This document shows, piece by piece, positions 1-64,000 of a stretch of DNA of 64,000 nucleotides. The position numbers and the translations under genes were made by a program. The notes under the pieces are model-generated. The model was given only the letters and a program-made list of their open reading frames with translations, had not been told where the DNA came from and did no database searches. Where the stretch lies: contig CANFCG010000002.1 in the NCBI GenBank assembly GCA_947445115.1, positions 36,204-100,203 of the forward strand. The letters are read 5' to 3'. The DNA is from Comamonadaceae bacterium (GTDB taxonomy: Bacteria > Pseudomonadota > Gammaproteobacteria > Burkholderiales > Burkholderiaceae_C). How positions within the stretch are numbered: position 1 is the first letter of the stretch; each line of letters starts with the position of its first letter.

Positions 1-1176
1 TTAAAAAAATGGATGAAACCCTCCCACGTCTGGCCGACGATGCTCACGCTGGGTATGCGAAGCCACGTGCAATACATGCCCAAGGGGCGCTGCCTCATCA
101 TTGGACCTTTTAACTACCCCGTCAATTTGACGCTTGGCCCGCTGGTCTCCGCTATTGCTGCTGGCAATACCGCCATCCTCAAACCATCGGAACTCACGCC
201 GCATCTGTCGGCGGTGATTTGCAAAGTCGTGCGCGAAGTATTTACCGAAGACGAAGTCGCTATTTTTGAAGGCGAAGCCGATGTGTCGCAAGCACTACTA
301 GAGTTGCCCTTTGACCACATCTTCTTTACGGGAAGCCCCATGATTGGCAAGCTTGTGATGGGCGCTGCCGCCAGACACCTTGCCAGCGTGACGCTGGAGC
401 TTGGCGGCAAAAGCCCGACCATTATTGATGCCAGTGCGAATCTAAAACTCGCCGCTAGCAACATCATGTGGGCGAAGTTTGCCAACTCTGGACAGACCTG
501 CATTGCGCCCGATTACGTCTTCGTGCATGAAAGCGTCAAAGACGCTTGGGTAGTGCTTTGCCAAGCGCAGTTAAAGAAGGCTTACGGTGAAGATTTAGCG
601 GTGCAGCAAAAGAGTCCGCATTTGGCGCACATGGTTAATAGCCGTCATACCGCACGCGTGAAGGGCTTGCTAGACGATGCCGTTGCCAAAGGCGCCAAAG
701 CCTTGACGGGTGGGGGTGTCAGCGAGAACGACTGCTTTATCCAGCCGACGTTATTGGATCAAGTGGCGAGTAACTCACGGGTTATGGACGAGGAAATTTT
801 TGGCCCCTTGCTGCCCATCATGACCTACCGCGATATCAATGACGTGATTGCCCACGTCAATGCAGGTCCCAAGCCGCTGGCGCTGTACATCTACAGCCAA
901 GACTCTGCCAACATCGACAAGGTGCTCACGCAGACAGTGTCGGGCGGTGCTTGCGTGAACCATGCACTCATGCAGTTCCTACATGGCAACCTACCGTTTG
1001 GCGGCGTCAACAACTCTGGCATTGGTAACGCACACGGGCATTACGGCTTCAAAGCCTTCAGCCACGAGCGCGGTGTTGTGCGTACGCAATTTTCTTTTGC
1101 CGCGACTTTGTTTTCGGCGGGCGAAGTACCCAAAATGGTTCGCAAGGCTTTGAAGGCGGCGTTCAAATTTCTTTAA
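1..1176 (+). CDS. Aldehyde dehydrogenase family protein (ALDH3/coniferyl-aldehyde-DH-like), 5' end cut by window edge
   Basis: The frame is open from base 1. ALDH hallmarks ELGGKSP and GQTCIAPDY (catalytic Cys) are present. Stop TAA at 1174-1176. Confidence 0.85.
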   Translation, partial: LKKWMKPSHVWPTMLTLGMRSHVQYMPKGRCLIIGPFNYPVNLTLGPLVSAIAAGNTAILKPSELTPHLSAVICKVVREVFTEDEVAIFEGEADVSQALLELPFDHIFFTGSPMIGKLVMGAAARHLASVTLELGGKSPTIIDASANLKLAASNIMWAKFANSGQTCIAPDYVFVHESVKDAWVVLCQAQLKKAYGEDLAVQQKSPHLAHMVNSRHTARVKGLLDDAVAKGAKALTGGGVSENDCFIQPTLLDQVASNSRVMDEEIFGPLLPIMTYRDINDVIAHVNAGPKPLALYIYSQDSANIDKVLTQTVSGGACVNHALMQFLHGNLPFGGVNNSGIGNAHGHYGFKAFSHERGVVRTQFSFAATLFSAGEVPKMVRKALKAAFKFL

Positions 1177-2729
1177 GTTGCAGGTCCGCGCTTGAGTGAA
1201 ATAAGTTCTTCGCTCCATCGGTCAGCGTTTCCGCCCCATCCACTGCGACCTTCAAAGACTCGTTTGACCGAAATGCCCATCTCTGGACTGATCCAAGTTG
1301 TATCAGTTTCACGGTAGCTCCAAGCGTTGATTCGTTTGTTTTCAACCTTGTACGTTTTATATGTTCCCGCAGGTACGGTCACTGTCTCAATACCAAGCAC
1401 ACGCCCCTCGGATTCCGTCCATCGTTTTTGTCCTGCGCTGGGGCCGCTGCCCAGTGTCATGCTGCTGCGGGCCTTCCATCTTTTACCAAGCTCCAATCCA
1501 TCAACAGGCAGATTGGCGCGGGGCGGATCGTAGGCGTGATTGGTTCCACCATCAATCACGCTTTCAGCATTAATCGTTAATGTGCCGCCGCCTGCAAAAT
1601 AAACCATCCCTTCGGCCACACGAAGGACGTGCGGTTTGCGGCGCAACACCTCTCGCTTGGTGTAATCGTCCGTACGGACGTATTCAAGACTGTCGCCTGC
1701 ACGCAATTTAACGACCGACGAGCTGCGCACTTCAATGCCACTTTTGTCAATAAACGACTTCGTTTTAGCTTCGTTCAACCGCCCAATCATCGCAATGGCT
1801 GATTGCGTGATGTGTCCACTCGGGTACTTTTGTACAAAGGCGTAAAAAGGATCGGCGCTCGTGCTGTCTTTAATTGTGTCCCATTCTGCCTTTTCGATAT
1901 CGAATTGCTTTTCTTTCTCTTCGTCCGTGAGTCGAATGGTTTTTTTGATGCCTGAATTAAAAACAAAATCGTCTTCTAAACTCGTCGTCTCCCACGGAAT
2001 TTGTGCGCCATTGCTGGCTTTTCGTACCGCAAAGCGCACGCGCTTGAACACGTTTTCAATGCTGGCCGTGGGTTTTTGCAACTCCTGCAGCAGATAGCCT
2101 GTGTAGAGGCCATTTTTAGAACCTATTGCACCATCCGCCGCCACATTGCCAGGCGCAGTCGCGTAAGCAAGGAATGTTCCTGTGGGCGCGTCAAGTGGAG
2201 CGAGCCCTTTGCCTGATGACGTTTTACCATCTGCAAAAGGGTTGTCACGGCAAGCGTCCAGAACCACAATATTCATACGATTCCCCGCGTTTTTAAATGC
2301 GTTCATCACCGCTTCAATATCGACGGCTTGTTTGGGTACGTCAGCGGCCGAGTTCAGTTTTGCATCCACAGGCACCATGTAATTGCGCCAATCCAGCTGC
2401 AAACCATGTCCCGCATAAAACAGCAAGCCGATGCCTTGCTTGCCACTCAAATTTCGGCCTGTGCGCTCAATAGCAATCGCTATTTGCTCTTTGCTGGCGT
2501 CCAGTACTTCAATGACGCCAAAACCCAAGTTGCGCAGTGTCGCGGCCATGTCTTTAGCATCGTTAGACGGATTCGCCAACGCCATATTGCCCGGATAGGC
2601 CGAGTTGCCAATAATGAGCGCAATGCGCACGTCGTTTGGGGCTTGGGCTGTGGCAGAGAAGGTCAGTAGACCAGCGGCGCATAGCGCGGTGGCGAGTAGC
2701 TGGTGAGGTAGTTTTTTGAGCAGCATCAT
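1173..2729 (-). CDS. Exported caspase-fold (peptidase C14) protein, tandem paralog 1, with about 200-aa unassigned C-terminal domain
   Basis: Signal peptide ...LLTFSATAQA|PNDVR. Catalytic His in FYAGHGLQ and catalytic Cys in VVLDACRDNPF. ATG at 2729 is preferred over the track's TTG at 2741 because GAGGA lies 5-6 nt upstream. Confidence 0.85.
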   Translation of the reverse strand: MMLLKKLPHQLLATALCAAGLLTFSATAQAPNDVRIALIIGNSAYPGNMALANPSNDAKDMAATLRNLGFGVIEVLDASKEQIAIAIERTGRNLSGKQGIGLLFYAGHGLQLDWRNYMVPVDAKLNSAADVPKQAVDIEAVMNAFKNAGNRMNIVVLDACRDNPFADGKTSSGKGLAPLDAPTGTFLAYATAPGNVAADGAIGSKNGLYTGYLLQELQKPTASIENVFKRVRFAVRKASNGAQIPWETTSLEDDFVFNSGIKKTIRLTDEEKEKQFDIEKAEWDTIKDSTSADPFYAFVQKYPSGHITQSAIAMIGRLNEAKTKSFIDKSGIEVRSSSVVKLRAGDSLEYVRTDDYTKREVLRRKPHVLRVAEGMVYFAGGGTLTINAESVIDGGTNHAYDPPRANLPVDGLELGKRWKARSSMTLGSGPSAGQKRWTESEGRVLGIETVTVPAGTYKTYKVENKRINAWSYRETDTTWISPEMGISVKRVFEGRSGWGGNADRWSEELISLKRGPAT

Positions 2730-2756
2730 TTTTATCCTCAATCGTTTTTTTGCAAC

Positions 2757-4310
2757 CTAAATCCGCGGCCCACGCTTATAGGTCACGAGCTCTTCGTACC
2801 ATCGGTCTGGGTTACTGTTTCCTACGCTACGGCCTTCATATTCAGCCTTCACACGTGTACCCGCTTCAAAATCTGTCCAAATGGTGGATTTTGTCCGAAA
2901 CCCCCAAACATTGATGTCGTTGTGCTCGATTTTGTAGGTTTTAAATGTTCCTGCGGGCACGATAATAGTTTCGTAAGCAAGAACTCTCCCATTTCTTTCG
3001 GCCCACCCTTTTTGTCCCGCTTTTGGTCCTGCACCAGGAATAGTGTTCACGCGGGCCTCCCACTTTTTCCCGACAGATATACCCTCAGCAGGCAAGGCTG
3101 GTAGTGGTGGATCGAAAGTAGAGCCATCACCACCTTTGATAAATTCCCCCGCTGTTGTGAATAGTACGCCGTTCGAAAAAGTCACAATGCCATCTTTGAT
3201 GCTTAAAGTCTCACTTCTGCGTCTAGAGACTGGGTTTTTTGTGTATCCGTCATATCGAATGAATTCACCAACATCGCCCACTCTGAACACTTCGGCATAG
3301 CCATTACGAATAATTTGTCCTGATTTGTCAGCTACTGCAACCGTTTTGGCTTTGTTAAATCTGTCAATAGCCGACATGGCCGATTGCGTTAGCAGTCCAT
3401 TGGGATACTTTTGCACAAAGGCAAAAAACGGATCAGCTGACTTGCTGTCTTTAATTTTGTCCCACTCAGCTTTTTCAATATCAAACTGCTTCTCTTTTTC
3501 GTTTTCAGTCAGCTTGACCACCTTTTTAATGCCTGAGTTGAAGACGAAATCGTCTTCTAAGCTGGTCGTCTCCCACGGGATTTGTGCCCCATCGCTGGCT
3601 TTTCGGACTTGGAAGCGCACCCGCTTAAACACATTTTCAATACTGGCCGATGGCTTTTGTAGCTCTTGGAGCAAGAATCCTGTGTACAGCCCATTTTTCG
3701 ATCCAACTGCGCCGTCTGCCGCCACATTGCCAGGGGCCGTTGCGTAAGCGAGGAACGTACCCGTAGGCGCATCGAGCGGCGCAAGCCCTTTCCCTGTGGA
3801 CGTTTTGCCATCGGCAAACGGGTTGTCGCGGCAAGCGTCCAGCACGACAATGTTCATACGGTTGCCAGCAGATTTAAAAGCACTCATCACCGCTTCAATA
3901 TCCACTGCTTGCTTGGGCACATCGGCTGCCGAGTTCAATTTAGCATCCACGGGCACCATGTAATTGCGCCAATCGAGCTGCAAGCCATGCCCAGCATAGA
4001 ACAGCATGCCAATGCCTTGTTTGCCGCTTAAATCTTTACCTGTGCGTTCGATCGCTTCCATCATCTTGGCACGATCAGAGTCAATCACTTCAATCACACC
4101 AAAGCCCATGTTGCGCAGTGTTGCCGCCATGTCTTTGGCGTCGTTAGATGGATTCGCCAGCGCCATATTGCCAGGGTAGGCCGAGTTACCAATGATGAGC
4201 GCGATACGCACATCATTTGGCGCTTGAGCGTTGGCGCTGAAGGTGAGTAGGCCAGCGGCGCACAAGGCGCTGGCGAGAAGTTGACGGGGTAGTGCTCGGA
4301 TAAGTCGCAT
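2757..4310 (-). CDS. Exported caspase-fold (peptidase C14) protein, tandem paralog 2
   Basis: The N-terminal roughly 290 aa are nearly identical to paralogs 1 and 3 (AQAPNDVRIALIIGNSAYPG..., YAGHG, DACRDNPF). The C-terminal third is diverged. The start overlaps the paralog-3 stop (TAATG at 4308-4312). Confidence 0.88.
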   Translation of the reverse strand: MRLIRALPRQLLASALCAAGLLTFSANAQAPNDVRIALIIGNSAYPGNMALANPSNDAKDMAATLRNMGFGVIEVIDSDRAKMMEAIERTGKDLSGKQGIGMLFYAGHGLQLDWRNYMVPVDAKLNSAADVPKQAVDIEAVMSAFKSAGNRMNIVVLDACRDNPFADGKTSTGKGLAPLDAPTGTFLAYATAPGNVAADGAVGSKNGLYTGFLLQELQKPSASIENVFKRVRFQVRKASDGAQIPWETTSLEDDFVFNSGIKKVVKLTENEKEKQFDIEKAEWDKIKDSKSADPFFAFVQKYPNGLLTQSAMSAIDRFNKAKTVAVADKSGQIIRNGYAEVFRVGDVGEFIRYDGYTKNPVSRRRSETLSIKDGIVTFSNGVLFTTAGEFIKGGDGSTFDPPLPALPAEGISVGKKWEARVNTIPGAGPKAGQKGWAERNGRVLAYETIIVPAGTFKTYKIEHNDINVWGFRTKSTIWTDFEAGTRVKAEYEGRSVGNSNPDRWYEELVTYKRGPRI

Positions 4311-5998
4311 TAGGCACCTCGTGTGATGGTCAAAGCTTCTTCAGTCCAGCGATTCGTTTGACCATTTGGTCTGTGCAGTTCAATTTGCTGCTTAATCGGA
4401 AAGCCAAAATCGGACAGCATCCAATAGGTGCTTTTGACACTTTGCCCCGTACGACTGTTTGAGATGACCTGTATTTTGAATGCCTTAAAAGTACCTGCGG
4501 GCAAGGTGATGGTTTCTAGTGCGAGTACTTGTCCCTCTTCTTCAATCCAATTACCAGCGCTGGCTCTGCGCAGATTTGTATTTTGACCTTGTTGTCTTTG
4601 GATTGTGTTGGGACGTGCATCTAAGTGTGGCCGCATGGGTAACTCGCGGCGTAGCCTCAACGTATTGATGAGTAGCACCGAGGGTGCCTCCGCGTTGCTC
4701 AATCCACCCGTCACAACTCCCACGGGTGTCATGCTGCTGCGTGAGGTCCATTTTTTGCCTACGATCAAACCATCGGCGGGTCGCATAGGGCGCGGAGGAT
4801 CATAAACATTGCCTTGCCCGCGCATGATCTCGCCTCTTGTGGTAAGTATTCCGCCGCCTGCAATGCGTACGACTCCATTGTCAATCGACACAATGCGCGG
4901 GCTTTTGCTTTTTAGCTCTTGTCCCGTGTCGTCTTTGCGTAGCAGTTCGACCGAATCACCGATACGATAAACCGCTTGGTTTACATCATGCCGAATGCCA
5001 CTTTTGTCGGTATAGGCGGTTACTTTTGCGCGGTTCAAGCGGTCAATCACACCCATCGCGCCTTGCGAAAAGAGTCCAGAAGGGTATTTTTGTACAAAGG
5101 CATAAAAATCGCCGACGTTGGTGGAGTCTTTGATTTGCTCCCAATCCACGCTTTCAGTGTCAAACAAAGTGTCTTTTTCTTCTTCGGTCAGTTTGACCAC
5201 CGCCTTAATGCTAGTTTTAGCACCCGCATTAAAAACAAAATCATCCTCTAAGCTGGTTGCTTCCCACGGAATTTGTGCTCCGTTACTGGCCTGCCGCACG
5301 GCAAAACGAACCCGCTTGAATACGTCTTCAATACGTGCGTTGGGTTTTTGTAGTTCTTGCAGCAGATAGCCAGTGTAGAGGCCATTTTTTGAACCTGCTT
5401 CGCCGTCTCCAGCAACGTTTCCTGGCGCTGTGGCATAGGCTAAGAATGTGCCCGTTGGCGCATCCTGCGGCGCTAAACCTTTGCCAGATGCGGTCTTGCT
5501 ATTGGGGTCACTAGAAAAGGGGTTGTCGCGGCACGCGTCTAGCACCACGATGTTCATGCGGTTGCCTGCCGATTTAAAGGCGTTCATCACGACTTCAATA
5601 TCGACGGTGTGGGCGGGCACATCTTTTGCGGAACTCAGCTTTGCATCCACTGGCACCATGTAGTTGCGCCAATCGAGCTGCAGGCCATGTCCAGCATAAA
5701 ACAGCATGCCTACACCGCGCTTTCCTTGCAGGTTTTTTCCTGCTTTGGCAATGGCATCCGTCATACTGGCTTTGTCGGCATTGGTCACCTCAATGACGCT
5801 AAAACCCATGTTGCGCAAAGTTGCGGCCATGTCTTTAGCATCGTTCGCAGGATTCGCCAGTGCCATGTCACCAGGGTAGGCCGAGTTACCAATGATGAGC
5901 GCAACGCGCACGTCGTTTGGCGCTTGAGCTGTGGCGCTGAAGGTGAGCAAGCCAGCAGCGCAAAGCGCGATGCAGAGCAATTGGCGCGGCAATTTCAT
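4310..5998 (-). CDS. Exported caspase-fold (peptidase C14) protein, tandem paralog 3, with Arg-rich insertion in the C-terminal domain
   Basis: Same signal peptide and YAGHG/DACRDNPF dyad. AAGAGG ribosome-binding site before ATG 5998. Carries about 55 extra residues relative to paralogs 1 and 2. Confidence 0.88.
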   Translation of the reverse strand: MKLPRQLLCIALCAAGLLTFSATAQAPNDVRVALIIGNSAYPGDMALANPANDAKDMAATLRNMGFSVIEVTNADKASMTDAIAKAGKNLQGKRGVGMLFYAGHGLQLDWRNYMVPVDAKLSSAKDVPAHTVDIEVVMNAFKSAGNRMNIVVLDACRDNPFSSDPNSKTASGKGLAPQDAPTGTFLAYATAPGNVAGDGEAGSKNGLYTGYLLQELQKPNARIEDVFKRVRFAVRQASNGAQIPWEATSLEDDFVFNAGAKTSIKAVVKLTEEEKDTLFDTESVDWEQIKDSTNVGDFYAFVQKYPSGLFSQGAMGVIDRLNRAKVTAYTDKSGIRHDVNQAVYRIGDSVELLRKDDTGQELKSKSPRIVSIDNGVVRIAGGGILTTRGEIMRGQGNVYDPPRPMRPADGLIVGKKWTSRSSMTPVGVVTGGLSNAEAPSVLLINTLRLRRELPMRPHLDARPNTIQRQQGQNTNLRRASAGNWIEEEGQVLALETITLPAGTFKAFKIQVISNSRTGQSVKSTYWMLSDFGFPIKQQIELHRPNGQTNRWTEEALTITRGA

Positions 5999-6012
5999 TT
6001 CAACCTCTTGAT

Positions 6013-7692
6013 TTAGGGTGTTAGTGTGGTCGTAAAGAGTTGTTGAGGCGAACGGTGGTTAAAGCTCGTGGCTGAAGGCATCAGCTGTCCAGCCCTGTAG
6101 TCGGCCGACCAAGTCCCCCATCGCGCATTCAACGTCGTAATCGCCGGATTTCGATAATTAAAAGTGGCGACGACAATTTCTTGATTGTGCTCGGCGCCAG
6201 CTTTCACTTGCCACTCTATCGTGCCGATGCCTAATGCTCCAAATTGAATATCAGCCTGACCTTGGAGACCCACTCTAAGTGGTAATTTCCAAAGCGCGCC
6301 GTTTTTTAATGTCACAATTTGCTCCGCAAAAAGAACTGCTAATACGCGTCCATCTGAGGCGATTTTGTCGCCCGTGCTCATCAGCGTGTACGCCTCTGTC
6401 TTTTCTGCGACTGTGACTTGAAGCTCAGATTTTTTATTGAATATTCGGTCAACCATCTGTAGCGTTCCGATGCTTTGACCTTGCGCCAGATTTGTCATGT
6501 TGACCGCTGCTTTGACGATTGCATTGGCGGCTGCGTTTGATGGGGGCGTAGCCATTGCAATGAATGGCGTAGCTCTTGCCGCCGCCAATGCCAACTCTAG
6601 CGAGGCAGCTTTTTCACGCGCCTTTGCAAGCTCTAATTCTTTGGCTGAGTCTTTTGCTGAAGTCTGCCGATCTTCTTGTGCTCTTGCGGCGGCTCTGTCT
6701 TCGCGCTCTTTAGCGGCGGCCAACTCTCTAGTCACTTCACGTAGCCTCGCCTTAGCCAATCCCACAAAAGAACCATTTGGGAATTGCTCGATATACGCCT
6801 CTAGTTCAAACGGGCGATTGCTGCTTTTGATGCTGTCCCAATACGAGAGTTCCACTGCCATCGTGTTCGGGGCCGCTTGCATCACTTGAATGGGCTGCGG
6901 CGCTGGCGTGGGTGTGAGGGCTGCCATCACAACAGGAGGACTTTTTTTGAAGTAAAAGTTACCCTCGAGTGCTGTGTTTTCCCAAGGCGTTTGCTGGTTG
7001 GCGCTGTCTTTGCGCACGTTGGCACGTACACGCTTAAAGACTTCTTCAATCGGTATATCGGACATTCGCATGACAGCAGCTAAGTGCTGGGTGTAAAGCC
7101 CGTTATTGCCCGCGCCATCGGATGCCACCGAGCCCGGCGCTGTGGAGTACGCCACTAGCGAGCCACTTGGCGCGCTCATGGTGGCAAGACCTGCTGTGCT
7201 AGAGCGCGAGCCTTTGGCAAAGGGGTTATCGCGGCAAGCATCCAAGATGAGCAAGTTGATCCGGTTTTTGGCGGTTTCCATCTTCTCGAGGATGGATTGC
7301 GCATCGACCGAATCAAACGCTACTTCGTCTTCAGCGCGAATGTCCGCATCGACCGGCACGAGATAGTTTGCGCCTTTGACTTGCACGCCGTGCCCTGCAA
7401 AATAAAACAACCCTACGCCACCCGCCTGCTTGAGCCGTTCGCCAAAGTCACGCACCAAGCGCTGCATTTCGCGCCTAGTGGCGTTCTCGGCCTTGAGGAC
7501 GGTAAAGCCTGCTTCGGTCAGCGATGATTCCATCAAGCGCACATCGTTGACCGGGTTTTTGAGTGGTGACGACTTGTAATTGCCATTGCCAATCAAAAGC
7601 GCCAAGCGGCTCTCGCCTTGAACCTGTGCGTGCGACGCAAGCGCCGTGCATGCCAGGGTTGCAATTAATAAGAGTATTCGTAGGAGATGCAT
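6013..7692 (-). CDS. Exported caspase-fold (peptidase C14) protein with charged coiled-coil linker and a distinct C-terminal domain
   Basis: Signal peptide MHLLRILLLIATLACTALASHAQ. Dyad FYFAGHGVQ and LILDACRDNPFA. A/E/K/R-rich helix AAKEREDRAAARAQEDRQ...ELELAKAREKAASLELALAAA. The C-terminal roughly 180 aa are unrelated to paralogs 1-3. Confidence 0.85.
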   Translation of the reverse strand: MHLLRILLLIATLACTALASHAQVQGESRLALLIGNGNYKSSPLKNPVNDVRLMESSLTEAGFTVLKAENATRREMQRLVRDFGERLKQAGGVGLFYFAGHGVQVKGANYLVPVDADIRAEDEVAFDSVDAQSILEKMETAKNRINLLILDACRDNPFAKGSRSSTAGLATMSAPSGSLVAYSTAPGSVASDGAGNNGLYTQHLAAVMRMSDIPIEEVFKRVRANVRKDSANQQTPWENTALEGNFYFKKSPPVVMAALTPTPAPQPIQVMQAAPNTMAVELSYWDSIKSSNRPFELEAYIEQFPNGSFVGLAKARLREVTRELAAAKEREDRAAARAQEDRQTSAKDSAKELELAKAREKAASLELALAAARATPFIAMATPPSNAAANAIVKAAVNMTNLAQGQSIGTLQMVDRIFNKKSELQVTVAEKTEAYTLMSTGDKIASDGRVLAVLFAEQIVTLKNGALWKLPLRVGLQGQADIQFGALGIGTIEWQVKAGAEHNQEIVVATFNYRNPAITTLNARWGTWSADYRAGQLMPSATSFNHRSPQQLFTTTLTP

Positions 7693-7710
7693 AACGGCAT
7701 TATTTCAGGT

Positions 7711-9576
7711 TTACTTAATCTCATCCACCCGTAGCATCGCCGCACCAAACGCATCCGAACAATGTGGATTGGCTTTGCGTGCGGCGGGATTGCTGCATGC
7801 CGCAGTTGATCCTGCTTCAGAGTTGGTCAAGAGCGCCCCCAGCTCGGCGCGGCCATCGGCGTTATTCAGTGATGCGGTGAAGGGCCCCGCTTTGTTTTTA
7901 GCCAGAGCGGTTAAATCGCGCGGACCAGCGCTGACGATGACGAGTAGCTGATCGGTGCCAGCAGGGCCTTGGGCGCGCACCTTCCAATTGGCTCTTGGCA
8001 GTGCTAGCGTTTGGCCTGCTTCGATGCGATTATTTTTATCTAAATCGTTGGGAAATAAAACGTAGAGCGATTCGTTGTCTGAACCCGCTAGCGCCACATA
8101 CACGTAGCCCGCCTTATCGGATTTAACGCTGAAATCTAAGGTGTCTTGGCCAATTTTTAGTTGTGTTTTATTAGTGGTGAGGGTGACGTTGCGCTTGCCG
8201 TCGCGCTGCTCAAATAAGCGCTTCAGCGCTTGTTCGCCCGTTAGTGAGGTAACCACTGCAACAGGGGCGGGTGTGGCTATAGCCGCAGGCTCAGAGGCCA
8301 CGACGGACGTGGCTTGCGGAGTCGGTGGTGTAGGCGTAGGGACAAGGGCGACAACAGGGACTGCTGGTGCAGTGGCAGCAATCGCGGCTTGGCTAAACCA
8401 AGCGGGTACAAAATCGGCGTTGCCTGTGAGCGAGATGTTGTGCGCTTTGTATAGCGGATCGCCAGCCATGCGGTCGTTGATCTTGGTTTGTGCACACTGT
8501 TTAATCTCCTCGATGCTGATGGAGCCCGATTTGTCCAAGTCCTTTGCGTCTCGCAGCATGCAGTCGCGCATGAACTCGGTGGCTAAACCACCTTTTTGCT
8601 CATCGTCAAAGCTGACTTCATCATTGCGCGAGCTAGAGATATGCACGATGTCTTGTGGCAGCGCCTTTTGCTCCACGGCTTCCACCATCAGGTTGCGGGT
8701 TTTAATATTGACGGGCTTGCTGCATTCTTCGCTAATGGCGGCAAATTTAGGGCGGATAGCGCCTTCGTCGTTTTTGTTGAAGATGCCGCGTGTGCGCACT
8801 GTCGAGGCATTACTAATGATGCCGCCCGAGTGGCACGCGTCGTACATCACAAACAGCTTATCGGTTTTGTTGGTAATGGGCGCAAGCAAAGTCGCCATTT
8901 CCTTATTGGGAATGGTTGCGTTGGTGGTTCCTTCGTAGGCCAACAGCGCCTCAACACAGCCGCCAGCGGCTTTGTCCATATAGCGCGTGCCGTGGCCAGA
9001 GTAGTGAATAAACACACGATCGCCATCTAGCACTCGCTCATTTAAAGCCGCCAGCGCAGCCCTGATGCCATCCGCCGTGGCTTGATCGTCTTGTAAGTAG
9101 GTGATGTTGCTGGCGGGCACCTGCATCGCCTGTGCCATTTGCGTGGCGGACTCGCGGTCAATATGCGCACCCGGCAATTGCGGGATAGAGGGTTCGCCGT
9201 ATTTGCCAATGCCAATGATGAGTGCGTGGCGATTGCTACGCGAGCCCAGGCTACGCACGCCCAAGGTCAAAGCGGTATTGCCTTTGGCCTCACGCCCTGC
9301 GGACAGGCCAGATGCTGCGGACGCTCCGGCACTCAAAGCCAGACTGCTAGCGCGAACCCAGCCAGATTTACCGCCAGCTTGCACCTGCGCCCAGCCGCCT
9401 TCAAGACTCAGCACTTGCACGGCAGAGCCGACGGCAAGCTGCGAGACAACGCTGCTACCAGCGAGTTTATCGGTGCGCATTTCGGCGGCACGGGTGAGGG
9501 TAGAGCTTTGCGCTAAGGCGTAACTGGCAAGGGTTGCAGCCAAGATGGCAGCGAGAATTTTGTAGCTTGATTTCAT
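7711..9576 (-). CDS. Exported SH3b-like / caspase-fold (C14) / DUF4384-like three-domain protein
   Basis: Signal peptide ...ASYALAQ. SH3b-like segment GSAVQVLSLEGGWAQVQAGGKSGWVRASSL. Dyad IHYSGHGT and VMYDACHSGG. EF-hand-like loop DLDKSGSISIEE. Pro/Thr/Ala linker. The C-terminal segment (GQDTLDFSVKSDKAGYVYVALAG...LFPN...AGQTLALP) resembles DUF4384. Confidence 0.8.
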   Translation of the reverse strand: MKSSYKILAAILAATLASYALAQSSTLTRAAEMRTDKLAGSSVVSQLAVGSAVQVLSLEGGWAQVQAGGKSGWVRASSLALSAGASAASGLSAGREAKGNTALTLGVRSLGSRSNRHALIIGIGKYGEPSIPQLPGAHIDRESATQMAQAMQVPASNITYLQDDQATADGIRAALAALNERVLDGDRVFIHYSGHGTRYMDKAAGGCVEALLAYEGTTNATIPNKEMATLLAPITNKTDKLFVMYDACHSGGIISNASTVRTRGIFNKNDEGAIRPKFAAISEECSKPVNIKTRNLMVEAVEQKALPQDIVHISSSRNDEVSFDDEQKGGLATEFMRDCMLRDAKDLDKSGSISIEEIKQCAQTKINDRMAGDPLYKAHNISLTGNADFVPAWFSQAAIAATAPAVPVVALVPTPTPPTPQATSVVASEPAAIATPAPVAVVTSLTGEQALKRLFEQRDGKRNVTLTTNKTQLKIGQDTLDFSVKSDKAGYVYVALAGSDNESLYVLFPNDLDKNNRIEAGQTLALPRANWKVRAQGPAGTDQLLVIVSAGPRDLTALAKNKAGPFTASLNNADGRAELGALLTNSEAGSTAACSNPAARKANPHCSDAFGAAMLRVDEIK

Positions 9577-11201
9577 GAATAACTCCTAAAAAATGCATGG
9601 GCAACATTGGCTTTTGTGATGCTGCCCTCTAACAGTGTGTAGCTGGATGCGATGACATCGCTGGGCATGCAGCTTTGCAAATGCACCAGCTGATCGATAG
9701 GGCCTGCAACCCCGACGCGGCTGGCAAGTTCTGACCAGCGCAGCTTCGCGGGCCAGCTGCTCGTGGCGTCGCCGCCCACGATGCGGCAGTCGGGCGCGTG
9801 TGCTTCTAACCAGTCGATTAAGTGATCGAGCCCTGTGTCTGCAAATGGTTTGTCGTGTGCGCGTTGTATGGGCATCACGCCGCAAACCTTATTGGGATTG
9901 GCTTGCACGGGTGCTGCTGGTAGGCCACACCAGTGGTTGCGTCTAAAATTATTCCAAGCCCTGAGGGCGGCTAAAAACAATAAAACAGCCCCTGCCGCTA
10001 ATTGCAAATCCAAAAAAACGGGAAGGATGTTGAGCGATAAGTAGCTGATGCCTAAAAGCGCACCGGGCAACACCACCAAAGCCGCGTCGAGAGAAGCAAT
10101 GCCAAAACGGCGTACCCACAAAGCCAAGCCGACGCATAGGCCAATCGCGATCAAAGCTTGAATCCAGCGCGGCACTTCTTGCACAAAACGTGCGTTCAGC
10201 GCGTTATCCAGCACCGTTGCTAGGCTTTCAACGCCCGCTTGAAAAGAGACCAACGGCGTGGGGTGAATGTCGTGCAAGCTGGGTGCTGTCGAGCCAATCA
10301 CCACAACCTTGCCTTTGAACGAAGGTACGTCCTGCTTGGGTTTGTCACCTTCTGCTTTAGCAAACACATCAGCAAAACTCATTCGCGGATACGCGTCAGC
10401 GCTCTTGCGCCAAGCGATGAGTGTGCCCGTGTCCATGCCCTGCTTGTCTAAGTTTTGCGGAATGTTAAGCAATTGATCGCGCGCTTGCACCGACTCACTG
10501 CTAGCTGCACCGATAGCCGCACTCATGGGTGTGGACTGGATGACCGAGCCGTCTGTGAGTGTTTCAAAGTAGCGATAGCGACGCAAAACGCCATCGCTAT
10601 CAGGATAGCCATTGTTAAAGCCTAAATTGCCTGCTGCGATATTGGGCAACACAGGGACGATGACTGCCAGCGTCGCGTTGGGGCGTCCTTCCTCTGGCGC
10701 TTTGACCCACAGAGTCGGCAAATCTTTGCGCGTCAGCGCACTGTGCTTGTCATTGGTGACAGGTAGTAACCTGATGACTGAGTAGTGGCTGTGCAAGCTT
10801 CGCTTGGCGGACTCGTTAAAGGCTGCGTCTCCGCCCGGGCTTAATCGGTCGGCATCGGCAAAAGCAATGTCCCACACAATAGCCAGCGGCTCTTCGCGCT
10901 CGATAAAGTCTTGCACGCTTGCCAGCGTATCGCGTGGCCAAGGCCAGCGGCCAAACTCTTTGCTCATACGGGCGAGCGAGGCTTCGTCAATATCTACAAC
11001 GACTAGTCTGGGGTCAGGTTTTGCCGCATGAAAACGATTACGTACCATCGTGTCGTAAGTGGTTTGCGAGAGACCACTAGAGACTTTGAGATAAGTCAAA
11101 TCGAGCACAATCCAAGCGGAAAAAATAACCACCAACCCCCACGTCACAGCCCCAATGGGTAGGGCCGCGAGTGCTTTAAGGGAGGCGAGTAAGGATTTCA
11201 T
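9573..11201 (-). CDS. CHASE2-domain membrane sensor with unassigned roughly 125-aa cytoplasmic C-terminal tail
   Basis: N-terminal TM helix. Periplasmic region has CHASE2-type motifs FGRWPWPRD, DSDGVLRRY and HDIHPTPL. Three TM helices follow (residues about 345-415). The tail has no recognisable kinase, cyclase or GGDEF motifs. The stop overlaps the next gene's start (ATGA 9573-9576). Confidence 0.75.
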   Translation of the reverse strand: MKSLLASLKALAALPIGAVTWGLVVIFSAWIVLDLTYLKVSSGLSQTTYDTMVRNRFHAAKPDPRLVVVDIDEASLARMSKEFGRWPWPRDTLASVQDFIEREEPLAIVWDIAFADADRLSPGGDAAFNESAKRSLHSHYSVIRLLPVTNDKHSALTRKDLPTLWVKAPEEGRPNATLAVIVPVLPNIAAGNLGFNNGYPDSDGVLRRYRYFETLTDGSVIQSTPMSAAIGAASSESVQARDQLLNIPQNLDKQGMDTGTLIAWRKSADAYPRMSFADVFAKAEGDKPKQDVPSFKGKVVVIGSTAPSLHDIHPTPLVSFQAGVESLATVLDNALNARFVQEVPRWIQALIAIGLCVGLALWVRRFGIASLDAALVVLPGALLGISYLSLNILPVFLDLQLAAGAVLLFLAALRAWNNFRRNHWCGLPAAPVQANPNKVCGVMPIQRAHDKPFADTGLDHLIDWLEAHAPDCRIVGGDATSSWPAKLRWSELASRVGVAGPIDQLVHLQSCMPSDVIASSYTLLEGSITKANVAHAFFRSYS

Positions 11202-11252
11202 GGCTGTAAAGATATGTATATTCGTTTATAGCCCATCGCTGCCTAGGCCGAC

Positions 11253-11268
11253 TCCTATGTTTATAGGA
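11253..11268. promoter_or_regulatory. Candidate operator TCCTAT-GTTT-ATAGGA, 51 bp upstream of the CHASE2 gene start
   Basis: Perfect inverted repeat (7-bp arms CTCCTAT/ATAGGAG at 11252-11269) in the 86-bp gap after the CHAT gene. The same motif recurs at 14405 and 15506. A TATAAA -10-like hexamer lies about 23 nt downstream on the minus strand. Confidence 0.55.
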
Positions 11269-11287
11269 GGCGAGTTAATAAAAGGAG

Positions 11288-14200
11288 TTACCGCCCCCCA
11301 TCCCCCACCAACGCATAAGGCGCCCAATAAGCCGGGTGTGCCGTAGCGGGGTTTGCCATGACTGTCAGCATCGCTTGGCGCAAGCTCTCCGCCTTGGCTT
11401 CTGTAGGTTTGCTTTGGTAATTTTTGAACGTTTCGGTGGTGAGCGTCATGGCACTCTCGCTATCCACCGCCCAGTGCGTGACGAGCAAGCTTCGGCTACC
11501 CGCATAAAAGAATCCACGTGCCAAGCCAGAGAGCGCTTCCTCCGCCTTGCCATCCGCTGCTGCTGTGTTGCAGGCACTCAGCACCACCCAATCCGCATTC
11601 AGTTTGAGTGTGAGTACGTCTTCTAAAGTCAGTAACGGCGCGAGCACGTTGGCTGCATCGTCCTTGGTGCCAGCCATAGCCAGTGCGGGCTGCGTGAGGT
11701 TGGGCAGGTCCCCCGCCATGAGCCCGTGCGTAGCGAATGCCACCACACGCTGCTTGGCAAGATTCCCGTTTTTGTTTTGCGCCAGCACGCTCTCACGCGT
11801 GGCGGCGCTACCGAGAATCAGATCTTTCGCAGCGTTTGCGCCCAGCGTTTTGGCAATCGCTAAAAGTTCATCGCGCGTTTCGGGTAGCTCTGGAATGTCA
11901 GCGTACTTCAGGGCGCTTTTCGGGTCTTCTTTTTCTAAATCAACGGCGGTTGCGGCGCGTGTCAAAACGACCTTACGCACCGAGGCTAGGGCAGGCTCAG
12001 TGTGAGGGGCATTGGATGCTAGTGCGATATTGAACAACGGATCACCCCAAGCCAACATGGGCTGCTCTGCTGCTTTGTGAGGGAGCGAGCGCATGGACAG
12101 CCACGCGGCAACGCTAGGAACGTGAGTCACTGCCGCTTGCTTAATAAGCCAAGACGCATCAGAAACCGCTCGCCCTGAGTCTGTCGAAGGGTCGAAAGGC
12201 TGCGTCTCCAAAACACCAAACGGAATCTGCCCCAATGCGCCGCCCGCCGCAATGATAAGACTAGCCTTGCCCGCCAAGCCTTGCTGGACGGGGCTTAGCA
12301 GCTTGGCATAAAGCTCTTGCGCAGCAGCGTGGTCAAATGCGGGACGGCGATTGGCTGGAAGCCCTGCCACATCTAGGCTGACGCGCAGACGCTTGACGAG
12401 GCGGCTTAACTCAGCATGGCTCACAGCCGCACGGTGGAAACTGCCAGCACCGTCTTTTGAGAGCGCCCACACGTACACCGCCTCATCGGTAGGTTGCAGC
12501 ACGACCAGTGCTTCGTCATTTTTTAGCCGCGCTTGAATCTCGGTGGTGGAGGGCGGTAGCGGGCGCACCAGCTTCTCGTAATCGGGGAATGTCGCTTTGA
12601 TCTTCACTTGTACCTCTGCACGAGCCCGTTCAAGTAAGGCGATGCGCTCACGCATTTGCGCAGCAACGCTTGGCAGCGGGGAAGCCGCACCGCCTGTTTC
12701 GCCGCTCAAATAATTGCGCAGACCTTTGATCTCGTTACGCGCATCTTGGTCTTGGCGCACCAAGCCAGACAAGGCCTCGTTGGATGCAGCCGCCCTCACA
12801 GCCGCGTCGCCCAAAGCCTCTTGCACAAGGCCACCACGCAGCCAATCGGCAATGCCGAGAGCGGCTACTGCGTCGGCGCTATTGACTTGTGATGCAGCTT
12901 CTAGATAAGTCGAAAAAATCATTTCGCGCAACTCTTTGCGGATGCCGACGTTCTCCAAATAGTCCACGTTATCGGGCGACATGATGTTGCGAACAGCAGC
13001 TTGCAAAAGCGGGTAGGCCTGTGCGCGTGAGTCGGGCGTGCCCACGCGCCACAGCGCCACGCCTTGAAGCCCTGATGCTTGAGCCGTAAAAAAGTGCTGT
13101 CTTATTTGCCCGTTGCTCGCTAGACCTTGCCTGTATTGCTTTTCAAGAGATTCGGCCTCAGAAGCCAATAGCGGCAAGGCCTCCAGAGCTTTGTTGTTGT
13201 AGAGATAGACTACAGCGCGGTCGAGCGCGTAGCGAACGCGAGCTTTTAAGTCTTCGTCTATGCCCGCGCTGGCGTCTAGTTTTTGAAATTCGGCTAGCGC
13301 GTCTAGGTAGCGGTGTTGACCGATGAGGGCTTTAGCTAGATCACGGCGGATGGATGTGATGGCTAGATTAGTCTCTTCATAATTTAATTTTTGAAATCTT
13401 GTTAGCGCATCTGCCCTAAGTTGCTCAGCCTGAAAAAACTCTCTTTGCGCGTATCTGTAGTCAGCAACGCCATTGATCGCTGATGCGTGATTGCTGGGGG
13501 ACATGGTGACTTCTTCCAGCAGCCTTAAATAATCACGCATCGCTGCCTCTGCTTGGGAGTATTTTTTCGTGTCTAGTAATATATTTTGCTTGTATTGCAA
13601 AGAACGGAGTAGTTGCTGATAGGCGAAGTCTTTTTGCGCTTCACCACGAACGGTCTTCAGAAATTTGGTTGCCTGCCTAGCAAAATTGACGGCTTGTTCT
13701 GCATCTGTAACCGCTGCTGTCGCTTGTCCTTGCCTCATGTTGAGTTGGGCTTTAGTCGTCCATGAATAAGCTTGTGCGCGAGCTTTATCGCGCAGCGAAT
13801 CTTCATCCATTCTTTGTGTTGGTTGTGCAAATGCGATACTTTTTTCTGCATAAGCCAGTGCATCTGAATCTTTACCCAATAAATAAAAGGCATTGGCAAC
13901 ACTGGCTGCATAGAACGCTCTTTGCTCATCAGTGGTGGATGTGCGAAATGCCTCTTGATACCAAAAATTGGCAGTGACTATGTCCCCGCGAAATTTATAC
14001 ATAGCGCCCAAGTCATTTTTATACCGCGGCACATTGGGGAATAGTTCAGTGCCTTCTTTGTTGGCGTTAAATACGGCTATCGCATCACTCAATTTGAAAG
14101 CGGCTTGCAGTTTATTTTCTATTTGCTGCCGCAATTGATTTGTTTGAGCTCGCCTATTCGTAGGCTCTGCCAAGATTGCTCGGAGCTTTATCTCTTCTTC

Positions 14201-14347
14201 GGGAGCTAATTTTTTAAAGTTTTGCGCCAACACTGTCACTTCGCTTTGCGCTTTTGCCTCGTTGGCGCAGACGAGCCAAACGGACAGCGCAATAGCAACG
14301 GCGCAGACGAAGGCGGATAGGGCGTGGCTGATTTGCTCACGTAACAT
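11288..14347 (-). CDS. Exported (or membrane-anchored) TPR-repeat CHAT-domain protease-like protein
   Basis: Start is placed at ATG 14347 (MLREQISHALSAFVCAVAIALSVWLVCANEAKA|Q), which gives a signal peptide or signal anchor. A long helical TPR-like N-terminal region follows. The C-terminal CHAT domain has VAFATHGL (His) and DWVVLSACNTA (Cys). Confidence 0.8.
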   Translation of the reverse strand: MLREQISHALSAFVCAVAIALSVWLVCANEAKAQSEVTVLAQNFKKLAPEEEIKLRAILAEPTNRRAQTNQLRQQIENKLQAAFKLSDAIAVFNANKEGTELFPNVPRYKNDLGAMYKFRGDIVTANFWYQEAFRTSTTDEQRAFYAASVANAFYLLGKDSDALAYAEKSIAFAQPTQRMDEDSLRDKARAQAYSWTTKAQLNMRQGQATAAVTDAEQAVNFARQATKFLKTVRGEAQKDFAYQQLLRSLQYKQNILLDTKKYSQAEAAMRDYLRLLEEVTMSPSNHASAINGVADYRYAQREFFQAEQLRADALTRFQKLNYEETNLAITSIRRDLAKALIGQHRYLDALAEFQKLDASAGIDEDLKARVRYALDRAVVYLYNNKALEALPLLASEAESLEKQYRQGLASNGQIRQHFFTAQASGLQGVALWRVGTPDSRAQAYPLLQAAVRNIMSPDNVDYLENVGIRKELREMIFSTYLEAASQVNSADAVAALGIADWLRGGLVQEALGDAAVRAAASNEALSGLVRQDQDARNEIKGLRNYLSGETGGAASPLPSVAAQMRERIALLERARAEVQVKIKATFPDYEKLVRPLPPSTTEIQARLKNDEALVVLQPTDEAVYVWALSKDGAGSFHRAAVSHAELSRLVKRLRVSLDVAGLPANRRPAFDHAAAQELYAKLLSPVQQGLAGKASLIIAAGGALGQIPFGVLETQPFDPSTDSGRAVSDASWLIKQAAVTHVPSVAAWLSMRSLPHKAAEQPMLAWGDPLFNIALASNAPHTEPALASVRKVVLTRAATAVDLEKEDPKSALKYADIPELPETRDELLAIAKTLGANAAKDLILGSAATRESVLAQNKNGNLAKQRVVAFATHGLMAGDLPNLTQPALAMAGTKDDAANVLAPLLTLEDVLTLKLNADWVVLSACNTAAADGKAEEALSGLARGFFYAGSRSLLVTHWAVDSESAMTLTTETFKNYQSKPTEAKAESLRQAMLTVMANPATAHPAYWAPYALVGDGGR

Positions 14348-14404
14348 GGTGATTCTCTGTATGAATGGAATCAACATTGTTTCGCACAGCAGGTTTTTTG
14401 ACCA

Positions 14405-14420
14405 TCCTATATTCATAGGA
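14405..14420. promoter_or_regulatory. Candidate operator TCCTAT-ATTC-ATAGGA, 57 bp upstream of the TPR-CHAT gene start
   Basis: Perfect inverted repeat in the 86-bp gap between the OmpA-like stop (14434) and CHAT ATG (14347). 18 nt (CATCCTATATTCATAGGA) are identical to the copy at 15504-15521. Confidence 0.55.
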
Positions 14421-14433
14421 GGCGCACTGCCAA

Positions 14434-14976
14434 TCACTGCAAATTCACAATCTTCACGCGGCGGTTTTCTGCTGCTAGTGGATCGGTGGTGTTGGCGGGA
14501 TCGCTTGATCCTTTGCCCGCAGACGAGAGGCGTGTGCCGTCTACGCCTTTGCTGACTAAGAATTCGCGCACGCTATCAGCTCTGTGCTGCGACAGGCGCT
14601 GGTTGTAGTCTGCTTTGCCTTTAGCATCAGTGTGACCCTCAATGACAAATTTGGCCTCTAACAAGTCTTTGGATTGCATGGCTGCAGCCAAGTTTGCTAA
14701 GGATTCTTTGCTTTCAATTTTGACGCTGGCGGAGTTGAAATCGAATTGGATTTGCAGCGAGAGTGAGGCTTTTTCTGTAGCAATGACTTCTTGCGCTGTT
14801 GCCACATCGACGGTGAGATTGCGCACGCCGCTGAGGCTACGGGTGCGCGCCGCTGCGGGATAAGCGGTGCTAGCTGGCTTGGCTTTGAGCTGCTCAATCA
14901 TTTGTTCAGGCGTGGGCGTTTGCGCAAAAGCCGTTTGGCCTAGCAGAGCTAAGAAAAGTGTAGCTAGGGTTTTCAT
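14434..14976 (-). CDS. OmpA-family (peptidoglycan-binding OmpA_C-like) periplasmic protein
   Basis: Signal peptide MKTLATLFLALLGQTAFAQ. The C-terminal OmpA-like motif is IEGHTDAKGKADYNQRLSQHRADSVREFLVSKGV...RRV. ATG 14976 is preferred over the track's GTG 14985. Confidence 0.8.
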   Translation of the reverse strand: MKTLATLFLALLGQTAFAQTPTPEQMIEQLKAKPASTAYPAAARTRSLSGVRNLTVDVATAQEVIATEKASLSLQIQFDFNSASVKIESKESLANLAAAMQSKDLLEAKFVIEGHTDAKGKADYNQRLSQHRADSVREFLVSKGVDGTRLSSAGKGSSDPANTTDPLAAENRRVKIVNLQ

Positions 14977-14981
14977 AAGGG

Positions 14982-15461
14982 TCACTTCTTTCGTTCTGTA
15001 AAGATGATTTTGTCAATCAAACGCTCGCCTTTGTCGTCTATTTTTAACAGAAGCTCCGCATCGTATTGATTGGCTGATTTGTGCAGATCATGTGCATTAA
15101 TGGCTTTAGTGGCGCGGGTTGTATTCCAAATGCCACTGATTAATGAGAGCAATAGCAATGGATTTTTTGCTGCGACCGTACTCTTTGGTGGCGTAACCGT
15201 GACCTTGCCACCACCCGACTCAACCGATTGCAGCCATGTTTGGATGCGCGGCGGAATGGAGGTTGCCGTTGTGGCATTCATCACCGCCACATCAACGACG
15301 GGCAAACTGGCGGCAAGCGATGCATTGAGCGAGTGGTCAAAACCATCGAGATCAATAAACTCTAAGTGGGGCTTCGCCTCTATCGTCGAGGCTGACGGGC
15401 TGGCGCAGGCAGTAAGGAATGCGGCAAGGCTAATAGCCAATAAAGTGAATGCGTGTTTCAT
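14982..15461 (-). CDS. Hypothetical lipoprotein (first gene of the lipoprotein/OmpA-like pair)
   Basis: Lipobox AFLTAC after an N-terminal hydrophobic stretch. I recognise no family. It is tightly linked to the OmpA-like gene (stop 14982-14984, next ATG 14976). Confidence 0.6.
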   Translation of the reverse strand: MKHAFTLLAISLAAFLTACASPSASTIEAKPHLEFIDLDGFDHSLNASLAASLPVVDVAVMNATTATSIPPRIQTWLQSVESGGGKVTVTPPKSTVAAKNPLLLLSLISGIWNTTRATKAINAHDLHKSANQYDAELLLKIDDKGERLIDKIIFTERKK

Positions 15462-15505
15462 GAGTTGATTTTCACACGATTTGAATCTCTATGCTGGATG
15501 GGGCA

Positions 15506-15521
15506 TCCTATATTCATAGGA
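15506..15521. promoter_or_regulatory. Candidate operator TCCTAT-ATTC-ATAGGA in the divergent promoter region between the lipoprotein gene and the response regulator
   Basis: Perfect inverted repeat (7-bp arms ATCCTAT/ATAGGAT at 15505-15522). It lies 44 bp from the lipoprotein ATG (15461) and 83 bp from the regulator ATG (15605). Confidence 0.55.
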
Positions 15522-15560
15522 TGCGAACCACTTTGGATGCGGACACAATAGAGGACATGG

Positions 15561-15580
15561 ATTCTTGCCTTCGCGGGAAT
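15561..15580. repeat. REP-like hairpin element, degenerate copy (ATTCTTGC-CTTC-GCGGGAAT, followed by GAC)
   Basis: Matches the ATTCCCGC-N4-GCGGGAAT family seen five more times in the window. The two arm mismatches would be G-U pairs in RNA. Confidence 0.6.
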
Positions 15581-15604
15581 GACGAACTTTTTTGGAAATG
15601 ATTC

Positions 15605-16246
15605 ATGCACATTGCCTTGGTTGAAGACAATGCACAGACAAGGGCTCGGATTGCGCAGCTCTTGCATGCGTGCCTACCAATGGCGCAGGTGACGCAGTTC
15701 GATCGTCTGGCTGCGGCCAAGCAGCATGCTTTGCAAGCCAAATCGGATTACTGGTTAATTGATTTAGGTCTACCCGATGGCAGTGGTATCGAGTTGATTC
15801 GGGCGGTGCGAGCTGAGGATGCTACGGCGCACATCTTGGTGATTTCGGTATTTGGCGATGTGGATAACGTGGTTGGCAGCATTCAAGCGGGTGCGAATGG
15901 CTATTTGCTCAAAGACGCGGTGGATACGGACTTATCAGGTGCAATGGCCGCGATGGAGCTGGGGGGCACGCCGCTCTCGCCCATGATTGCGAGTCGCTTG
16001 CTGGAGACCATGATGCCCGCCAAGCCAAGTGCAGTACGGCCTACACCAGTGCCTATTTTGACGCCCAAAGAGGCGGAGCTACTTAATTTACTCTCTCGTG
16101 GTTATACCTACGCCGAGTCGGCCGAGCTGATGGCGGTGGCCATTTCGACCGTGCAAACGCATGTGCGCGGCATTTATGCCAAGCTGGCCGTAGGTTCTAA
16201 AGCCGAGGCGGTGTTTGAAGCCAAGGTACTAGGGCTCTTGGCATGA
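15605..16246 (+). CDS. NarL/LuxR-family response regulator (receiver + LuxR-type HTH)
   Basis: Receiver domain with the phospho-acceptor context WLIDLGLPDGSG. C-terminal HTH LTPKEAELLNLLSRGYTYAESAELMAVAISTVQTHVRGIYAKL. Confidence 0.88.
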   Translation: MHIALVEDNAQTRARIAQLLHACLPMAQVTQFDRLAAAKQHALQAKSDYWLIDLGLPDGSGIELIRAVRAEDATAHILVISVFGDVDNVVGSIQAGANGYLLKDAVDTDLSGAMAAMELGGTPLSPMIASRLLETMMPAKPSAVRPTPVPILTPKEAELLNLLSRGYTYAESAELMAVAISTVQTHVRGIYAKLAVGSKAEAVFEAKVLGLLA

Positions 16247-17370
16247 TGCTGCTACCGCATCACCTGTCAGCGCTTTTGGTCACAGGGGCATCGCTTTTGA
16301 TGTGCCTGTTGCTTTTGGGCCTGTGGCGTGTGAGTAGCCAGCCACGCGAGCGGTTTTTGCTGCTGGCTAGCCTAGCGCAAGCGGTTTTTACGTTGCATCA
16401 AGTGCCTTTGTTTTTTGATAACGATGTCTTTGCCAGCTGGATAGGGCGAGCTACATTTTCAAGCCTGTTTGGCCTCTACCTGGGGTTGACAGCCTTGGTG
16501 GTCAACCTTTTACTGACGCCGCCTTCACGGGTATTGCTGCGCTTGACAAAGCTCTATCTGTGGCTAGTGGTGCCGTTTAGTTTTTATATTTTTGGTGTGT
16601 TTGATTTCACAGGCTATTTGAGTGGCGTCTATGTGCAACATCGCTTGACGGCCAATAATTTGATCGCCTTATTCATTAACGTGGGTTTGGTGTTTGTCGT
16701 GGTGCGCAGGTTTTATACGATGCAGCATCAACTGCTGCAAAGCCGCATGGATGCTGGGTTTGCACTGGAGCGCGCTCGGTTGACTGAACGCCAGCGCATC
16801 ATGTCGGACATTCACGATACGGTGGGCTCGCAACTGGTGGGGGTGCTGGCCCTCGTTCGCGGTGGCGCCGATGCCCAGGTGATTGAGCAGCACACAGCGG
16901 ATGCGCTGCAAGACTTGCGGATGGCGGTAGATGCTATTCAACCGATCAATGGAAACCTGGCCGCCGTGCTGGCTACGCTACGCCACCGCTTGCAGCCGCG
17001 CTTGCAAGCGGCAGGGCTTGGGCTGGTGTGGCGAGTGGATGATTTGCCGCGCTTGGACCATTTGACGCCCGTTATGGTGCAGCATATTCAGCGTATCGTA
17101 ATGGAGGCATTTAGCAACGTCATTCAACACGCCAATGCGACTTCGATCACATTAACGGCATTGAATCTGCACGAGTCTATGAGCATTGAAGTCAGCATCG
17201 CCGATGATGGCGTGGGTTTTGATAGCCATCTGTCGATAGCAGGGCGTGGCCTTGCCAATTTAAGTGCGAGAGCGCAGGCTATTGGCGCGGCGCTATTCAT
17301 CGCGCACCATGCGCCCCGAGGGACGTTGCTGCGCCTTACTCTACCGTCACACTTTTCGCCAAATTCCTAG
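16243..17370 (+). CDS. Sensor histidine kinase, HisKA_3 (NarX/DesK-like) type, with multi-pass membrane N-terminus and no large periplasmic loop
   Basis: About 5-6 hydrophobic helices fill the first 165 aa. The H-box is [17 protein letters not shown]. An ATPase region follows (ADDGVGF...GRGLANL). The start overlaps the regulator stop (ATGA 16243-16246). The last 35 nt overlap the glmS 3' end. Confidence 0.85.
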
Positions 17371-19165
17371 GTTTGTCCACATCCGTGCCGCGCGCTAGCG
17401 CGGTGTGATACGCCAGCAGCTGTAGTGGCACGACATGCAAGAGCGGGGACAGATCGCCGTAATGCTCAGGCAAGCGGATGACGTGGATGCCTTCTTCGGA
17501 CTTGATTTGTGAGTCGCTATCCGCCAGCACATACAGCACGCCGCTTCGTGCACGCACTTCGTGCATATTGCTTTTGAGCTTGTCGATCAAGCTGTCGTTA
17601 GGCGCCACCACCACTACGGGCATGGCGGCTGTCACAAGGGCGAGCGGTCCATGTTTGAGCTCTCCGGCGGGGTAAGCCTCGGCGTGGATGTAGCTAATCT
17701 CTTTGAGCTTCAAAGCACCTTCCAGTGCCACAGGATAGTGAACGCCTCGGCCTAAAAAGAGTGCGTTTTCCATACGCGAAAATTGTTCCGCCCATACGAT
17801 GAGCTGTGGCTCTAGCGCCAGTGCCGCACTAATAGCGACGGGCAAGTGGCGCATGGCTTTGAGGTGTGCTTGCTCTTGTGCCTCCGACAAGCGCCCTTTG
17901 GTTTTTGCTAGCGCCAGCGTCAGCAAAAACAAGCCGGCTAGCTGGGTTGTAAAAGCCTTGGTCGATGCCACACCGATTTCGACCCCTGCGCGGGTGATGT
18001 AGGCGTGTTGGCATTCACGCACCATGGCGCTGGTGGCGACGTTGCAAACGGTCAGGGTGTGCGTCATGCCAAGGCTTTGCGCATGGCGCAGCGCGGCCAA
18101 TGTGTCGGCCGTTTCGCCGCTTTGGCTAATCGTGACGACCAGCGTTTTAGGGTCAGGCACGCTGGTGCGGTAACGGTATTCGCTGGCAACTTCCACGCTG
18201 CAAGGCACGCCCGCTATGGCTTCCAGCCAATATTTGGCGGTGCAGCCGCTGTAGTAGCTGGTGCCGCAGGCCAAAATTAAAACTTTATCGATGGCCTGAA
18301 AGCTGGTGTGCGCGGTATCACCAAACAGTCCCGCAGAAATGCTCTCTACCCCAGCCAGCGTATTGGCTAGCGCGGTCGGTTGCTCAAAAATTTCTTTTTG
18401 CATGTAGTGCTGGTAAGGGCCCAACTCTGCTGCGCCCGTGTGCGCCACCACCGTCTTCACGGGGCGAGCGCCTGGGGTGGACTGAATGATGTGATACGTG
18501 TCCAAGCGCACATCCACCACGTCACCCTCTTCTAAGTACACAATTTGATCGGTCACGCCAGCGAGTGCCATGGCATCGCTGGCAAGGTAGTTCGCGCCAT
18601 CTGATCCGACACCCAAGATAAGTGGCGAACCTTGGCGTGCGCCAATTAAACGGTGCGGCTCGTCGTACGCCATAACCGCCAAGGCATAAGCGCCATGCAG
18701 TTGCGTGAGTGCAGCTTGCACCGCCGCGCATAAATCACCACCGTCCACATAGAGTGAGTCGACTAAATGTGCAATGACTTCGGTGTCTGTTTGGCTGGCG
18801 AACACATAGCCCTTGGCTTGTAACTCTGCACGCAGTGCATCGTGGTTTTCGATGATGCCGTTGTGAACTAGCGCAATGCGCGGTGTTTGCCCTGCAATGC
18901 CAGTGCTAAAGTGAGGATGAGCGTTATGCACCGCAGGCGCACCATGCGTGGCCCAGCGTGTGTGGGCGATGCCAAGATTGGCGGCGCGTAGGCCTTGTGC
19001 TTCCAGCTCTGCGACCCTTGAGGTGCTGCGGGCACGTTCTAGGCCTGTGCCTGTATGGATGGCTACCCCGCACGAGTCATAGCCGCGGTATTCCAGCCTT
19101 TTTAGACCTTCGACCAAAATGGCCACTACATTCGTTTTACTGACTGCTCCAACAATGCCGCACAT
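17336..19165 (-). CDS. glmS: Glutamine--fructose-6-phosphate aminotransferase
   Basis: N-terminal MCGIVGAV (catalytic Cys2), two SIS-domain regions and the canonical C-terminus NLAKSVTVE. Confidence 0.97.
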
Positions 19166-19267
19166 AAGTTACTTTCAAATTTGGTTGAGGACACACTGTA
19201 ACCGAGCACCCAGAGGTGTCAATCATCGAAGAAAATCCAACCTAAGAATCATAAATCAACAATAAGA

Positions 19268-20992
19268 ATGACTACTCCTATTCATCGACTGACCGACCTC
19301 AAACTTCCACTCGATCATGCGCCAGAAGATCTGCGCACCGAGGTGCTCTCGTATCTGCGCCTGCGGGATGAGCAAATCACCCGCATTCACGTCCATCGCC
19401 GTGGTTACGACGCACGCAGCAAGTCGAACATTCATTTCATCTACACGTTGGATTTAACGTTTTCAGCTGATGTGGATATTGCCCTTGTTGCCAGCCTAAA
19501 TGGCCTGCAGGCCACGCCCGATATGGCTTACAAGAGGGCGGTTTCAATAGAGACAGCGCAAGCACTGACGGCTCGCGCTAGTTTTGAGCGTCCCGTCGTG
19601 ATTGGCACAGGCCCTTGTGGCTTGTTTGCGGCGCTGACTTTGGCGCAGATGGGACTCCGTCCGCTGGTGCTGGAGCGCGGCAAAGCCGTGCGTGAGCGGA
19701 CCAAAGATACGTGGGAATTTTGGCGCAAGCAGGTGCTGACCGAGGAGAGCAACGTCCAGTTTGGTGAGGGCGGGGCGGGTACGTTCTCTGACGGCAAACT
19801 GTGGAGCCAAGTCAAAGATCCGCATCATTTAGGGCGCAAGGTGCTGGAGGAAATGGTCAAGGGCGGCGCGCCTGATGAAATTTTGTATGTCAGCAAGCCG
19901 CACATTGGCACGTTTCGTTTGGTCAAAGTCGTTGAATATTTGCGCGGTGAGATTGAACGCTTGGGCGGCGAGATTCGTTTTTCAACGCGCGTGGAAGATG
20001 TCGTGCTGGATACTGACTCTGCTGGAAGCCATATGCTACGTGGATTGCGAACGATTGATGTGCTGACGGGCGAGCGCCAAGAAATTAGCACTTCGCACGT
20101 CGTGCTGGCGATTGGACACAGCGCCCGCGATACGTTTGAAATGCTGCACACCAAGGGCGTGTTTGTAGAAGCCAAGCCGTTCTCCATCGGTTTTCGAATT
20201 GAGCATCCGCAAGGCGTGATTGACCGTGCACGCTTTGGTGAGGCAGGCTATTACGCCGGCCATCCTGACAAGATCGTCGAGAAGGTCGGCGCAGCGGATT
20301 ACAAGCTCGTGCATCACGCCAAAAATGGTCGCAGCGTGTATAGCTTTTGCATGTGCCCAGGCGGCACGGTAGTGGCGGCAACCTCCGAGGTGGGGCGTGT
20401 GGTGACCAACGGCATGAGTCAATACTCGCGCAACGAGCGCAATGCCAACGCGGGCATCGTGGTGGAGATTAAGCCTGCGGATTTTGGGGCGGATGCTGTC
20501 AATCCTCTGGCTGGAATTTCTTTTCAGCGAGAGCTAGAGTCGGGTGCTTACCGACTTGGCGGTGAAAATTATTTTGCACCCGCGCAATTGGTTGGTGACT
20601 TTCTTAAAGGCCGAGCCAGCACGAAATTAGGCGATGTCGAACCGTCTTATAAGCCTGGCGTGCTGCTGACTGACCTCACGGGAAGCCATGCTAGTCCTGC
20701 CTTGCCAGCCTATGCCATTGCTGCCATTCAAGAAGCGCTGCCTGCGTTTGGTAAGCAAATCAAAGGTTTCGATAGGTTTGATGCAGTGCTCACGGGTGTC
20801 GAGACACGCACCAGCTCGCCGATTCGGATTCGTCGCCATGTGGATAAACATCCGCTCGCGTGTCAGTCGATTAATACGGCAGGACTGTATCCAGCAGGCG
20901 AGGGCGCTGGCTATGCAGGCGGCATCATGAGTGCGGCGATGGATGGCATTAAGGTGGCTGAGGCGCTAGCGATTGCCTTAGCCAAAGGATAG
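19268..20992 (+). CDS. FAD/NAD(P)-binding oxidoreductase of the uncharacterised FAD-dependent dehydrogenase type
   Basis: Rossmann motif VVIGTGPCGLFAALTLAQMG and a second nucleotide-binding segment. The 574-aa length fits this conserved uncharacterised family. Confidence 0.65.
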   Translation: MTTPIHRLTDLKLPLDHAPEDLRTEVLSYLRLRDEQITRIHVHRRGYDARSKSNIHFIYTLDLTFSADVDIALVASLNGLQATPDMAYKRAVSIETAQALTARASFERPVVIGTGPCGLFAALTLAQMGLRPLVLERGKAVRERTKDTWEFWRKQVLTEESNVQFGEGGAGTFSDGKLWSQVKDPHHLGRKVLEEMVKGGAPDEILYVSKPHIGTFRLVKVVEYLRGEIERLGGEIRFSTRVEDVVLDTDSAGSHMLRGLRTIDVLTGERQEISTSHVVLAIGHSARDTFEMLHTKGVFVEAKPFSIGFRIEHPQGVIDRARFGEAGYYAGHPDKIVEKVGAADYKLVHHAKNGRSVYSFCMCPGGTVVAATSEVGRVVTNGMSQYSRNERNANAGIVVEIKPADFGADAVNPLAGISFQRELESGAYRLGGENYFAPAQLVGDFLKGRASTKLGDVEPSYKPGVLLTDLTGSHASPALPAYAIAAIQEALPAFGKQIKGFDRFDAVLTGVETRTSSPIRIRRHVDKHPLACQSINTAGLYPAGEGAGYAGGIMSAAMDGIKVAEALAIALAKG

Positions 20993-20994
20993 AC

Positions 20995-22034
20995 TTAAAT
21001 GTTGAGGGCTTGCCTAAGCGCTTTGCCTGTCATGCTTTGACCTTGGCTTAGCGCTGCCATCAGTCCGCACATTTTGGCGTTGACAGGCGCTGCCTTGTCG
21101 TGCTTGGCGGCAAGCCTGACGACTGCGCCGCATAAGTCATTGACTTCAGTTACGCGGCCTTTTTGCACGTCGTCCCACATGGAGGATCGTGCAGTTGGAT
21201 CCATGCGTAGCATCTTGGGCGCGAGCCGTGTGAAGATAAAGTTGGGCAATCGCAAGATGCGAGTCATGGCTTTGGGTGATGCAGCCGCTAGCTGCGCAGG
21301 AACAATGCCATCGTAAGCCATAGCGGTTAAGGCTTCCCGCTGTAGCGTGCTAAGCACGACGCGAAAATTTCGGTCTAATAATTCATCCAGTAGCGGTACG
21401 TTTGACAGTGCGTTGATGGGATTATTCAGATTGAGTAGCAGCTTGCCCCACTGCACACTTTTCATGTCGCTTGTCACGCTGACTCTAATGCCTGCGGCGT
21501 TAAACCGTGCGGCAATGTCGTTTGATTTTTCGCTAGCTTGCAGTTGCACTTTGCCTGCGGTGGCGCGGTGGCGCGGTGGACGTGAGCGTCAGTCTTCATC
21601 ACCACGTTGTAGGGCACCATGCCAGCAAGCACTTGTGCGAGCGGCGCAGCCGCTTTGATGCGGGCGACGTTTTCTACGCCGTTTTGTAGTGAGATGATGA
21701 CTGTGCCAGCCGCATCACTAGGGTTGAGGCAGGTGGCAATTTCAGCCGCCGCGCTACTCGTCGATCCACCTTTGACGCATAGCAACACAACGACATTGGC
21801 ACGCGCCTCTTGTGCTAATTGTGCATACGCTGTTTGAAAATTAGCTGCAAGATGAAGTTGCTGGCTTTGCACATCGGCTGCAAAACCATCCAGATCAGTG
21901 ACTCGCAAAGCCACGCCAGTCAAGGCATCCAGCTGGTAAGGCCGCGCGACTAAGTTGACGGCTTCGCCTGCAGCCGCCAAGCGCCCACCGATATAACTAC
22001 CGATAGCGCCCGATCCAACAATGATGAAGTTCAT
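20995..22034 (-). pseudogene. Ketopantoate reductase (PanE/ApbA) family gene, frameshifted
   Basis: The N-terminal half (MNFIIVGSGAIGSYIGGRLAAAG...) and the C-terminal half (...SMWDDVQKGRVTEVNDLCGAVVRLA...) are in different frames. The break coincides with an 8-bp tandem repeat at 21557-21579. Confidence 0.8.
21557..21579. repeat. 8-bp direct tandem repeat GCGGTGGC x2.9
   Basis: Read directly: gcggtggc gcggtggc gcggtgg. Deleting one unit gives the in-frame junction ...HVHRATAGKVQLQASEKS... Confidence 0.9.
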
Positions 22035-22046
22035 AAAAAATCTGTC

Positions 22047-22066
22047 ATTCCCGCGAAGGCGGGAAT
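22047..22066. repeat. REP-like hairpin element, perfect copy (ATTCCCGC-GAAG-GCGGGAAT, preceded by GTC)
   Basis: Perfect 8-bp arms. Intergenic, between the MetE-like stop and the panE-like start. Confidence 0.75.
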
Positions 22067-22076
22067 CTATGTTGTT

Positions 22077-23201
22077 TTAAGACTCGCCCCACATCTCGTT
22101 CGCGGTTTCAATCACAAGACGTAGTTTGCTACGCTGTGCTTCTACGGCGATGTCGTTGCCATGCACGGTGCTGGAGAAACCACACTGCGGTGACAGTGCG
22201 AGCTGCTCCATCGGTGCGTATTTGGCGGCTTCCTCAATACGGCGTTTGAGCGCGTCTTTGTTTTCCATGGTGCCAATTTTGGTTGTCACTAATCCCAGAA
22301 CCACAGTTTTGCCCTTGGGTAAGAAACGCAAAGGACGGAAGTCGCCGCTGCGGTCGTCGTCGTACTCTAAAAAGTACGCATCGATATTCATCTCTGAAAG
22401 CAGCGCCTCGGCTACAGGTTCGTAGTTGCCTGCGGCTGCATGTGTGCTCTTAAAGTTGCCGCGGCAAAGGTGCATGGCAAGTGTCATGCCTGCGGGCTTT
22501 TGCGCAACGACTAGATTGATAAATTTGGCATAACGATGCGCCAGCTCGTTGGGGTCATCACCACGGCTCAGTGCTGCAGCGCGCATGGTCTCGTCACACA
22601 AATAGGCCAAATTGGTATCGTCCATTTGCACGTAGTTGCAACCTGCTGCCGAGAGCGAACGTAGCTCGTCGCCGTAGGCTTTGGCAACGTCCTCGTAAAA
22701 CGCGGGCTCTAGCTCAGGGTAAGCGGTGCGGCTAATGCCTGCACGTCCGCCGCGAAAATGCAGCATGGTGGGCGATGGAATGGTGACCTTGGGTGTGTAG
22801 CCGTGACTCACTTGTGATTTGAGGTACTGAAAGTCTGCCAATTGAATCTGCTTGGCATGTGTGACTTTGTCGACGACGTGAATGGCAGGTGGAGCTAAAT
22901 GCTCCACGCCGTCCGCGCCGATAGTGAGCGTGACCTCGCCCACTTTGACGCCGCCCAATTGCTCTAAAAAGTCGAGATGGAAATACGTGCGGCGGAACTC
23001 GCCATCGGTAATAGATTTAAGTCCCACGCTTTGTTGGAATTGCACGATCTCGGTGATGGCTTTATCTTCCACAAGGCGTAATGCCTCAGGCGTAATCTTG
23101 CCGGAAGCCTTATCTGCTCTGGCTTGCAGCAGATATTGTGGGCGTAGAAAGCTGCCAACGTGGTCGTAGCGGGCGGGTAGGTGCGGGGGAAGTGTTGTCA
23201 T
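22077..23201 (-). CDS. Cobalamin-independent methionine synthase II family protein (MetE C-terminal-domain-like)
   Basis: 374 aa. N-terminus ...YDHVGSFLRPQYLL and ...ITDGEFRRTYFHLDF are typical of the short MetE-like family. Confidence 0.75.
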   Translation of the reverse strand: MTTLPPHLPARYDHVGSFLRPQYLLQARADKASGKITPEALRLVEDKAITEIVQFQQSVGLKSITDGEFRRTYFHLDFLEQLGGVKVGEVTLTIGADGVEHLAPPAIHVVDKVTHAKQIQLADFQYLKSQVSHGYTPKVTIPSPTMLHFRGGRAGISRTAYPELEPAFYEDVAKAYGDELRSLSAAGCNYVQMDDTNLAYLCDETMRAAALSRGDDPNELAHRYAKFINLVVAQKPAGMTLAMHLCRGNFKSTHAAAGNYEPVAEALLSEMNIDAYFLEYDDDRSGDFRPLRFLPKGKTVVLGLVTTKIGTMENKDALKRRIEEAAKYAPMEQLALSPQCGFSSTVHGNDIAVEAQRSKLRLVIETANEMWGES

Positions 23202-23231
23202 TTTGATAAATCTCCTAATTAAAAATAAATT

Positions 23232-24977
23232 TTAATGATGTCCCTCTTCGTTTTCATCATAGTAGTCTCGTAAGAGCGCGTATCTTGCACTGCGCTGGTC
23301 TTGCACGGCGCGAATCACACGGCGCATCGGCACGCCGACCATGGCCAGTGCGTGAGAGGCCAGCATCAACGAGCCTTCTAGCGCATCGGGCACGACTTCG
23401 GCTGCGCCAGCGGTCCTGAGTGCCTCAATGTCTTTGTCATCGCGGGTACGCACAATCACGGGTACTTTCGGTGCATGCTCTTGCATCCAGGCTAGCAGCC
23501 GCAGTGCCGCAGGCGTATCAATAAAGGTGATGACGATGGCGCGTGCACGGTGGACACCCAGTGCTTGCAGTGTCGCGGGGCGTGTGGCATCGCCAAACAC
23601 GGCAGAGCCCGTGTGTTCGATCAAATCTGGATCTAAATCAACCGCCATGGTGGGGATGCTCTCTGCGGTCAACATGGCACTCAAATTTTGCCCACTACGG
23701 CCAAAGCCGCACACGATCACGTGATCTTTCATCTTGAGCGTTTTAGATGCCATTTGCGTGAGAGAGAGGGATTGCGTGAGCCACTCGCTGCTCACCATTT
23801 TCAGCACGAGCCAATTGCTGTGCATGATGATGAAGGGCGTTGCTAACATCGATACCACCATGCTTGCCAAGATGGGATTGAGCAGCTCGGGGGGCACGAG
23901 TTTTTGTTGGCTTGCCAGCGTCAGCAGTACAAAACCAAATTCGCCTGCTTGTGCTAAATAAAGCCCCGTACGCAAGGCGGTGCTTTTGGACGAGCCCCAG
24001 CCAAACGCAAGTAGAGTCACCAGTAGGGACTTAAACAAGACCGGCAGTAAGCTGAGGATCAGCACCAGCGGCCACTGCGCCAGCACCAAACGCCAATCTA
24101 AAAGCATACCAATCGTGATGAAAAAGAGGCCGAGTAAGACATCGTGGAAGGGGCGAATCTCAGCTTCTACTTGATGCTTGAACTCGGTTTCTGAAATCAA
24201 CATGCCAGCTATAAAAGCACCTAGCGCCAGACTTAGGCCTGCTAGTTCAGTGAGCCAGGCCAGTCCTAGCGTAATGAGCAAAATGTTGAGTACAAATAGT
24301 TCTTCGCTTTTTTTGCGTGCGACTAGTTTGAGCCATAAGTGCATCACCCGCTTGCCACCCACCAAGAGCACAATCACAACGACTGTTGCCTTGAAAGCCC
24401 CAATCAGCAAGGCTTGCGCGAGACCCGACGCGGGAGCGCCTAGCGCAGGAATTAAAATCAAGAGTGGCACCACGGCAATATCTTGAAAGAGCAAAATCCC
24501 CATGACGCGCCGGCCATGTTCGCTTTGCAACTCTGCGCGATCGGCGAGCAGTTTGGCCACAATGGCCGTGCTACTCATCGCCAGCGCTGCCGATAGCGCA
24601 ACGGATGCTTGCCACGTCATGTGTAATGTGCCAATCCACCAATTGGGAAAGAGAAACGTCAGACCCAAAGACACCACAGGCGCGACCAAAAGTGTGACGA
24701 AAACTTGTGACAGCCCAAGGCCAAACACGTGACGGCGCATGGCTTGCAGTTTAGGGAGGCTGAACTCTAGTCCAATAACGAACATTAAAAACACCACACC
24801 AAACTCGCCAAGATGGCGGATGGATTCCGACTTGTCAGCGAGTGCCAACGCGTTGGGTCCAATACAAACGCCGACGGCCAGATAGCCGAGCATGGGCGGC
24901 AGTTTGAGGCTACGAAACACGACGACACCCAGTACCGCGGCAAGCAAGTAGAGCAGTGTGAGTTCAAGCATGCTCAT
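23232..24977 (-). CDS. Monovalent cation:proton antiporter-2 (CPA2, KefB/KefC-like) with C-terminal RCK/TrkA-N domain
   Basis: About 12 TM helices are followed by the Rossmann-like VIVCGFGRSGQ segment. Confidence 0.85.
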   Translation of the reverse strand: MSMLELTLLYLLAAVLGVVVFRSLKLPPMLGYLAVGVCIGPNALALADKSESIRHLGEFGVVFLMFVIGLEFSLPKLQAMRRHVFGLGLSQVFVTLLVAPVVSLGLTFLFPNWWIGTLHMTWQASVALSAALAMSSTAIVAKLLADRAELQSEHGRRVMGILLFQDIAVVPLLILIPALGAPASGLAQALLIGAFKATVVVIVLLVGGKRVMHLWLKLVARKKSEELFVLNILLITLGLAWLTELAGLSLALGAFIAGMLISETEFKHQVEAEIRPFHDVLLGLFFITIGMLLDWRLVLAQWPLVLILSLLPVLFKSLLVTLLAFGWGSSKSTALRTGLYLAQAGEFGFVLLTLASQQKLVPPELLNPILASMVVSMLATPFIIMHSNWLVLKMVSSEWLTQSLSLTQMASKTLKMKDHVIVCGFGRSGQNLSAMLTAESIPTMAVDLDPDLIEHTGSAVFGDATRPATLQALGVHRARAIVITFIDTPAALRLLAWMQEHAPKVPVIVRTRDDKDIEALRTAGAAEVVPDALEGSLMLASHALAMVGVPMRRVIRAVQDQRSARYALLRDYYDENEEGHH

Positions 24978-24985
24978 GGGGCGAC

Positions 24986-25657
24986 CTAGACTTTTGGACG
25001 AATCAAGTTGACCAATTCAACGGCTGATTTGACGCCCACTTTTTCAAAAACACGGGCGCGATGGACTTCGACGGTGCGCATGCTGATGTTCAACTGATCG
25101 GCAATGAGTTTATTGGGCAAGCCTTCAATAACTAGGCGCATGACGGATTGCTCGCGGTCGGTCAAATTGGCTAGTTTCTTATCAATTTGGAGCTGCGTTT
25201 TAGTGCCCGCTACGGCGGCACTAGAGAGTTGCAGTGCCGCCTCAATACGATCAACGAGTAAGTTGTTTGAAAAAGGCTTTTCACAAAAATCAAAGGCGCC
25301 GCGCTTGACGGCATCGACAGCCGTTGGCACGTCGGCATGGCCTGTCAAGAAGATAACGGGCAGGGTATTTTGCATGCCACGCGCTAAGAGTTTGCTAAAG
25401 AGCTCAAGCCCACTCATGTGCGGCATGCGGACATCCAGTAAAAGGCAGCTTGGATATTTTGCGACGTACTGGGGTTGTACTGTTTCTGGCTGCGCGGTTG
25501 TTTGCACAAAGTGTTTATCCATAGCTGCGAGAAACATCGCAGCGCTATCAAAGCTCTCGTTGTTTAATCGGCGGGTCCGCAGCATCCATGCTAAAGCCTC
25601 GCGCACACTGGCGTCGTCATCCACGATATACACGGTGGCATCAAGCAAGGGTTGCAT
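24986..25657 (-). CDS. FixJ/LuxR-family response regulator
   Basis: Receiver VYIVDDDASVREAL...LLLDVRMPHMSG. LuxR HTH LTDREQSVMRLVIEGLPNKLIADQLNISMRTVEVHRARVFEKV. Confidence 0.88.
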   Translation of the reverse strand: MQPLLDATVYIVDDDASVREALAWMLRTRRLNNESFDSAAMFLAAMDKHFVQTTAQPETVQPQYVAKYPSCLLLDVRMPHMSGLELFSKLLARGMQNTLPVIFLTGHADVPTAVDAVKRGAFDFCEKPFSNNLLVDRIEAALQLSSAAVAGTKTQLQIDKKLANLTDREQSVMRLVIEGLPNKLIADQLNISMRTVEVHRARVFEKVGVKSAVELVNLIRPKV

Positions 25658-27371
25658 GGTGAGTCATCAATTTAAAACTAAAGGTAGTTCCTGTAAGAGG
25701 GGGCTCCGTATTCGTAGTGTAGGTCAGGCTACCACCATGCTGCTCGATGACAGTACGACAAAGACTAAGTCCCAGCCCCATACCTTCCATCTTGGTTGTA
25801 AAGAATGGCGTGAATAGCTTATCGCTGACTTCTTGAGTTAGTCCTAGGCCTCGGTCTTGAATATGAAATTCAACCTGCACCGCACCTGTGACATGCTCGG
25901 CATCGCTGGCACGCGCCGTCAGCGTCAAGATGCGCCGCTTGATATCGGGCGCCTCAGTTTTTTGTATCGGCATTCCTACGCCATGTGCTCCCATGGTGTG
26001 CATGCCCATGGCCTGCATTCCATTGCGTGCGAGGTTGATGATGACTTGCTCGATCATGGTTTTATCGCACCAAACGGGGGGCAAGTTTTTTTCGATCTCT
26101 AGCTCCAATCGAACACCCATTTGCTTCGCTAGCAAGCCCAGCAGTGGCATCACTTCTTTCAGTAAAGATTGGGGTGCAATAGAAGCTCGCTCCGTCTCAC
26201 GGCGTCGGACGAAATCATGCACGCTTTTAATCACTAATCCGGCGCGCTCAGATTGCGCGGTGATGCGTTCCAATGCAATTTTTATTTGCTTTAGATATTC
26301 TGCACCGTGCTCGCTGGGGCTTTCGGTTTCTAATAAGTTAAGACCCCCTGAGGCGTAGCTGGCAATGGCCGCTAACGGTTGATTAAGTTCGTGGCTCAGC
26401 ATCGATGCCATTTCCCCAAGTGTGGCTAAGCGCGCGCTTTTTTGTAAGCGCTCCAAGCTTTGCCGCGAGACGTCTTCAGCTTTGCGTTGTTGAATGATTT
26501 CTCTGGCGAGTTGCGCTTCGGTACGAAGGCGTTTGCGCGTGTCGCGGTACAGTAGCCAAAGCACGGCAGCCAAAGCGATGACTAAGAAAAGTACCAACAC
26601 AGTGGGTGTATTGGCCAACCAATAAGGCGCGCTACGCCAGCTTTGAATGCGTAAAATTAAAGTGAGACCTTGTAAACCCAAAATTGTTTTGACGGCAAAG
26701 ACGTCCCCATGCCGGATGGAGTTCCCGATAGTCGCAAGGCGGGATCCATCGGTATCTCGAAATGAAATTTCTTCTTGTCGTCTGGTATCAGCTTGAGCCC
26801 AAGACCGCAAAATGCCATCCAAAGAGTAAGTGGTGACAAGATACCCCGTCACTTTATTGTTTGCGACGTGAGGGATGCACATATCGGTCACTTCGTAGCC
26901 CGTTCCGTCACCGACAGGCACAAAATAGCTGATGCTGTAGGCTGGTTCTAGCGAGCGTGCGGCAATCACGCAAGCTTGCGTGACTTCTGAAGAAAAATTC
27001 TGCCGTCCTAAATGATTAAAAATTCCTGCGGAATAAATTTGCTTTACAAAAGGGCTATTGACGGATACTTCCGTTCGAAGCAACGTGTCCCGCTTCTCAA
27101 TGCGCAAAATTTCTGGCCGCTCCTCCATCAGTTGGCGAGCGGTCCAATCCCAATTAAGTGTTTCACGCTCCAGCAGTACCTGTAGCCGCTGGGCATTACG
27201 AGACAGCTTGGCACGCATGTCGCTGGCCAAATCGGTAGCAGATATTTCCATTTGATCTTCAAAGCGCGACTGCTCGTAACGCCCAACGAGCCACACCAGC
27301 GAGCCAAGAAGGATGGCAATCAGCATGAGTAATAGTGCCCAAAGCCACGTGCGGCGTGTTTTGGCGATCAT
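25641..27371 (-). CDS. Sensor histidine kinase with periplasmic sensing domain
   Basis: Two TM helices flank a periplasmic region of about 250 aa. H-box MLSHELNQPLAAI. G-boxes DRGLGL and GMGLGLSLCRTVIEQHGG. Overlaps the regulator gene by 17 nt. Confidence 0.85.
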   Translation of the reverse strand: MIAKTRRTWLWALLLMLIAILLGSLVWLVGRYEQSRFEDQMEISATDLASDMRAKLSRNAQRLQVLLERETLNWDWTARQLMEERPEILRIEKRDTLLRTEVSVNSPFVKQIYSAGIFNHLGRQNFSSEVTQACVIAARSLEPAYSISYFVPVGDGTGYEVTDMCIPHVANNKVTGYLVTTYSLDGILRSWAQADTRRQEEISFRDTDGSRLATIGNSIRHGDVFAVKTILGLQGLTLILRIQSWRSAPYWLANTPTVLVLFLVIALAAVLWLLYRDTRKRLRTEAQLAREIIQQRKAEDVSRQSLERLQKSARLATLGEMASMLSHELNQPLAAIASYASGGLNLLETESPSEHGAEYLKQIKIALERITAQSERAGLVIKSVHDFVRRRETERASIAPQSLLKEVMPLLGLLAKQMGVRLELEIEKNLPPVWCDKTMIEQVIINLARNGMQAMGMHTMGAHGVGMPIQKTEAPDIKRRILTLTARASDAEHVTGAVQVEFHIQDRGLGLTQEVSDKLFTPFFTTKMEGMGLGLSLCRTVIEQHGGSLTYTTNTEPPLTGTTFSFKLMTHHATLA

Positions 27372-27381
27372 GCGAAGAAAC

Positions 27382-30300
27382 TCATTTTTTCTTTAAATCA
27401 ATCACTTTAGGGTCGCGCCACGAACCTTCAATGTTGAACTCTTTGGTGGCAGCCGCAACAGCGGGACGACGAAGAATCAATTGCGTGAAGTACGTAACGG
27501 CACCCACGACAGGGTTGATTAGTGTTGCCAATAGAGACGCACCATCTGCATTGATGTCTGGTAGAACTAGCACATGCAAGTTTTGTGTTTCTTTAGCGAG
27601 ATCGACGCTGCCGTCTATCGAGACAAGCGCCAACACACTTTTCATTTGCAGATTGTTTGAGCTGAGTACGCCCTCCAATATTTGAGCCTCTCCTGTCACA
27701 CTGTCAAAGGCGAAACCATCCGAGAACACATCTCGAAAATCTAGCGTTAGCAAGCGTGGAAGTGCTTGCAAACTTAGCACACTCATGAAGCGACCACCGC
27801 TGCCGGGATCAATTTTTAAAAACTGCCCTTTGGCCATATTGAGTTTAAATTGTCCCGTTAGCGTCGGGTAATGCAAGGCCTGCGGAGAGCCTACCCAAGC
27901 CACGCGTCCTTGCAGACTGCCTTTGCCATCTTTAATCGTGCCAAGTTGACCTAAGCGAGTCAGCATGGCGCCAGAATCTGCGACATCAAGCCTAAATTGC
28001 AAATCCACGCGCCGAGTGTCGAGCGTATCGCCAGGTGTCCACACGCCCGTTGCTTTGAGCTCGGAGTCTGGATTGATGATATTTAATTTTTCTAATCGCC
28101 ACTCTTGGCGCACGCCTGCGCCTAGGTAACTCTTGGCACGTTGATTAACAGCATTGATTTCGATGCGTCCTATTTTTTTTCCCAATAGTTCAAAATCATC
28201 CACAACTAAGTCGAGCGCTGGTAGGGCAGTAGGCGCGGTGTTTGCTAATAGTTGTTCAATTTGCGCTTGGCTGTTGGCGTCTGGCAACGTCAATCGTTTG
28301 AGCCGTGCGTAAAACTGTCCTGTCTGAGCTCGTGCTGGTAAACGGTATTCGGCATAGCCACTAAAGTCGCGCGCCTCTGCATTCATACGCCAAGTGCTTC
28401 CTATTTTGCTAGCGCCCAGTACGATGTTCTCGAAATGACGATGAGCGACTTTTAGCGTCGTGACTTCTGCGGCTATTTGATTCGGCAGATAATTAACCAC
28501 AGAATTTTCTGGCGTGCTGGTATCAGTCTCCACATTTGTTGATGCTAAAAGCGTACGCCAAGCATCGACATCCAGCTCATCAAGCCGCAGATGAGCGCTG
28601 ACACCCAGTGCTGGCAAAACTGATGAGCCGCCCACTCCAAGAGCAAAATTCCCACGTAGTACTTTGACTGCTCCACCTTCTTGGACGCCTCTTTTTTCCC
28701 GGATAAATTCCGCCGCTACTAGGTTTGAAAGCGTGAGTTCGATACGGTCTTGCGTCGTCCCGACTGGGGTTTGTGTATAGCGAAGCGGCCACGCCGTTGC
28801 CGCAGGCTTCGTCAACGGTGCTGGTAGGTCAAGCTGCAAGCCAACGAGGGATGATTCGACGACCAAGCCGCCTAGCCCTTGTAGATCCAGCGCAAAGTGA
28901 TACGGCACACTACCGTGGAGGCGTCCTTGAATTTGCGGATAGGCCTTCCACGCTTTCAGCGCATCGGCATCAACTGTGCCATGCCCTGTGATGCGCTGAC
29001 TGTCACCGGTCACTTGTACCGCGCCGCCAAGCAGCGTTGCGTGCAGGTTGTGCAGTTGAAATGCAGGACTGCCAACAGTGCTGAAATTGATCTTCCCCTT
29101 TATGTGCGTGAGCGGTACTGATGCTGAACTGAGTGTGAGGCTATTGTCCAAAAACTGAACAGACCCCGAGACTTTGCTTTGCGCCACCGCCCCGATTGGT
29201 AAGCTCAATTGGAATTGAGCGTTAACGGCGCCCGTGCCTTTGCTGGTTGCGAGCGCCCCATTCGTCATTGCCTTGAGCTGCGTTGTGTTAATAAGCTCAA
29301 GCCAGCTAGCGATGGCGCCATTCGCCTCTGCATGAATGTCGAGTTCGGGCTTGCGAAGGTCGTGAATGTGTATTGAACCTTGGGTGGGCAGATCAGCAAT
29401 GACCGTCTGCACATCATCGAAGTGGAGCTGCAAACCATTGAGATCAAATAGGCTCTTTGTTTGGGTCAATGCTGGGAAATGAGCCAATGCGAGCTGACCA
29501 TCCGATATTTTTCCTTGCATGCGCAGAGTGCCTGTTTTTGGATCAGCAAATGGGAAGTCTTTAGCTGCCCCTTTGATTGAAAAAGTGACGTCTTTTGCAA
29601 CACCCTTTTGGAGCATCGATTGCAAAGATTGCCTAGTAACGGGCGAGATACTTTCAGGTAGGTACTTGTGCAGTGCCGCTAGGTCTATATGCGCCAATCG
29701 TCCCTTTGCATCAACGATGCCGTTTTGTACGGTGCCATCTTTGGATGTCCAGGCGATATCAAAGTCGCCCGCTGCATCAGGGCTTGCTAGTTTGGTTTGC
29801 ACACGAGCTTGAAATGTGGGTTTGTTGGCGTCTAGCAGGTGCAAAGTGACTTGCTCCATCTCTCCCCTCACTTCTTTGAGCGCGGTGCTTTGCTCAGGGC
29901 TCATGGGTAGGGGGTGCCCAAGCATTTTGGTAAAAGGAGCTAGCGCGGCTAATGGAATGTGCTCGCCAGTTGCGACGAGAGTTGTTGCTGGCAAAGTGAG
30001 TTCGGCTGTGAGCTGTTTCGCAAACGAGGGAATGTCTTCTGCCTTGGCACGCAAACTACCCGACCATGCTTGCCAATGACTTGCCCTAGTTTCGAGCAAG
30101 GGTTGCGTAAATCCCCCTATCACTTGAAGCGAGCGCCCAAAGCCGACAGGTGGTGTGGCTTGCAGTTCAATATCGTGACTGCGAATGCCATTTTTTAAAG
30201 TAAGAAAAACGTTCTTGAACGTCGCCTCAGGCAAAGCATTAGACGCGCCGAATAGGTGCGGCTGTGCGTCTAGCCAATGGACGGTGCTGTTCGTTAGTGT

Positions 30301-30750
30301 GATTTCTTTTTGCGAGAGTAACCACTCCAAACCCTTGCTGGGCGTGGCCTTTGGCATCACGGAAACCCCCGCAACGGTGAGCATCCCTGCCGCATCACGT
30401 GTCACTTCTAGCTCTAGCGCATCAATCGTGAGGCTATCCATTCGAAACGTGAGAAGCGAGAGAGGTGCCAAGCTAACTTGCACGCGGCCAAGTTGCAAAG
30501 TGGGTTGCCCCGTCGCATCCAAAATTCGAATACCCTTGAGATCAAAAGAAGGCAGCAACCCAGAGGCCTCAGCCGCAATGTTTTCAATCTGCACGGTGTG
30601 CCCGACTTGCTCGCTGAGGTACACCTCAATGCGAGGGCGCAAGCTGTCCATGTGCGGAATGACCCAGCCGTAGAGAAACGCAGCGCACATCAAGACTAAA
30701 AGAGCGCTAGTTGCAAATAGCGCCAGCAAGCTCTTGATGAGAATTTTCAT
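27382..30750 (-). CDS. YhdP/AsmA-like large envelope protein (TIGR02099/DUF3971-type)
   Basis: 1122 aa with a single N-terminal TM helix and a long beta-rich body. The C-terminal motif FNIEGSWRDPKV is typical of YhdP-like proteins. Confidence 0.7.
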   Translation of the reverse strand: MKILIKSLLALFATSALLVLMCAAFLYGWVIPHMDSLRPRIEVYLSEQVGHTVQIENIAAEASGLLPSFDLKGIRILDATGQPTLQLGRVQVSLAPLSLLTFRMDSLTIDALELEVTRDAAGMLTVAGVSVMPKATPSKGLEWLLSQKEITLTNSTVHWLDAQPHLFGASNALPEATFKNVFLTLKNGIRSHDIELQATPPVGFGRSLQVIGGFTQPLLETRASHWQAWSGSLRAKAEDIPSFAKQLTAELTLPATTLVATGEHIPLAALAPFTKMLGHPLPMSPEQSTALKEVRGEMEQVTLHLLDANKPTFQARVQTKLASPDAAGDFDIAWTSKDGTVQNGIVDAKGRLAHIDLAALHKYLPESISPVTRQSLQSMLQKGVAKDVTFSIKGAAKDFPFADPKTGTLRMQGKISDGQLALAHFPALTQTKSLFDLNGLQLHFDDVQTVIADLPTQGSIHIHDLRKPELDIHAEANGAIASWLELINTTQLKAMTNGALATSKGTGAVNAQFQLSLPIGAVAQSKVSGSVQFLDNSLTLSSASVPLTHIKGKINFSTVGSPAFQLHNLHATLLGGAVQVTGDSQRITGHGTVDADALKAWKAYPQIQGRLHGSVPYHFALDLQGLGGLVVESSLVGLQLDLPAPLTKPAATAWPLRYTQTPVGTTQDRIELTLSNLVAAEFIREKRGVQEGGAVKVLRGNFALGVGGSSVLPALGVSAHLRLDELDVDAWRTLLASTNVETDTSTPENSVVNYLPNQIAAEVTTLKVAHRHFENIVLGASKIGSTWRMNAEARDFSGYAEYRLPARAQTGQFYARLKRLTLPDANSQAQIEQLLANTAPTALPALDLVVDDFELLGKKIGRIEINAVNQRAKSYLGAGVRQEWRLEKLNIINPDSELKATGVWTPGDTLDTRRVDLQFRLDVADSGAMLTRLGQLGTIKDGKGSLQGRVAWVGSPQALHYPTLTGQFKLNMAKGQFLKIDPGSGGRFMSVLSLQALPRLLTLDFRDVFSDGFAFDSVTGEAQILEGVLSSNNLQMKSVLALVSIDGSVDLAKETQNLHVLVLPDINADGASLLATLINPVVGAVTYFTQLILRRPAVAAATKEFNIEGSWRDPKVIDLKKK

Positions 30751-31884
30751 TTAATGTGCGCGTTCAAACGCTTTCATGTACGCCACTAGCGCCTCTACGC
30801 CCGCTAGCGGCATCGCGTTGTAAATTGAGGCACGCATACCACCAATGGCGCGATGGCCTTTGAGCTGCTTGAGCCCAGCCTCATTAGCACCTTGCAAAAA
30901 TGCAGCGTTCAGTGATTCGTCTTTAAGGAAAAACGGCACATTCATCAAAGAACGATCAGCTTTGTTCACGCGGCTCTCAAAAAAAGAGGTGGCATCCAAA
31001 TAGCCATACAGCAGCGCAGCCTTGGCGCGGTTATGCGTCTCCATAACGGTGAGTCCACCCTGCGCCTTGAGCCACTTAAATACCAGTCCCGCGATGTAAA
31101 TACCATAGGTGGGCGGCGTGTTGTACATCGAATCAGTGTCGGCAAGCGTCTTGTAATTGAATACCGAAGGACACATCGAATGGGCACGCGTTTCGCTCGC
31201 ATCGTTCAATAGTAGGTCTTCGCGCACGATAGCGATGGTGAGACCTGCCGGGCCAATGTTCTTTTGCGCGCCACCGTAAATGAGTCCGTATTTGGAGACA
31301 TCGACAGGGCGCGACAAAATGTGGGATGACATATCCGCAACAATGGGCATGTCTTTGAAAGCAGCGCCGTGCGTGGCCTCCAGCTCGGGCATGAAGTGAT
31401 ATTCCACACCGTTAATTGTCTCGTTAGTGCACAGGTGCAAGTAGGCTGCGTTCTGGTTAAGCTTCCAAGATTCAACTACTGGAACGGCTGTGAAGCCAGT
31501 ATCCACGGCACTTGCAGCGATATTCATCTTGCCGTAGCGCTGCGCTTCTAGGTGCGATTTTTCCGACCACACACCTGTGATGACGATATCTGCTTCGTTT
31601 TGATTGCCTGACTTGCCGCGCATCAAATTGAGCGGTACGATGGCGTTTTCGCCAAGGCCACCACCCTGCAAGAATAAGATTTTGTAGTTGGCAGGTACGG
31701 CGAGCAATTCACGCAAATCTGCAAGCGCCTCGGCATGAATGCCCATGAAATCGCTGCCGCGATGGCTCATTTCCATCACGCTCATGCCTGTGCCGTGCCA
31801 GTCCAGCATCTCGGCGGCGGCTTGTGCCAGCACGGCTTCAGGTAGTGCGGCAGGGCCAGCGGAAAAGTTAAAAACGCGTGTCAT
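30751..31884 (-). CDS. serC: 3-phosphoserine/phosphohydroxythreonine aminotransferase
   Basis: [19 protein letters not shown]...MEMSHRG is the canonical SerC N-terminus. The length of 377 aa fits. Confidence 0.93.
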
Positions 31885-31896
31885 TTCGTCTCCCTG

Positions 31897-33102
31897 TTAT
31901 TCCCGCGTAGGCTGGAATCCATCTTCATCCGCAATGCACTTGGCAAGAATGGCAATGCCTTTATTGATTTGCTCTACGCTCGCCGTCACAAACGACAGGC
32001 GCAGCTTGTTGTGTTCCGTTTCGCTCTCATTGGCATAAAACGCAGCACCCGGTACAAATGCGATACCTTGCTCCACAGCCTTATGCAGCAAGGCTTGCGA
32101 CTGAATATGCTTTGGTAAAGTGAGCCATAAGAACATACCGCCAATGGGTTTGTTCCACGTGACGGTTGCGGGCATTTCGCGCTCAAGTGCGCCCAGCATG
32201 GCTTCCAATTGTGACTTGTACAGTGCGCGGATGCTCGGCTTGTGCTTGGGGATGAAATCGCTATGCAGCAGTTCGTAAAGCACGCGCTGATTCAGGCTTG
32301 GCGTATGCAAATCGGCGGCTTGTTTGGCTTGCAGCATTTTTGGATAGAGCACAGACGGCAGCACCATAAAGCCCAAACGCAGACCGGGCGCTAAGATTTT
32401 GGAGAACGAGCCAAGGTAGATCGTGCCCTCGGGATTGCGCGACGTGAGCGTATCGGGCGGCTCTTGGTCAAACCATAAATCGCCGTAAGGGTTGTCTTCC
32501 ACAAGGCACAGGCCATATGCCTTGGCGAGCACAGAAAGCTTGGCACGGCGGCTCTCGGGCATGGTCCGTCCTGTGGGGTTTTGGAAGTTAGGCAGCAAAT
32601 AAAGAAAGCGCGGCTTTTGATCAGCAGGCGTATTTTTAAGCTGCACTTCAAGCAGCTCCACATCAAGGCCATCATCGTCGCAGGCAACGCTCACCACGCG
32701 CGGCTCCATCGGCGTAAAGGCTTGCACGGCACCAAGGTAGGTAGGTGATTCCACCCAGATGATGCTGTCCTTGTCGATCAAGATTTTGGCAATGAGGTCA
32801 AGACCTTGCTGCGAGCCAGTGGTAATCAGCACTTGGTCAGGCGATACATCCCAAGGCAGCATCTTGGCCACGGCTTCGCGCAGGGGGCTGTAGCCCTCTG
32901 ACGTGGCATATTGCAGAGCGGCTTCGCCGTCTTCAGTCAAAATTTTGGTGACAGCTGCGTTGACTTCTGCAATAGGGAAAGTTTTAGGCGAAGGCAAACC
33001 ACCCGCAAAGCTGATGATGCCGGGTCGCTCGGTGACCTTCAATATTTCCCGAATAAACGAGGGGTTCATGCGCTCGGCTCGCGCGGCCATTGTCCAATTC
33101 AT
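31897..33102 (-). CDS. PLP-dependent aminotransferase, class I/II (2-aminoadipate/aromatic aminotransferase-like)
   Basis: 401 aa. N-terminus ...PSFIREILKV...ISFAGGLPSP and the SFSKILAPGLRLG lysine motif. Confidence 0.8.
   Translation of the reverse strand: MNWTMAARAERMNPSFIREILKVTERPGIISFAGGLPSPKTFPIAEVNAAVTKILTEDGEAALQYATSEGYSPLREAVAKMLPWDVSPDQVLITTGSQQGLDLIAKILIDKDSIIWVESPTYLGAVQAFTPMEPRVVSVACDDDGLDVELLEVQLKNTPADQKPRFLYLLPNFQNPTGRTMPESRRAKLSVLAKAYGLCLVEDNPYGDLWFDQEPPDTLTSRNPEGTIYLGSFSKILAPGLRLGFMVLPSVLYPKMLQAKQAADLHTPSLNQRVLYELLHSDFIPKHKPSIRALYKSQLEAMLGALEREMPATVTWNKPIGGMFLWLTLPKHIQSQALLHKAVEQGIAFVPGAAFYANESETEHNKLRLSFVTASVEQINKGIAILAKCIADEDGFQPTRE
31899..31918. repeat. REP-like hairpin element (ATTCCCGC-GTAG-GCTGGAAT, one arm mismatch)
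   Basis: Same family. It overlaps the last codons and the stop of the aminotransferase gene. Confidence 0.65.
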
Positions 33103-33113
33103 GATGTCAAATC

Positions 33114-33989
33114 CTAGAGTTTTTTTCCAACAAAGACGGTGGTAATTACCAAGGCGGCAAATGCCACAGTTAACAAGTCTAATCGCTCTCCCAAAACGGG
33201 TACGGCAAACGTAATGCTAAGCAAGGGCTGTAGTAGCTGGATTTGGCTAATACGCACGGTGCCGCCCAGTGCTAAAGCACGATACCACGCAAAGAATCCT
33301 AGCCACATTGAGAACACAGAAATGTAGACAAAACCTATCCACGCGCTGACGCTGACGGGCGTTTGCGGCAGCAAATAGAGAGCTGTGGGCAAGCTGATAG
33401 GAAGCGAAATCACAAGCGCCCAGCAGATGACTTGTTCGCCGCCAAGGCGTGTACTGACGAGAGCTCCGTAGGCATAGCCAATAGCAGCGCATAGCACGGC
33501 GAGCACAAGTAATGCGTCGGCTGGATGGAATAGTAAGGTTGATCCTTGCTTGTGGATGAGCGCATACAGGGCTACAAAGCAACTACCCAAAATAGCGCAA
33601 ATCCAAAACCCAACGGAAGGACGTTGACGCGCAAGCCAGGCGCCAAGGGCTGCAGTTGCCAGCGGCAAAAACCCAACGAGCACGGCGGCGTGAATGGATT
33701 CAACGTAACGCAACGCCCACGCAGTCAAAAGCGGAAAGCCAAACACCACGCCTGCTGCTGTGATAGCAAGAGGTAGCCAATCTCCGCGTTTGGGACGATA
33801 CGCTGCTTTTAACTGCGACGTCAGGGCAAGATAGCCAAGGCTTAACAAGCCTGCTACGGCGGCGCGTCCTAGCGCACTAAACCAAGGTGAGAGCTGAGGT
33901 GCTTCTACAGTACCTACCGCTAGGCGCGTCATCGGGAACGTGATGGCAAAAATCACGACACCGAGGATGCCCAGCCAGTACGCCTTCAC
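33114..33989 (-). CDS. DMT-superfamily (EamA-like) transporter
   Basis: 291 aa with about 10 hydrophobic helices in two halves. Confidence 0.7.
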   Translation of the reverse strand: MKAYWLGILGVVIFAITFPMTRLAVGTVEAPQLSPWFSALGRAAVAGLLSLGYLALTSQLKAAYRPKRGDWLPLAITAAGVVFGFPLLTAWALRYVESIHAAVLVGFLPLATAALGAWLARQRPSVGFWICAILGSCFVALYALIHKQGSTLLFHPADALLVLAVLCAAIGYAYGALVSTRLGGEQVICWALVISLPISLPTALYLLPQTPVSVSAWIGFVYISVFSMWLGFFAWYRALALGGTVRISQIQLLQPLLSITFAVPVLGERLDLLTVAFAALVITTVFVGKKL

Positions 33990-34007
33990 TGAAGTCGCTT
34001 TGCCGTT

Positions 34008-34973
34008 TTAAACAGTTGCACCGCGGTTCGGGTCTAGTGGATCCTCAGACTCATAACCTTCGCGTTTAGCAACCGCTTTCACCAAATCTTCACGCTTGAT
34101 ACCCAGCCACATCGCAATGGCTGCAGCCACAAAAACCGAAGAGTAAATACCAAAGCAAATACCAATGGTTAGTGCGAGCGCAAAGTAGTGCAACGTCGCG
34201 CCGCCAAAAACCAACATCGACAGCACCATAAGCTGCGTACAGCCGTGGGTGATGATGGTGCGGCTAATGGTGGATGTAATCGCGTTGTTGATGATTTCTT
34301 GCGTATTCATCTTGCGATAGCGCCGAAAATTCTCACGGATTCGGTCAAAAATAACCACCGACTCGTTCACTGAATAACCCAGCACGGCTAATACCGCCGC
34401 CAGCACGGTAAGAGAGAACTCCCACTGGAAGAAGGCGAAGAAGCCCAAAATGATGACCACGTCATGCAAGTTGGCAATGATGGCGGCAACCGCGAATTTC
34501 CACTCGAATCGCATCGCTAAATAAATCATGATGCCAGCGACCACAAAGGCGAGTGCTTTTAGACCGTCTTGCGCCAACTCTTCACCCACTTGCGGACCGA
34601 CAAATTCAGTGCGGCGCATGACCACGTCTGCTGCGTCCACTTTGAGCGCGGCCATGACCTTGTCGGATTGCTGCGCCGAGCTCACACCTTTTTGCGCGGG
34701 CAGACGAATCATGACATCGCGCGAGTTACCAAAGTTTTGCACTTGGATGTCGGTGTAGCCAAGGCTGGCGACCGTATTTCTCACCTTGGTCAGGTCAGCG
34801 GTTTGTGAGTAGCTCACTTCCATCACCGTACCGCCGGTGAATTCCACAGACAAATGCAGACCCTTGTAGAACAAAAAGAAAATGGCTGCCGCAAAGGTTA
34901 AAAACGAGATGACATTGAAGATCAGCGCATGACGCATGAACGGGATGTCTTTGTGGATCTTAAAAAATTCCAT
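34008..34973 (-). CDS. secF: Protein translocase subunit SecF
   Basis: Lies downstream of secD. Motifs FMRHALIFNVISF...GLHLSVEFTGGT and YSVNESVVIFDRIRE. Confidence 0.93.
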   Translation of the reverse strand: MEFFKIHKDIPFMRHALIFNVISFLTFAAAIFFLFYKGLHLSVEFTGGTVMEVSYSQTADLTKVRNTVASLGYTDIQVQNFGNSRDVMIRLPAQKGVSSAQQSDKVMAALKVDAADVVMRRTEFVGPQVGEELAQDGLKALAFVVAGIMIYLAMRFEWKFAVAAIIANLHDVVIILGFFAFFQWEFSLTVLAAVLAVLGYSVNESVVIFDRIRENFRRYRKMNTQEIINNAITSTISRTIITHGCTQLMVLSMLVFGGATLHYFALALTIGICFGIYSSVFVAAAIAMWLGIKREDLVKAVAKREGYESEDPLDPNRGATV

Positions 34974-34994
34974 GATGTGTGTTCCTAGTCGTTC

Positions 34995-36854
34995 TTATTT
35001 AGTTTCAGGCTTCCACACCGTACCAATGGACACGGATTGCAATTTTTTGCGACGTCCGTACCAAAGATTGACTAGTCCGCGCGAGAACAGCACAGCTGAG
35101 AACATGCTGGTCAAAATACCCAAGCAGTGCACCACGGCAAAGCCGCGCACAGGACCAGAGCCAAAGGCTAGCAGCGCTAAACCAGCAATCAAGGTGGTCA
35201 CGTTCGAGTCCAAAATCGTCGCCCAAGCGCGGTCGTAGCCTGTATGGATAGCAGCTTGCGGACTCGCACCGCCGCGCAGCTCTTCGCGCACACGCTCGTT
35301 AATCAGCACGTTCGAGTCAATCGCCATACCAAGCGCCAGCGCCATCGCGGCCACGCCAGGTAAGGTCAGCGTGGCTTGCAACATTGAGAGCACAGCCAGC
35401 AGTAAGAGCAAGTTCACCGCCAAAGCAATGCTGGAGAACATGCCAAAGACCAAGTAATAAATCGACATAAACGCCATGATGACGATGAAACCCCATGTTA
35501 CGGAGTTAAAGCCTTTTTCGATGTTCTCAGCGCCAAGCGAAGGGCCAATCGTTCGCTCTTCGATGATTTCCATCGGTGCGGCCAGCGAGCCGGCGCGTAA
35601 CAAGAGTGCGAGATCGTTGGCTTCGGTGATATTCATGGCACCAGAAATTTGGAATCGATTGCCGAGTTCAGCTTGAATCACAGGCGCTGTTAGCACTTCG
35701 CCCTTGCCTTTTTCAAACAACACGATAGCCATGCGTTTTTTTAAGTTTTCGCGACTCACATCGCGCATGATGCGTCCACCCTTGGCGTCCACCGTCAAAT
35801 CAACTTTGGGCTGCTGCGATTGGGTATCAAAACCTGTCTGCGCATCGTTCAAGCTCTCACCCGTAATAATGACTTGCTTCTTGAGAATCACGGCGCGACC
35901 ATTGCGCTCAAGCATGCGTTCCGAGCCAAAGGGCACGGGCGCGGCGCCAGATTCTGCCAGGCGTCCCTCGGTGCTTTCATCCACAAGGCGCATCTCCAGT
36001 GTTGCTGTGCGCCCCAAAATATCTTTCGCTTTGGCTGTGTCTTGCACACCGGGCAGTTGCACCACGATGCGGTCAAGGCCTTGCTGGGCAATCACGGGCT
36101 CGGACACGCCCAGCTCGTTAATACGGTTGTGCAGCGTCGTGATGTTTTGCTTGAGCGCTTGTTCTTGCACTTTCACAATCGCTTGGGCCTTGGGTGCGAG
36201 CGTGAGTTTGAACTCTGTGCCATCCGGTGATTCGGTGGTTTCGTAATCTTGGAACTGCTCGTGGACAAGATCTTTGCCTTGATTCAAGATGACCTGTTCG
36301 CGAAATTTAATTTCGACGTTATTGCCGCTGCGGCTAATACCGCTGTGGCGAATATTTTTATCGCGAAAAGTAGAGCGCAAATCGTTCGTGAGTGCTTCGG
36401 CCTTTTTCGCAATCACGTCTTTCATGTCTACTTGCAACATGAAGTGAACACCGCCGCGCAAATCGAGTCCCAAATACATGGGCGATGCGTGCAGTGCTGC
36501 GAGCCACTGCGGTGTGCGCGGCACAAGGTTCAAGGCAACGATGTAATTAGCATCATTGCTATCGGGCACCAGCGCTTTTTGCAATGCGTCTTTAGCTTTG
36601 AGTTGAGTGTCGGTGTCCTTGACGCGAGCCTTGATGGACGTGCCTTCCAGAGCGATCGACTCCGCCGTCACGCCGGCATCCTTTAGAGTTTGCTCAATCT
36701 TGCCAAGTAGCGCCGTATCGACCTTGAAGCTCGTACGCAAAGACGACACCTGCACTGCGGGCGCTTCGCCATACAAGTTAGGTAGCGCATAAAGAATGGA
36801 GATGAGAAGCACCACACCAATGATGATGTACTTCCAAAGCGGGTAACGATTCAT
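34995..36854 (-). CDS. secD: Protein translocase subunit SecD
   Basis: MNRYPLWKY..., a large periplasmic domain, LGLDLRGGVHF, and a C-terminal 6-TM region with IDSNVLINERVREE. Confidence 0.95.
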   Translation of the reverse strand: MNRYPLWKYIIIGVVLLISILYALPNLYGEAPAVQVSSLRTSFKVDTALLGKIEQTLKDAGVTAESIALEGTSIKARVKDTDTQLKAKDALQKALVPDSNDANYIVALNLVPRTPQWLAALHASPMYLGLDLRGGVHFMLQVDMKDVIAKKAEALTNDLRSTFRDKNIRHSGISRSGNNVEIKFREQVILNQGKDLVHEQFQDYETTESPDGTEFKLTLAPKAQAIVKVQEQALKQNITTLHNRINELGVSEPVIAQQGLDRIVVQLPGVQDTAKAKDILGRTATLEMRLVDESTEGRLAESGAAPVPFGSERMLERNGRAVILKKQVIITGESLNDAQTGFDTQSQQPKVDLTVDAKGGRIMRDVSRENLKKRMAIVLFEKGKGEVLTAPVIQAELGNRFQISGAMNITEANDLALLLRAGSLAAPMEIIEERTIGPSLGAENIEKGFNSVTWGFIVIMAFMSIYYLVFGMFSSIALAVNLLLLLAVLSMLQATLTLPGVAAMALALGMAIDSNVLINERVREELRGGASPQAAIHTGYDRAWATILDSNVTTLIAGLALLAFGSGPVRGFAVVHCLGILTSMFSAVLFSRGLVNLWYGRRKKLQSVSIGTVWKPETK

Positions 36855-36884
36855 AATTTGACTCGATCAATTCAAATGGATGTC

Positions 36885-36904
36885 ATCCCCGCGTAGGCGG
36901 GGAT
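36885..36904. repeat. REP-like hairpin element, compensated variant (ATCCCCGC-GTAG-GCGGGGAT, preceded by GTC)
   Basis: Perfect 8-bp arms. The T>C change in one arm is matched by A>G in the other. Intergenic, between yajC and secD. Confidence 0.7.
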
Positions 36905-36921
36905 CCAAGGCTAGCAATAGA

Positions 36922-37260
36922 TTACCCGCGCGTGCCTTTTGGCAAAATTTGGGCTACTGCAAAACGCTGGATTTGCATCTCAACGCCAGAAGCCACTTCG
37001 ACTGTCACGATCGAGTCACCCATTTTGGTAATCGTTCCGATGATGCCGCCAGCCGTTGCCACTTCGTCGCCCTTGGCGAGTGCATCCAGCATAGCTTTGG
37101 TTTCTTTTTGGCGCTTCATTTGTGGACGAATCATCACAAAATACAGCACCACAAACATCAGAACCAATGGCAGCATGCCTTGCAAAGAACCCATGATGCC
37201 GTCGCCAGTAGAGGCGGCTGCGGCGGGGGCGGTTTGAGCGATAGCGGAAGAAATAAACAT
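36922..37260 (-). CDS. yajC: Preprotein translocase subunit YajC
   Basis: Motif VVLYFVMIRPQMKRQKETKAMLDALAKGDEVATAGGIIGTI. ATG 37260 is chosen because the longer track ORF would run through an upstream terminator hairpin. Confidence 0.9.
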   Translation of the reverse strand: MFISSAIAQTAPAAAASTGDGIMGSLQGMLPLVLMFVVLYFVMIRPQMKRQKETKAMLDALAKGDEVATAGGIIGTITKMGDSIVTVEVASGVEMQIQRFAVAQILPKGTRG

Positions 37261-37277
37261 GGAAACTCCAATAGATG

Positions 37278-37312
37278 AAAATAAAAAGCAACCACGCATT
37301 TTAGGTGGTTGC
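37278..37312 (-). terminator. Rho-independent terminator after the SIMPL-family gene
   Basis: On the minus strand: GCAACCAC-(9 nt loop)-GTGGTTGC followed by TTTTTATTTT. Confidence 0.65.
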
Positions 37313-37364
37313 CAACAAAGCCAAGTATTGGCGGTGTGAGAGGGCTAAGTGAGGGGTAGATTCG

Positions 37365-38123
37365 TTATTTCAACTGAATCGAACCGCTCACCGTCAGGTT
37401 AATCGCCGTGCGTCCCGCTTCAATCTGCACGGGCGCAGCGTCCGCCATTGCGGCTCTGGCCATCATCATCATCGGGCGCGGCTGATTGGGTTGCTCCAGC
37501 TGCGCTTGCTGGATATTGATTTCTCGGATGGCGTAGCCGCTAAATCCTAACGTTTGTGCTGCCACCTTGGCTTTAGCTTGAAACGCCTGCAAGCCTTGCT
37601 GCAAAAGGGCTGCGTCCTCACGCGCCTTCAGTTCACGGCTGACTTCAAAGCCGCTCCCCACAATTTTTAGCGATTGACTGAGACTTCCAGATAACTTACC
37701 CAGCGAGCCAAAGTCTTTGCTCTTCAAAATCAAATCCGAGCGCACCGTCCAACCAATGACGTTGCCCTTGGTGTCGTATTGCTGATTAGTAGAGGAATTG
37801 CCTGTGAGGGTCTCCACGCCGCTCGCCGCCTTGGCTTCGCGCACGGCATCGCCCATGATTTTGTTGATGTGCTGTGTGATGGCGGAGGCGTCCGCCCCCG
37901 ATTTTTCTGCCGCCATGGTGATGACGGCGGTGTCAGGCGTGATGGGGGCATAGACTACGGCATCTAAGCGCACGAGGTTGAGTGGCTCTGGGGTGGTTTG
38001 CGCCAGCGTAGCGCCTGCACATAAAACAGTGGCAGCTACAGCACAAAGACGTTTGATGACGTTCACCCCAAGTGTCGGCGACCAGAAGCGAGTGAAAAAA
38101 TCCGTGGCTTTAGTCATAAGCAT
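37365..38123 (-). CDS. SIMPL/DUF541-like secreted protein (BP26/OMP28-like)
   Basis: Signal peptide ...LCAGATLAQ. 252 aa. The overall pattern (two repeated alpha/beta halves, C-terminal ...AINLTVSGSIQL) resembles the SIMPL family. This is judged by eye only. Confidence 0.5.
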   Translation of the reverse strand: MLMTKATDFFTRFWSPTLGVNVIKRLCAVAATVLCAGATLAQTTPEPLNLVRLDAVVYAPITPDTAVITMAAEKSGADASAITQHINKIMGDAVREAKAASGVETLTGNSSTNQQYDTKGNVIGWTVRSDLILKSKDFGSLGKLSGSLSQSLKIVGSGFEVSRELKAREDAALLQQGLQAFQAKAKVAAQTLGFSGYAIREINIQQAQLEQPNQPRPMMMMARAAMADAAPVQIEAGRTAINLTVSGSIQLK

Positions 38124-39130
38124 CAGGCACTTCGGTGCATGCCCAAACGCGTTAGTAATTCCAAATCTGCGTTGGTATCAGGATTGCCTGTCGTGAGCAG
38201 CTTATCGCCGTAAAAAATAGAGTTTGCGCCTGCCAAGAAACATAAGGCCTGCACCGCGTCACCCATTTGTTGGCGCCCCGCGGATAAGCGCACTTTAGCT
38301 GTCGGCATCGTGATACGTGCGACGGCAATCGTACGGACAAACTCAAACGGATCGAGGTCAGCTTGAGTCGCCAGCGGTGTGCCCTCTACTTTGACCAAGT
38401 TATTAATAGGCACAGATTCTGGATACGGCGCAAGGTTGGCCAACTCAGCCACCAAACCCGCACGCTGACGGCGTGTCTCGCCCATACCCACAATGCCACC
38501 GCAGCATACTTTGACACCTGCACTACGCACACGCGTTAAAGTATCCAAGCGGTCTTGATAATCACGAGTGGTGATGATGTCTCCATAAAAATCAGGTGCG
38601 CTATCCAAGTTGTGGTTGTAGTAATCGAGGCCTGCGCTTTGCAATGTTTGCGCGTGCCCGTCCTCTAGCATTCCGAGGGTCGCGCAGGTTTCTAGGCCAA
38701 GCGCTTTGACGATTCGCACTAACTCGGCAACGCGCTCAATGTCACGGTCTTTGGGCGAACGCCATGCCGCCCCCATACAAAAGCGCGTCGCACCGGCGGC
38801 CTTGGCTCGCTTCGCCACTTCCAAAACAGCATCGGGTTCCATCAGTTTGGTAGCTTCTACCCCTGTGTCAAAACGAGCTGCCTGGGGACAATAGTTACAG
38901 TCTTCAGGGCATCCTCCAGTTTTGACGGAAAGCAAGGTTGCAAACTCGACGCGTGTTAGATCAAAATGAGCGCGGTGCACTTGCTGAGCCTGGTGCATCA
39001 ACTCAGGAAATGGTAAGTTAAACAGTGCTTCAATCGCATCGACCGACCAACGTTTTTGAATACTATCGGCATCAGTTAATCGTGTTGTTTTGATGTGATG
39101 CGTGAGAGGGTGTTCAATTAATCTTGTCAT
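38123..39130 (-). CDS. bioB: Biotin synthase
   Basis: Radical-SAM motif [12 protein letters not shown]. The 335-aa length and conserved C-terminal region fit. Confidence 0.95.
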
Positions 39131-39165
39131 AAGGCTAGTTTAAGTTAGTTATCATCCCAGCCCTT

Positions 39166-40044
39166 ATGAGCACACTATTTGATTTTTCTGAACAAGCCAT
39201 TCAAAACTTAGCCAAGATCGACGCTTCGCGTGCGCTAGCAGAGGATTTAGGTGGTGTGGACGGTCATGATTTAACGGCAGGTTTGATTAACGCTAACCAC
39301 AAGGCCAAAGCACAAGTATTAGCCCGCGAGAGTGCTGTCATTTGCGGCGTGACATGGGTGGAGGCCACCCTCCATCAATTAGACCCCACTGCGCAACTCA
39401 AATGGAATGTCCGAGACGGACAGCGCTGCGAAGCAAACCAAGTTATTTTGCACATAGAGGGTTCGGCACAATCACTGCTGACGGCGGAACGGACAGCACT
39501 GAACTTTTTGCAATTGCTTAGCGCTGTTGCAACTAAGACGGCTCTGCACGTCGATGCAGTGCGCGGCACGAAAGCCCATATTGTTGATACACGCAAGACA
39601 TTACCAGGTCTGCGTTTGGCTCAAAAATATGCGGTACGAATGGGCGGTGGCGTCAATCACCGTATTGGGTTGTATGACGCCGTACTGATTAAAGAAAATC
39701 ACATCGCCGCGGCAGGCGGAATTACCCAAGTACTGGCACAAGCGGCAAAGGTCGCTTTACACGCCAGTTTCATTGAGATTGAAGTAGAAACCCTCGCGCA
39801 ACTAGAGGAGGCGCTGGCTGCGGGTGCGCAGATGGTGTTACTAGACAATATGGATGTGCCCACGCTGCAAAAGGCCGTGGCAATTAACCAAGGTCGAGCG
39901 ATCCTTGAGATTTCTGGTGGCGTGACTTTAGAGGGGCTGCGCACTTTAGCCAATACAGGAGTGGACCGCATCTCTATTGGCGCACTGACTAAGGACGTGA
40001 AAGCAATCGATTTTTCTATGCGTTTTGAAAGCCAGAATGTCTAA
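39166..40044 (+). CDS. nadC: Nicotinate-nucleotide diphosphorylase (carboxylating)
   Basis: Motifs [27 protein letters not shown] and IKENHI. It precedes nadA. Confidence 0.92.
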
Positions 40045-41134
40045 TGTGATTGATGTTGAGTACGAGCAGCCTAGCTGTAACACTTTGCACGCGTGGGCAC
40101 GGGTTCCCGTCGAGCCTCTGCCCGAACGGCGCACTGCCCTTAAAGAAAAAATCAGACGACTCTTAAAGGAGCGCAATGCCGTCATGGTGTCGCACTATTA
40201 CGTCCACCCCGACCTACAAGACTTAGCTGAAGAGACTGGCGGATTGGTGAGCGACTCACTGGAGATGGCACGTTTTGGCCGCGAACACAGCGCCCAAACA
40301 CTAGTTGTCTCTGGTGTTCGCTTTATGGGCGAAACTGCCAAAATTTTGTCGCCTGAAAAGCGTGTCTTGATGCCCGATTTGGATGCGACGTGTTCCCTCG
40401 ACCTAGGTTGCCCTGTGGACGCATTTACGGCTTTTTGCGATGCGCACCCCGATCGCACGGTGGTGGTGTATGCCAACACCAGTGCCGCCGTTAAAGCCCG
40501 TGCAGATTGGGTCGTTACGTCTAGCTGCGCAGTAGACATTGTCCGAGCCTTAAGTGCTCAAGGGCACAAAATTTTATGGGCACCGGATAAGCATTTAGGC
40601 GATTACATCCAGCGTGAAACGGGTGCGGATATGCTGTTTTGGAGTGGTGCCTGCATCGTGCATGACGAGTTCAAAGCCATAGAGCTTGAATCACTCAAAC
40701 TAGAGCATCCAGACGCCAAGGTGTTGGTGCATCCCGAGTCGCCTGCCGACGTGGTTGCGCTGGCAGATGCCGTGGGCTCAACATCAGCGATATTAAATGC
40801 TGCGCGCACGATGGATGCATCCACCTTCATCGTTGCAACCGACAACGGCATGATGCACAAGCTACGGACGCAAAACCCGAACAAACGATTTATTGAAGCG
40901 CCGACAGCAGGCAATAGTGCCACGTGTAAAAGCTGTGCACATTGCCCTTGGATGGCGATGAATGGCTTGACTGGACTGGCGCATGCGCTGGAACACGTGA
41001 CCAACGAAATTCACGTCGAGCCTTCGCTGGGATTGGCAGCTAAGTTGCCGATTGATCGAATGTTGACCTTTACTGCCACACAAAAAAATGGTCTGGGTGC
41101 AGGGGCACTCGTGCCCATGGTTGGCGCAGTCTGA
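40037..41134 (+). CDS. nadA: Quinolinate synthase
   Basis: Motifs [13 protein letters not shown]...[10 protein letters not shown] and [14 protein letters not shown] 40037 is preferred over the track's TTG 40025. Confidence 0.9.
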
Positions 41135-41143
41135 AGCTGCGAC

Positions 41144-42703
41144 TTAAGACGGCGTTAGCAGAGTTGGCTGTGCCGTGTCAGCCATGCTTGGATAGTCAGG
41201 GCTATAGTGCAGCCCACGGCTCTCGTGCCGTAACTGTGCCGAACGCACGATCAAATCAGCGACTTGCACCAAATTGCGTAGCTCCAGTAAATCACGCGTC
41301 ACTTGGAAGCTAGCGTAGTACTCGTGAATTTCGCTTTGCAATAATTGAATGCGGTGTGCTGCACGCGCAAGCCGTTTGTTGGTACGCACAATGCCCACGT
41401 AGTCCCACATAAAACGACGTAGCTCCCCCCAGTTGTGCGAAATCACAACGGCCTCGTCGGCTTCGATCACACGACTGTCATCCCAATCGGGTAACGAGAT
41501 GGATGCAGTTGGCTGCGAATTCAAAATAGCCTCGACAGCCGCACTGGCAAACACCATGCACTCTAAAAGCGAATTGCTGGCCAACCGATTGGCGCCGTGC
41601 AAGCCCGTATAAGCGGCCTCACCAATGGCGTATAGACCCACAATATCCGTGCGCCCACTAAGGTCAGCCACCACGCCACCGCAGGTGTAGTGCGCCGCAG
41701 GTACCACAGGAATTGGTTGGCGTGCGATATCGATACCCAGCTCTAGGCACTTTGCATTAATGTTGGGAAAGTGCTCGTGAATAAAAGAGAGCGGCTGATG
41801 CGAAATGTCCAAATACACGCAATCTAGCCCATGTTTTTTCATTTCAAAATCAATGGCACGTGCGACCACATCGCGTGGCGCTAACTCCGCACGGACGTCA
41901 TGGTTGGGCATAAAGCGCTGCCCACCCGCTGACTCGGGCAGCACCAGGATGCCGCCTTCGCCGCGCACAGCTTCAGAAATCAAAAAGGATTTGGCGTTTG
42001 GGTGATAAAGGGATGTGGGATGAAATTGAATAAATTCCATATTGCCCACGCGGCAACCGGCGCGCCACGCCGATGCAATGCCATCACCCGTAGCGGTATC
42101 GGGGTTGGTAGTGTACAGATACACCTTGCCTGCACCGCCCGTTGCTAGCAGCGTATGCTGTGCACTAAAAGTCACAACCTTGCCACTCTTGCCTTCTAGC
42201 GCATACAAACCGACGCAGCGTTTGTCCACAGTTATCAAATCCACCAAAGTGTGATCTTCAAATAAATGAATGTTGCTGCGGCGACGTACTTGCTCAATCA
42301 ACGTTTTTTGCACAGCATCGCCGGTCGCATCGGTTGCATGAACAATACGCCTTGCGCTGTGCCCGCCTTCGCGCGTTAAATGTAGCTGGCCGTTTTCTTC
42401 GGAAAACTGCACCCCCAAACTTTCTAACCACCGAACGGTTTGTGGTGCGCGCTCCACGACGAAACGCGTGGCGGCGATATCCGATAACCCGGCCCCAGCG
42501 ACCAAGGTATCGTCGATATGCGACTGAAACGTGTCGCCTTTGGCAAACACCGCTGCAATGCCGCCCTGTGCCCAGCGGCTAGAGCCATCGTTGATAGCCC
42601 TCTTTGTCACGATGGCCACCTGCTGCGTTGGCGGCAAACGTAGCGCTGCGGTCAAGCCCGCCAAACCGCTACCGATGATCAAAACATCAAATTTTTTTTG
42701 CAT
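41144..42703 (-). CDS. nadB: L-aspartate oxidase
   Basis: FAD motif FDVLIIGSGLAGLTAAL and the HGANRLASNSLLE motif. Confidence 0.93.
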   Translation of the reverse strand: MQKKFDVLIIGSGLAGLTAALRLPPTQQVAIVTKRAINDGSSRWAQGGIAAVFAKGDTFQSHIDDTLVAGAGLSDIAATRFVVERAPQTVRWLESLGVQFSEENGQLHLTREGGHSARRIVHATDATGDAVQKTLIEQVRRRSNIHLFEDHTLVDLITVDKRCVGLYALEGKSGKVVTFSAQHTLLATGGAGKVYLYTTNPDTATGDGIASAWRAGCRVGNMEFIQFHPTSLYHPNAKSFLISEAVRGEGGILVLPESAGGQRFMPNHDVRAELAPRDVVARAIDFEMKKHGLDCVYLDISHQPLSFIHEHFPNINAKCLELGIDIARQPIPVVPAAHYTCGGVVADLSGRTDIVGLYAIGEAAYTGLHGANRLASNSLLECMVFASAAVEAILNSQPTASISLPDWDDSRVIEADEAVVISHNWGELRRFMWDYVGIVRTNKRLARAAHRIQLLQSEIHEYYASFQVTRDLLELRNLVQVADLIVRSAQLRHESRGLHYSPDYPSMADTAQPTLLTPS

Positions 42704-42765
42704 ATTTAGGAAAAGGCAAAGTTAACCTCGTTCAGAATCGTTTTGTGCAGAACACAAAGCGTAGG

Positions 42766-43761
42766 CTATTTCACCAAAACTCCATGTGCTTGTTGGTCTG
42801 CATGGTACGAGCTACGTACCATTGCTCCCACAGCCGCATGGCTAAAGCCCATTTCATAAGCCTTGGCTTCAAACATCTTGAACGTATCGGGATGTACATA
42901 GCGGCGCACGGGCAAGTGGCTACTGGACGGTGCGAGGTATTGTCCAATAGTCAGCATGTCGATGTTGTGATCTCTCATGTCTTGCATGACCTGCAAAATC
43001 TCTTCGTCGGTTTCGCCGAGCCCCACCATGATGCCGCTCTTGGTCGGCACGCTGGGGTGCAGCGCTTTAAACTTTTTGAGCAAGTTCAAGCTGAATTGAT
43101 AGTCCGAACCTGGGCGAGCTTCTTTGTATAGACGCGGCGCGGTCTCTAGGTTGTGGTTCATCACGTCGGGCGGGGCGAGCTTTAAAATTTCTAACGCACG
43201 GTCGTCGCGGCCTCTAAAGTCGGGCACAAGGATTTCGATTTGCGTGGTGGGCGAAAGCTCCCGCACGGCGCGGATGCAATCGACAAAATGCTGGGATCCA
43301 CCGTCGCGCAAGTCGTCACGGTCAACCGACGTAATCACGACGTATTTGAGCTTGAGTGCCGCAATGGTTTTGGCAAGATTTTGTGGCTCATTCACGTCCA
43401 GCGGATCAGGCCTGCCATGTCCCACATCGCAAAACGGGCAGCGCCGCGTGCACTTGTCGCCCATGATCATGAAGGTCGCCGTGCCTTTGCCAAAGCATTC
43501 GCCAATGTTGGGGCACGAGGCTTCTTCGCACACGGTGTTGAGTTTGTTCTCGCGCAGGATTTGTTTGATTTCGTTAAACCGAGTTGAGGCTGAGCCCGCC
43601 TTCACGCGGATCCAATCGGGCTTTTTTAAGACCTCGGCCTGCACTACCTTAATGGGAATGCGCGACAGCTTGGCCGCGGCCTTTTGTTTGGCGAGTGGGT
43701 TGTACTCCTCTGTCGTCTGAACAGTTCGGACAGTGGGGCGGACGATTTCGTGTGTGGACAT
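42766..43761 (-). CDS. lipA: Lipoyl synthase
   Basis: Cluster motifs [12 protein letters not shown] and [13 protein letters not shown] 43761 (MSTHEIV...) is preferred. The 51-codon track extension lacks homology and overlaps the coq7 start. Confidence 0.93.
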
Positions 43762-43789
43762 AGTGCGGTTGATTTTACAATCGCAGCAT

Positions 43790-44464
43790 ATGCTCCAGAT
43801 TGCCACGCACTCCCCCGTTGACCAATTGCTCAGCAGCGTCGATGTGGCGCTACGCACGCTCTTTGCTAAGCCACGTGCCGCAAGGGCTACGCCGATGCCT
43901 ACTCTGCAAGTCAAGGGCGACGGGGCCTCCCAGCTATCGGATGCGGAAAAACGCCATGCCGCAGGGCTGATGCGGGTTAATCACGTAGGCGAGGTTTGTG
44001 CGCAGGCGCTTTACTCGGCGCAGGCGCTGAGTGCAAGTACACAGGAAAGCCGTGCGCAGTTTGAGCATGCCGCGCGCGAAGAAATGGATCACTTGGCATG
44101 GACGGCTGAGCGTCTGGCGGAGCTGGGTAGCCGCCAGTCGTTGCTGAATCCGCTGTGGTACGCGGGTGCATTTGGATTGGGTTTGGTCGCGGGGCGGCTG
44201 GGCGGCGACCGTATAAGTCTTGGGTTTTTGGTCGAAACAGAGGCCCAGGTGGAGGCGCATTTAGCGAGTCATCTCCTTCACGATCTGAGTGGCTTGCCTA
44301 GGAGCGATCACCACTCGCGCGCCATCGTGGCGCAAATGCAGCAAGATGAGGCGGAGCATGGTCACATGGCAAAGGAGGCGGGTGCGACGAAACTATCGCC
44401 AACAACTCAAGCCTTGATGGGCAAGGCCGCCAAGGTCATGACGACCGTGGCTTACTGGGTTTGA
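43790..44464 (+). CDS. coq7: Demethoxyubiquinone hydroxylase (Coq7 family di-iron monooxygenase)
   Basis: Motifs [24 protein letters not shown] and QDEAEHG (di-iron ligand motifs). ATG 43790 gives a typical length of about 224 aa. Confidence 0.88.
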
Positions 44465-44472
44465 CGCAGCCT

Positions 44473-44769
44473 TTAATTCCAGCCAATCAGGACCAATCCT
44501 TTTTCTCGAATGCAGTTTTGCACCATATTGCGATAGGCTTGATTTTTTTCGGCTGGCTGCATAGCCGAGCTACTTGGCAAAAGAGGTGTAAGTCCAGCCT
44601 CTTTCGCCTTAGTTAAACAGGCATCAACTGCCGATTGTGGTGCAGGCGAGCCTCTGCCATCCAAAACAACGGGATGATCCCAATGCTGTGGGGCTGTGGC
44701 AGCGCAGCCAACCAAGATGATGAGCCCGAAGGTGGCTAGTAAAGTTGATTTTTTAATTTTATTTTTCAT
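44473..44769 (-). CDS. Small lipoprotein, paralog of 44835-45284
   Basis: Lipobox ILVGCAA. Shares the N-proximal (D/N)ACL...A..AGL(T/S)P motif and the C-terminal YRNMVQNCIREKGLVLIGWN motif with its neighbour. Confidence 0.65.
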   Translation of the reverse strand: MKNKIKKSTLLATFGLIILVGCAATAPQHWDHPVVLDGRGSPAPQSAVDACLTKAKEAGLTPLLPSSSAMQPAEKNQAYRNMVQNCIREKGLVLIGWN

Positions 44770-44803
44770 TTTTCATTTTTAAAAGTAATACTTAATAATA
44801 GCA

Positions 44804-44840
44804 TTTAATTTAATTTAATTTAATTTAATTTAATTTAATT
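44804..44840. repeat. Pentanucleotide microsatellite (TTTAA)x7.4
   Basis: Read directly. It begins at the stop codon of the upstream lipoprotein gene and fills most of the 65-bp gap before the next one. Confidence 0.95.
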
Positions 44841-45284
44841 CCAGCCAATGGATTCAAGACCTTTTTCACTGATGCAGCGCTGAACAAAGTTTCGGTACAG
44901 TGGGTTGGCTTGCGCGGGACGCATTGCACCGCCAGTGGCTCCAACGGCTCCGCCAACCGCTGCGCCCGCGACAGCTTGAGCCAAAGAGCTCTCCAGGTTA
45001 CGTCCAGATACTAGGCCGCCCACCACCCCAGCCACGCCAGCCATCATGCCGCCCGATGCTGCGCCTTGTGCTACTGAGTTATTTTGTGCCATGGGGCTAA
45101 GGCCAGCGGCTTGCGCGCTCGCTAAGCAGGCGTTCACTTCGGCGTCAGCCGCTGCTTGCCCGATTTTGTTAAAGGTCGCGTTGGGATAGAGTAAAGGCCG
45201 CGAAGGCGCTTGCTGTGTCGTGGCGCAGCCTGTGGCTAGAGCCGCGACGAGGGTTGATAGAGTCAATAAAGTAAAAATGCGCAT
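44835..45284 (-). CDS. Small lipoprotein with glycine-zipper-like segment, paralog of 44473-44769
   Basis: Lipobox LATGCAT. Gly/Ala-rich GAASGGMMAGVAGVVGGLVSG...GAAVGGAVGATGG. C-terminus YRNFVQRCISEKGLESIGWN. Confidence 0.7.
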   Translation of the reverse strand: MRIFTLLTLSTLVAALATGCATTQQAPSRPLLYPNATFNKIGQAAADAEVNACLASAQAAGLSPMAQNNSVAQGAASGGMMAGVAGVVGGLVSGRNLESSLAQAVAGAAVGGAVGATGGAMRPAQANPLYRNFVQRCISEKGLESIGWN

Positions 45285-45430
45285 GATGTGTTTCCTTAAA
45301 AAGTAATACCAAATGTAACCGCTACCTATACAACGTGGAATGCGCGTGATGCGCTGACAAAAATGTAAGGATTACGAGTTTACTCTTGGCTACAATACGG
45401 CTTTCCTAAATTTGTGAAGGTGTTTTTAGT

Positions 45431-45568
45431 ATGTCAGCAACCTCCCACGACAAACAACAGCCAAGCGATGTGATCGAGGCGATTGTCCCGATGATGCCCA
45501 TCGTGCTACCCATTGTGGGCGGCGCTCTTATTTTTTTACTAGCCTTCATCGCCGTTTTCATGGCGTAA
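45431..45568 (+). CDS. Possible 45-aa small membrane protein (below the ORF-track size cutoff)
   Basis: ATG...TAA reads MSATSHDKQQPSDVIEAIVPMMPIVLPIVGGALIFLLAFIAVFMA, a polar head plus one C-terminal TM helix. It lies in the otherwise empty 378-bp gap before pckG. Confidence 0.35.
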   Translation: MSATSHDKQQPSDVIEAIVPMMPIVLPIVGGALIFLLAFIAVFMA

Positions 45569-45662
45569 GAGGTTTGTAGCCTTTAAACCCCCTCGCTCCA
45601 CTGGCGTTCATTGCGATCAGCTGGTCTAGCAATCTCCCTCTAGTCCTCTCGAAAGCTTTTTT

Positions 45663-47540
45663 ATGTCTACGATTCAACAGGCAGGAACACCCGTCTCTGC
45701 GGCCGCCACAGCCCCCTCTTTTGTGCAACACTCTAAGCTGATTGCATGGGTGCAGCAAATGGTTGATATTCTTCAGCCAGATGCCATCCACTGGTGTGAT
45801 GGTTCTAAAGAAGAATACGACCGCTTGTGCGATCAGCTAGTCACCGCGGGTGTATTTAAGCGTCTTAATCCTGTTAAACGCCCCGACTCTTTCCTCGCAC
45901 TGTCCGATCCATCCGATGTGGCACGTGTCGAAGATCGCACCTTCATTTGCTGCGAGAAGAAGGAAGACGCCGGACCGACTAATAACTGGAAGGCGCCTGC
46001 CGAGATGCGCGCCGAAACGCTGCCGCTGTTTACGGGCGCCATGCGTGGCCGCACCATGTACGTCGTGCCATTCAGCATGGGGCCACTCGGTTCACCGATT
46101 GCCCACATCGGTATCGAACTATCCGATAGCGCCTATGTTGCCGTCAACATGCGCCTCATGACCCGCATGGGAAAAGACGTGTACGGCGTACTGGGCGAGA
46201 GCGGTCACTTTGTGCCTTGCGTGCACACCGTTGGCGCACCGCTAGCGGCTGGCGAAAAGGATAAAACCAGCTGGCCTTGCAATCAAACCAAATACATCAT
46301 TCAATACCCAGAGACGCAAGAGATTTGGAGCTACGGTTCGGGTTATGGCGGTAACGCACTGCTTGGCAAAAAATGCTTTGCACTGCGTATCGCGTCCAAC
46401 ATGGGCCGTGAGCAAGGCTGGCTCGCCGAGCACATGTTGATCTTGGGCGTGACCAATCCGAAGGGCAGGAAATATCATGTGGCAGCGGCTTTCCCAAGCG
46501 CTTGCGGCAAGACCAATTTCTCTATGCTCGTGCCGCCAGCTGGCTTTGATGGCTGGAAGGTCACGACTGTAGGTGACGACATTGCTTGGATTAAGCCAGG
46601 ACCTGACGGCGAACTCCGCGCCATCAATCCAGAGGCTGGCTACTTTGGCGTAGCACCTGGCACCAATATGCAAACCAATCCAAATTGCATGTTGTCTCTC
46701 AATAAAGATACCATTTTCACCAACGTGGCATTGACCGACGACGGCGACGTATGGTGGGAAGGCATGGAGCAAGATGGTGGCGGCTTGCCTGCTCATTTAA
46801 TCGATTGGCAAGGCAAAGACTGGACGCCGCAAATCGCAAAAGAAACAGGTGCAAAAGCGGCGCATCCTAATTCACGTTTCACTATTCACGCCAGCAACAA
46901 CCCAGCTATTGACGCCAATGCCAACGACCCCGCAGGCGTGCCGATTGATGCGTTCATTTTTGGCGGTCGTCGTTCTAACACCGTGCCGCTGATTACCGAA
47001 GCCCGCACATGGACCGAAGGCGTGTACATGGCTGCGACCATGGGCTCCGAGACCACAGCCGCTATCGCTGGCGCACAAGGCGTGGTGCGTCGCGATCCAT
47101 TCGCCATGATCGCGTTTTGCGGCTACAACATGAGCGACTATTTCCAGCACTGGCTCAACATGGGTGAGAAGTTAGCAACTGCTGACTTGAAGCAACCCAA
47201 AATTTACAACTCCAACTGGTTCCGCAAAGGTGAAAACGGCAAGTTCATTTGGCCAGGCTATGGCGAGAACATGCGTGTGCTTAAGTGGATCATCGACCGC
47301 CTAGAAGGCGAAGCCGCTGGTGTCGATACACCGTTTGGCGTGACGCCAAGCTATGCCGATCTCAATTGGGATGGCCTAGACTTTGGCGCTGACAAGTTCG
47401 AACAAGTTACGAGCTTTGATACCGACTTGTGGACGGCTGAGCTGAAGTTACATCAAGCACTTTTCGATACGCTCAGCTACCACTTGCCTAAAGAGTTGGT
47501 GGACGTAAAGGCGAAGATTGAGGCGCGCTTAGCGGCTTAA
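45663..47540 (+). CDS. pckG: Phosphoenolpyruvate carboxykinase (GTP)
   Basis: 625 aa. The kinase-1a motif FPSACGKTN and the overall GTP-PEPCK pattern are present. Confidence 0.95.
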
Positions 47541-47564
47541 GTAACTTATCTGTTACCATTAAGC

Positions 47565-47894
47565 ATGCAGCACGAAATCCGAGAATTGTTGTTGACGGAT
47601 GGAAGTAGCCCATATGCGGAGTGGTTCAACAGCCTATCGGCTGATGTGGCGGCCAAAGTGGCCACTAGCAAATTACGTATGTCGATGGGCAATCTGTCAA
47701 ACGTTGAGTGGTTTCGCGGCATTGGCGAGTGCAAGATTGATTTTGGTGCGGGCTGGCGGATTTACTTAGCGAAAGATGGTTTGGAGATCATTGTGCTGCT
47801 GGGCGGTGGAAGTAAAAAGGGGCAGCAGCGCGATATAGATCGCGCCTTGGCACTTTGGGATGATTACAAACATCGTAAAAAAGAACAGAAATAG
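47565..47894 (+). CDS. Type II toxin, addiction-module killer protein (RelE/HigB-like)
   Basis: 109 aa. The pattern ...PYAEWFNSL...KIDFGAGWRIYLAKDGLEIIVLLGGGSKKGQQRDI is typical of this killer-protein family. Confidence 0.75.
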   Translation: MQHEIRELLLTDGSSPYAEWFNSLSADVAAKVATSKLRMSMGNLSNVEWFRGIGECKIDFGAGWRIYLAKDGLEIIVLLGGGSKKGQQRDIDRALALWDDYKHRKKEQK

Positions 47895-47902
47895 GTGTTC
47901 AT

Positions 47903-48226
47903 ATGGCATTAACAAGAGATTACAGAGAAACCGTTGTTAAGCGTGCAGACGCAGACCCCGAGTTTGCTAAAGCATTGCTGGATGAGGCTGCCACACTCTT
48001 TTTGAATGGCGAGCCAGAAATTGCAAAGTTGATTTTGCGTGATCTTGTGAATGCAACGATGGGTTTTGAGCAGTTGGCTGGATTGATTGCAAAGCCTGTC
48101 AAAAGCTTGCATCGTATGTTGTCTCCGTCAGGTAATCCTACGATGAGTAATTTGGCTGCGATATTTCAAACACTCAAAAATAAGATGAACTTAGAGTTTC
48201 GTGCGCAGGCGTTTCGCTTGAGCTAA
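47903..48226 (+). CDS. Cognate antitoxin, addiction-module antidote protein (HigA-like HTH)
   Basis: 107 aa, starting 9 nt after the toxin gene. The segment SLHRMLSPSGNPTMSNLAAIFQTL is typical of the antidote family. Confidence 0.72.
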   Translation: MALTRDYRETVVKRADADPEFAKALLDEAATLFLNGEPEIAKLILRDLVNATMGFEQLAGLIAKPVKSLHRMLSPSGNPTMSNLAAIFQTLKNKMNLEFRAQAFRLS

Positions 48227-48516
48227 TCTTTGCTGCTCAATCTGGAAAGGGCAGGGATAGCTTTACTGTTCTGGCCTCCCCCCGACTTCTCTAGCTGCGC
48301 GACGGCCTTGGCTACTTTTACGCCACAAGCCATACACCAGTCTAAATAAAAAATCACATCAACATAACGCTCACCGCGTTCAATTTTAGAAACGTAGGAT
48401 TGGTCTAACTTCAACCGATCAGCGATTTCGATTTGCGTCAACCCTGCGCTCTGGCGCAATGCCTTCAAGTGGTCGCGCAGCGCGACATAACGAGGGTGAT
48501 GAATTGATAAGACCAC
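48223..48516 (-). CDS. XRE-family helix-turn-helix transcriptional regulator
   Basis: HTH LRQSAGLTQIEIADRLKLDQSYVSKIERGER. The start is GTG, so the start position is uncertain. Confidence 0.65.
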   Translation of the reverse strand: MVLSIHHPRYVALRDHLKALRQSAGLTQIEIADRLKLDQSYVSKIERGERYVDVIFYLDWCMACGVKVAKAVAQLEKSGGGQNSKAIPALSRLSSKD

Positions 48517-48528
48517 TCGCGCATAATC

Positions 48529-48560
48529 AAGGTCAAATCGGAATAGGTCATTTTGACCTT
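48529..48560. promoter_or_regulatory. Candidate operator: AAGGTCAAA-N14-TTTGACCTT inverted repeat, with a third AGGTCA half-site in the spacer
   Basis: Perfect 9-bp arms, 13 bp upstream of the XRE gene start, in the divergent region toward the small-peptide gene. Confidence 0.45.
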
Positions 48561-48676
48561 ATTAAAGATGCAATCTTTACCAACAGTAAGTGCTTAGAAC
48601 CACATTGACAAGCGAAGATTTATTGGAAGATATCTACTGCGCCCATGCGGAACGTGGGATTTTTAAGGGGCTGACC

Positions 48677-48808
48677 ATGAAGAAGAAAATTGTTGCGGCG
48701 CTGATAGCCACACTCACATTCGCGGCGTTTGCGGCGTGTCCGTCATACGCGCCATACCGATGCGTGCCAGATTACAACGGGAAAATGCGCTGCGGCTGCG
48801 GAGTGTAG
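48677..48808 (+). CDS. Possible 43-aa secreted or lipidated Cys-rich peptide
   Basis: MKKKIVAALIATLTFAAFAA|CPSYAPYRCVPDYNGKMRCGCGV is a signal peptide with a lipobox-like FAAC and four Cys in 23 mature residues. A strong terminator follows. Confidence 0.45.
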   Translation: MKKKIVAALIATLTFAAFAACPSYAPYRCVPDYNGKMRCGCGV

Positions 48809-48813
48809 ATGTG

Positions 48814-48840
48814 AAAAAACCGCATCGCTGCGGTTTTTTT
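48814..48840. terminator. Bidirectional rho-independent terminator
   Basis: AAAAAA-CCGCA-TCGC-TGCGG-TTTTTTT lies between convergent genes. The stem is only 5 bp, or 11 bp if the A/T tracts pair. Confidence 0.6.
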
Positions 48841-48892
48841 CGCTCTAAGCCTGAGTCAACTTAATGACACGCGAAGGGATGGCGCGTTAGTT

Positions 48893-49687
48893 CTAACCGA
48901 ATCTCACCTCCAACCAGCTCTTGAGTTCCTCAAACACAGGACTCGAATTCACCTCATTGAAGATCTCGTGATAGAGGTTTTCATAGCATGTTGATTGCAA
49001 CATCGACTTAGGCGCAAGCCCAGTAAACCTGCGGCTTGCAGCAGCATCGACTAACTTGTCTTGACCAGCGTACATCAGCAGCGTGGGCACACTCCAAGTA
49101 CTTGCTGTTTGAAGCGTTGCTGCACCGTTGTCCATGATCCATTTGCCAAGTCTTGGCGATACTTTGTTGTGGACGAGCGGGTCGGCTAGGTAAGCCTTCA
49201 TCACCTTGGGGTCGTGCGAAATCTTGTTTGCGTCTAGACCATTGGCCACTGTCAAGTTGGGAGCTATCTTGGGTAGCACGGCTAGCAGCAGTTTGTCTAT
49301 GGCTTTGAGCTTTGCACCCAATGCAGGCGACGACAAAACTAGCGCATCGATGGGGCGGATATTGAGTGACACAAACCTTGCAGCCACCAAGCCACCCATG
49401 CTGTGGCCTAGCAAAATTAAAGGCAGGTTGGCATGATCTTGTGCCGCCATTTGCTTGCGCGTATCGTCAATCACCAAGGCGAGATCGTCTAGCAGCCGAT
49501 CAGTGGATGGCAGGCAGCCACGTTTACCGCTGGCTGTGCCATGTCCATATTGATCGTAAGCGCGAACCGCAAAGCCCCAATCGTTGAGATGCTGGATGAC
49601 GTGCGCATAGCGCCCCATATGCTCGCCAAGGCCATGTACCAAAACAATGTGGCCACGAAGGGTTTTGAGTGCGCGGGTGATGTTCAT
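48893..49687 (-). CDS. Alpha/beta hydrolase (lysophospholipase/monoacylglycerol-lipase-like)
   Basis: Motif HGLGEH, nucleophile elbow GHSMGG and a C-terminal His region YHEIFNE. Confidence 0.8.
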   Translation of the reverse strand: MNITRALKTLRGHIVLVHGLGEHMGRYAHVIQHLNDWGFAVRAYDQYGHGTASGKRGCLPSTDRLLDDLALVIDDTRKQMAAQDHANLPLILLGHSMGGLVAARFVSLNIRPIDALVLSSPALGAKLKAIDKLLLAVLPKIAPNLTVANGLDANKISHDPKVMKAYLADPLVHNKVSPRLGKWIMDNGAATLQTASTWSVPTLLMYAGQDKLVDAAASRRFTGLAPKSMLQSTCYENLYHEIFNEVNSSPVFEELKSWLEVRFG

Positions 49688-49704
49688 CTATAAAATCATA
49701 GCCT

Positions 49705-50574
49705 ATGACAACTTCTAACAAACCTGCTTACAAAGTCGCTGGCATCATGGGCTGGCCCGTGGGTCAATCGCGCTCACCATTGATTCATAACTACTGGATT
49801 GCCAAATATGGACTGGAGGGTGATTACATCCGTTTGCCTGTGAAGCCAGATAGCCCAACAGGTTTGAAAGACGCGATCGCTGGCATGCGTGCCATGGGCT
49901 TTGCGGGCTGCAATCTCACGATGCCGCACAAGACAGCGGCGCTGCCGTTTGTTGATCACTTAGACCCGATGGCAAAGCGGATGGGCGCAGTCAACACTTT
50001 AGTGTTTGCGGAGGACGGTTCGATTAGCGGCTACAACAACGATGGGTTTGGCTATGTCGAGAGCCTGCGCGAAGTGGGATACACCGACTTCGCCAAAGGC
50101 CCGATCACGGTGCTGGGCGCAGGCGGCGCGGCGCGTGCGGTCTTGCTAGCCCTCGCAGATGCGGGTGCAAAGGAGATTCGGCTTGCCAATCGCACGGATG
50201 CCAACGCAGTGACTATCGCCGCCAGATTTACTGATGAATTTGGCGTGCCAGTCAAAGCTATGCCGTGGGCGAATCGCGCAGCAGCCCTTGATGGCTGTGC
50301 CTTGCTGGTCAATACCACCAGTCAGGGCATGTACGGCCAGCCCGCGCTCGATCTATCCTTGGACGCATTGCCACTGACCGCCTTGGTCTCGGACGTGATT
50401 TATGTGCCGCTAGAAACGCCGCTCTTAGCTGCGGCCAAAGCGCGTGGACACCAAACCGTGAACGGCCTTGGCATGCTGCTCAATCAAGCACGGCCTGCGT
50501 TTAAAGCGTGGTTTGGCGTGATGCCCGACATTACTGATGAGTTGCGTGCCAAAGCTTTAGCTACGTTCCAATAA
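49705..50574 (+). CDS. aroE: Shikimate dehydrogenase
   Basis: Motifs GWPVGQSRSPLIHNYW, NLTMPHK, NTLV and the NADP motif LGAGGAARA. Confidence 0.88.
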   Translation: MTTSNKPAYKVAGIMGWPVGQSRSPLIHNYWIAKYGLEGDYIRLPVKPDSPTGLKDAIAGMRAMGFAGCNLTMPHKTAALPFVDHLDPMAKRMGAVNTLVFAEDGSISGYNNDGFGYVESLREVGYTDFAKGPITVLGAGGAARAVLLALADAGAKEIRLANRTDANAVTIAARFTDEFGVPVKAMPWANRAAALDGCALLVNTTSQGMYGQPALDLSLDALPLTALVSDVIYVPLETPLLAAAKARGHQTVNGLGMLLNQARPAFKAWFGVMPDITDELRAKALATFQ

Positions 50575-51560
50575 TGAAGCGCATGTTTGGGGGGTGGTTT
50601 GCGGTGCTGTTATGGCTTCCCGCCTTCGCGGAAATGACGAGTGCCGTTTACCCTAGTAAACCGATTCGTCTCATCGTGCCCTTTACGCCTGGCGGCAGCT
50701 CCGACATCTTGGCGCGTGCTGTTGGACTAGAACTAACGAAGGCATGGGGACAGCCCGTGGTCATCGACAACATTGCGGGGGCGGGTGGCAGCATCGGTGC
50801 CGACAAAGCTGCTAAATCGGCGGCAGACGGCTACACGTTGCTCATGGGGCACATCGGCACATTGGCGGTCAATCCATCGCTCTATCCTGATTTGTCTTAC
50901 AAGCCGCTGATAGACTTTGCACCCGTTGCATGGGTGGCGCGTGTGCCCAATGTGCTGGTGGTCAATCCCAGCGTACCCGCGAAGAATCTAAAGGAATTGA
51001 TTGCGCTTGCTAAATCGCATCCAGGCCAGATGAACTATGGCTCGGGCGGCAATGGCAGTGCCGCCAACTTAGCGACCGAGTATTTCAAATTGCAAACAAG
51101 CACATCGCTGGTTCATATCCCCTATCGCGGCACAGTGCCATCCGTCACTGATCTATTGGGTGGACAAGTGCAGGTGCTGTTTACAGGCATTCCTGCGCTG
51201 CTTCCGTACATCAAATCAGGGCAAATGCGGGCGTTGGCGGTGTCATCGCGAGAGCGCTTAGAGTCGCTTCCTGATGTGCCAGCCGTCGCAGAGCTTGGAC
51301 GCGAAATGCCCAGCCTTAAAGGCTTCGAAGCCGATCAGTGGTACGGTGTTGTCGTGCCAGCAGGCACGCCCAAAGACATCATTGCTAAGCTCAACGCGCA
51401 AATCAATAAAGCGCTTGTGACGCCTGAGCTCAAAGCACGCTTAAATAGCGAAGGCGCCATCGCCACGCCGACCACGCCAGAAGCTTTTGGCGCGTTGATA
51501 AAAACAGAAATCACGCGCTGGAAGCCTGTGATTTCGTCAGGGCGTGTGAAGGCGAATTAA
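50574..51560 (+). CDS. Bug-family (TctC-like) tripartite tricarboxylate transporter substrate-binding protein
   Basis: Motif YPSKPIRLIVPFTPGGSSDILAR...NYGSGGNGSA is the typical Bug signature. The start overlaps the aroE stop (TAATG). Confidence 0.88.
   Translation: MKRMFGGWFAVLLWLPAFAEMTSAVYPSKPIRLIVPFTPGGSSDILARAVGLELTKAWGQPVVIDNIAGAGGSIGADKAAKSAADGYTLLMGHIGTLAVNPSLYPDLSYKPLIDFAPVAWVARVPNVLVVNPSVPAKNLKELIALAKSHPGQMNYGSGGNGSAANLATEYFKLQTSTSLVHIPYRGTVPSVTDLLGGQVQVLFTGIPALLPYIKSGQMRALAVSSRERLESLPDVPAVAELGREMPSLKGFEADQWYGVVVPAGTPKDIIAKLNAQINKALVTPELKARLNSEGAIATPTTPEAFGALIKTEITRWKPVISSGRVKAN
50616..50635. repeat. Degenerate REP-like element embedded in the Bug gene signal-peptide codons (CTTCCCGC-CTTC-GCGGAAAT, followed by GAC)
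   Basis: Same family and flank (ATGAC) as the copies at 15561 and 57737. It encodes ...LPAFAEMT... Confidence 0.5.
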
Positions 51561-51578
51561 AGAGAACTAAGATCAGCC

Positions 51579-52604
51579 ATGGCCTCAATCTCGCTTTCAA
51601 ACGTTGTTAAACGATACGCAGCAGTCAGCAAAGACAAGCTTGCCACGCAAGTGATTCACGGCGTGACTGCCGAGATTGTGGATGGCGAGTTTGTCGTCAT
51701 CATTGGGCCCTCTGGCTGCGGTAAATCGACGCTACTGCGTATGGTTGCGGGTTTAGAAGAAGTGACTGAAGGTCAAATCAAAATTGGCGAGCGAGTCGTC
51801 AACGACCTAGAGCCTGCCGAGCGCGACATTGCGATGGTGTTTCAAAACTACGCGCTCTATCCGCACATGACAGTCGAGGGCAATATGGCGTATGGTCTAA
51901 AGATTGCGAAAGTGCCAAAAGATGAAATCAAACGCCGCGTGGACAAAGCCGCCGCCACGCTAGAGCTCTCGCACCTACTGACGCGCAGGCCCGGCCAGCT
52001 ATCAGGCGGGCAGCGTCAGCGGGTCGCGATGGGACGCGCCATTGTGCGCGAGCCACAGGTGTTTTTGTTTGACGAGCCGCTCTCAAATTTGGACGCAAAA
52101 TTACGCGCCCAAACGCGCCTAGAGATTCAAAAGCTGCATCGCGAACTGGGCATCACGTCGCTGTTTGTCACGCACGATCAAGTCGAAGCTATGACGCTGG
52201 CCGAGCGAATTTTGATTTTGAACGCAGGCGTGATTGAGCAATTTGATACACCCGATAACGTTTACAAAAAGCCTGCCAGCACATTTGTCGCCAGCTTCAT
52301 TGGTTCACCGCCGATGAACTTGATTCCTCAAAGTGGCAATGACGCTGGAAAAATTCTAGGTGTACGCCCAGAGCATTTAAATATCGTGCCTGTGCCCGTC
52401 GATGGGAGCTGGACAGTCAAAGTGCAAACCACAGAATTGCTTGGAGCGGAGCGTTTGATCTACGCAAAATATGACGATGCACCGATTGTGATTCGCGTCG
52501 ATTCGGATGCAGTTACGCCAACTATTGGCGAGACTTTGCACGTGATGCCTCGTGCCGATCAACTCCACTGGTTTGATGCCAAAACGGAAAAGAGGATTGC
52601 ATGA
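51579..52604 (+). CDS. ugpC: ABC transporter ATP-binding protein, UgpC/MalK family
   Basis: Walker [10 protein letters not shown], signature LSGGQRQRV, Walker [12 protein letters not shown], and a C-terminal regulatory domain. ugpQ follows. Confidence 0.8.
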
Positions 52605-53377
52605 ATCAAAGTACAAATTGGCCTTACCCACGCTTTATCGCCCACCGAGGCGGCGGCAAGTTAGCGCCTGAGAATACGCTCGCGGCCTTCCGCGTCGGCG
52701 CATCGTTTGGCTATCGCATGTTTGAGTGCGACATCAAACTCTCTAGCGACAACGTGCCTTTTGTGCTGCATGACGACACGCTCGATCGCACGTCAACTGG
52801 CAAGGGTGTTGCAGGCGTACTCGACTGGAGCACCATCTCCAGCTTTGACGCTGGCAGCTGGTACAGCCGTGTGTACGCAGGCGAGCCCGTGCCGACGATG
52901 AATGCGGTGTCGCAGTTTTGCCTGCAAAATAATTACGCCATCAACATCGAGCTCAAGCCTACCGAAATGAAAGGCGAACCTAAAAGCACGGCAGATGCCA
53001 TGGCGCGCCGCACAGGCGAAGTCATCGCCAAGCGAGCACAGGTGCTGTGGAAGGATTCCAATCTCAAGCCGCTGATGAGCTCGTTTAAGCCCGAGTCGCT
53101 CATTGGTGCCCAAGTCGTTGCGCCAGAGTTACCACGTGGCTTGCTGCTGGATGAGCTCTGGGACGGCTGGTTCGAGTGCGCCGTGAATTTGGACTGCGCC
53201 ATCGTGACTTGCGACCACACCTTGTGGAGTGCGGACAACGTCGCCAAAGTCAAAGCGCAAGGCATGCGCTGCGGCAGTTACACGGTGAATGAGATGGCTG
53301 AAGCTAGGCGCTTATTTGAACTGGGCATCGATTGCATCTACACCGATCGACTCGACTTATTTTTACCAGCCAGCTAA
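52601..53377 (+). CDS. ugpQ: Glycerophosphodiester phosphodiesterase
   Basis: Motif [19 protein letters not shown]...[23 protein letters not shown]. Confidence 0.85.
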
Positions 53378-53631
53378 TCTTTACGTGATTGAAATAGTTG
53401 CGCTAGGCTGCAAGCCACGACCAGTAAGGCATACGAGAGTATTTTCCCGTCAACGCCAAACAACACAAGGCCTGTGGCCATGGCGACTGTGCCAATAATA
53501 CTGTTGATTAACCAAGTTTGCCGAGCGTTTTTCTTGCCGTAGCGCCTACCCCAAAACGACAAAGCGCCGCCCACAAACACGGCAGGCAGAGCGAAATTGA
53601 TGAGGTGAAAGAGGGCGTCTAAGGCAGTCAT
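53374..53631 (-). CDS. Small hypothetical membrane protein
   Basis: 85 aa from ATG 53631, with three hydrophobic helices. I recognise no family. Confidence 0.45.
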   Translation of the reverse strand: MTALDALFHLINFALPAVFVGGALSFWGRRYGKKNARQTWLINSIIGTVAMATGLVLFGVDGKILSYALLVVACSLAQLFQSRKD

Positions 53632-53681
53632 AGATTCAAATTTTATAATCAAGGAATGCGCCCCCTCTCGTCCTCTCATTA

Positions 53682-54914
53682 ATGTCTCAATCTCAGCTCC
53701 TATGGACCCTCGGTCTCAACCACGAAAGTGCGCCGCTTGATTTGCGTGCGCGCTTCGCGTTTGCGTCCGCTGAGCTGGGGCAGGCGTTGGCCCAGGTGCA
53801 GGCGGCCGCGCCCGACCTGCCCGAAGTGGCGCTGCTGTCCACTTGCAATCGCACCGAGCTGTATGGGCTTGGAAGCCAAGACCAGCAAGGCTTGGCGATC
53901 ACCTGGTTATCTAAAACAGGCGCCATTTCTGTGGATGAAATGAAGCGGTATTTGTACATTCATAACGACCAAGCTGCGGCGCGACATGCGCTGCGCGTCG
54001 CATCAGGGCTTGACTCCATGGTGCTTGGCGAACCACAAATTTTGGGACAAGTTAAAGAGGCCGTTCGTGCTGCCAGCGATGCGGGGACGCTGGGTACAAC
54101 GCTGCATCAGCTGTTTAAGCAGGCGTTTACCGTGGCCAAAGATGTTCGCACCAACACCGAAATAGGCAGCCACAGCATTAGCATGGCCGCTGCTGCCACG
54201 CGTTTGGCGGCAAGTGTGTTCGAAGATTGGCAGCACACGCGGGTGCTTTTGGTTGGCGCTGGTGAAATGATTGAACTTTGCGCTGCGCATTTTGCCGCTA
54301 AAAATCCGAGGCGCATGGCGGTCGCGAATCGCACCACGGCTAGAGGCACAGCTTTGGCTGCGCGTTTCAGCACACCCACGCTGTCTATCGAGACATTCGC
54401 TTTGGCTGAGCTGTCCGCGCACTTGCACGAGTTCGATGTGGTGGTCAGCTCTACCGCCAGCACGCTTCCCATCATTGGACTCGGTGCCGTGCAGCATGCG
54501 ATTAAGCTGCGAAAACATCGCCCGATGGTGATGGTCGATTTGGCTGTGCCGCGTGATATTGAATCCGAGGTGAAAGCCTTGAGCGACGTCTACCTATACA
54601 CGGTGGATGACCTTTCCGCTGTGGTGCAAACCAATCTTGCCAACCGCGCAGCGGCCGTGGGCGAGGCCGAGCAATTAGTCGATGCGGGCGTGGCGCAGTT
54701 TGTGCAGTGGCAAGCTTCGCGCAAAACCACAGTGCCAAAAATTCAAGCCTTGAACGATCAAGCCTTGCTGTGGCAAGAGCAAGAAATTGAGCGCGTCAAA
54801 AAGCAATTTCTAAAAGATGGTAATACCTCCGAGGCCAATTTGGATGAGGCACTCCAAGCCTTAGCTAGAAATCTTTCCAATAAATTTTTGCACCTTGCGT
54901 ACAAATCTATCTGA
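53682..54914 (+). CDS. hemA: Glutamyl-tRNA reductase
   Basis: Motifs LGLNHESAPLDLRARFAF, LSTCNRTELY and VGAGEM. It precedes prfA, as is usual. Confidence 0.93.
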   Translation: MSQSQLLWTLGLNHESAPLDLRARFAFASAELGQALAQVQAAAPDLPEVALLSTCNRTELYGLGSQDQQGLAITWLSKTGAISVDEMKRYLYIHNDQAAARHALRVASGLDSMVLGEPQILGQVKEAVRAASDAGTLGTTLHQLFKQAFTVAKDVRTNTEIGSHSISMAAAATRLAASVFEDWQHTRVLLVGAGEMIELCAAHFAAKNPRRMAVANRTTARGTALAARFSTPTLSIETFALAELSAHLHEFDVVVSSTASTLPIIGLGAVQHAIKLRKHRPMVMVDLAVPRDIESEVKALSDVYLYTVDDLSAVVQTNLANRAAAVGEAEQLVDAGVAQFVQWQASRKTTVPKIQALNDQALLWQEQEIERVKKQFLKDGNTSEANLDEALQALARNLSNKFLHLAYKSI

Positions 54915-54929
54915 GCCTTTTGAACCCCT

Positions 54930-56024
54930 ATGAAAGAATTTTTGCGCAAGCAGCTCGTCCGTTTTGATGAACGACTCCACGATTTAGAAAGCTTGCTCAG
55001 CAGCCCCGACATCATGGCGGATCAAACCGCGTATCGCAAGCTTAGCAAAGAGCACGCCGAAGTGACACCTGCCGCAGGCCGCTATCAGCGGTACTTACAG
55101 CGCGAAGCAGACCTAGAGGCCGCACGTGATATGGTTTTGCAGTCAACATCCGATCCTGAAATGGCAGAGATGGCGCAAGAGGAGATTGCCACTGCCGAGG
55201 CGGAAATGATGGAGCTAGAGGCCGAGCTCCAGCGCCTCTTGCTGCCCAAAGACGAAGACGATGGACGCAATGCTTTTATTGAAATTCGGGCAGGCACGGG
55301 CGGTGATGAGTCTGCCTTGTTTGCAGCAGATTTGCTGCGTATGTACACGCGCTACTTCGATACGCAAGGCTGGCGTACTGAAATCATGAGCGAGAACGCG
55401 AGCGAGCTGGGCGGCTACAAAGAAGTCGTCGTGCGCGTGGAGGGTGATTCCGTTTATGGCAAGCTCAAGTTCGAGTCAGGCGGTCATCGCGTGCAGCGTG
55501 TGCCGACCACCGAGACGCAAGGCCGCATCCACACCAGCGCGTGTACGGTCGCGGTATTGGCCGAGCCCGACGAGACGGTGGCCATCACGATCAACCCCGC
55601 CGACTTGCGCATCGACACCTACCGCGCCAGCGGAGCGGGCGGGCAGCACATTAACAAAACCGACTCTGCCGTTCGCATTACGCATTTACCCACGGGCATC
55701 GTGGCCGAGTGCCAAGACGGCCGCAGCCAGCACGGCAACAAAGCGCAAGCGATGAAGGTGCTGAACGCGCGTATCCAAGAAAAAGATAGAAGCGAGCGCG
55801 CCGCCAAAGACGCTGCCGTGCGCAAAGGATTGATTGGCAGCGGCGACCGCTCAGACCGCATCCGCACCTACAACTTCCCGCAAGGGCGCTTAACCGATCA
55901 CCGCATCAACCTCACGCTCTACAAACTGCTCTACATCATGGAGGGCGACTTAGGTGACGTTATTACCGCCTTGCAACACGCACGCGAAGCCGAGCTGATG
56001 GCGGAGTTGGAGATTGGGAATTGA
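54930..56024 (+). CDS. prfA: Peptide chain release factor 1
   Basis: GGQHINKT (GGQ motif) plus [12 protein letters not shown], which corresponds to the canonical PxT tripeptide-anticodon region of RF1. Confidence 0.95.
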
Positions 56025-56881
56025 GCGAAGTACTTCAATTGAAAAATGCACTGCAAACCACGCTAAATAAGGGTTTGGATCGCCTAGACGCGCAAATGTT
56101 GCTGCTACACGCGATGGGGCAATCAACCAATGACCGTGCATGGCTGATGTCGCACGACACCGACGAACCCACGCCAGATCAGCAGCAAACTTTAGATGAT
56201 CTTATTCAACGTCGCCTCAAAGGCGAGCCTGTGGCGTACATCGTAGGTAGCAAAGAATTTTTTGGTTTGAATTTGAAAGTGACGCCAGATGTCCTCGTGC
56301 CTCGCTCTGATACCGAGGTGTTGGTCGAGTGGGCACTTGATGTGATCCCTCACGTCCAAGCACCAACGGTGATCGATCTTGGGACAGGCAGCGGCGCCAT
56401 TGGACTGGCGATCAAGCACGCATGCCCACACGCCAAAGTTACTTTGATTGATGCCTCGCAGGACGCATTGGCTGTGGCTTGTGGCAATGCCGATTCTCTA
56501 GGGCTTACAGTACATGGCTTGCGGAGCGATTGGTTGCAAAGCGCGCCAGTGGATCAGCTTTTTGACATCATCGTCAGCAACCCGCCCTACATTGCCGAAG
56601 GTGATGCGCATCTAGCCGCGCTTGTGCACGAACCGCTCATGGCGCTCACATCAGGGCCCGATGGCCTCACCGCTCTTCGCCGCATTGCGCTGGATGCTCC
56701 CAGCTATCTCAAGCACGGCGGCTGGCTTTTGCTAGAGCACGGCTACGACCAAGCAGAGGCTGTACGCGCCTTGCTGTTGGCTCAAGGGTTTGAACAGGTC
56801 ACGAGTCGTCTTGACTTGAACGGCATTGCGCGCTGCACGGGTGGCATGTTGAATTGTCCGTACAACACCGATCATCCATGA
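56021..56881 (+). CDS. prmC: Release-factor glutamine N5-methyltransferase
   Basis: SAM motif [11 protein letters not shown] and catalytic NPPY. Overlaps the prfA stop. Confidence 0.9.
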
Positions 56882-57339
56882 ATGCGCTTGAACTAAAAAT
56901 TCCTCCGCCACTGGTTTTACTGATCTTTGCGATAGCGATGTGGTTTGCAGCGCCGATGTCCGAGCCGCTTCATGTTTCGCTTGGTGTACGTATCGGCATG
57001 GCGATAGCGCTGGCTGTGATAGGCGAGGGGATAAGCCTAGCAGGCATCATTCGGTTTCGTCGCGCTAAGACCACCATCAATCCCATGAAGGCGAAGAACG
57101 CTTCGTCGTTAGTGACCAGCGGCGTGTACCGCTTCACGCGCAACCCGATGTACCTCGGGTTGGTGATCACGTTGGTAGGTTGGGGCGTGTTTTTGCCCAG
57201 CCCCATCGGCTTGCTTTTGATACCTTTGTTTGCGCTCTATATCACCAGATTCCAAATCACCCCCGAAGAGCGGGTGCTGACTTCGATTTTTGGCAGGGAG
57301 TATGTGGACTACAAAAATAGGGTGAGGCGCTGGGTTTGA
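56878..57339 (+). CDS. Isoprenylcysteine carboxyl methyltransferase-family membrane protein
   Basis: Four TM helices with the motif VTSGVYRFTRNPMYLG. The ATG overlaps the prmC stop (ATGA 56878-56881). Confidence 0.7.
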   Translation: MNALELKIPPPLVLLIFAIAMWFAAPMSEPLHVSLGVRIGMAIALAVIGEGISLAGIIRFRRAKTTINPMKAKNASSLVTSGVYRFTRNPMYLGLVITLVGWGVFLPSPIGLLLIPLFALYITRFQITPEERVLTSIFGREYVDYKNRVRRWV

Positions 57340-57409
57340 GTTAGGTGGCTGCTAATCAGCCAACTAAAATAGCCCAATCGCAATCGGAAGACATTTGAAG
57401 GACATCATC

Positions 57410-57727
57410 ATGGACGCAACCCAACAACGCATTGACGGCCTCGTCAAAGGCAACGACATCACGCTCTTTATGAAGGGCACGGCTAGCTTTCCGCAGTGTG
57501 GCTTTTCTGGGCGGGCGATTCAAATTTTGAAGGCTTGCGGCGTGGATACCAAAACGATTCAAACCGTGAACGTGCTGGAAGACCAAGAAGTGCGCCAAGG
57601 CATCAAGGAGTACAGCAACTGGCCGACAATTCCGCAGCTTTATGTCAAGGGCGAGTTTATTGGCGGCTCGGACATCATGATGGAGATGTACGAGAGCGGC
57701 GAACTTGAGACTGTTATCAAGAGCTAA
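57410..57727 (+). CDS. grxD: Monothiol glutaredoxin (Grx4 family)
   Basis: CGFS active site (FPQCGFSGRA) and WPTIPQLYVKGEFIGG. AAGGA lies 8 nt before ATG 57410. Confidence 0.92.
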   Translation: MDATQQRIDGLVKGNDITLFMKGTASFPQCGFSGRAIQILKACGVDTKTIQTVNVLEDQEVRQGIKEYSNWPTIPQLYVKGEFIGGSDIMMEMYESGELETVIKS

Positions 57728-57736
57728 TGTCAGTGG

Positions 57737-57756
57737 ATTCCCGCCTTCGCGGGAAT
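57737..57756. repeat. REP-like hairpin element, perfect copy in reverse orientation (ATTCCCGC-CTTC-GCGGGAAT, followed by GAC)
   Basis: Perfect 8-bp arms between the convergent grxD and lpxC stops. It could serve as a bidirectional transcript end. Confidence 0.75.
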
Positions 57757-57766
57757 GACGGCTCGC

Positions 57767-58690
57767 TTACCAAGCCTTTGGCAGCTCAGCAAAGCCTGCG
57801 GGTGCATCCGCCGCGTTTTCAAACGTCACGTATTCCCACGACTGGGGCGCATCTAGTAGCGCTCTGAGCAAGTCGTTATTCATGGCGTGGCCTGAACGAA
57901 ATGCGCTGTAGGCCGCCAAGAGAGGGCTTCCCAGCACATATAGGTCGCCCATGGCGTCTAAGATTTTGTGCTTAACGAACTCGTCGTCGTAGCGCAAGCC
58001 TTCCATGTTCAAAATTTTGTCGTCGTCCATCACGATGGCGTTGTCTAATCCGCCGCCTAGTGCGAGGCCATTGTTTCTGAGCATCTCCACGTCTTTGGTA
58101 AAACCAAAGGTGCGCGCGCGCGCAATGTCTCTGGCGTAGCGGCCCGAGCCATAGTCAAACGTGACCGCTTGCCCCGTGCCATCGACGGCGGGGTGGTCGA
58201 ACTCGATTTCAAATTTGAGCGTGTAGCCGTGCAGCGGGTCAAATCGTGCCCACTTTAAGTTTTTGCCTGTCCCTGTACGCACTTCAATCGGAGCAGTGAC
58301 TCGAACAAAACGGCGCGGCGCATCTTGTAGGACGATGCCTGCACTTTGTAATAAGAACACAAAGCTAGCGGCTGAGCCATCCAAAATGGGCACTTCTTCG
58401 GCCGTGATGTCTACAAACATGTTGTCGATGCCAAGTCCTGCCGTCGCCGACATCAAGTGCTCAATCGTTTGCACCTTGGCGTTGGATGAAGAGATAGTAG
58501 ACGCCATCCGCGTGTCGCTCACCATATTCGCTCGCACAGGAATATCCTGTGCACCCACGATGTCCACGCGCCGAAACACGATGCCCGTATTGACGGGCGC
58601 AGGGCGCAGCGTGATTTCAACACGCTCGCCGCTATGCAGTCCCACGCCAATGGCTTGGGTCGTGGATTTCAGTGTTCTTTGAGGCAGCAT
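57767..58690 (-). CDS. lpxC: UDP-3-O-acyl-N-acetylglucosamine deacetylase
   Basis: N-terminus [37 protein letters not shown]. Located after ftsZ. Confidence 0.95.
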
Positions 58691-58716
58691 CCGTCTATTT
58701 TATTGAGACGGTTAGT

Positions 58717-60063
58717 TCAATCTGCTTGCTTACGCAAAAACGCTGGGATTTCCAAGTCTTCCATGCCACCAGACGACAGGGCGCTCACTTTTTCTGCTGC
58801 ATTGGTACGATTGCGCATGTATGCAGGAACGTCCGAGATCGCGTAAGAATTATTGACTTCAATCGCAGGCATGGCTGCGGGTGCGATGCTAGGTGCGTAG
58901 GCTGCGTAGCTGCTTATGGGGGTACTGGGTGAAAACGCACCTATTCCTCCTGAGCTGACGCCTGAACTCACGCTCGTGTATGCACTGGGGCTTGTCCCCA
59001 TGCTGGCACCCACGCCGGCAATCGCAGTTTCCAAAATCGGCACGTTATCCGTACCGGTGCGTAGCACTTGCAACTGCGGGCGACCTTGGCTCGCGCCCTT
59101 GCGCTGCAAGCCTGTGGCGACAACGGTCACGCGGATATTGCCCTCTAATGTATCGTCGCTGGCGGTGCCGTAGATGACGTGCGCATCGTCTGCAGCGTAG
59201 GCTCGGATAGTGTTCATGGCGAGGCGCGACTCGGAGAGTTTGAGCGAGCCTTTGGCTGCGGTGATTAACACCAAGATGCCCTTAGCGCCCGACAAGTCCA
59301 CTCCCTCTAACAGTGGGCAAGCAATCGCTTCTTCGGCAGCAGCGCGTGCGCGGTCGGCGCCCGATGCCAAGCCCGTACCCATCATGGCTTTGCCTGTCTC
59401 ACCCATGACCGTGCGCACGTCTTCAAAGTCGGCGTTCACATTGCCAGGTACGTTGATGATTTCGGCAATACCGCCGACGGCGTTTTTGAGCACGTCGTTG
59501 GCGTAGGCAAACGCTTCGTCTTCGCTGATGTCGTCACCCAGCACTTCCAATAATTTTTCGTTCAGCACCACGATGAGTGAGTCGACATTAGCTTCCAATT
59601 CCATCAAACCCGCTTCGGCATTACCCATGCGGCGACCGCCTTCAAAATCAAATGGCTTGGTGACCACACCCACCGTCAAGATGCCCATCTCGCGGGCGAT
59701 ACGGGCTACCACTGGCGCTGCGCCTGTGCCCGTGCCGCCGCCCATGCCCGCGGTAATGAACAGCATGTGCGCGCCTTCAATGCAGGCGCGTATTTCTTCT
59801 TCCGCCATGAGGGCTGCCTCGCGTCCTTTTTCTGGCTTGCTACCCGCACCAAGGCCGCTCATGCCGAGTTGAATCACCTTATGCGCGGCACTGCGGCTGA
59901 GCGCCTGTGCATCAGTATTGGCACAAATAAATTCCACGCCTTGGACTTGACGCTCAATCATGTGCTGCACCGCATTGCCGCCGCCGCCGCCGATGCCGAT
60001 GACTTTGATCTGGGTTCCCAAATTGAAGTTGTCGTCGATCATTTCGATGTTCATGGTTGTCAT
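58717..60063 (-). CDS. ftsZ: Cell division protein FtsZ
   Basis: Tubulin signature GGGTGTGAAPV and GIGGGGGNAV. ATG 60063 has AAGGAG 7 nt upstream. Confidence 0.96.
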   Translation of the reverse strand: MTTMNIEMIDDNFNLGTQIKVIGIGGGGGNAVQHMIERQVQGVEFICANTDAQALSRSAAHKVIQLGMSGLGAGSKPEKGREAALMAEEEIRACIEGAHMLFITAGMGGGTGTGAAPVVARIAREMGILTVGVVTKPFDFEGGRRMGNAEAGLMELEANVDSLIVVLNEKLLEVLGDDISEDEAFAYANDVLKNAVGGIAEIINVPGNVNADFEDVRTVMGETGKAMMGTGLASGADRARAAAEEAIACPLLEGVDLSGAKGILVLITAAKGSLKLSESRLAMNTIRAYAADDAHVIYGTASDDTLEGNIRVTVVATGLQRKGASQGRPQLQVLRTGTDNVPILETAIAGVGASMGTSPSAYTSVSSGVSSGGIGAFSPSTPISSYAAYAPSIAPAAMPAIEVNNSYAISDVPAYMRNRTNAAEKVSALSSGGMEDLEIPAFLRKQAD

Positions 60064-60113
60064 GGTGAGCTCCTTAAAGTTAAAAGAAAATTGCAAAAGA
60101 AAAAAGTGAAAAA

Positions 60114-61343
60114 TTAAAAGTTACTAACAAAAAAATCTTTGAAACGGCTGTACATATTTTTGACCGAACCTGTTTGTTGTGAGGCTCGCACCCCGCGAGC
60201 CCGTGCACGGCGGGCTTCTTCCAAGAGACCCATCACCGTAGAGGCGCGCTCTTGCGAGACGATGTCGGATAGCATGTTGTTGTAGCGCGGCACGGCGCGG
60301 CGCACAGGCTTGAGGAAGATGTCCTCCCCTAACTCCACCATGCCAGGCATCACGCATGAGCCGCCCGTGAGCACAATGCCCGAAGACAGCACTTCGCCAT
60401 AACCTGAATCGCGAATCGCTTGCTGCACCAGCGTATAAATCTCTTCAACGCGGGGCTCAATCACGCCCGCCAAGGCTTGACGCGACAGCATGCGCGGACC
60501 GCGATCACCGAGGCCCGGCACTTCAACTTGTGCATTCGGGTCGGCGAGTAACTGCTTGGCGTACCCGCTCTCTAGTTTGATGTCTTCTGCGTCTTTGGTC
60601 GGTGTGCGCAGCGCCATCGCAATGTCGCTGGTAATCAGTTCGCCAGCAATCGGGATCACCGCCGTGTGGCGTAGTGCTCCGCCTGTATAGATGGTCACGT
60701 CCGTCGTGCCTGCGCCGATGTCCACCATCGCCACGCCCAGTTCACGCTCGTCATCCGATAGCGTCGCCAAGCTTGATGCAATGGCGTTGAGCATTAAATG
60801 CTCGACTTCTAAACCGCAGCGGCGTACGCACTTTAGGATGTTCTCAGCGGCGCTTTGCGCGCCCGTCACGATGTGGATATTGGCCTCTAAGCGGATACCG
60901 CTCATGCCAATCGGTTCGCGTACATCTTGTCCGTCAATGATGAACTCTTGCGCCTCGACCAGTAGCAAGCGTTGGTCGCTCGGAATGTTGATCGCGCGAG
61001 CTGTTTCCATCACACGCGCCACATCCATCGGCGTGACTTCTTTGTCTTTGACCGCGACCATTCCCTTGGAGTTGATGCCGCGAATGTGACTGCCTGTAAT
61101 GCCAGTGTAGACGCGGGAAATTTTGCAATCCGCCATTAGTTCGGCCTCTCGCAGTGCTTGGCTAATGCTTTGCACGGTCGCATCAATGTTGACCACAACA
61201 CCGCGCTTCATGCCCAGTGTCGGTGCAAAGCCAATACCCGCTAGTTGTAACGCGCCAGAGGCTGTTACTTCGGCCACAGCTACCATCACCTTGCTGGTGC
61301 CAATGTCCAGACCAATTACTAAATCTTTATATTCTTTTGCCAT
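60114..61343 (-). CDS. ftsA: Cell division protein FtsA
   Basis: Actin-like motifs VGLDIGTSKV and VDIGAGTTD. Located between ftsQ and ftsZ. Confidence 0.95.
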   Translation of the reverse strand: MAKEYKDLVIGLDIGTSKVMVAVAEVTASGALQLAGIGFAPTLGMKRGVVVNIDATVQSISQALREAELMADCKISRVYTGITGSHIRGINSKGMVAVKDKEVTPMDVARVMETARAINIPSDQRLLLVEAQEFIIDGQDVREPIGMSGIRLEANIHIVTGAQSAAENILKCVRRCGLEVEHLMLNAIASSLATLSDDERELGVAMVDIGAGTTDVTIYTGGALRHTAVIPIAGELITSDIAMALRTPTKDAEDIKLESGYAKQLLADPNAQVEVPGLGDRGPRMLSRQALAGVIEPRVEEIYTLVQQAIRDSGYGEVLSSGIVLTGGSCVMPGMVELGEDIFLKPVRRAVPRYNNMLSDIVSQERASTVMGLLEEARRARARGVRASQQTGSVKNMYSRFKDFFVSNF

Positions 61344-61355
61344 ATGGAGTCCTCT

Positions 61356-62195
61356 TTATTTCGTTGTAATGCCTGAGAGGCGTGTTGCAAAACCGTTTGG
61401 ATAACGCAGATCGACGCTTTGCAAATCGTGTGCGTTGTATTTGTTCTTCACTTGGGATGCCGCTATCAACCAGCGGTTGGTGCGCAGCAGAATGTCTTCT
61501 TTGCTCCCACTGCCCAGTTCAAGCGTTGCCTTGTTGTCGAGCACGGCGCGCCACATGCCCAGAGGGTTCAAACTCAGTTGCACAATTTGACGAGCACTGC
61601 CTTGCGTGTTGGTCTGCAAGCTAGACTGCAAGCCTTGATACAAAGATAAAACCTCGGCTGCGCTTCGTACGGGTCCAGATAACGCGGGCAAGTTGTCGGT
61701 GTCGATTTGTCCACCCGAGGTTTCAAATACTTCACCTTGAACATTAAGTAGTTGCTCAATATCGACATCCGTTTTGTTCTCAGGTGATACTGCCGTGTCC
61801 AAGCTGGTCCAACGCGCAATAGGCGTATGTGCTGTCAAAGACACCTTGATGTGATTGGGGAACTCGCGCTGCACCACGGCGCTACGGATCCAGGGCAGTG
61901 CTTCAAATGCTTGCTGCGTTTTTTGCAAGTTCAAATTAAAGTAATTACCCGAGAGCTGTGGCAGCACGTTGGCACGCAAGGTGAGCGCATTGTGAAATTG
62001 AGCGTCGCCTAAAACGGTCATGCTATGGATAGCAAACCAAGGCGCCAGCATGAATGCCCGCAGTGCCACGGTTAGCAAAATTAAAACAAAAAGCGCCCCA
62101 AATACCAACGTGCCACGCCGCAACCACACGATATCGCGAGGTAACGCAAGCATTTGCTGGCTTGCGGGAACGTAGGGTTGGCGGATGTGGATCAT
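61356..62195 (-). CDS. ftsQ: Cell division protein FtsQ
   Basis: A single TM helix followed by a POTRA-like region. The position between ddl and ftsA is conserved. Confidence 0.85.
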
Positions 62196-63151
62196 GCGTG
62201 ACTGACCTTTGCATGGTCAAGCTTTGCGCTTTGCAAAATTTGCAAGCAAAGCGCTTCAAATGAAATGCCAGCGGCCTTTGCCGCCATTGGGACGAGCGAG
62301 TGACTGGTCATGCCCGGGCTGGTGTTAATCTCCAGCAAATAGGGCTTCCTAGTTTTGGCATCAATCATCACGTCGGCGCGCGCCCAACCTCGACAATCGA
62401 TGCTTTGGAAGGCTTGCAGGACCAAGCTTTGAATCGCTTCTTCCTCATGCATAGGCAAGCCGCTTGGCACGTGATACTTCACGTCGTCGGTGTAGTATTT
62501 GTTTTGGAAATCGTAGTTGCCATCAGGCGCTGCAATCCGGATCAATGGCAGTGCTTTGGCGTCTGCACCACTACCAATCACGGCGCACGTCACTTCGTCG
62601 CCTTCAATCCAAGCCTCGCACAGTGCTTGTCCGTCGAGTGCTGATGCGGCTTCAAAAGCAGCGGCGCATTGGGCTTTGCTTATGACGCGAGTCAGTCCTA
62701 GGCTTGAACCTTCTAACGTAGGCTTCACAATCATGTTGTGACCGCCCGCCTTAAAGAATTCAAATGCCGCTTCAGTTTCTAAAGCGTTCTTTGTTAAACG
62801 CCAAGCGGGTGTTGCAAGCCCTGCGGCTTCCCAAATACGCTTGGTCATACGCTTGTCGATGGCGATGGCGCTTGCCATCACGCCCGAGCCTGTGTACGGA
62901 ATACCTAAGAGCTCCAGCGCACCTTGTACCGTGCCATCTTCACCAAAGCGACCGTGCAGCGCAATGTGCGCAGCGGTAAAGCCTTGGCGTTTGAGGTCAC
63001 CCATATCTTGCACGCTTGGGTCAAACGCATGGGCATTCACGCACTGTGCTTGCAAGGCCTTGAGCACCGCTGCGCCCGACATGAGTGACACCTCGCGCTC
63101 AGCGGATGCGCCGCCAAATAGCACGGCAACTTTATTCAATAGCCCACTCAT
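62192..63151 (-). CDS. ddl: D-alanine--D-alanine ligase
   Basis: Motif [19 protein letters not shown] and a C-terminal ATP-grasp region [10 protein letters not shown]. Confidence 0.93.
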
Positions 63152-64000
63152 TGCTTACTCTCCACTAATTTCAAAACATCAGCGCACACGCTACCAATCG
63201 AGCCGGCACCCATGCAAAGCACCACATCACCCGCTTTGGCGAAACTTTGAATCAATCTTGCCATCTCACCAATCTGCGGGACAAAAACAGCCTGCACCTC
63301 GTTTGAGGCTACGCGCAGGGCGTGCATCAACGAGCGCCCATCGGCTGCTGCGATAGGCGTTTCGCCAGCGGCATAAACCTCGGACAAGAGCACGGCATCA
63401 CTGCTTTTCATCACACGCACAAAATCTTCAAAGCAATCGCGTGTACGGGTGTAGCGATGCGGTTGGAATGCGAGCACCAGCCGACGCCCTGCAAATGCCC
63501 CGCGAGCCGCAGCCAGCGTGGCCTCCATCTCGACAGGGTGATGGCCGTAGTCGTCAATTAACGTGGCCGTGCCGCCATCCGATGTTTTGAAATCACCATA
63601 GCGCTGGAAACGTCTGCCCACACCCGCGAACTTGGTGAGTGCGCTTTGAATCGCCGCGTCTGGCACATTTAACTCGGTGGCTACAGCAATTGCCGCAAGG
63701 GCATTTCGCACGTTGTGCTCGCCAGGCGTATTGAGTGTGATGGGTAGATCGGGTAATTGAATGCCATTTTTTCGCTCGCAGACAAAGTGCATTTGACCGT
63801 TGTCAGCGCGTACATTGACAGCTCGGATTTCTGCGCCTGCGTTCAAGCCATAAGAGGTGATTGGCCGCTGAACCTTATCCAGTATGGCCTGCACGCCAGC
63901 GTCGTCCGTACACAGCACCGCTGCGCCGTAGAAAGGCATCTTATGCAGGAAGTCTACAAACGCCTGATGCAACTTGGCCAAATCGTGTCCGTAGGTCTCC
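63148..64000 (-). CDS. murC: UDP-N-acetylmuramate--L-alanine ligase, C-terminal part (5' end beyond window)
   Basis: Motif [21 protein letters not shown]...[11 protein letters not shown]. The frame stays open to the window edge. Confidence 0.9.

Follow-up and report, generated by a model that had tools for sequence, protein, structure and literature searches.

Published CHASE2 systems, namely those of Burkholderia and S. meliloti, use envelope partner proteins, as does the module proposed here. The Burkholderia operon encodes a response regulator, a LysM-FecR protein, a CHASE2 kinase and a DUF4136 lipoprotein, and has a biofilm phenotype (PMC5192318). The CHASE2 cyclases of S. meliloti respond to a protein, uL2, which they sense via NsrA, a protein of the outer membrane (PMC13001267). 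Bacterial conflict systems employ caspase-family proteases as effectors and include fusions of CHASE2 to caspases (PMC8195603, PMC3501461), and CHASE2-caspase fusions, a cluster of CHASE2 with a secreted metacaspase, and OmpA in metacaspase operons all appear in earlier papers (PMC3501461, PMC8195603, PMC3914696). The only characterised periplasmic TPR-CHAT protein, DdvA of Myxococcus, has been described structurally, is proposed to be a signal-induced site-1 protease and controls an antiphage island (PMC11506125); the statement in the preliminary description that characterised caspase/CHAT systems are cytoplasmic thus does not hold. It knew of no described system of the same composition, and our literature search found none.

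The window analysed here is a stretch of 64 kb, in which an ORF check and Pfam searches confirmed the 11 genes of the locus, with their coordinates and domains as first reported. The locus represents an enlarged version of an envelope module that is conserved in Comamonadaceae, and its expansion is unusual in comparison with related loci. Beyond the core, the window genome encodes a further four exported proteases of paracaspase type, to which it adds an exported TPR-CHAT protease, a lipoprotein and a LuxR-type two-component system. The tight coupling of the genes was verified (ATGA at 9573-9576, a 1-nt overlap at 4310, other gaps of 14-18 nt). Export signals were judged by inspection of the translations and a hydrophobicity heuristic, and the predicted signals have a positive N-terminus, a hydrophobic core and an AxA-type site. 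As had been noted, the 11 products contain no CRISPR, NTPase or gasdermin domain detectable in Pfam/NCBIfam profile searches.

Comparison with 33 distinct Comamonadaceae loci from several genera defined a core of three genes in the order OmpA-like protein, stand-alone CHASE2 inner-membrane protein whose cytoplasmic tail is an orphan, and SH3b-metacaspase-DUF4384 protease (C14e), all in one orientation and closely spaced or overlapping. In all 30 loci whose contig extends past CHASE2, C14e is the next gene downstream, at a spacing between a 4-nt overlap and a gap of about 50 nt, and the OmpA-like gene is upstream of CHASE2 in 28 of 31. The flanks differ from genome to genome and the module is found at different chromosomal places, so what is conserved is the block itself, as a unit; the adjacency of the core is not due to chance, and the coupling of CHASE2, OmpA-like and C14 genes first seen in the window extends across the 33 loci. 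Accessory genes vary between genomes; they comprise the additional paracaspase-like paralogs and the genes for the TPR-CHAT protein, the lipoprotein and the two-component system. Of the 33 loci, 13 have a single C14 gene. Only 5 of the 33 carry a CHAT gene, so the core works without CHAT; the cascade originally envisaged, from sensors through TPR-CHAT to C14 effectors, is not supported. In this module of freshwater Comamonadaceae, genes for secreted caspase-family proteases, predicted to be tethered to the cell wall, always adjoin one for a CHASE2 receptor, and this pairing makes both testable.

The CHASE2 protein of the core (9573..11201, minus strand; Pfam CHASE2 E 4e-47) consists of a TM helix, a periplasmic CHASE2 domain, three TM helices and an orphan cytoplasmic domain of ~110 residues. 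The TM helices are predicted at residues 16-41, 345-366, 368-392 and 400-424 in a model whose quality (pLDDT 66) is too low for interpretation. A search of 1.84 billion representatives found the C-terminal domain in no more than 40 clusters, and profile and cluster searches gave no known partner or family match for it. The OmpA-like protein (14434..14985, minus strand; Pfam OmpA E 2e-22) is predicted to be exported and to bind peptidoglycan, and its alignment has the conserved N-terminal motifs PSxxQMIEQLK and PRTRSL..RNL.

All five genes of the region 1173-9576 encode a Peptidase_C14 domain (Pfam, E 5e-20 to 6e-43) and are on the minus strand. The core protease C14e (7711..9576; Pfam SH3_3, C14 and DUF4384) has six conserved non-catalytic cysteines, and its listed homologs, from several genera, are 57-100% identical. 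The others are accessory paralogs of paracaspase type. C14a (1173..2741; Pfam C14 E 3e-38) has a visible signal peptide ending in ATAQA and a divergent C-terminal DUF3108-like domain (DUF3108_like E 2e-5). Its paralog C14b (2757..4310; C14 E 3e-37) is 76-96% identical to it in the protease domain and 35-69% in the C-terminal part (50-column alignment windows), and C14c (4310..5998; C14 E 3e-39) has a C-terminal domain insertion, so that these three combine nearly identical protease domains with divergent C-terminal domains. C14d (6013..7692; C14 E 6e-43) differs from them in its C-terminal domain and has a linker rich in Ala, Glu and Lys, and homologs of its type adjoin CHASE2 in several loci.

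The catalytic residues are intact, as first reported. The YAGHG/LDACR motifs, including the dyad of C14a, align with the dyad of MALT1, which we take to be H415/C464, and HYSGHG/DACHSG aligns with yeast Yca1; both references are solved structures, and the former comparison is a motif alignment. The His and Cys are kept in 59 of 59 C14 domains examined. The protease domains of old paralogs have omega values of 0.04-0.08 (0.04, with saturated dS, for C14b), and an N-terminal hydrophobic signal is present in 52 of 56 C14 homologs from related loci, in line with the export originally proposed. The conserved His/Cys, the low omega, the N-terminal signals and the conserved cysteines of C14e support the prediction that the C14 proteases are active and exported. 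The Asp preceding the catalytic Cys and an ND motif also align with MALT1 and Yca1; the match fits a predicted Arg/Lys specificity, and in metacaspases and paracaspases these residues have an S1-pocket role. The short motifs RTRSL, VRSL and KTRNL may, speculatively, be candidate cleavage motifs.

The TPR-CHAT protease (Pfam CHAT E 2e-45) is also predicted to be exported, and 8 CHAT homologs all keep residues H874/C926. Its TPR part gave a weak Pfam match (TPR_12, E 0.003), backed by a profile match to kinesin-light-chain TPRs (E 2e-8). The start codon is most likely ATG 14347 (11288..14347, minus strand, 1019 aa, the length of the public gene call) rather than GTG 14437, and the apparent overlap of the OmpA-like and CHAT genes is thus probably an artefact. 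In the longer ORF (11288-14437), the palindrome at 14406-14419 would lie within the added 5' segment.

The palindrome reported before each of the three transcription units, CCTATnnnnATAGG, was found in three exact copies (at 11254, 14406 and 15507) and nowhere else in the 64 kb; shuffled sequence gave 0.56 matches even with one mismatch permitted. In each case a start codon on the minus strand follows 45-58 nt downstream. The copy CCTATGTTTATAGG at 11254..11267 precedes the CHASE2 start by 52 nt, and the copy CCTATATTCATAGG at 14406..14419 precedes the revised CHAT start by 58 nt. The third, also CCTATATTCATAGG (15507..15520), lies upstream of both the lipoprotein gene (by 45 nt) and the response-regulator gene (by 84 nt), in the region from which these two diverge. 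All three positions are kept in L006, the closest syntenic relative, and L001 has a copy upstream of its lipoprotein gene/operon. The NarL/LuxR-type response regulator (15605..16246, plus strand; Pfam REC and GerE), with an ortholog only in L006 (73% identical), is a candidate binder of the palindrome. Its stop is overlapped by 4 nt by the start of the gene for a multi-pass membrane HisKA_3 kinase (16243..17370, plus strand; Pfam HisKA_3 and HATPase_c), which has no sizeable periplasmic domain and gave weak NCBIfam matches to UhpB, LiaS and NarQ types. The two-component system had been called dedicated; it is present only in the window and L006 and, being absent from 31 of 33 related loci, cannot be the general output of the module.

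Our preferred reading, to which we give a little less than an even chance, is a peptidoglycan-tethered, protease-dependent envelope signalling module. C14e, with its paralogs where present, would be a periplasmic protease cutting after Arg or Lys, and SH3b and the OmpA-like protein would anchor the proteases at the cell wall. Cleavage of a protein substrate, possibly one from outside the cell or from the envelope, the tethering OmpA-like protein or the proteases' own linkers, would create, process or release the input perceived by the CHASE2 domain, and CHASE2 would relay this state across the membrane via its cytoplasmic domain. Paralogs with different C-terminal domains may widen the range of substrates or targets. 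In the sub-lineage of the window, the response regulator may bind the palindromes and control all three transcription units, which would provide feedback control; the exact, locus-specific copies and their kept positions in L006 support such regulation. The conserved core, the predicted active and exported proteases and the published parallels are consistent with signalling, as are the exported partner genes that recur beside CHASE2 in more distant loci. An SH3-M48 protease gene overlaps a stand-alone CHASE2 gene in L041-L043; L036 has the order C14, SH3-DUF4384 without protease, and CHASE2 hybrid kinase adjoining a LuxR regulator; FecR is followed by CHASE2 in L053 and L062; and two Acidobacteria have FecR, OmpA and CHASE2. 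Up to five proteases, however, seem excessive for pure signalling and are compatible with a degradative or effector function as well.

A degradative or maturation role of the proteases is in our view unlikely. They would break down proteins in the periplasm or outside the cell as nutrients, or else process or attach envelope proteins in the manner of sortase-like clan CD enzymes; the main function of CHASE2 and the OmpA-like protein would be to form a scaffold at the membrane and cell wall, or to sense substrate and regulate expression. The exported clan CD enzymes gingipains, clostripain and the PorU sortase serve in nutrition or sorting, the module hosts are freshwater planktonic heterotrophs according to record titles, and the different putative binding domains of the proteases (DUF3108-like, SH3b, DUF4384) and the SH3-M48 analog beside CHASE2 in other lineages would suit this function. 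The invariant part, however, is one protease with CHASE2 and OmpA, and many loci have a single C14; the block contains neither a transporter or secretion-system gene nor one for a substrate with a sorting signal, and invariant adjacency to a dedicated membrane receptor, often with stop/start overlap, is unusual for bulk degradation.

A defence or programmed-death battery acting in the envelope is a weaker rival to the signalling module, and we consider it rather improbable. Phage, predators or envelope damage would activate the exported caspases through CHASE2 and/or TPR-CHAT, and the caspases would destroy envelope proteins (abortive infection, altruistic lysis) or strip surface receptors. 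The conflict-system caspases and their CHASE2 fusions (PMC8195603, PMC3501461) and the antiphage connection of DdvA (PMC11506125) favour it; the paralogs, with conserved protease domains but divergent C-terminal ones, resemble effector diversification, and accessory content and chromosomal place vary. The genomic context does not favour the envelope-triggered cell death or defence that was first suggested: the genes on either side are housekeeping genes, neither defence genes nor a tRNA or signs of mobile elements occur nearby, PADLOC gave only generic caspase and MotB-like matches, and the family was not found on 2.9 million viral contigs. Most loci lack CHAT. Typical defence genes turn over faster, whereas here the core proteins show strong conservation in several genera, and purifying selection on the paralogs, whose dS is saturated, is strong. 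That functionally unrelated genes are merely adjacent in the window genome is extremely unlikely: CHAT, the two-component system, the lipoprotein and extra C14 copies do come and go, but chance adjacency of the core is effectively refuted by the triad, with order and orientation kept in 33 loci with different flanks, and by the common palindrome.

The orphan lipoprotein (14982..15461, minus strand), an accessory, matched no family in Pfam, NCBIfam or PADLOC, and its predicted structure gave no significant fold match. Its gene is present in 10 of the 33 related loci, and Cys19 of its lipobox, LTAC, is invariant in 20 homologs.

The locus consists of eleven open reading frames between a truncated aldehyde dehydrogenase gene (stop at 1176) and glmS (17336–19165), and the genes flanking it in the window are housekeeping genes. 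Intergenic gaps do not exceed 143 nt, which leaves no room for additional genes. All eleven ORFs were confirmed at the coordinates assigned in the preliminary description, and profile searches bore out every one of its domain calls. Five minus-strand genes, C14a (1173–2741), C14b (2757–4310), C14c (4310–5998), C14d (6013–7692) and C14e (7711–9576), encode Peptidase_C14 (PF00656) proteins that score 72–148 bits against a gathering cut-off of 21.4, and C14e additionally has a bacterial SH3 domain and DUF4384. The remaining genes encode a CHASE2 protein (PF05226; 9573–11201, 161 bits), a CHAT protein (PF12770; ORF 11288–14437, 156 bits against a cut-off of 24), an OmpA-like protein (PF00691; 14434–14985, 79.9 bits against a cut-off of 27.2) that falls below the cut-off of every named NCBIfam equivalog, for example Pal, YiaD or PdsO, a 159-residue protein (14982–15461) with no family match in profile searches, a response regulator with REC and GerE domains (15605–16246) and a histidine kinase with HisKA_3 and HATPase_c domains (16243–17370). 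Both ends of the locus are convergent overlaps, one of 4 nt between the stops of C14a and the aldehyde dehydrogenase gene (1173–1176) and the other of 35 nt between the 3' ends of the kinase gene and glmS (17336–17370). No terminator-like sequence stands out at either end, promoter and terminator scans gave counts no higher than in shuffled sequences, and neither Rfam families nor tRNA genes were found in the window.

A search with the CHASE2 protein gave more than 850 relatives, and the 120 of these that were listed are all full-length and 52–100% identical. From gene neighbourhoods on metagenome contigs and by scanning a single genome of each GTDB species we obtained 33 distinct loci, which were annotated with the proteins of the window and with HMMs built from them. 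All 33 belong to Comamonadaceae or to unclassified Burkholderiales or beta-proteobacterial metagenome-assembled genomes (MAGs); the carriers include Rhodoferax, Polaromonas, Limnohabitans, Variovorax and Curvibacter, and cultured ones include Limnohabitans sp. Jir72, Curvibacter microcysteis RS43, Variovorax terrae and a Polaromonas isolate. Wherever the contig continues (30 of 30 loci), a gene for an SH3-C14-DUF4384 protein directly follows a stand-alone CHASE2 gene, at a spacing that ranges from a 4-nt overlap to about 50 nt, and an OmpA-like gene lies upstream of CHASE2 in 28 of 31 loci. The genes flanking the module differ between genomes, so the block persists as a unit. Chance adjacency of the core genes is excluded by their conservation across the 33 loci. 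Of the gene set in the preliminary description, only the core of OmpA-like protein, CHASE2 protein and C14e keeps a conserved adjacency; the other genes are accessories. Extra C14 paralogs number from zero to four per locus, the lipoprotein gene occurs in 10 of the 33 and the TPR-CHAT gene in five (plus a diverged second version in the related locus L039), and among the related loci a close ortholog of the two-component system was found only in L006, the closest fully syntenic relative, whose proteins are 58–78% identical to those of the window. The window carries an unusually rich version of the module. Related locus L002 has a 612-residue gene with C14 and weak CHAT matches (L002:20657-21725), three unrelated genes downstream of the module and on the opposite strand.

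The catalytic domains are ordinary members of the C14 and CHAT families. That every C14 protease keeps its catalytic dyad, as first claimed, is upheld by motifs that align residue for residue with those of solved enzymes. C14a–d match MALT1 paracaspase best (E = 7e-13; YAGHG and LDACR) and C14e the yeast metacaspase Yca1 (E = 3e-7; HYSGHG and DACHSG), and besides His and Cys the S1 Asp motif is aligned with both enzymes. Across the related loci 59 of 59 C14 domains retain His and Cys, and the conserved ND motif and Asp beside the catalytic Cys would fit cleavage after Arg/Lys. The exported products have a basic N-terminus followed by a hydrophobic core and an AxA-type site, and 52 of 56 C14 homologs carry a hydrophobic signal at the N-terminus, ahead of the protease domain; the four below the signal threshold look like near misses or ORF-start artefacts. 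The export of the proteases proposed earlier is thus predicted from signals that are visible by inspection and conserved in homologs. In C14e six cysteines other than the catalytic one are conserved too, as would be expected for a disulfide-bonded periplasmic protein.

In 50-column alignment windows the protease domains of C14a, b and c are 66–96% identical and their C-terminal ~190 residues, which give a partial DUF3108-like match, mostly 35–56% identical. Recent gene conversion was considered as the source of the near-identical protease domains and rejected, since dS among C14a–c is saturated (>1.5) and omega in the protease domain is 0.04–0.08; these values indicate old paralogs under purifying selection and no recent duplicates. 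Selection has kept them active, and their C-terminal domains differ. C14a–d have in common a short motif, W(D/E)xIKxS....F.AF(V/I)(Q/E)(K/Q)(Y/F)PxG, at residues ~285–315, between the protease and the divergent C-terminal domain, which matched no family.

Arg-containing segments recur in the core proteins. The N-terminus of the OmpA-like protein (residues ~25–60) has a conserved PSxxQMIEQLK and an invariant PRTRSL..RNL, and C14e has conserved linker segments at residues ~105–112 and ~258–296, namely GVRSL between SH3 and protease, followed beyond the catalytic Cys by VRTRG and KTRNL. These short motifs could, speculatively, be candidate Arg-specific processing sites.

The CHASE2 sensor domain was defined in 2003, and in the literature surveyed we found no direct ligand defined for it and no structure solved. 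In the window the CHASE2 protein is modeled with TM helices at residues 16–41, 345–366, 368–392 and 400–424, that is, one helix ahead of the CHASE2 domain and three after it, with a cytoplasmic tail of ~110 residues. No recognised output domain (kinase, cyclase, GGDEF/EAL or Ser/Thr kinase) was found in it, and its C-terminal 113 residues have no Pfam match at E up to 1. The tail occurs in only 40 clusters among 1.84 billion cluster representatives, each time as the C-terminus of a protein of this same CHASE2 family. The AlphaFold2 model, built on a 14-sequence alignment, is poor in the periplasmic domain (mean pLDDT 66), and Foldseek gave no PDB match with E <0.1. In related locus L004 (11786-16151) a SulP/STAS transporter with a cNMP-binding domain is followed by a CHASE2 guanylate-cyclase-type protein, ~4–6 kb downstream of the module, which places a second, classical CHASE2 receptor near it.

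Eight homologs of the CHAT protein show no variation at His874 and Cys926, and a profile comparison matched its first 650 residues to TPR proteins (E = 2e-8). A GTG start at 14437 is unlikely because a copy of the palindrome described below, at 14406, falls inside that 5' extension, and the most likely start is ATG 14347. The resulting product of 1019 residues has a signal peptide ending in AKA with the TPR region directly after it, and the public gene call likewise has 1019 residues. PDB sequence and profile searches for solved CHAT structures matched only TPR proteins, and not DdvA, craspase or separase. Two of the related loci have two tandem TPR-CHAT genes downstream of C14e (L013:14029-19448 and L032:14076-20089), 34–39% identical to the window protein, so the CHAT accessory has itself been duplicated in some lineages. 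The 159-residue product is a predicted lipoprotein with the lipobox LTAC, the Cys of which is invariant in 20 homologs; a Pfam search gave no DUF4136 match, and its model (pLDDT 70) has no significant PDB match.

The palindrome CCTATnnnnATAGG has exactly three copies in the 64-kb window (11254, 14406 and 15507), all within the locus; the figure for shuffled sequence, with one mismatch permitted, is 0.56. The start codons of the minus-strand genes for CHASE2, CHAT and lipoprotein each lie 45–58 nt downstream of one copy, and the copy at 15507 also stands 84 nt ahead of the response-regulator gene, which is divergent; a shared palindrome does precede each of the three transcription units, as first reported. 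The same palindrome stands at the same three positions in L006, and a single copy lies upstream of the lipoprotein-OmpA-CHASE2-C14 operon of the related locus L001; none was found in 82 other loci. The NarL/LuxR-type regulator of the locus is the obvious candidate for binding this inverted repeat.

Among more distant loci of the same GTDB species scan, CHASE2 genes repeatedly adjoin genes for exported partners. A Burkholderiaceae MAG (L036:6504-13045) encodes a C14 protease, then a protein with SH3 and DUF4384 but no protease domain, then a hybrid kinase (CHASE2-HisKA-HATPase-REC) and, next to the kinase, a LuxR-type regulator. Since the caspase domain of C14e sits between SH3 and DUF4384, these two domains may form a CHASE2-linked adaptor on their own. 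Homology of DUF4384 with FecR was considered and rejected (hhalign profile-profile probability 0.6%). In three lake MAGs (L041:147-2695, L042:547-3374 and L043:8670-11488) the gene for an exported SH3 and Peptidase_M48 metalloprotease and the start of a stand-alone CHASE2 gene of 543 codons overlap, which is the arrangement of the window with a different protease class. A FecR-domain gene is immediately upstream of CHASE2 in two further loci (L053 and L062), and in two acidobacterial genomes (L047:8798-11818 and L074:969-4102) the order is FecR-like, OmpA-like, CHASE2, so that the adjacency of OmpA-like and CHASE2 genes reaches beyond Comamonadaceae. The partners of CHASE2 are often peptidoglycan-binding and sometimes proteases, and the protease class is swappable.

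Conserved as a genetic unit are an SH3b/DUF4384 metacaspase, predicted to be exported and catalytically intact, a membrane protein with CHASE2 and an OmpA-like anchor to the wall. This genome has added more clan CD proteases with export signals and, at the same locus, a regulator together with a palindrome that resembles an operator and is shared by the three units. Put generally, the module is a CHASE2 sensor with an exported partner, the partner here being a caspase-family protease. We tentatively favor, at somewhat less than even chances, a role in protease-dependent envelope signaling. Proteolysis after Arg/Lys at the cell wall would produce, process or release a protein input of CHASE2, which would signal inward via its orphan cytoplasmic domain; the LuxR-type system would set the expression of all three units in this sub-lineage, and the C14 paralogs would widen the target range. 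The invariant, often stop/start-overlapping pairing of CHASE2 with a wall-tethered metacaspase offers the concrete hypothesis of protease-dependent CHASE2 activation, and the loci in which CHASE2 is paired with M48 protease, FecR or OmpA-like proteins point in that direction too.

Published work on other CHASE2 systems accords with such partners, and pieces of the arrangement have been noticed before. The Burkholderia 'BiofilmReg' operon encodes a response regulator, a LysM-FecR protein, a CHASE2 histidine kinase and a DUF4136 lipoprotein, and disruption of its response-regulator gene abolishes biofilm production (PMC5192318). As in the present locus, a CHASE2 membrane sensor is encoded together with a response regulator, a small lipoprotein and an exported partner that binds peptidoglycan, but the Burkholderia partner is LysM-FecR and no protease, the CHASE2 there is fused to a kinase and the regulator is of the OmpR/CreB type; neither FecR nor DUF4136 was matched in our locus. 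The CHASE2 adenylate cyclases CyaD1, CyaD2 and CyaK of Sinorhizobium meliloti respond to a protein signal (plant uL2) via the outer-membrane protein NsrA (PMC13001267 and references therein). A protein signal relayed through an envelope partner would be common to both systems, but the S. meliloti receptors have a cyclase domain as output, their partner is a beta-barrel of the outer membrane, and their pathway is not known to involve a protease. Orthocaspase-CHASE2 and EACC2-caspase-CHASE2 fusions likewise link a C14 protease to CHASE2; their caspase part is predicted to lie in the cytoplasm, with CHASE2 as its extracellular sensor on one polypeptide (PMC3501461, PMC8195603, PMC7475262), whereas the proteases of the window are separate proteins, predicted to be exported to the side of the membrane on which the CHASE2 domain lies. 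OmpA was noted in 14 metacaspase operons (PMC3501461). Genomic island 15 of Psychroflexus torquis (Bacteroidota), a 35-kb mobile island flanked by transposases, has a cluster of several metacaspases, which carry WD40 repeats and in some cases signal peptides, with a CHASE2 protein and a LytTR-type transcriptional regulator (PMC3914696). The paper only describes this cluster, which by its description resembles our locus in its several metacaspases, CHASE2 protein and regulator. Three of these reports (PMC3501461, PMC8195603, PMC3914696) had pieces of the module, and none defines or tests it. The source databases name its proteins only generically, and the literature on CHASE2 with CHAT, caspase or FecR, on DUF4384 and on periplasmic orthocaspase or CHAT yielded no system of the same composition, in agreement with the preliminary description.

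[quoted passage not shown] DdvA crosses the membrane once, has its zinc anti-sigma domain on the cytoplasmic side, is partnered by an ECF sigma factor and controls CBASS/CRISPR genes (PMC11506125). The TPR-CHAT protein of the window shares the dyad and a predicted periplasmic location; unlike DdvA, it is predicted to be a soluble exported protein with a cleavable signal peptide, accessory to the CHASE2-caspase core, and neither the zinc anti-sigma domain, the TM helix nor an ECF sigma gene was found, there being no sigma factor in the locus. Type III-E craspase (Cas7-11 with Csx29) and gasdermin-activating proteases also use caspase-fold or TPR-CHAT proteins as regulated effectors, but these systems act in the cytoplasm and depend on Cas7-11 with crRNA or on a gene for a gasdermin substrate; no Cas domain and no gasdermin family match was found in any of the 11 products. 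The five C14 proteins scored 32–66 bits against the EACC1-associated caspase model (NF047832; cut-off 140). The locus is therefore not of the craspase, gasdermin, EACC1 or DdvA type. MALT1 and the fungal, protozoan and plant metacaspases differ in being eukaryotic and cytosolic and in their other accessory domains and partners.

The precedent of DdvA, the reputation of the family and the diversified paralogs would be compatible with a defence or cell-death battery, which we nonetheless consider unlikely: the neighbours are housekeeping genes and the marks of mobile elements are absent, PADLOC gave only generic caspase and MotB-like domain matches, the family is absent from viral contigs (which held three distant CHASE2 relatives, 28–37% identical, none of this family), and the core is strongly conserved across genera. 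We likewise give little credence to a degradative or protein-maturation role, which would fit the number of proteases but would leave the invariant, often overlapping linkage of protease and receptor genes unexplained, in a block without transporter or substrate genes.

A bolder version of protease-dependent signaling, which we regard as quite improbable, would have CHASE2 receptors in general gated by a co-encoded exported partner and not by a free small ligand; the partner being a caspase-family protease here, the locus would form an extracytoplasmic caspase signaling cascade. A wall-tethered initiator (TPR-CHAT and/or C14e) and paralogous C14 executioners would cleave defined envelope proteins and signal through CHASE2. 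Bacteria would then have, in the periplasm, an equivalent of the caspase cascades that are linked to receptors. Among the exported bacterial caspase homologs, catalogued since about 2012, we found none in the literature with an assigned function; the module joins these proteins and CHASE2, two long-standing puzzles, in one conserved operon and has a clear experimental route. If its proteases signal or kill from the periplasm, regulated proteolysis by bacterial caspase-fold enzymes would extend beyond the cytoplasm.

Elsewhere in the window (24986–30750), a second histidine kinase gene (25641–27371) lies beside an ORF of 223 codons (24986–25657), with a YhdP/AsmA-family gene nearby at 27382–30750.

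Follow-up and report, generated by a model that had tools for sequence, protein, structure and literature searches.

The window analysed here, a 64,000-nucleotide stretch of a freshwater Comamonadaceae genome, contains on its minus strand a head-to-tail series of three related genes (A, B, and C). A first-pass annotation of this DNA had proposed a three-gene tandem array, and the array was found exactly at 1173–5998, with independent agreement from a DNA repeat finder, which reported a threefold direct repeat at periods of 1581 and ~1700 nt. The repeat copies are 65–82% identical and include only the caspase and linker part of each gene; the finder reported nothing over the 3' third of A, B, or C. 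Gene A (1173–2729, minus strand; 518 aa, defined from its ORF, Pfam, and AF2) encodes a caspase-like protease that is predicted to be exported and that carries a DUF3108-like barrel. The listed ORF extends from 1173 to a TTG at 2741, and the start is probably the ATG at 2729, because GAGGA lies 7 nt upstream of it and the gene as called in the public record likewise has 518 aa. The approximate sub-parts of A are the signal peptide (2640–2729), the caspase domain (1932–2627), a three-helix linker (1758–1931), and the barrel (1176–1757). Its paralogue B (2757–4310, minus strand; 517 aa, from ORF, Pfam, and alignment) divides at approximately 3513–4208 (caspase), 3339–3512 (linker), and 2760–3338 (barrel), and a protein identical to B is encoded on the MAG GCA_947454035.1. 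Paralogue C (4310–5998, minus strand; 562 aa, from the same three sources) divides at approximately 5204–5908, 5018–5203, and 4313–5017, respectively, and one base is common to its stop codon and the start codon of B. The barrel of C contains an inserted, Q/R-rich loop of ~48 aa that has no counterpart in A or B and is kept in the orthologues L007:7659 and L009:3974.

Each of the three proteins combines a predicted Sec-type signal peptide, a MALT1-paracaspase-like Peptidase_C14 domain, the three-helix linker, a flexible tether, and the C-terminal barrel. Matches to Peptidase_C14 (PF00656) scored 132, 129, and 136 bits for A, B, and C and 148 bits for a neighboring paralogue, D, with a gathering cut-off of 21.4 (E 3e-38 for A and 6e-43 for D). 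All four proteins have identical catalytic motifs, YAGHG and LDACRDNPF, and the His/Cys dyad is intact. The AF2 model has a caspase/hemoglobinase alpha/beta fold that matched MALT1 and caspases 3, 6, 7, and 9 in Foldseek, with a probability of 1.0. The nearest solved relative was the MALT1 caspase domain (sequence E ~1e-12; Foldseek E 1.5e-11; TM 0.71 to 3v4o), with an identity of only ~23%. Acidic residues of the array caspase align with what we take to be the S1 pocket positions of MALT1 (D365, D462, and E500), and because of this alignment the proteases are predicted to cleave after Arg or Lys. A, B, and C are predicted to work in the periplasm or at the outer membrane. In the full-length AF2 model, helices at residues 269–286, 292–301, and 308–320 precede a low-confidence tether (321–336) and then an all-beta domain; the pTM was 0.50, so no fixed packing of the domains is predicted.

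Pfam returned no match to the linker alone and no death or Ig domains flanking the caspase, as found in paracaspases of the MALT1 type. Scores against the EACC1-associated caspase model (NCBIfam NF047832) were 55–66 bits, below the curated cut-off of 140. A PADLOC search for known anti-phage systems gave no full-length match; hits to a generic 'caspase' model were confined to the domain (E 1e-7 to 9e-18), and the match between a neighboring CHAT protein and Borvo BovA was restricted to 50 residues (E 2e-4).

The first-pass annotation had described a conserved enzyme and helical linker followed by a far more divergent appended domain, and both the three helices of the AF2 model and the per-domain identities bear this out. 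For the pairs A–B, A–C, and B–C, protein identity was 76, 88, and 84% in the signal peptide; 91, 82, and 81% in the caspase domain; 72, 55, and 58% in the linker; and 46, 39, and 40% in the C-terminal domain of ~195 residues. Divergence is thus not uniform along the genes, and the contrast between domains is real and large, as identity falls from caspase to linker to C-terminal domain. The description of the protease module as 'near-identical' holds for protein (81–91%) and fails for DNA, where the caspase domains are only 74–80% identical and pS is 0.66–0.73, close to saturation. Across every domain of A, B, and C, pS was 0.66–0.76, which contradicts a recent duplication. Third-position identity between A and B falls from ~55% in the caspase domain to ~35% in the barrel. 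Family-wide, the caspase domain is 65–80% identical, even between single-copy genes of different genera. The identity gap between caspase and barrel is a property of rates in the whole family and is not specific to this array, as the window pairs fall on the family-wide trend. Faster divergence of the barrel would also be expected of a domain that is merely less constrained.

The C-terminal domain, which could not be placed in any family by eye, was modeled by AF2 as a confident barrel (pLDDT 87.5), and a fold search with this model gave YmcC-fold matches. Foldseek matched it to 4fvs (E 7e-6), 3fzx, titled 'YmcC-like fold' (E 6e-5), and 2in5, YmcC (E 2e-4), each with a probability of 1.0, and a profile of the barrel family matched 4fvs at E 4e-4 through a PAGTF motif. 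In the same search, LolA/RseB and the invasin beta-domain were only weakly similar. Pfam DUF3108_like scored 24.9 bits for A and 22.8 bits for C, both just under the cut-off of 27 bits, with no match for B, whereas the homologue P0010 scored 48.7 bits, above it. Since homologues pass where the window proteins score below the cut-off, we regard the latter as divergent superfamily members and not as strict Pfam members. Together, the model, the fold search, and the profile point to a divergent DUF3108 or DUF3108-like (YmcC-fold) beta-barrel. Among 64 long homologues, 21 matched DUF3108_like (PF21347) and 12 matched DUF3108 (PF11306) at E≤1e-3, and 50 contain Peptidase_C14. Word-index protein searches, with 3 and 7 matches, had given the impression of a rare domain; this was overturned by an exhaustive profile search, in which 841 cluster representatives carry the barrel, mostly fused to Peptidase_C14. 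Two 173-aa proteins, P0008 and P0009, were rejected as stand-alone barrels: each follows a 280-aa caspase ORF on its contig, and the two are probably halves of split genes.

Other genes adjoin the array. Two further caspase genes, D and one designated E, and a CHAT protease gene stand immediately upstream of it on the same strand, and A, B, and C end a block of nine genes. The block begins with a gene for a 159-aa protein (14982–15461, minus strand) that has a lipobox-like signal, LTAC, read from the sequence, and no Pfam match. It is followed by an exported OmpA-family protein of the peptidoglycan-binding type (14434–14985, minus strand; 183 aa; Pfam OmpA E 2e-22), homologues of which occur in 28 of 78 related loci, usually between a caspase-barrel gene and CHASE2. 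The CHAT protease (11288–14437, minus strand; 1049 aa; Pfam CHAT E 2e-45), also of caspase fold, has a long N-terminal region with an N-terminal hydrophobic signal or anchor, and a CHAT gene is present in 9 related loci. Next comes a CHASE2 membrane protein with no recognised output domain (9573–11201, minus strand; 542 aa; Pfam CHASE2 E 4e-47), a type found in 24 of the 78 loci. Its stop codon is overlapped by 4 nt by the start of E (7711–9576, minus strand; 621 aa), which encodes an exported protein with SH3, caspase, and DUF4384 domains by Pfam; of the 28 related loci with an E-type gene, most have it next to CHASE2. Finally, D (6013–7692, minus strand; 559 aa) is an older caspase paralogue, 32% identical to A, with orthologues in L007–L010. 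It combines a signal peptide and a caspase domain with a WxxIK..YPxG hairpin, a coiled-coil-like stretch rich in Ala and Glu, and a C-terminal domain that differs from the one in A, B, and C. We discarded this domain as a homologue of the A/B/C barrel, as the hhalign probability was 0.05 and the apparent alignment there is meaningless.

All nine products have predicted export or membrane signals, and intergenic spacing in the block is –4 to +86 nt. Going by gene spacing only, we infer that the nine genes are co-transcribed as an envelope operon; promoter and terminator scans found no more sites than in shuffled sequence. A CHASE2 or E-type gene is present in 29 of the 78 Comamonadaceae/Burkholderiales loci, and about 60% of the sampled related loci lack the CHASE2/OmpA/E-type core, many of these being short contigs.

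The triplication is old and its copies have been stably kept, given that synonymous sites are saturated and that orthologues of the barrel types stand at corresponding places of the arrays in related genomes. In a tree of barrels, sequences group by array position across genomes, and the barrels form deep, distinct lineages, or types. Since pS between the barrels of the window paralogues is at least 0.75 and dN/dS is not estimable there, we turned to closer orthologue pairs, for which dN/dS was 0.03–0.24 in the barrel and 0.02–0.13 in the caspase domain; the closest pairs include two with barrel values of 0.040 (L007:7659/L009:3974) and 0.046 (L013/L016). Among the window paralogues, caspase dN/dS was 0.04–0.08. 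The protease half is therefore held near-constant by strong purifying selection, and each barrel type is likewise under purifying selection wherever dS can be measured. Hypervariable C-terminal domains are not what we see: several genomes have orthologue groups in common, and neither dN/dS in orthologue pairs nor a repeat scan revealed a signature of diversifying selection or of a mutator in the barrels. We rejected hypervariation by a diversity-generating retroelement on a repeat scan of 1–15000 of the window, where we found no template/variable pair and where the only repeats are those of the triplication itself.

Copy number and C-terminal types both differ among relatives, with 1 to 3 array copies in the closest genomes. 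Loci L070 and L073, which are syntenic with flanks ~95% identical, form a mosaic: caspase pS is 0.07 versus 0.74 in the barrel, and third-position identity is 95–100% up to residue ~360 and then drops to ~35%. Barrel cassettes have thus been swapped by recombination between close relatives, with breakpoints in the linker. Gene conversion also homogenises the protease half in related genomes. In the L006 paralogues, pS is 0.37 in the caspase domain versus 0.79 in the barrel; the L009 paralogues have a conversion tract at residues ~106–200 with 95–100% third-position identity; and L021 and L027, with a caspase pS of 0.13, have a conversion tract as well.

These clear conversion tracts, together with the higher third-position identity of the A and B caspase domains, would fit a history of concerted evolution only, in which conversion keeps the 5' two-thirds of the genes alike and the 3' part escapes without any role in specificity. 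We consider this unlikely for the window, where caspase pS is too high for recent conversion and where 81–91% protein identity at such low dN/dS means that purifying selection suffices; the caspase domain is also conserved among single-copy genes of different genera, and the barrels are themselves constrained. An arms race, with positive selection or a targeted mutator diversifying the C-terminal domains to track molecules of phages or competitors, could account for the large gap in identity between enzyme and tail, the different barrel repertoires of relatives, and the replacement of a barrel cassette between near-identical genomes. It is very unlikely in view of the orthologues that barrel types have across genomes, the low barrel dN/dS wherever dS is measurable, the lack of template/variable-like repeats within 15 kb other than the triplication, and the saturation of synonymous sites between paralogues, which makes their divergence old.

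Two other alternatives concern what the barrel does. Legumain has a C-terminal prodomain that is removed on activation, and the barrel could likewise be a pro-domain or intramolecular inhibitor, or else a membrane or outer-membrane anchor. The low-confidence, flexible tether between linker and barrel and the Arg-rich loop of C-type barrels, which a basic-specific protease could cleave, are compatible with a pro-domain or anchor, as is the weak similarity to the invasin beta-domain and LolA/RseB. A pure pro-domain, however, would have no need of cassette exchange or of a set of types that diverged deeply and are each conserved. Integral outer-membrane barrels typically end in an aromatic residue, and the C-termini of A, B, and C do not; of the best structural matches, 4FVS and 3FZX, one is a putative lipoprotein and the other a putative exported protein, and both were presumably solved as soluble proteins. 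DUF3108 proteins have nevertheless been described as outer-membrane beta-barrels (PMC4364669). On balance, a pro-domain or anchor is quite unlikely. The least probable of the four alternatives is that these are ordinary secreted degradative proteases with no link to signaling: they would serve nutrition or antagonism, their tails would attach to different polymers, and the neighboring genes would be incidental. All products do carry export signals, and the organisms are freshwater heterotrophs, judging by record titles, but tight and sometimes overlapping linkage to CHASE2, OmpA-like, and E-type genes recurs across genera, and caspase–CHASE2 fusion proteins have been reported elsewhere, in cyanobacteria (PMC3501461).

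We favor, with a probability of roughly 55%, a reading in which A, B, and C are old tandem paralogues that pair a constant exported protease with distinct partner-binding barrels and that join the envelope core in signaling or surveillance. Once exported, the proteins would operate at the outer membrane or in the periplasm; the protease would cut after Arg or Lys, and by binding a partner or ligand the tethered barrel would direct each paralogue to a separate target or site. In this way the array would offer one enzyme with a small set of adaptors, working with the OmpA-like, CHASE2, and caspase–DUF4384 core, probably in envelope signaling or surveillance by regulated proteolysis. The barrel is probably the specificity or targeting module of a constant, basic-residue-specific periplasmic protease; the idea of a binding module comes from architecture and analogy only, since we know of no DUF3108- or YmcC-fold protein with a known function. 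More tentatively, and as a possibility that we would not favor at present, the locus may represent an undescribed periplasmic caspase system of Comamonadaceae, made of an OmpA-like, CHASE2, and SH3–caspase–DUF4384 core, with or without CHAT, and of one or more enzymes that join a constant protease to exchangeable YmcC-fold barrels. In such a modular, recombination-shuffled cascade of envelope surveillance or signaling, the barrels would sense a ligand or partner and set the cleavage targets.

Among proteins of solved structure, MALT1 is the closest to the protease domain by sequence and fold. In the MALT1 paracaspase an Ig3 domain comes after the caspase domain; it and the array proteins share the His/Cys dyad, and both place a beta-rich accessory domain after the caspase. 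The array proteins differ in being bacterial, in having a signal peptide and no death or Ig domains, and in their accessory domain, a YmcC-fold barrel joined through a flexible helical tether. Orthocaspases, or 'prokaryotic metacaspases' (e.g. MaOC1), also combine Peptidase_C14 and the HC dyad with highly varied appended domains. The known DUF3108/YmcC-fold proteins (3FZX, 4FVS, and 2IN5) share the fold, a PAGTF-type motif, and export, which for the array is predicted; they are stand-alone proteins of ~200 aa, whereas the array barrel is fused behind a protease. As an analogy of mechanism only, RseB/MucB with DegS and RseA likewise bring together a periplasmic, broadly LolA-like ligand-sensing barrel, a protease, and a membrane protein. 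That system has another class of protease, and the array barrel is fused to its protease instead of protecting a substrate, with no sigma/anti-sigma pair; the Foldseek similarity between the barrel and RseB/MucB (E 0.09–0.5, TM 0.3–0.4) is too weak for homology.

Bacterial caspase homologues are numerous, yet to our knowledge hardly any has an established substrate or role, and those that are exported have received almost no study. In the literature that we searched (CHASE2+CHAT+caspase, DUF3108, DUF4384, and orthocaspase+periplasm), we found no description of the caspase plus DUF3108-like architecture, of tandem arrays, or of the OmpA-like/CHASE2/caspase–DUF4384/CHAT neighborhood. Surveys of orthocaspases do note signal-peptide-like N-termini and links to CHASE2 (PMC3501461, PMC6426788). 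A search of plasmids turned up nothing beyond distant matches to the caspase domain, which are annotated as 'caspase family protein'. The family amounts to a natural experiment, with the same protease, interchangeable barrels, and a conserved envelope gene cluster. Ligands of the barrels, if found, would give DUF3108/YmcC-fold domains and periplasmic caspases their first function and might explain the recurrent link between caspases and CHASE2; if the barrels are inert or are pro-domains, the array is an ordinary expansion of paralogues. Cultivable relatives that carry the family include Limnohabitans lacus, Variovorax rhizosphaerae, Ramlibacter albus, Caenimonas sedimenti, and Acidovorax sp. 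NB1.

The three caspase genes form a head-to-tail array encoded by the minus strand, with open reading frames at 1173–2741 (gene A), 2757–4310 (gene B) and 4310–5998 (gene C, the upstream-most of the three). For gene A the likeliest start codon is the ATG at 2729, which yields a 518-aa product: GAGGA lies 7 nt ahead of this codon and the public gene call for an identical protein is also 518 aa. The gap between A and B is then 27 nt (15 nt with a TTG start of A), and that between B and C is -1 nt. At the DNA level, a repeat finder independently recovered a threefold direct repeat (periods 1581 and ~1700 nt). The copies share 65–82% identity across the 5′ two-thirds of A, B and C; over the 3′ third nothing was detected. 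The window has its match in GCA_947454035.1, a metagenome-assembled genome of the Comamonadaceae, and its relatives are Comamonadaceae or other Burkholderiales throughout.

A first-pass annotation had described this array as a caspase triplication with a near-identical protease and a diversified C-terminal domain, and codon-level alignment bore out the contrast. Protein identities for A/B, A/C and B/C were 91, 82 and 81% in the caspase domain versus 46, 39 and 40% in the C-terminal domain, with the signal peptide (76, 88 and 84%) and linker (72, 55 and 58%) compared in the same way. Synonymous sites are near saturation everywhere (pS, the synonymous differences, 0.66–0.73 in the caspase domain and 0.75–0.76 in the C-terminal domain), so the copies are old. 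It is strong purifying selection (dN/dS 0.04–0.08 for the caspase domain among A, B and C), not a duplication or gene conversion of recent date in this genome, that accounts for how alike the enzymes are in protein sequence. The dS of the C-terminal domain is beyond estimation between these paralogues, so positive selection cannot be read from the three genes alone. Across the 94 family members compared, pairs with 75–80% caspase identity have a median C-terminal identity of 28%, and the window pairs (caspase/C-terminal identity 89/45, 79/38 and 79/37) fall within this family-wide trend.

All three proteins match Peptidase_C14 (E ~1e-38), and the catalytic motifs YAGHG and LDACRDNPF are intact in each. 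Their N-termini, with a basic start, a hydrophobic LLxxALCAAGLLTF and then (S)A(T/N)AQA, are predicted from sequence to be typical Sec signal peptides. Among solved structures the protease domain comes closest to the MALT1 paracaspase, both in sequence (E ~1e-12) and in fold (Foldseek E 1.5e-11; TM 0.71 for 3v4o). Acidic residues of the protease align with the three S1-pocket positions of MALT1, which suggests cleavage after Arg or Lys. A full-length AF2 model (mean pLDDT 75.5, pTM 0.50) has the caspase fold at residues 35–266, three helices at 269–320, matching the helical linker read initially from the sequence, a low-confidence tether at 321–336 and an all-beta domain at 347–513; it predicts no fixed packing of the caspase against the all-beta domain.

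The C-terminal domain, which had seemed unassignable by eye, proved assignable. Its scores against the Pfam family DUF3108_like are below threshold (24.9 bits for A and 22.8 for C; cut-off 27). An exhaustive profile search with the domain returned 841 cluster representatives at E<=1e-3, and in most full-length matches it forms the C-terminus of a 400–700-aa protein; among 64 long matches, 50 carry Peptidase_C14, 21 DUF3108_like and 12 DUF3108. An AF2 model of the domain of A, built from a 35-sequence alignment (pLDDT 87.5, pTM 0.81), has ~15 strands. With this model Foldseek retrieved 4FVS (BDI_3050), 3FZX (BF2203, 'YmcC-like fold') and 2IN5 (E. coli YmcC), all at probability 1.0, and, far more weakly, RseB/MucB, LolA and EPDR1; the family profile also matched 4FVS in sequence (E 4e-4) via the (T)VPAGTF motif. 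Together, the Pfam, profile, AF2 and Foldseek evidence identifies the tail as a divergent DUF3108/YmcC-fold barrel, a catalogued but uncharacterised fold. The barrel of C carries a ~48-aa Q/R-rich insertion (window ~4480–4660, minus strand) at a loop that is low-confidence in the model of A, and this insertion is kept as a loop of variable sequence in its orthologues L007:7659 and L009:3974. With its many Arg residues, this loop could serve a basic-specific protease as a cleavage site or as bait. Within the representative library the window barrels are most closely related to P0010, a 397-aa protein fragment with two barrel domains in tandem.

A genome scan yielded 78 related loci, which we mapped with purpose-built domain profiles. 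Most hold one caspase-barrel gene, 11 hold two, two hold three and one holds four. In the closest genomes the copy number is three (window, L006, L009), two (L007, L008) or one (L010). In the barrel tree, copies from different genomes cluster according to type and to their place in the array: window A groups with L006:11596 and L010:10001, window B with L006:9968, and window C with its two orthologues, and the tree holds further types that are not in the window. The barrel types are therefore older than these genomes, and the repertoire varies among genomes. Wherever dS could be measured between orthologues, dN/dS was 0.03–0.24 in the barrel and 0.02–0.13 in the caspase domain; both domains are under purifying selection. 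On metagenome contigs L002–L005 a 280-aa caspase ORF is followed, after ~190 nt, by a 173-aa barrel-only ORF (P0009), as if a frameshift or stop had divided one caspase-barrel gene. Such split pairs occur on many contigs, adjoining a second, intact 522-aa caspase-barrel gene.

The caspase tree conflicts with the barrel tree, and several pairs are clear mosaics. Between L070 (Limnohabitans lacus) and its close relative L073, pS is 0.07 in the caspase domain versus 0.74 in the barrel; third-position identity is 95–100% to residue ~360 and ~35% beyond, and the flanks of the locus are ~95% identical. L070 carries a 2.4-kb segment (11119–13491) that spans the hairpin and the barrel and includes another caspase-barrel gene in convergent orientation, where L073 has a 0.95-kb segment (4546–5492) with a different hairpin and barrel. 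The breakpoint falls at codon ~376, where a long coiled-coil linker ends. Two paralogues of one Pseudorhodoferax genome (L021 and L027) likewise have a pS of 0.13 in the caspase domain versus 0.60 in the barrel, and within-locus paralogues in L006 and L009 have conversion tracts in the caspase domain only. Constraint, enzyme conversion and the swapping of old barrel types as cassettes thus maintain the constant enzyme and variable tail, and rapid diversification by point mutation plays no part. Of the modular reading proposed initially, the modular design and a tail repertoire that varies between genomes held, but the implied recency or hypervariability did not.

Six more genes lie upstream of C on the same strand with tight spacing. 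The nearest, D (6013–7692, 559 aa), is a fourth, older caspase paralogue. It has the same WxxIK..YPxG hairpin as A, B and C, then a coiled-coil-like stretch rich in Ala, Glu and Lys, and it ends in an unrelated domain in which homology to the A/B/C barrel or any Pfam family was not detectable; it is conserved in L007–L010. Gene E (7711–9576; SH3, caspase and DUF4384) overlaps by 4 nt the gene for a CHASE2 membrane protein (9573–11201), whose ~125-aa cytoplasmic tail has no recognised output domain, and the two recur paired in ~24 related loci. A CHAT protease (11288–14437) follows, and an OmpA-family protein (14434–14985) and a putative 159-aa lipoprotein (14982–15461) head the block. Judged from sequence, each product of the block carries an export or membrane feature, be it a signal peptide, a lipobox or membrane segments. 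Of the 78 related loci, 28 have an OmpA-like gene and 29 have CHASE2 and/or an E-type caspase, most commonly in the order caspase-barrel, OmpA-like, CHASE2, E-type caspase. Caspase-CHASE2 fusion proteins noted in cyanobacteria (PMC3501461) support a functional link between the caspase and CHASE2 genes.

A, B and C are old tandem paralogues encoding predicted exported, apparently active caspase-like proteases; enzyme and linker are conserved, and the YmcC-fold barrels are distinct, each individually conserved and exchangeable through recombination. The barrel would provide partner or ligand specificity, or localisation, which would make the array a small adaptor repertoire for one protease. A main rival is concerted evolution around a barrel that has no specificity role; enzyme conversion does occur in relatives, and the enzyme identity in the window itself reflects purifying selection. 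The barrel could also be a pro-domain or an anchor. Active diversification of the barrels is a further rival, but the selection data argue against it.

The array forms part of a conserved cluster of envelope genes, and the cluster as a whole would carry out regulated proteolysis in the periplasm; plain degradative secretion is another of the main rivals. A LuxR-type response regulator and HisKA_3 histidine kinase pair (15605–17370, plus strand), divergent from the block, could regulate it. Our literature search found no paper describing the caspase-barrel architecture or operon, and public annotations of these proteins read just 'caspase family protein' or 'hypothetical protein'; the array belongs to the bacterial caspase homologues, a known but poorly understood class.

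At the other end of the array, an aldehyde dehydrogenase gene (13–1176, plus strand) is convergent with gene A, their 3′ ends overlapping by 4 nt, and L010 shares this neighbour.

Follow-up and report, generated by a model that had tools for sequence, protein, structure and literature searches.

Bacterial CHAT and caspase-like (Peptidase_C14) proteases are widespread; to our knowledge, little is known about when they are expressed and what they do outside a few defence systems, and our literature searches found nothing on the regulation of such a protease locus. The stretch of DNA considered here (the window), 64 kb from a Comamonadaceae bacterium, carries a cluster of these genes in three transcription units and raises the question of what controls them. 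The answer that we consider probable is that a short inverted repeat, TCCTAT-N4-ATAGGA, serves as the operator of the adjacent NarL/FixJ-type response regulator, which would activate the promoters of the cluster together with that of its own gene. An operator role is predicted because the copies of the palindrome are specific, conserved, held at a fixed spacing to -10-like blocks and found together with the regulator gene. From the sequence we infer which protein binds, where transcription starts and in which direction regulation acts.

The genes of the cluster, which an earlier, sequence-only reading had assigned correctly, are listed in Table 1 together with the predicted regulatory elements. 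The long N-terminal region of the CHAT protease has no Pfam match. All products of the three units carry a signal peptide or a lipobox, and the system therefore works in the envelope.

Table 1. Genes and predicted regulatory elements of the protease locus (positions in the 64-kb window)
Feature	Position	Strand	Remarks
Predicted target unit 1: lipoprotein and OmpA-like peptidoglycan-binding protein	14434-15461	-	lipobox LTAC
Lipoprotein gene	14982-15461	-	unannotated
OmpA-like gene	14434-14985	-	
Predicted target unit 2: CHAT protease	11288-14347	-	signal peptide
Predicted target unit 3: CHASE2 membrane protein and three secreted Peptidase_C14 (caspase-like) proteins	4310-11201	-	
CHASE2 gene	9573-11201	-	
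Three Peptidase_C14 genes	4310-9576	-	
NarL/FixJ-type response regulator, predicted palindrome binder	15605-16246	+	REC and GerE helix-turn-helix
Cognate HisKA_3 histidine kinase	16243-17370	+	HisKA_3 and HATPase_c matches; UhpB-, NarQ- and LiaS-like similarity
Palindrome 1, TCCTAT-GTTT-ATAGGA (TCCTATGTTTATAGGA)	11253-11268	.	7-4-7 at 11252-11269
Palindrome 2, TCCTAT-ATTC-ATAGGA (TCCTATATTCATAGGA)	14405-14420	.	6-4-6 only
Palindrome 3, TCCTAT-ATTC-ATAGGA (TCCTATATTCATAGGA)	15506-15521	.	extends to 9-4-9
Predicted -10 AACAAT, CHAT promoter	14376-14381	-	23 nt downstream of palindrome 2; AAYAAT invariant at 22-23 nt in 10 loci
Weak -35-like TGGTCA, CHAT promoter	14399-14404	-	abuts palindrome 2; 17 nt from AACAAT
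Predicted -10 TATAAA, CHASE2-caspase operon	11225-11230	-	22 nt downstream of palindrome 1; GCTATAAACGA conserved in window, L001, L004 and L010
Predicted extended -10 TGTGAAAAT, lipoprotein/OmpA operon	15468-15476	-	32 nt downstream of palindrome 3 (32-33 nt across loci)
Predicted -10 CACAAT, regulator/kinase operon	15544-15549	+	22 nt downstream of palindrome 3, in the regulator's direction

An exhaustive motif search found TCCTAT-N4-ATAGGA exactly three times in the window, starting at 11253, 14405 and 15506, with one copy upstream of each of the three transcription units. None is expected by chance (0 matches in 100 of 100 dinucleotide-preserving shuffles), and no further copy with up to two mismatches was found in the 64 kb, which bears out both the palindromes that the sequence-only reading had picked out and its by-eye result of no further full copy in the other 48 kb. 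The heading of that reading gives all three as 7-4-7 repeats; this holds for 11252-11269 and for 15505-15522, the latter in fact being part of a 9-4-9 repeat (15503-15524, GCATCCTAT-ATTC-ATAGGATGC), but not for the copy at 14405. Palindromes 1 and 2 precede the start codons of CHASE2 (11201) and CHAT (14347) by 51 and 57 nt, respectively; palindrome 3 sits between the divergent lipoprotein/OmpA and regulator/kinase operons, about 44 nt from the lipoprotein start codon and 83 nt from the regulator gene. These distances, and the length of 86 nt for both internal gaps of the cluster, are as originally reported.

In 331 kb of related Comamonadaceae contigs, where 0.016 perfect copies would be expected, there are 21; every one lies in an intergenic region upstream of a gene, and the unrelated 10-kb flanks of the related loci contain none. 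The 6-4-6 form is perfect in all three window copies and in 18 copies in relatives, with the seventh position only partly symmetric. Two fully syntenic loci, L007 and L010, keep all three copies, their proteins being 57-77% identical to those of the window and their flanking non-coding DNA having diverged. Palindrome 1 is kept in L001 (with one mismatch), L004, L007, L010 and L055, palindrome 2 upstream of 10 CHAT orthologues and paralogues, and palindrome 3, between diverged flanks, in L007, L010, L011 and L019. Footprinting against orthologous loci, which had been proposed as a check, shows conservation at the palindrome and the -10 blocks alone, the rest of the intergenic DNA having diverged: between the regulator and lipoprotein genes the aligned loci share only the palindrome and two -10 blocks, and in the sequence upstream of the 10 CHAT genes nothing but the palindrome and AAYAAT is invariant. 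A motif-first scan of metagenomes brought in just one more related locus.

Across loci, the count of sites follows that of transcription units. Locus L011, from which CHAT is absent, forms one gap-free operon with one palindrome, and the CHAT gene of L002, separated by 15 nt from the gene in front of it, lacks the palindrome. A toxin-antitoxin pair has been inserted in L007 between the CHAT stop codon and the palindrome, which is still 56 nt from the CHASE2 start codon; the site therefore belongs to the downstream promoter. Gene content varies exactly at the palindromes, both in L011 and in L055, where CHAT is reduced to a 33-codon remnant and the regulator/kinase pair has been replaced, and this might suggest recombination or mobile-element sites flanking gene cassettes. 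We find such a function scarcely credible: the cluster contains no recombinase or integrase gene, a fixed -10 spacing and an association with regulator promoters in unrelated contexts are unexpected of recombination sites, and the deletions call for no dedicated function, since homologous recombination between identical operators would account for them.

Conservation is the basis on which the -10 and -35 elements and the start sites are predicted. Two classes of spacing separate the palindrome from the -10-like hexamer, one of 22-23 nt and one of 32-33 nt, exactly one helical turn more. In the 22-23-nt class a -35-like hexamer abuts the site and is followed by a 17-nt spacer; if the start site falls 7 nt after the -10-like hexamer, the CHAT, CHASE2 and regulator promoters would have the palindrome centred at -42.5 to -43.5. 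At the lipoprotein promoter and at distant regulator promoters the centre would lie near -53, which is not a classic activator position. These spacings are compatible with the class II-like position just upstream of the -10-like hexamers that had been proposed from the window, except that the lipoprotein site would lie near -53. The hexamers themselves fared unevenly: AACAAT and TATAAA are conserved, whereas TCAAAT, suggested as the lipoprotein -10, is not conserved in orthologues and was rejected in favour of the conserved TGTGAAAAT; a block at this promoter, C(G/A)TGT(G/A)AAAATC, is invariant in 5 loci. As TGTGAAAAT lies 6 nt before the lipoprotein ATG, a leaderless mRNA is implied, and for several genes the distance from hexamer to start codon is 6-7 nt, which suits leaderless mRNAs and supports the hexamers as real -10 elements. 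On the regulator side, the window, L007, L010, L011 and L019 share CA(C/A)AAT at a spacing of 22-23 nt, and the position of palindrome 3 upstream of this element implies autoregulation.

The -35-like hexamers TGGTCA, TAGCCA, TGTCCA and GTCGGC share 2-4 of 6 positions with TTGACA, the equivalents of the CHAT element in relatives being TAGCCA, TAGTCA, TGTCCA, CTGACA and GTGACA, and a simple sigma-70 consensus scan reported none of these promoters. A weak match to the consensus is expected of activator-dependent promoters but is seen in non-promoters too. Were the regulator to bind the palindrome as a repressor or dual regulator, occluding the upstream part of the promoter until a signal relieved repression, the evidence from co-occurrence and conservation would be identical; a site abutting or overlapping the -35 position could block the polymerase, and sequence alone does not give the direction of regulation. 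We nevertheless consider repression unlikely. The site lies entirely upstream of the -35-like hexamer and not over the -10 element or the start site, the weakness of hexamers such as TGGTCA, TAGCCA and GTCGGC is what dependence on an activator predicts, and the sites near -53 fall outside the core promoter, where a repressor would have little effect.

The predicted binder matches the receiver domain (PF00072, 2.3e-16) and the GerE helix-turn-helix (PF00196, 7.9e-09, residues 151-204), and could be aligned over its full length with the LiaR/VraR, DevR and NarL structures. It is a canonical protein of this architecture: the phospho-acceptor aspartate D53 (in WLIDLGLPDG), E7/D8 and the lysine K103 are invariant across 11 orthologues. 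Its nearest NCBIfam and PDB similarities are to MadR, NarL, LiaR/VraR and DevR; it falls far below the cut-offs of the named equivalogs (NarL, NarP, MadR, UhpA, RcsB and others), with 92 bits for MadR (cut-off 300) and 88.7 for NarL (cut-off 250), and it belongs to an uncharacterised NarL/FixJ subfamily. The kinase gene, which begins at 16243, overlaps the regulator stop codon, and its product spans the membrane with 4-5 helices and lacks a periplasmic domain of appreciable size.

When the search was anchored on the regulator, a site of 6-4-6 layout turned up upstream of its gene in 15/15 contexts (orthologues of 52-89% identity). These sites are either TCCTAT-N4-ATAGGA or a 6-4-6 variant that keeps most of the outer TCC…GGA, the variants being perfectly symmetric in some loci and imperfect in others, and they occur also in loci without CHAT or caspase genes. 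The earlier suggestion of a NarL/LuxR-type dimer site with the adjacent regulator as its likely binder, itself put forward as an inference, gains from this finding, in that the palindrome follows the regulator gene into protease-less loci. L019 also encodes a second NarL-type regulator, which lacks such a site. Residues of the recognition helix and the inner bases of the half-site covary as a trend (11/12 cases) that is confounded by phylogeny. This covariation is weak, and L003, L005, L006, L008, L009 and L055 carry the palindrome but no regulator close to it; the two are thus not always adjacent, and in these loci the binder must act in trans. Both points would fit an operator for a different transcription factor encoded elsewhere, the regulator's adjacency then being coincidental or reflecting control of the regulator itself. 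We judge this quite improbable, since all the regulator orthologues examined have a palindrome of the same layout beside them, in 15 contexts whose other neighbours are unrelated, no other conserved regulator gene was seen in these loci, and the 6-4-6/7-4-7 geometry suits GerE-type dimers.

The symmetry of the repeats also allows them to be read as hairpins in RNA or single-stranded DNA, acting as processing or stability elements in read-through transcripts, as weak terminators or as REP-like repeats. Folded as RNA, the copies would have energies of -9 to -16 kcal/mol (z-scores from -1.8 to -4.1), each of the two internal copies sits between genes of the same orientation, and distant clades change both arms together so that pairing is kept. 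In the main clade, whose regulators are at least 61% identical, however, nearly every full copy keeps the exact half-site, which fits base-specific recognition and not pairing, and the TCCCCC…GGAGGA variant has a conserved mismatch. An intrinsic terminator has a G+C-rich stem followed by a T-run; here the stem is A+T-rich, no T-run follows it, and a terminator scan made no call at the sites. Rfam gave no match. The copy at 15506 stands between two divergent conserved -10 blocks, so that neither predicted promoter would transcribe it, and that in L007 stayed with its downstream promoter after the insertion. REP/BIME elements occur in many copies genome-wide, typically at the 3' ends of genes, and differ from these locus-specific palindromes, with 3 copies in 64 kb in one cluster. 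Taken as a whole, the hairpin explanation is very improbable.

If the palindrome is the regulator's operator, the membrane kinase would phosphorylate the regulator, which would then bind as a dimer, each half-site taking one helix-turn-helix. Bound near -43 at the CHAT, CHASE2-caspase and regulator promoters, the regulator would recruit RNA polymerase much as class II activators do; at the lipoprotein/OmpA promoter it would be bound near -53, one helical turn further upstream of the extended -10. One signal would thus switch on three units encoding envelope-targeted CHAT and caspase-like proteases, and positive autoregulation would raise the levels of regulator and kinase. In other genomes the regulon is predicted to reach unlinked CHAT paralogues.

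Such a switch is conventional regulatory biology: a NarL-family dimer site, a class II-like position and autoregulation. The NarL-family regulator SsrB of Salmonella SPI-2 uses an 18-bp 7-4-7 tail-to-tail palindrome as operator; its binding has been shown experimentally, its palindromes are degenerate and a single heptamer can suffice (PMC2837388). The present system resembles it in having a NarL/FixJ-type regulator, two inverted half-sites with a 4-bp spacer, and a copy upstream of each of several cluster operons and at the regulator's own promoter, and both sets of sites were found by footprinting against orthologous loci. It differs in that binding here is a prediction, in the unrelated sequence of its half-sites, nearly invariant here and degenerate in SsrB, and in its targets, which are secreted CHAT and caspase-like proteases and not a type III secretion system. 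In class II activation by LuxR and TraR, a dyad-symmetric box is centred near -42.5 and overlaps the -35 region; LuxR-type proteins are ligand-activated, lack a receiver domain and use boxes of 18-20 bp. Common to both is a GerE-type dimer site just upstream of, or overlapping, a poor -35 hexamer, whereas here the candidate binder is a phosphorylation-controlled response regulator, the site measures 16-18 bp and a second class of promoters has it about 10 bp further upstream. NarL and NarP sites are 7-2-7 heptamer pairs with the half-site TACYYMT, and the ComA box is 6-4-6. These proteins belong to the same family and likewise bind inverted hexamers or heptamers as dimers; relative to NarL/NarP, the spacer here is 4 bp and not 2, and the half-site is TCCTAT and not TACYYMT.

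A conserved operator with an assigned regulator offers an experimental handle on the whole protease battery, and a search for the motif can list the members of the regulon in complete genomes of these freshwater Comamonadaceae. The envelope location of the products narrows the hypotheses on function. More tentatively, and as a possibility that we hold with some doubt, palindrome and regulator may form the master switch of an uncharacterised inducible system of envelope proteolysis, in which a kinase sensing within the membrane would induce a set of CHAT and caspase-like proteases targeted to the periplasm, together with a CHASE2 membrane protein, a peptidoglycan anchor and unlinked CHAT paralogues of the same genome. 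If this is true, these bacterial caspase homologues would belong to a signal-induced extracytoplasmic response, in defence, predation or self/kin lysis, and would not be cytoplasmic abortive-infection effectors.

An exhaustive pattern search finds exactly three copies of TCCTAT-N4-ATAGGA in the 64-kb window, one for each minus-strand transcription unit, and permitting two mismatches adds no further copy; the positions of the three, and the lack of another full copy in the rest of the window, had been read by eye from the sequence alone and both observations hold. None of 100 dinucleotide-preserving shuffles of the window contains any match, and the constituent hexamers are themselves rare (TCCTAT occurs seven times and ATAGGA four times, three of each within the palindromes). 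The 7-4-7 symmetry that the sequence-only reading ascribed to all three copies is correct at 11253 and an underestimate at 15506, but is not attained at 14405. Its gene calls are borne out by Pfam, both internal gaps are indeed 86 nt in length, and its distances from palindrome to start codon are accurate.

Features of the protease locus and its predicted operators
Feature	Position	Strand	Description
CHASE2 unit	4310-11201	-	CHASE2 gene and three Peptidase_C14 genes (Pfam)
CHAT gene	11288-14347	-	1019 aa (Pfam)
Lipoprotein/OmpA-like unit	14434-15461	-	159-aa protein without Pfam annotation; OmpA-like protein (Pfam)
Response regulator	15605-16246	+	REC and GerE domains, NarL/FixJ type; divergent
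Histidine kinase	16243-17370	+	HisKA_3; start overlaps regulator stop codon
Palindrome 1	11253-11268		spacer GTTT; 7-4-7
Palindrome 2	14405-14420		spacer ATTC; 6-4-6
Palindrome 3	15506-15521		spacer ATTC; 9-4-9 (15503-15524)
Predicted lipoprotein extended -10	15468-15476	-	TGTGAAAAT; conserved, replaces TCAAAT

All seven products of the target units (4310-15461) are exported or membrane-bound: the 159-aa protein has the lipobox LTAC, signal-peptide-like segments stand at the start of the OmpA-like protein, the CHAT protein and the three caspase-like proteins, and the CHASE2 product is a membrane protein. Both kinds of protease, CHAT and caspase-like, are therefore predicted to act in the envelope or periplasm. 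Four or five membrane helices make the kinase polytopic, and it has no sizeable periplasmic domain. A longer, GTG-initiated CHAT reading frame (11288-14437), in which the second palindrome would be coding, was rejected because the orthologue alignment begins at the ATG at 14347, the codon after which the signal peptide comes. PADLOC made no defence-system assignment besides generic caspase and MotB-like matches.

With the CHAT protein as query, the genome collection yielded ten loci in Comamonadaceae MAGs (39-67% identity), eight with a perfect palindrome and one with a single mismatch. The tenth, L002, has no copy; there the CHAT gene lies 15 nt behind another gene and is therefore without a promoter of its own. 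Two loci, L007 and L010, are fully syntenic with the window, from the kinase/regulator pair and the divergent lipoprotein-OmpA genes through CHAT to CHASE2 and the caspases, and have kept all three palindromes, while in the five regulator-free loci with CHAT paralogues (L003, L005, L006, L008 and L009) the palindrome is found 55-70 nt upstream of the start codons. The 331 kb of related DNA hold 21 perfect palindromes, compared to 0.016 expected from base composition, and all 21 are intergenic and upstream of genes. REP-like repeats are excluded, the copies being few and locus-specific.

Rearranged loci provide natural experiments. In L011 and L012, whose regulator is 89% identical, CHAT is absent, the lipoprotein, OmpA, CHASE2 and caspase genes form one gap-free operon, and the single palindrome is located in the divergent region. 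A HigB/HigA-like pair has been inserted in L007 between the CHAT stop codon and the CHASE2 promoter, and the palindrome has remained with the promoter; in L055, where CHAT is reduced to a 33-codon remnant, both surviving promoters have perfect palindromes (4394 and 5044). The palindrome therefore belongs to the downstream promoter, and its copy number follows the number of transcription units. Because the L055 deletions end at operators, they suggest recombination between the repeated sites. That the palindromes exist as recombination or mobile-element sites flanking gene cassettes is extremely improbable, as no recombinase gene supports such a role.

The L007 insert (9219-9862, minus strand) comprises a 109-aa HigB/Gp49-like ORF and a 103-aa ORF resembling a helix-turn-helix antitoxin, both labelled by eye; the gap lacking it measures about 80 nt in L010 (86 nt in the window). 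In L055 (4224-5900), a close relative with a 96% identical GlmS, a YgiD-type extradiol dioxygenase-like gene, also recognised by eye, replaces the regulator/kinase pair.

The regulator aligns over its full length with the structures of LiaR/VraR (1.5e-20), DevR and NarL, and is as such a canonical NarL/FixJ-type protein. It scores under every NCBIfam equivalog cut-off, neither it nor the kinase fits a named equivalog, and it represents an uncharacterised subfamily. Searching with the regulator protein yielded a graded series of orthologues, and twelve contig look-ups together with the window, L007 and L010 give 15 regulator contexts. Regulators of at least 61% identity have a perfect TCCTAT-N4-ATAGGA in the upstream intergenic region, the copy in L019 having one mismatch; the second NarL-type regulator of L019 has no such palindrome. 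In L015 and L111 the palindrome stands at the regulator with no protease gene, the neighbours being a PhoD-like gene and large unannotated proteins. More distant orthologues display variants of identical layout: TCCCAT-N4-ATGGGA in L017 and L023, TCCCCC-ATTY-GGAGGA in L020-L022, the hybrid TCCCAT-ATTC-ATAGGA in L110 and CCCCAT-GAAT-ATGGGG in L112. Reading toward the regulator, a conserved CACAAT or GATAAT follows each of these after 31-33 nt; L112 is the exception, no hexamer of this kind having been identified there. It is therefore the regulator gene, and not the proteases, that the palindrome accompanies. No stronger argument is available for the adjacent regulator, the binder proposed from sequence inspection, as the predicted binder; the pattern also implies that the regulator would be autoregulated through the palindrome it shares with its targets.

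One genome, L013, combines both site types, with a perfect TCCTAT-N4-ATAGGA at the regulator and TCCCAT-ATTT-ATGGGA 45 nt upstream of a CHAT gene (4162-4177 and 4185-4705), and has a DUF2442/DUF4160 pair between its two CHAT genes. The distant regulator orthologues (L015, L016, L021, L022 and L110-L112) have as partner a kinase that is longer (about 590-600 aa), and in many a PhoD-like gene lies in the operon or nearby. Where they have divergent targets, these are not proteases but large proteins without annotation or, in L023, an exoprotein of two-partner secretion; the regulator family would therefore control varied secreted cargo.

A rule linking recognition helix to half-site was clean in the first 11 sequences (QTHVR with TAT, RTHIK with CCC, QT(N/Y)xK with CAT), and was blurred by three further look-ups that paired QTYIR with TAT, QTHIK with a hybrid CAT/TAT site and QSHVR with CCCCAT. 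What is left is a trend, Arg with TAT and Lys with C-containing inner triplets in 11 of 12 cases, which is confounded by phylogeny and suggestive only.

When all sites are anchored on the palindrome and read toward the downstream gene, two spacing classes emerge. In the first, a -10-like hexamer begins 22-23 nt past the 16-mer: AACAAT or AATAAT at ten CHAT promoters, TATAAA at four CHASE2 promoters, and CACAAT or CAAAAT at the regulator promoters of the window, L007, L010, L011 and L019. A -35-like hexamer (TGGTCA, TAGCCA, TGTCCA, CTGACA or GTGACA) abuts the palindrome, 17 nt from the -10. If transcription starts about 7 nt past the hexamer, the palindrome would span approximately -51 to -36, centred at -42.5 to -43.5. 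In the second class the hexamer begins 32-33 nt past the palindrome, one helical turn further; it comprises the lipoprotein promoters, with an invariant C(G/A)TGT(G/A)AAAATC as the predicted extended -10, and the regulator promoters of more distant clades (CACAAT or GATAAT). A repressor role for the same regulator is rather unlikely: it fits poorly with a site wholly upstream of the weak -35 hexamers, and with the second class, where the site would be centred near -53.

In MAFFT alignments the palindrome and the -10-like blocks are the only conserved islands, which answers to the conservation in orthologous loci that the sequence-only reading called for. Its -10 choices for CHAT (AACAAT) and CHASE2 (TATAAA) are conserved; TCAAAT for the lipoprotein is not, and is rejected. 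In the lipoprotein genes of the window and L011 and the regulator genes of L007, L010 and L013 the start codon falls 6-7 nt past the hexamer, as expected of leaderless mRNAs, which supports the hexamers as true -10 elements; these genes are probably translated from such mRNAs. They have no Shine-Dalgarno sequence (in the window, 15459-15476, minus strand), and their orthologues in other loci have leaders of 20-50 nt. A consensus promoter and terminator scan reported nothing at the palindrome sites.

RNA or DNA hairpins are thermodynamically possible, with folding energies of -9 to -16 kcal/mol, but the sites have neither a T-run nor an Rfam match, and the copy at 15506, flanked by two divergent -10 blocks, would be transcribed from neither. 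Beyond mere pairing, the half-site sequence itself is nearly invariant among regulators at least 61% identical, and one variant (TCCCCC-ATTY-GGAGGA) has a conserved mismatch. The spacer centre is AA or TT in every TCCTAT-type site, and the spacer reads RAAY toward the CHAT or CHASE2 gene in 15 of 16 sites, L009 being the exception. A symmetric dimer site does not need this asymmetry, which may reflect common descent, DNA bending or promoter orientation.

Four promoters of the Jr-19feb18-27 MAG (L005:664-700, L006:9194-9230, L008:2346-2382 and L007:9919-9955) are nearly the same over about 80 nt past the palindrome, a shared cassette that contains another small inverted repeat (CCTAG-N3-CTAGG) in the interval from -35 to -10. 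Of the four, the CHASE2 promoter of L007 resembles the CHAT-paralogue promoters of its own genome and not orthologous CHASE2 promoters, suggestive of promoter replacement or gene conversion, or of a second operator. The regulator 5' leaders of the window (15556-15604) and L019 (3265-3318) have in common an insert of about 50 nt that is absent in L007, L010 and L011; in L019 it forms a perfect hairpin, TCCCGC-CTTC-GCGGGA, with a T-run 9 nt later, and the corresponding stem in the window is degenerate. The insert may be an attenuator, or else what is left of a small element.

Scanning metagenome contigs with the 18-mer CCTCCTATRAAYATAGGA returned 86 stretches, of which 80 were read. All but one are unrelated low-GC contigs (gut, fermentation, marine) in which none of the cluster proteins has a homologue; the one related stretch is L055. 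The scan added no members to the regulon, and shows that the 18-mer does not constitute a widespread family of repeats. An identical flank, TTTAATACGGMTGATGTTATAGGGCATCCCAT, accompanies it in gut and fermentation contigs of low GC (L024, L026, L043, L045, L050, L051, L058 and about ten more), evidently one conserved sequence of an unrelated organism or element and distinct from the operator.

Taken as a whole, the interpretation first drawn from the sequence is supported with three corrections: a different lipoprotein -10, predicted autoregulation via the shared site and a regulon that would extend beyond the locus. A palindrome centred near the predicted -43 would be comparable to the site position in class II activation of the LuxR/TraR type. 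The CsuR/CviR palindrome CTGTCCGATAGGACAG shares only the string ATAGGA with ours and differs in geometry. Nothing relevant to this motif, or to how CHASE2/CHAT/caspase loci are regulated, emerged from literature searches. Among known systems the arrangement comes closest to the SsrB operator (PMC2837388), a tail-to-tail 7-4-7 palindrome of which every SPI-2 operon, and ssrA too, has a copy upstream; what is new here is the sequence of the half-sites and the identity of the target genes. The arrangement holds no conceptual surprise, and its practical value is that of a well-defined predicted switch for an envelope-targeted battery of caspase and CHAT proteases.
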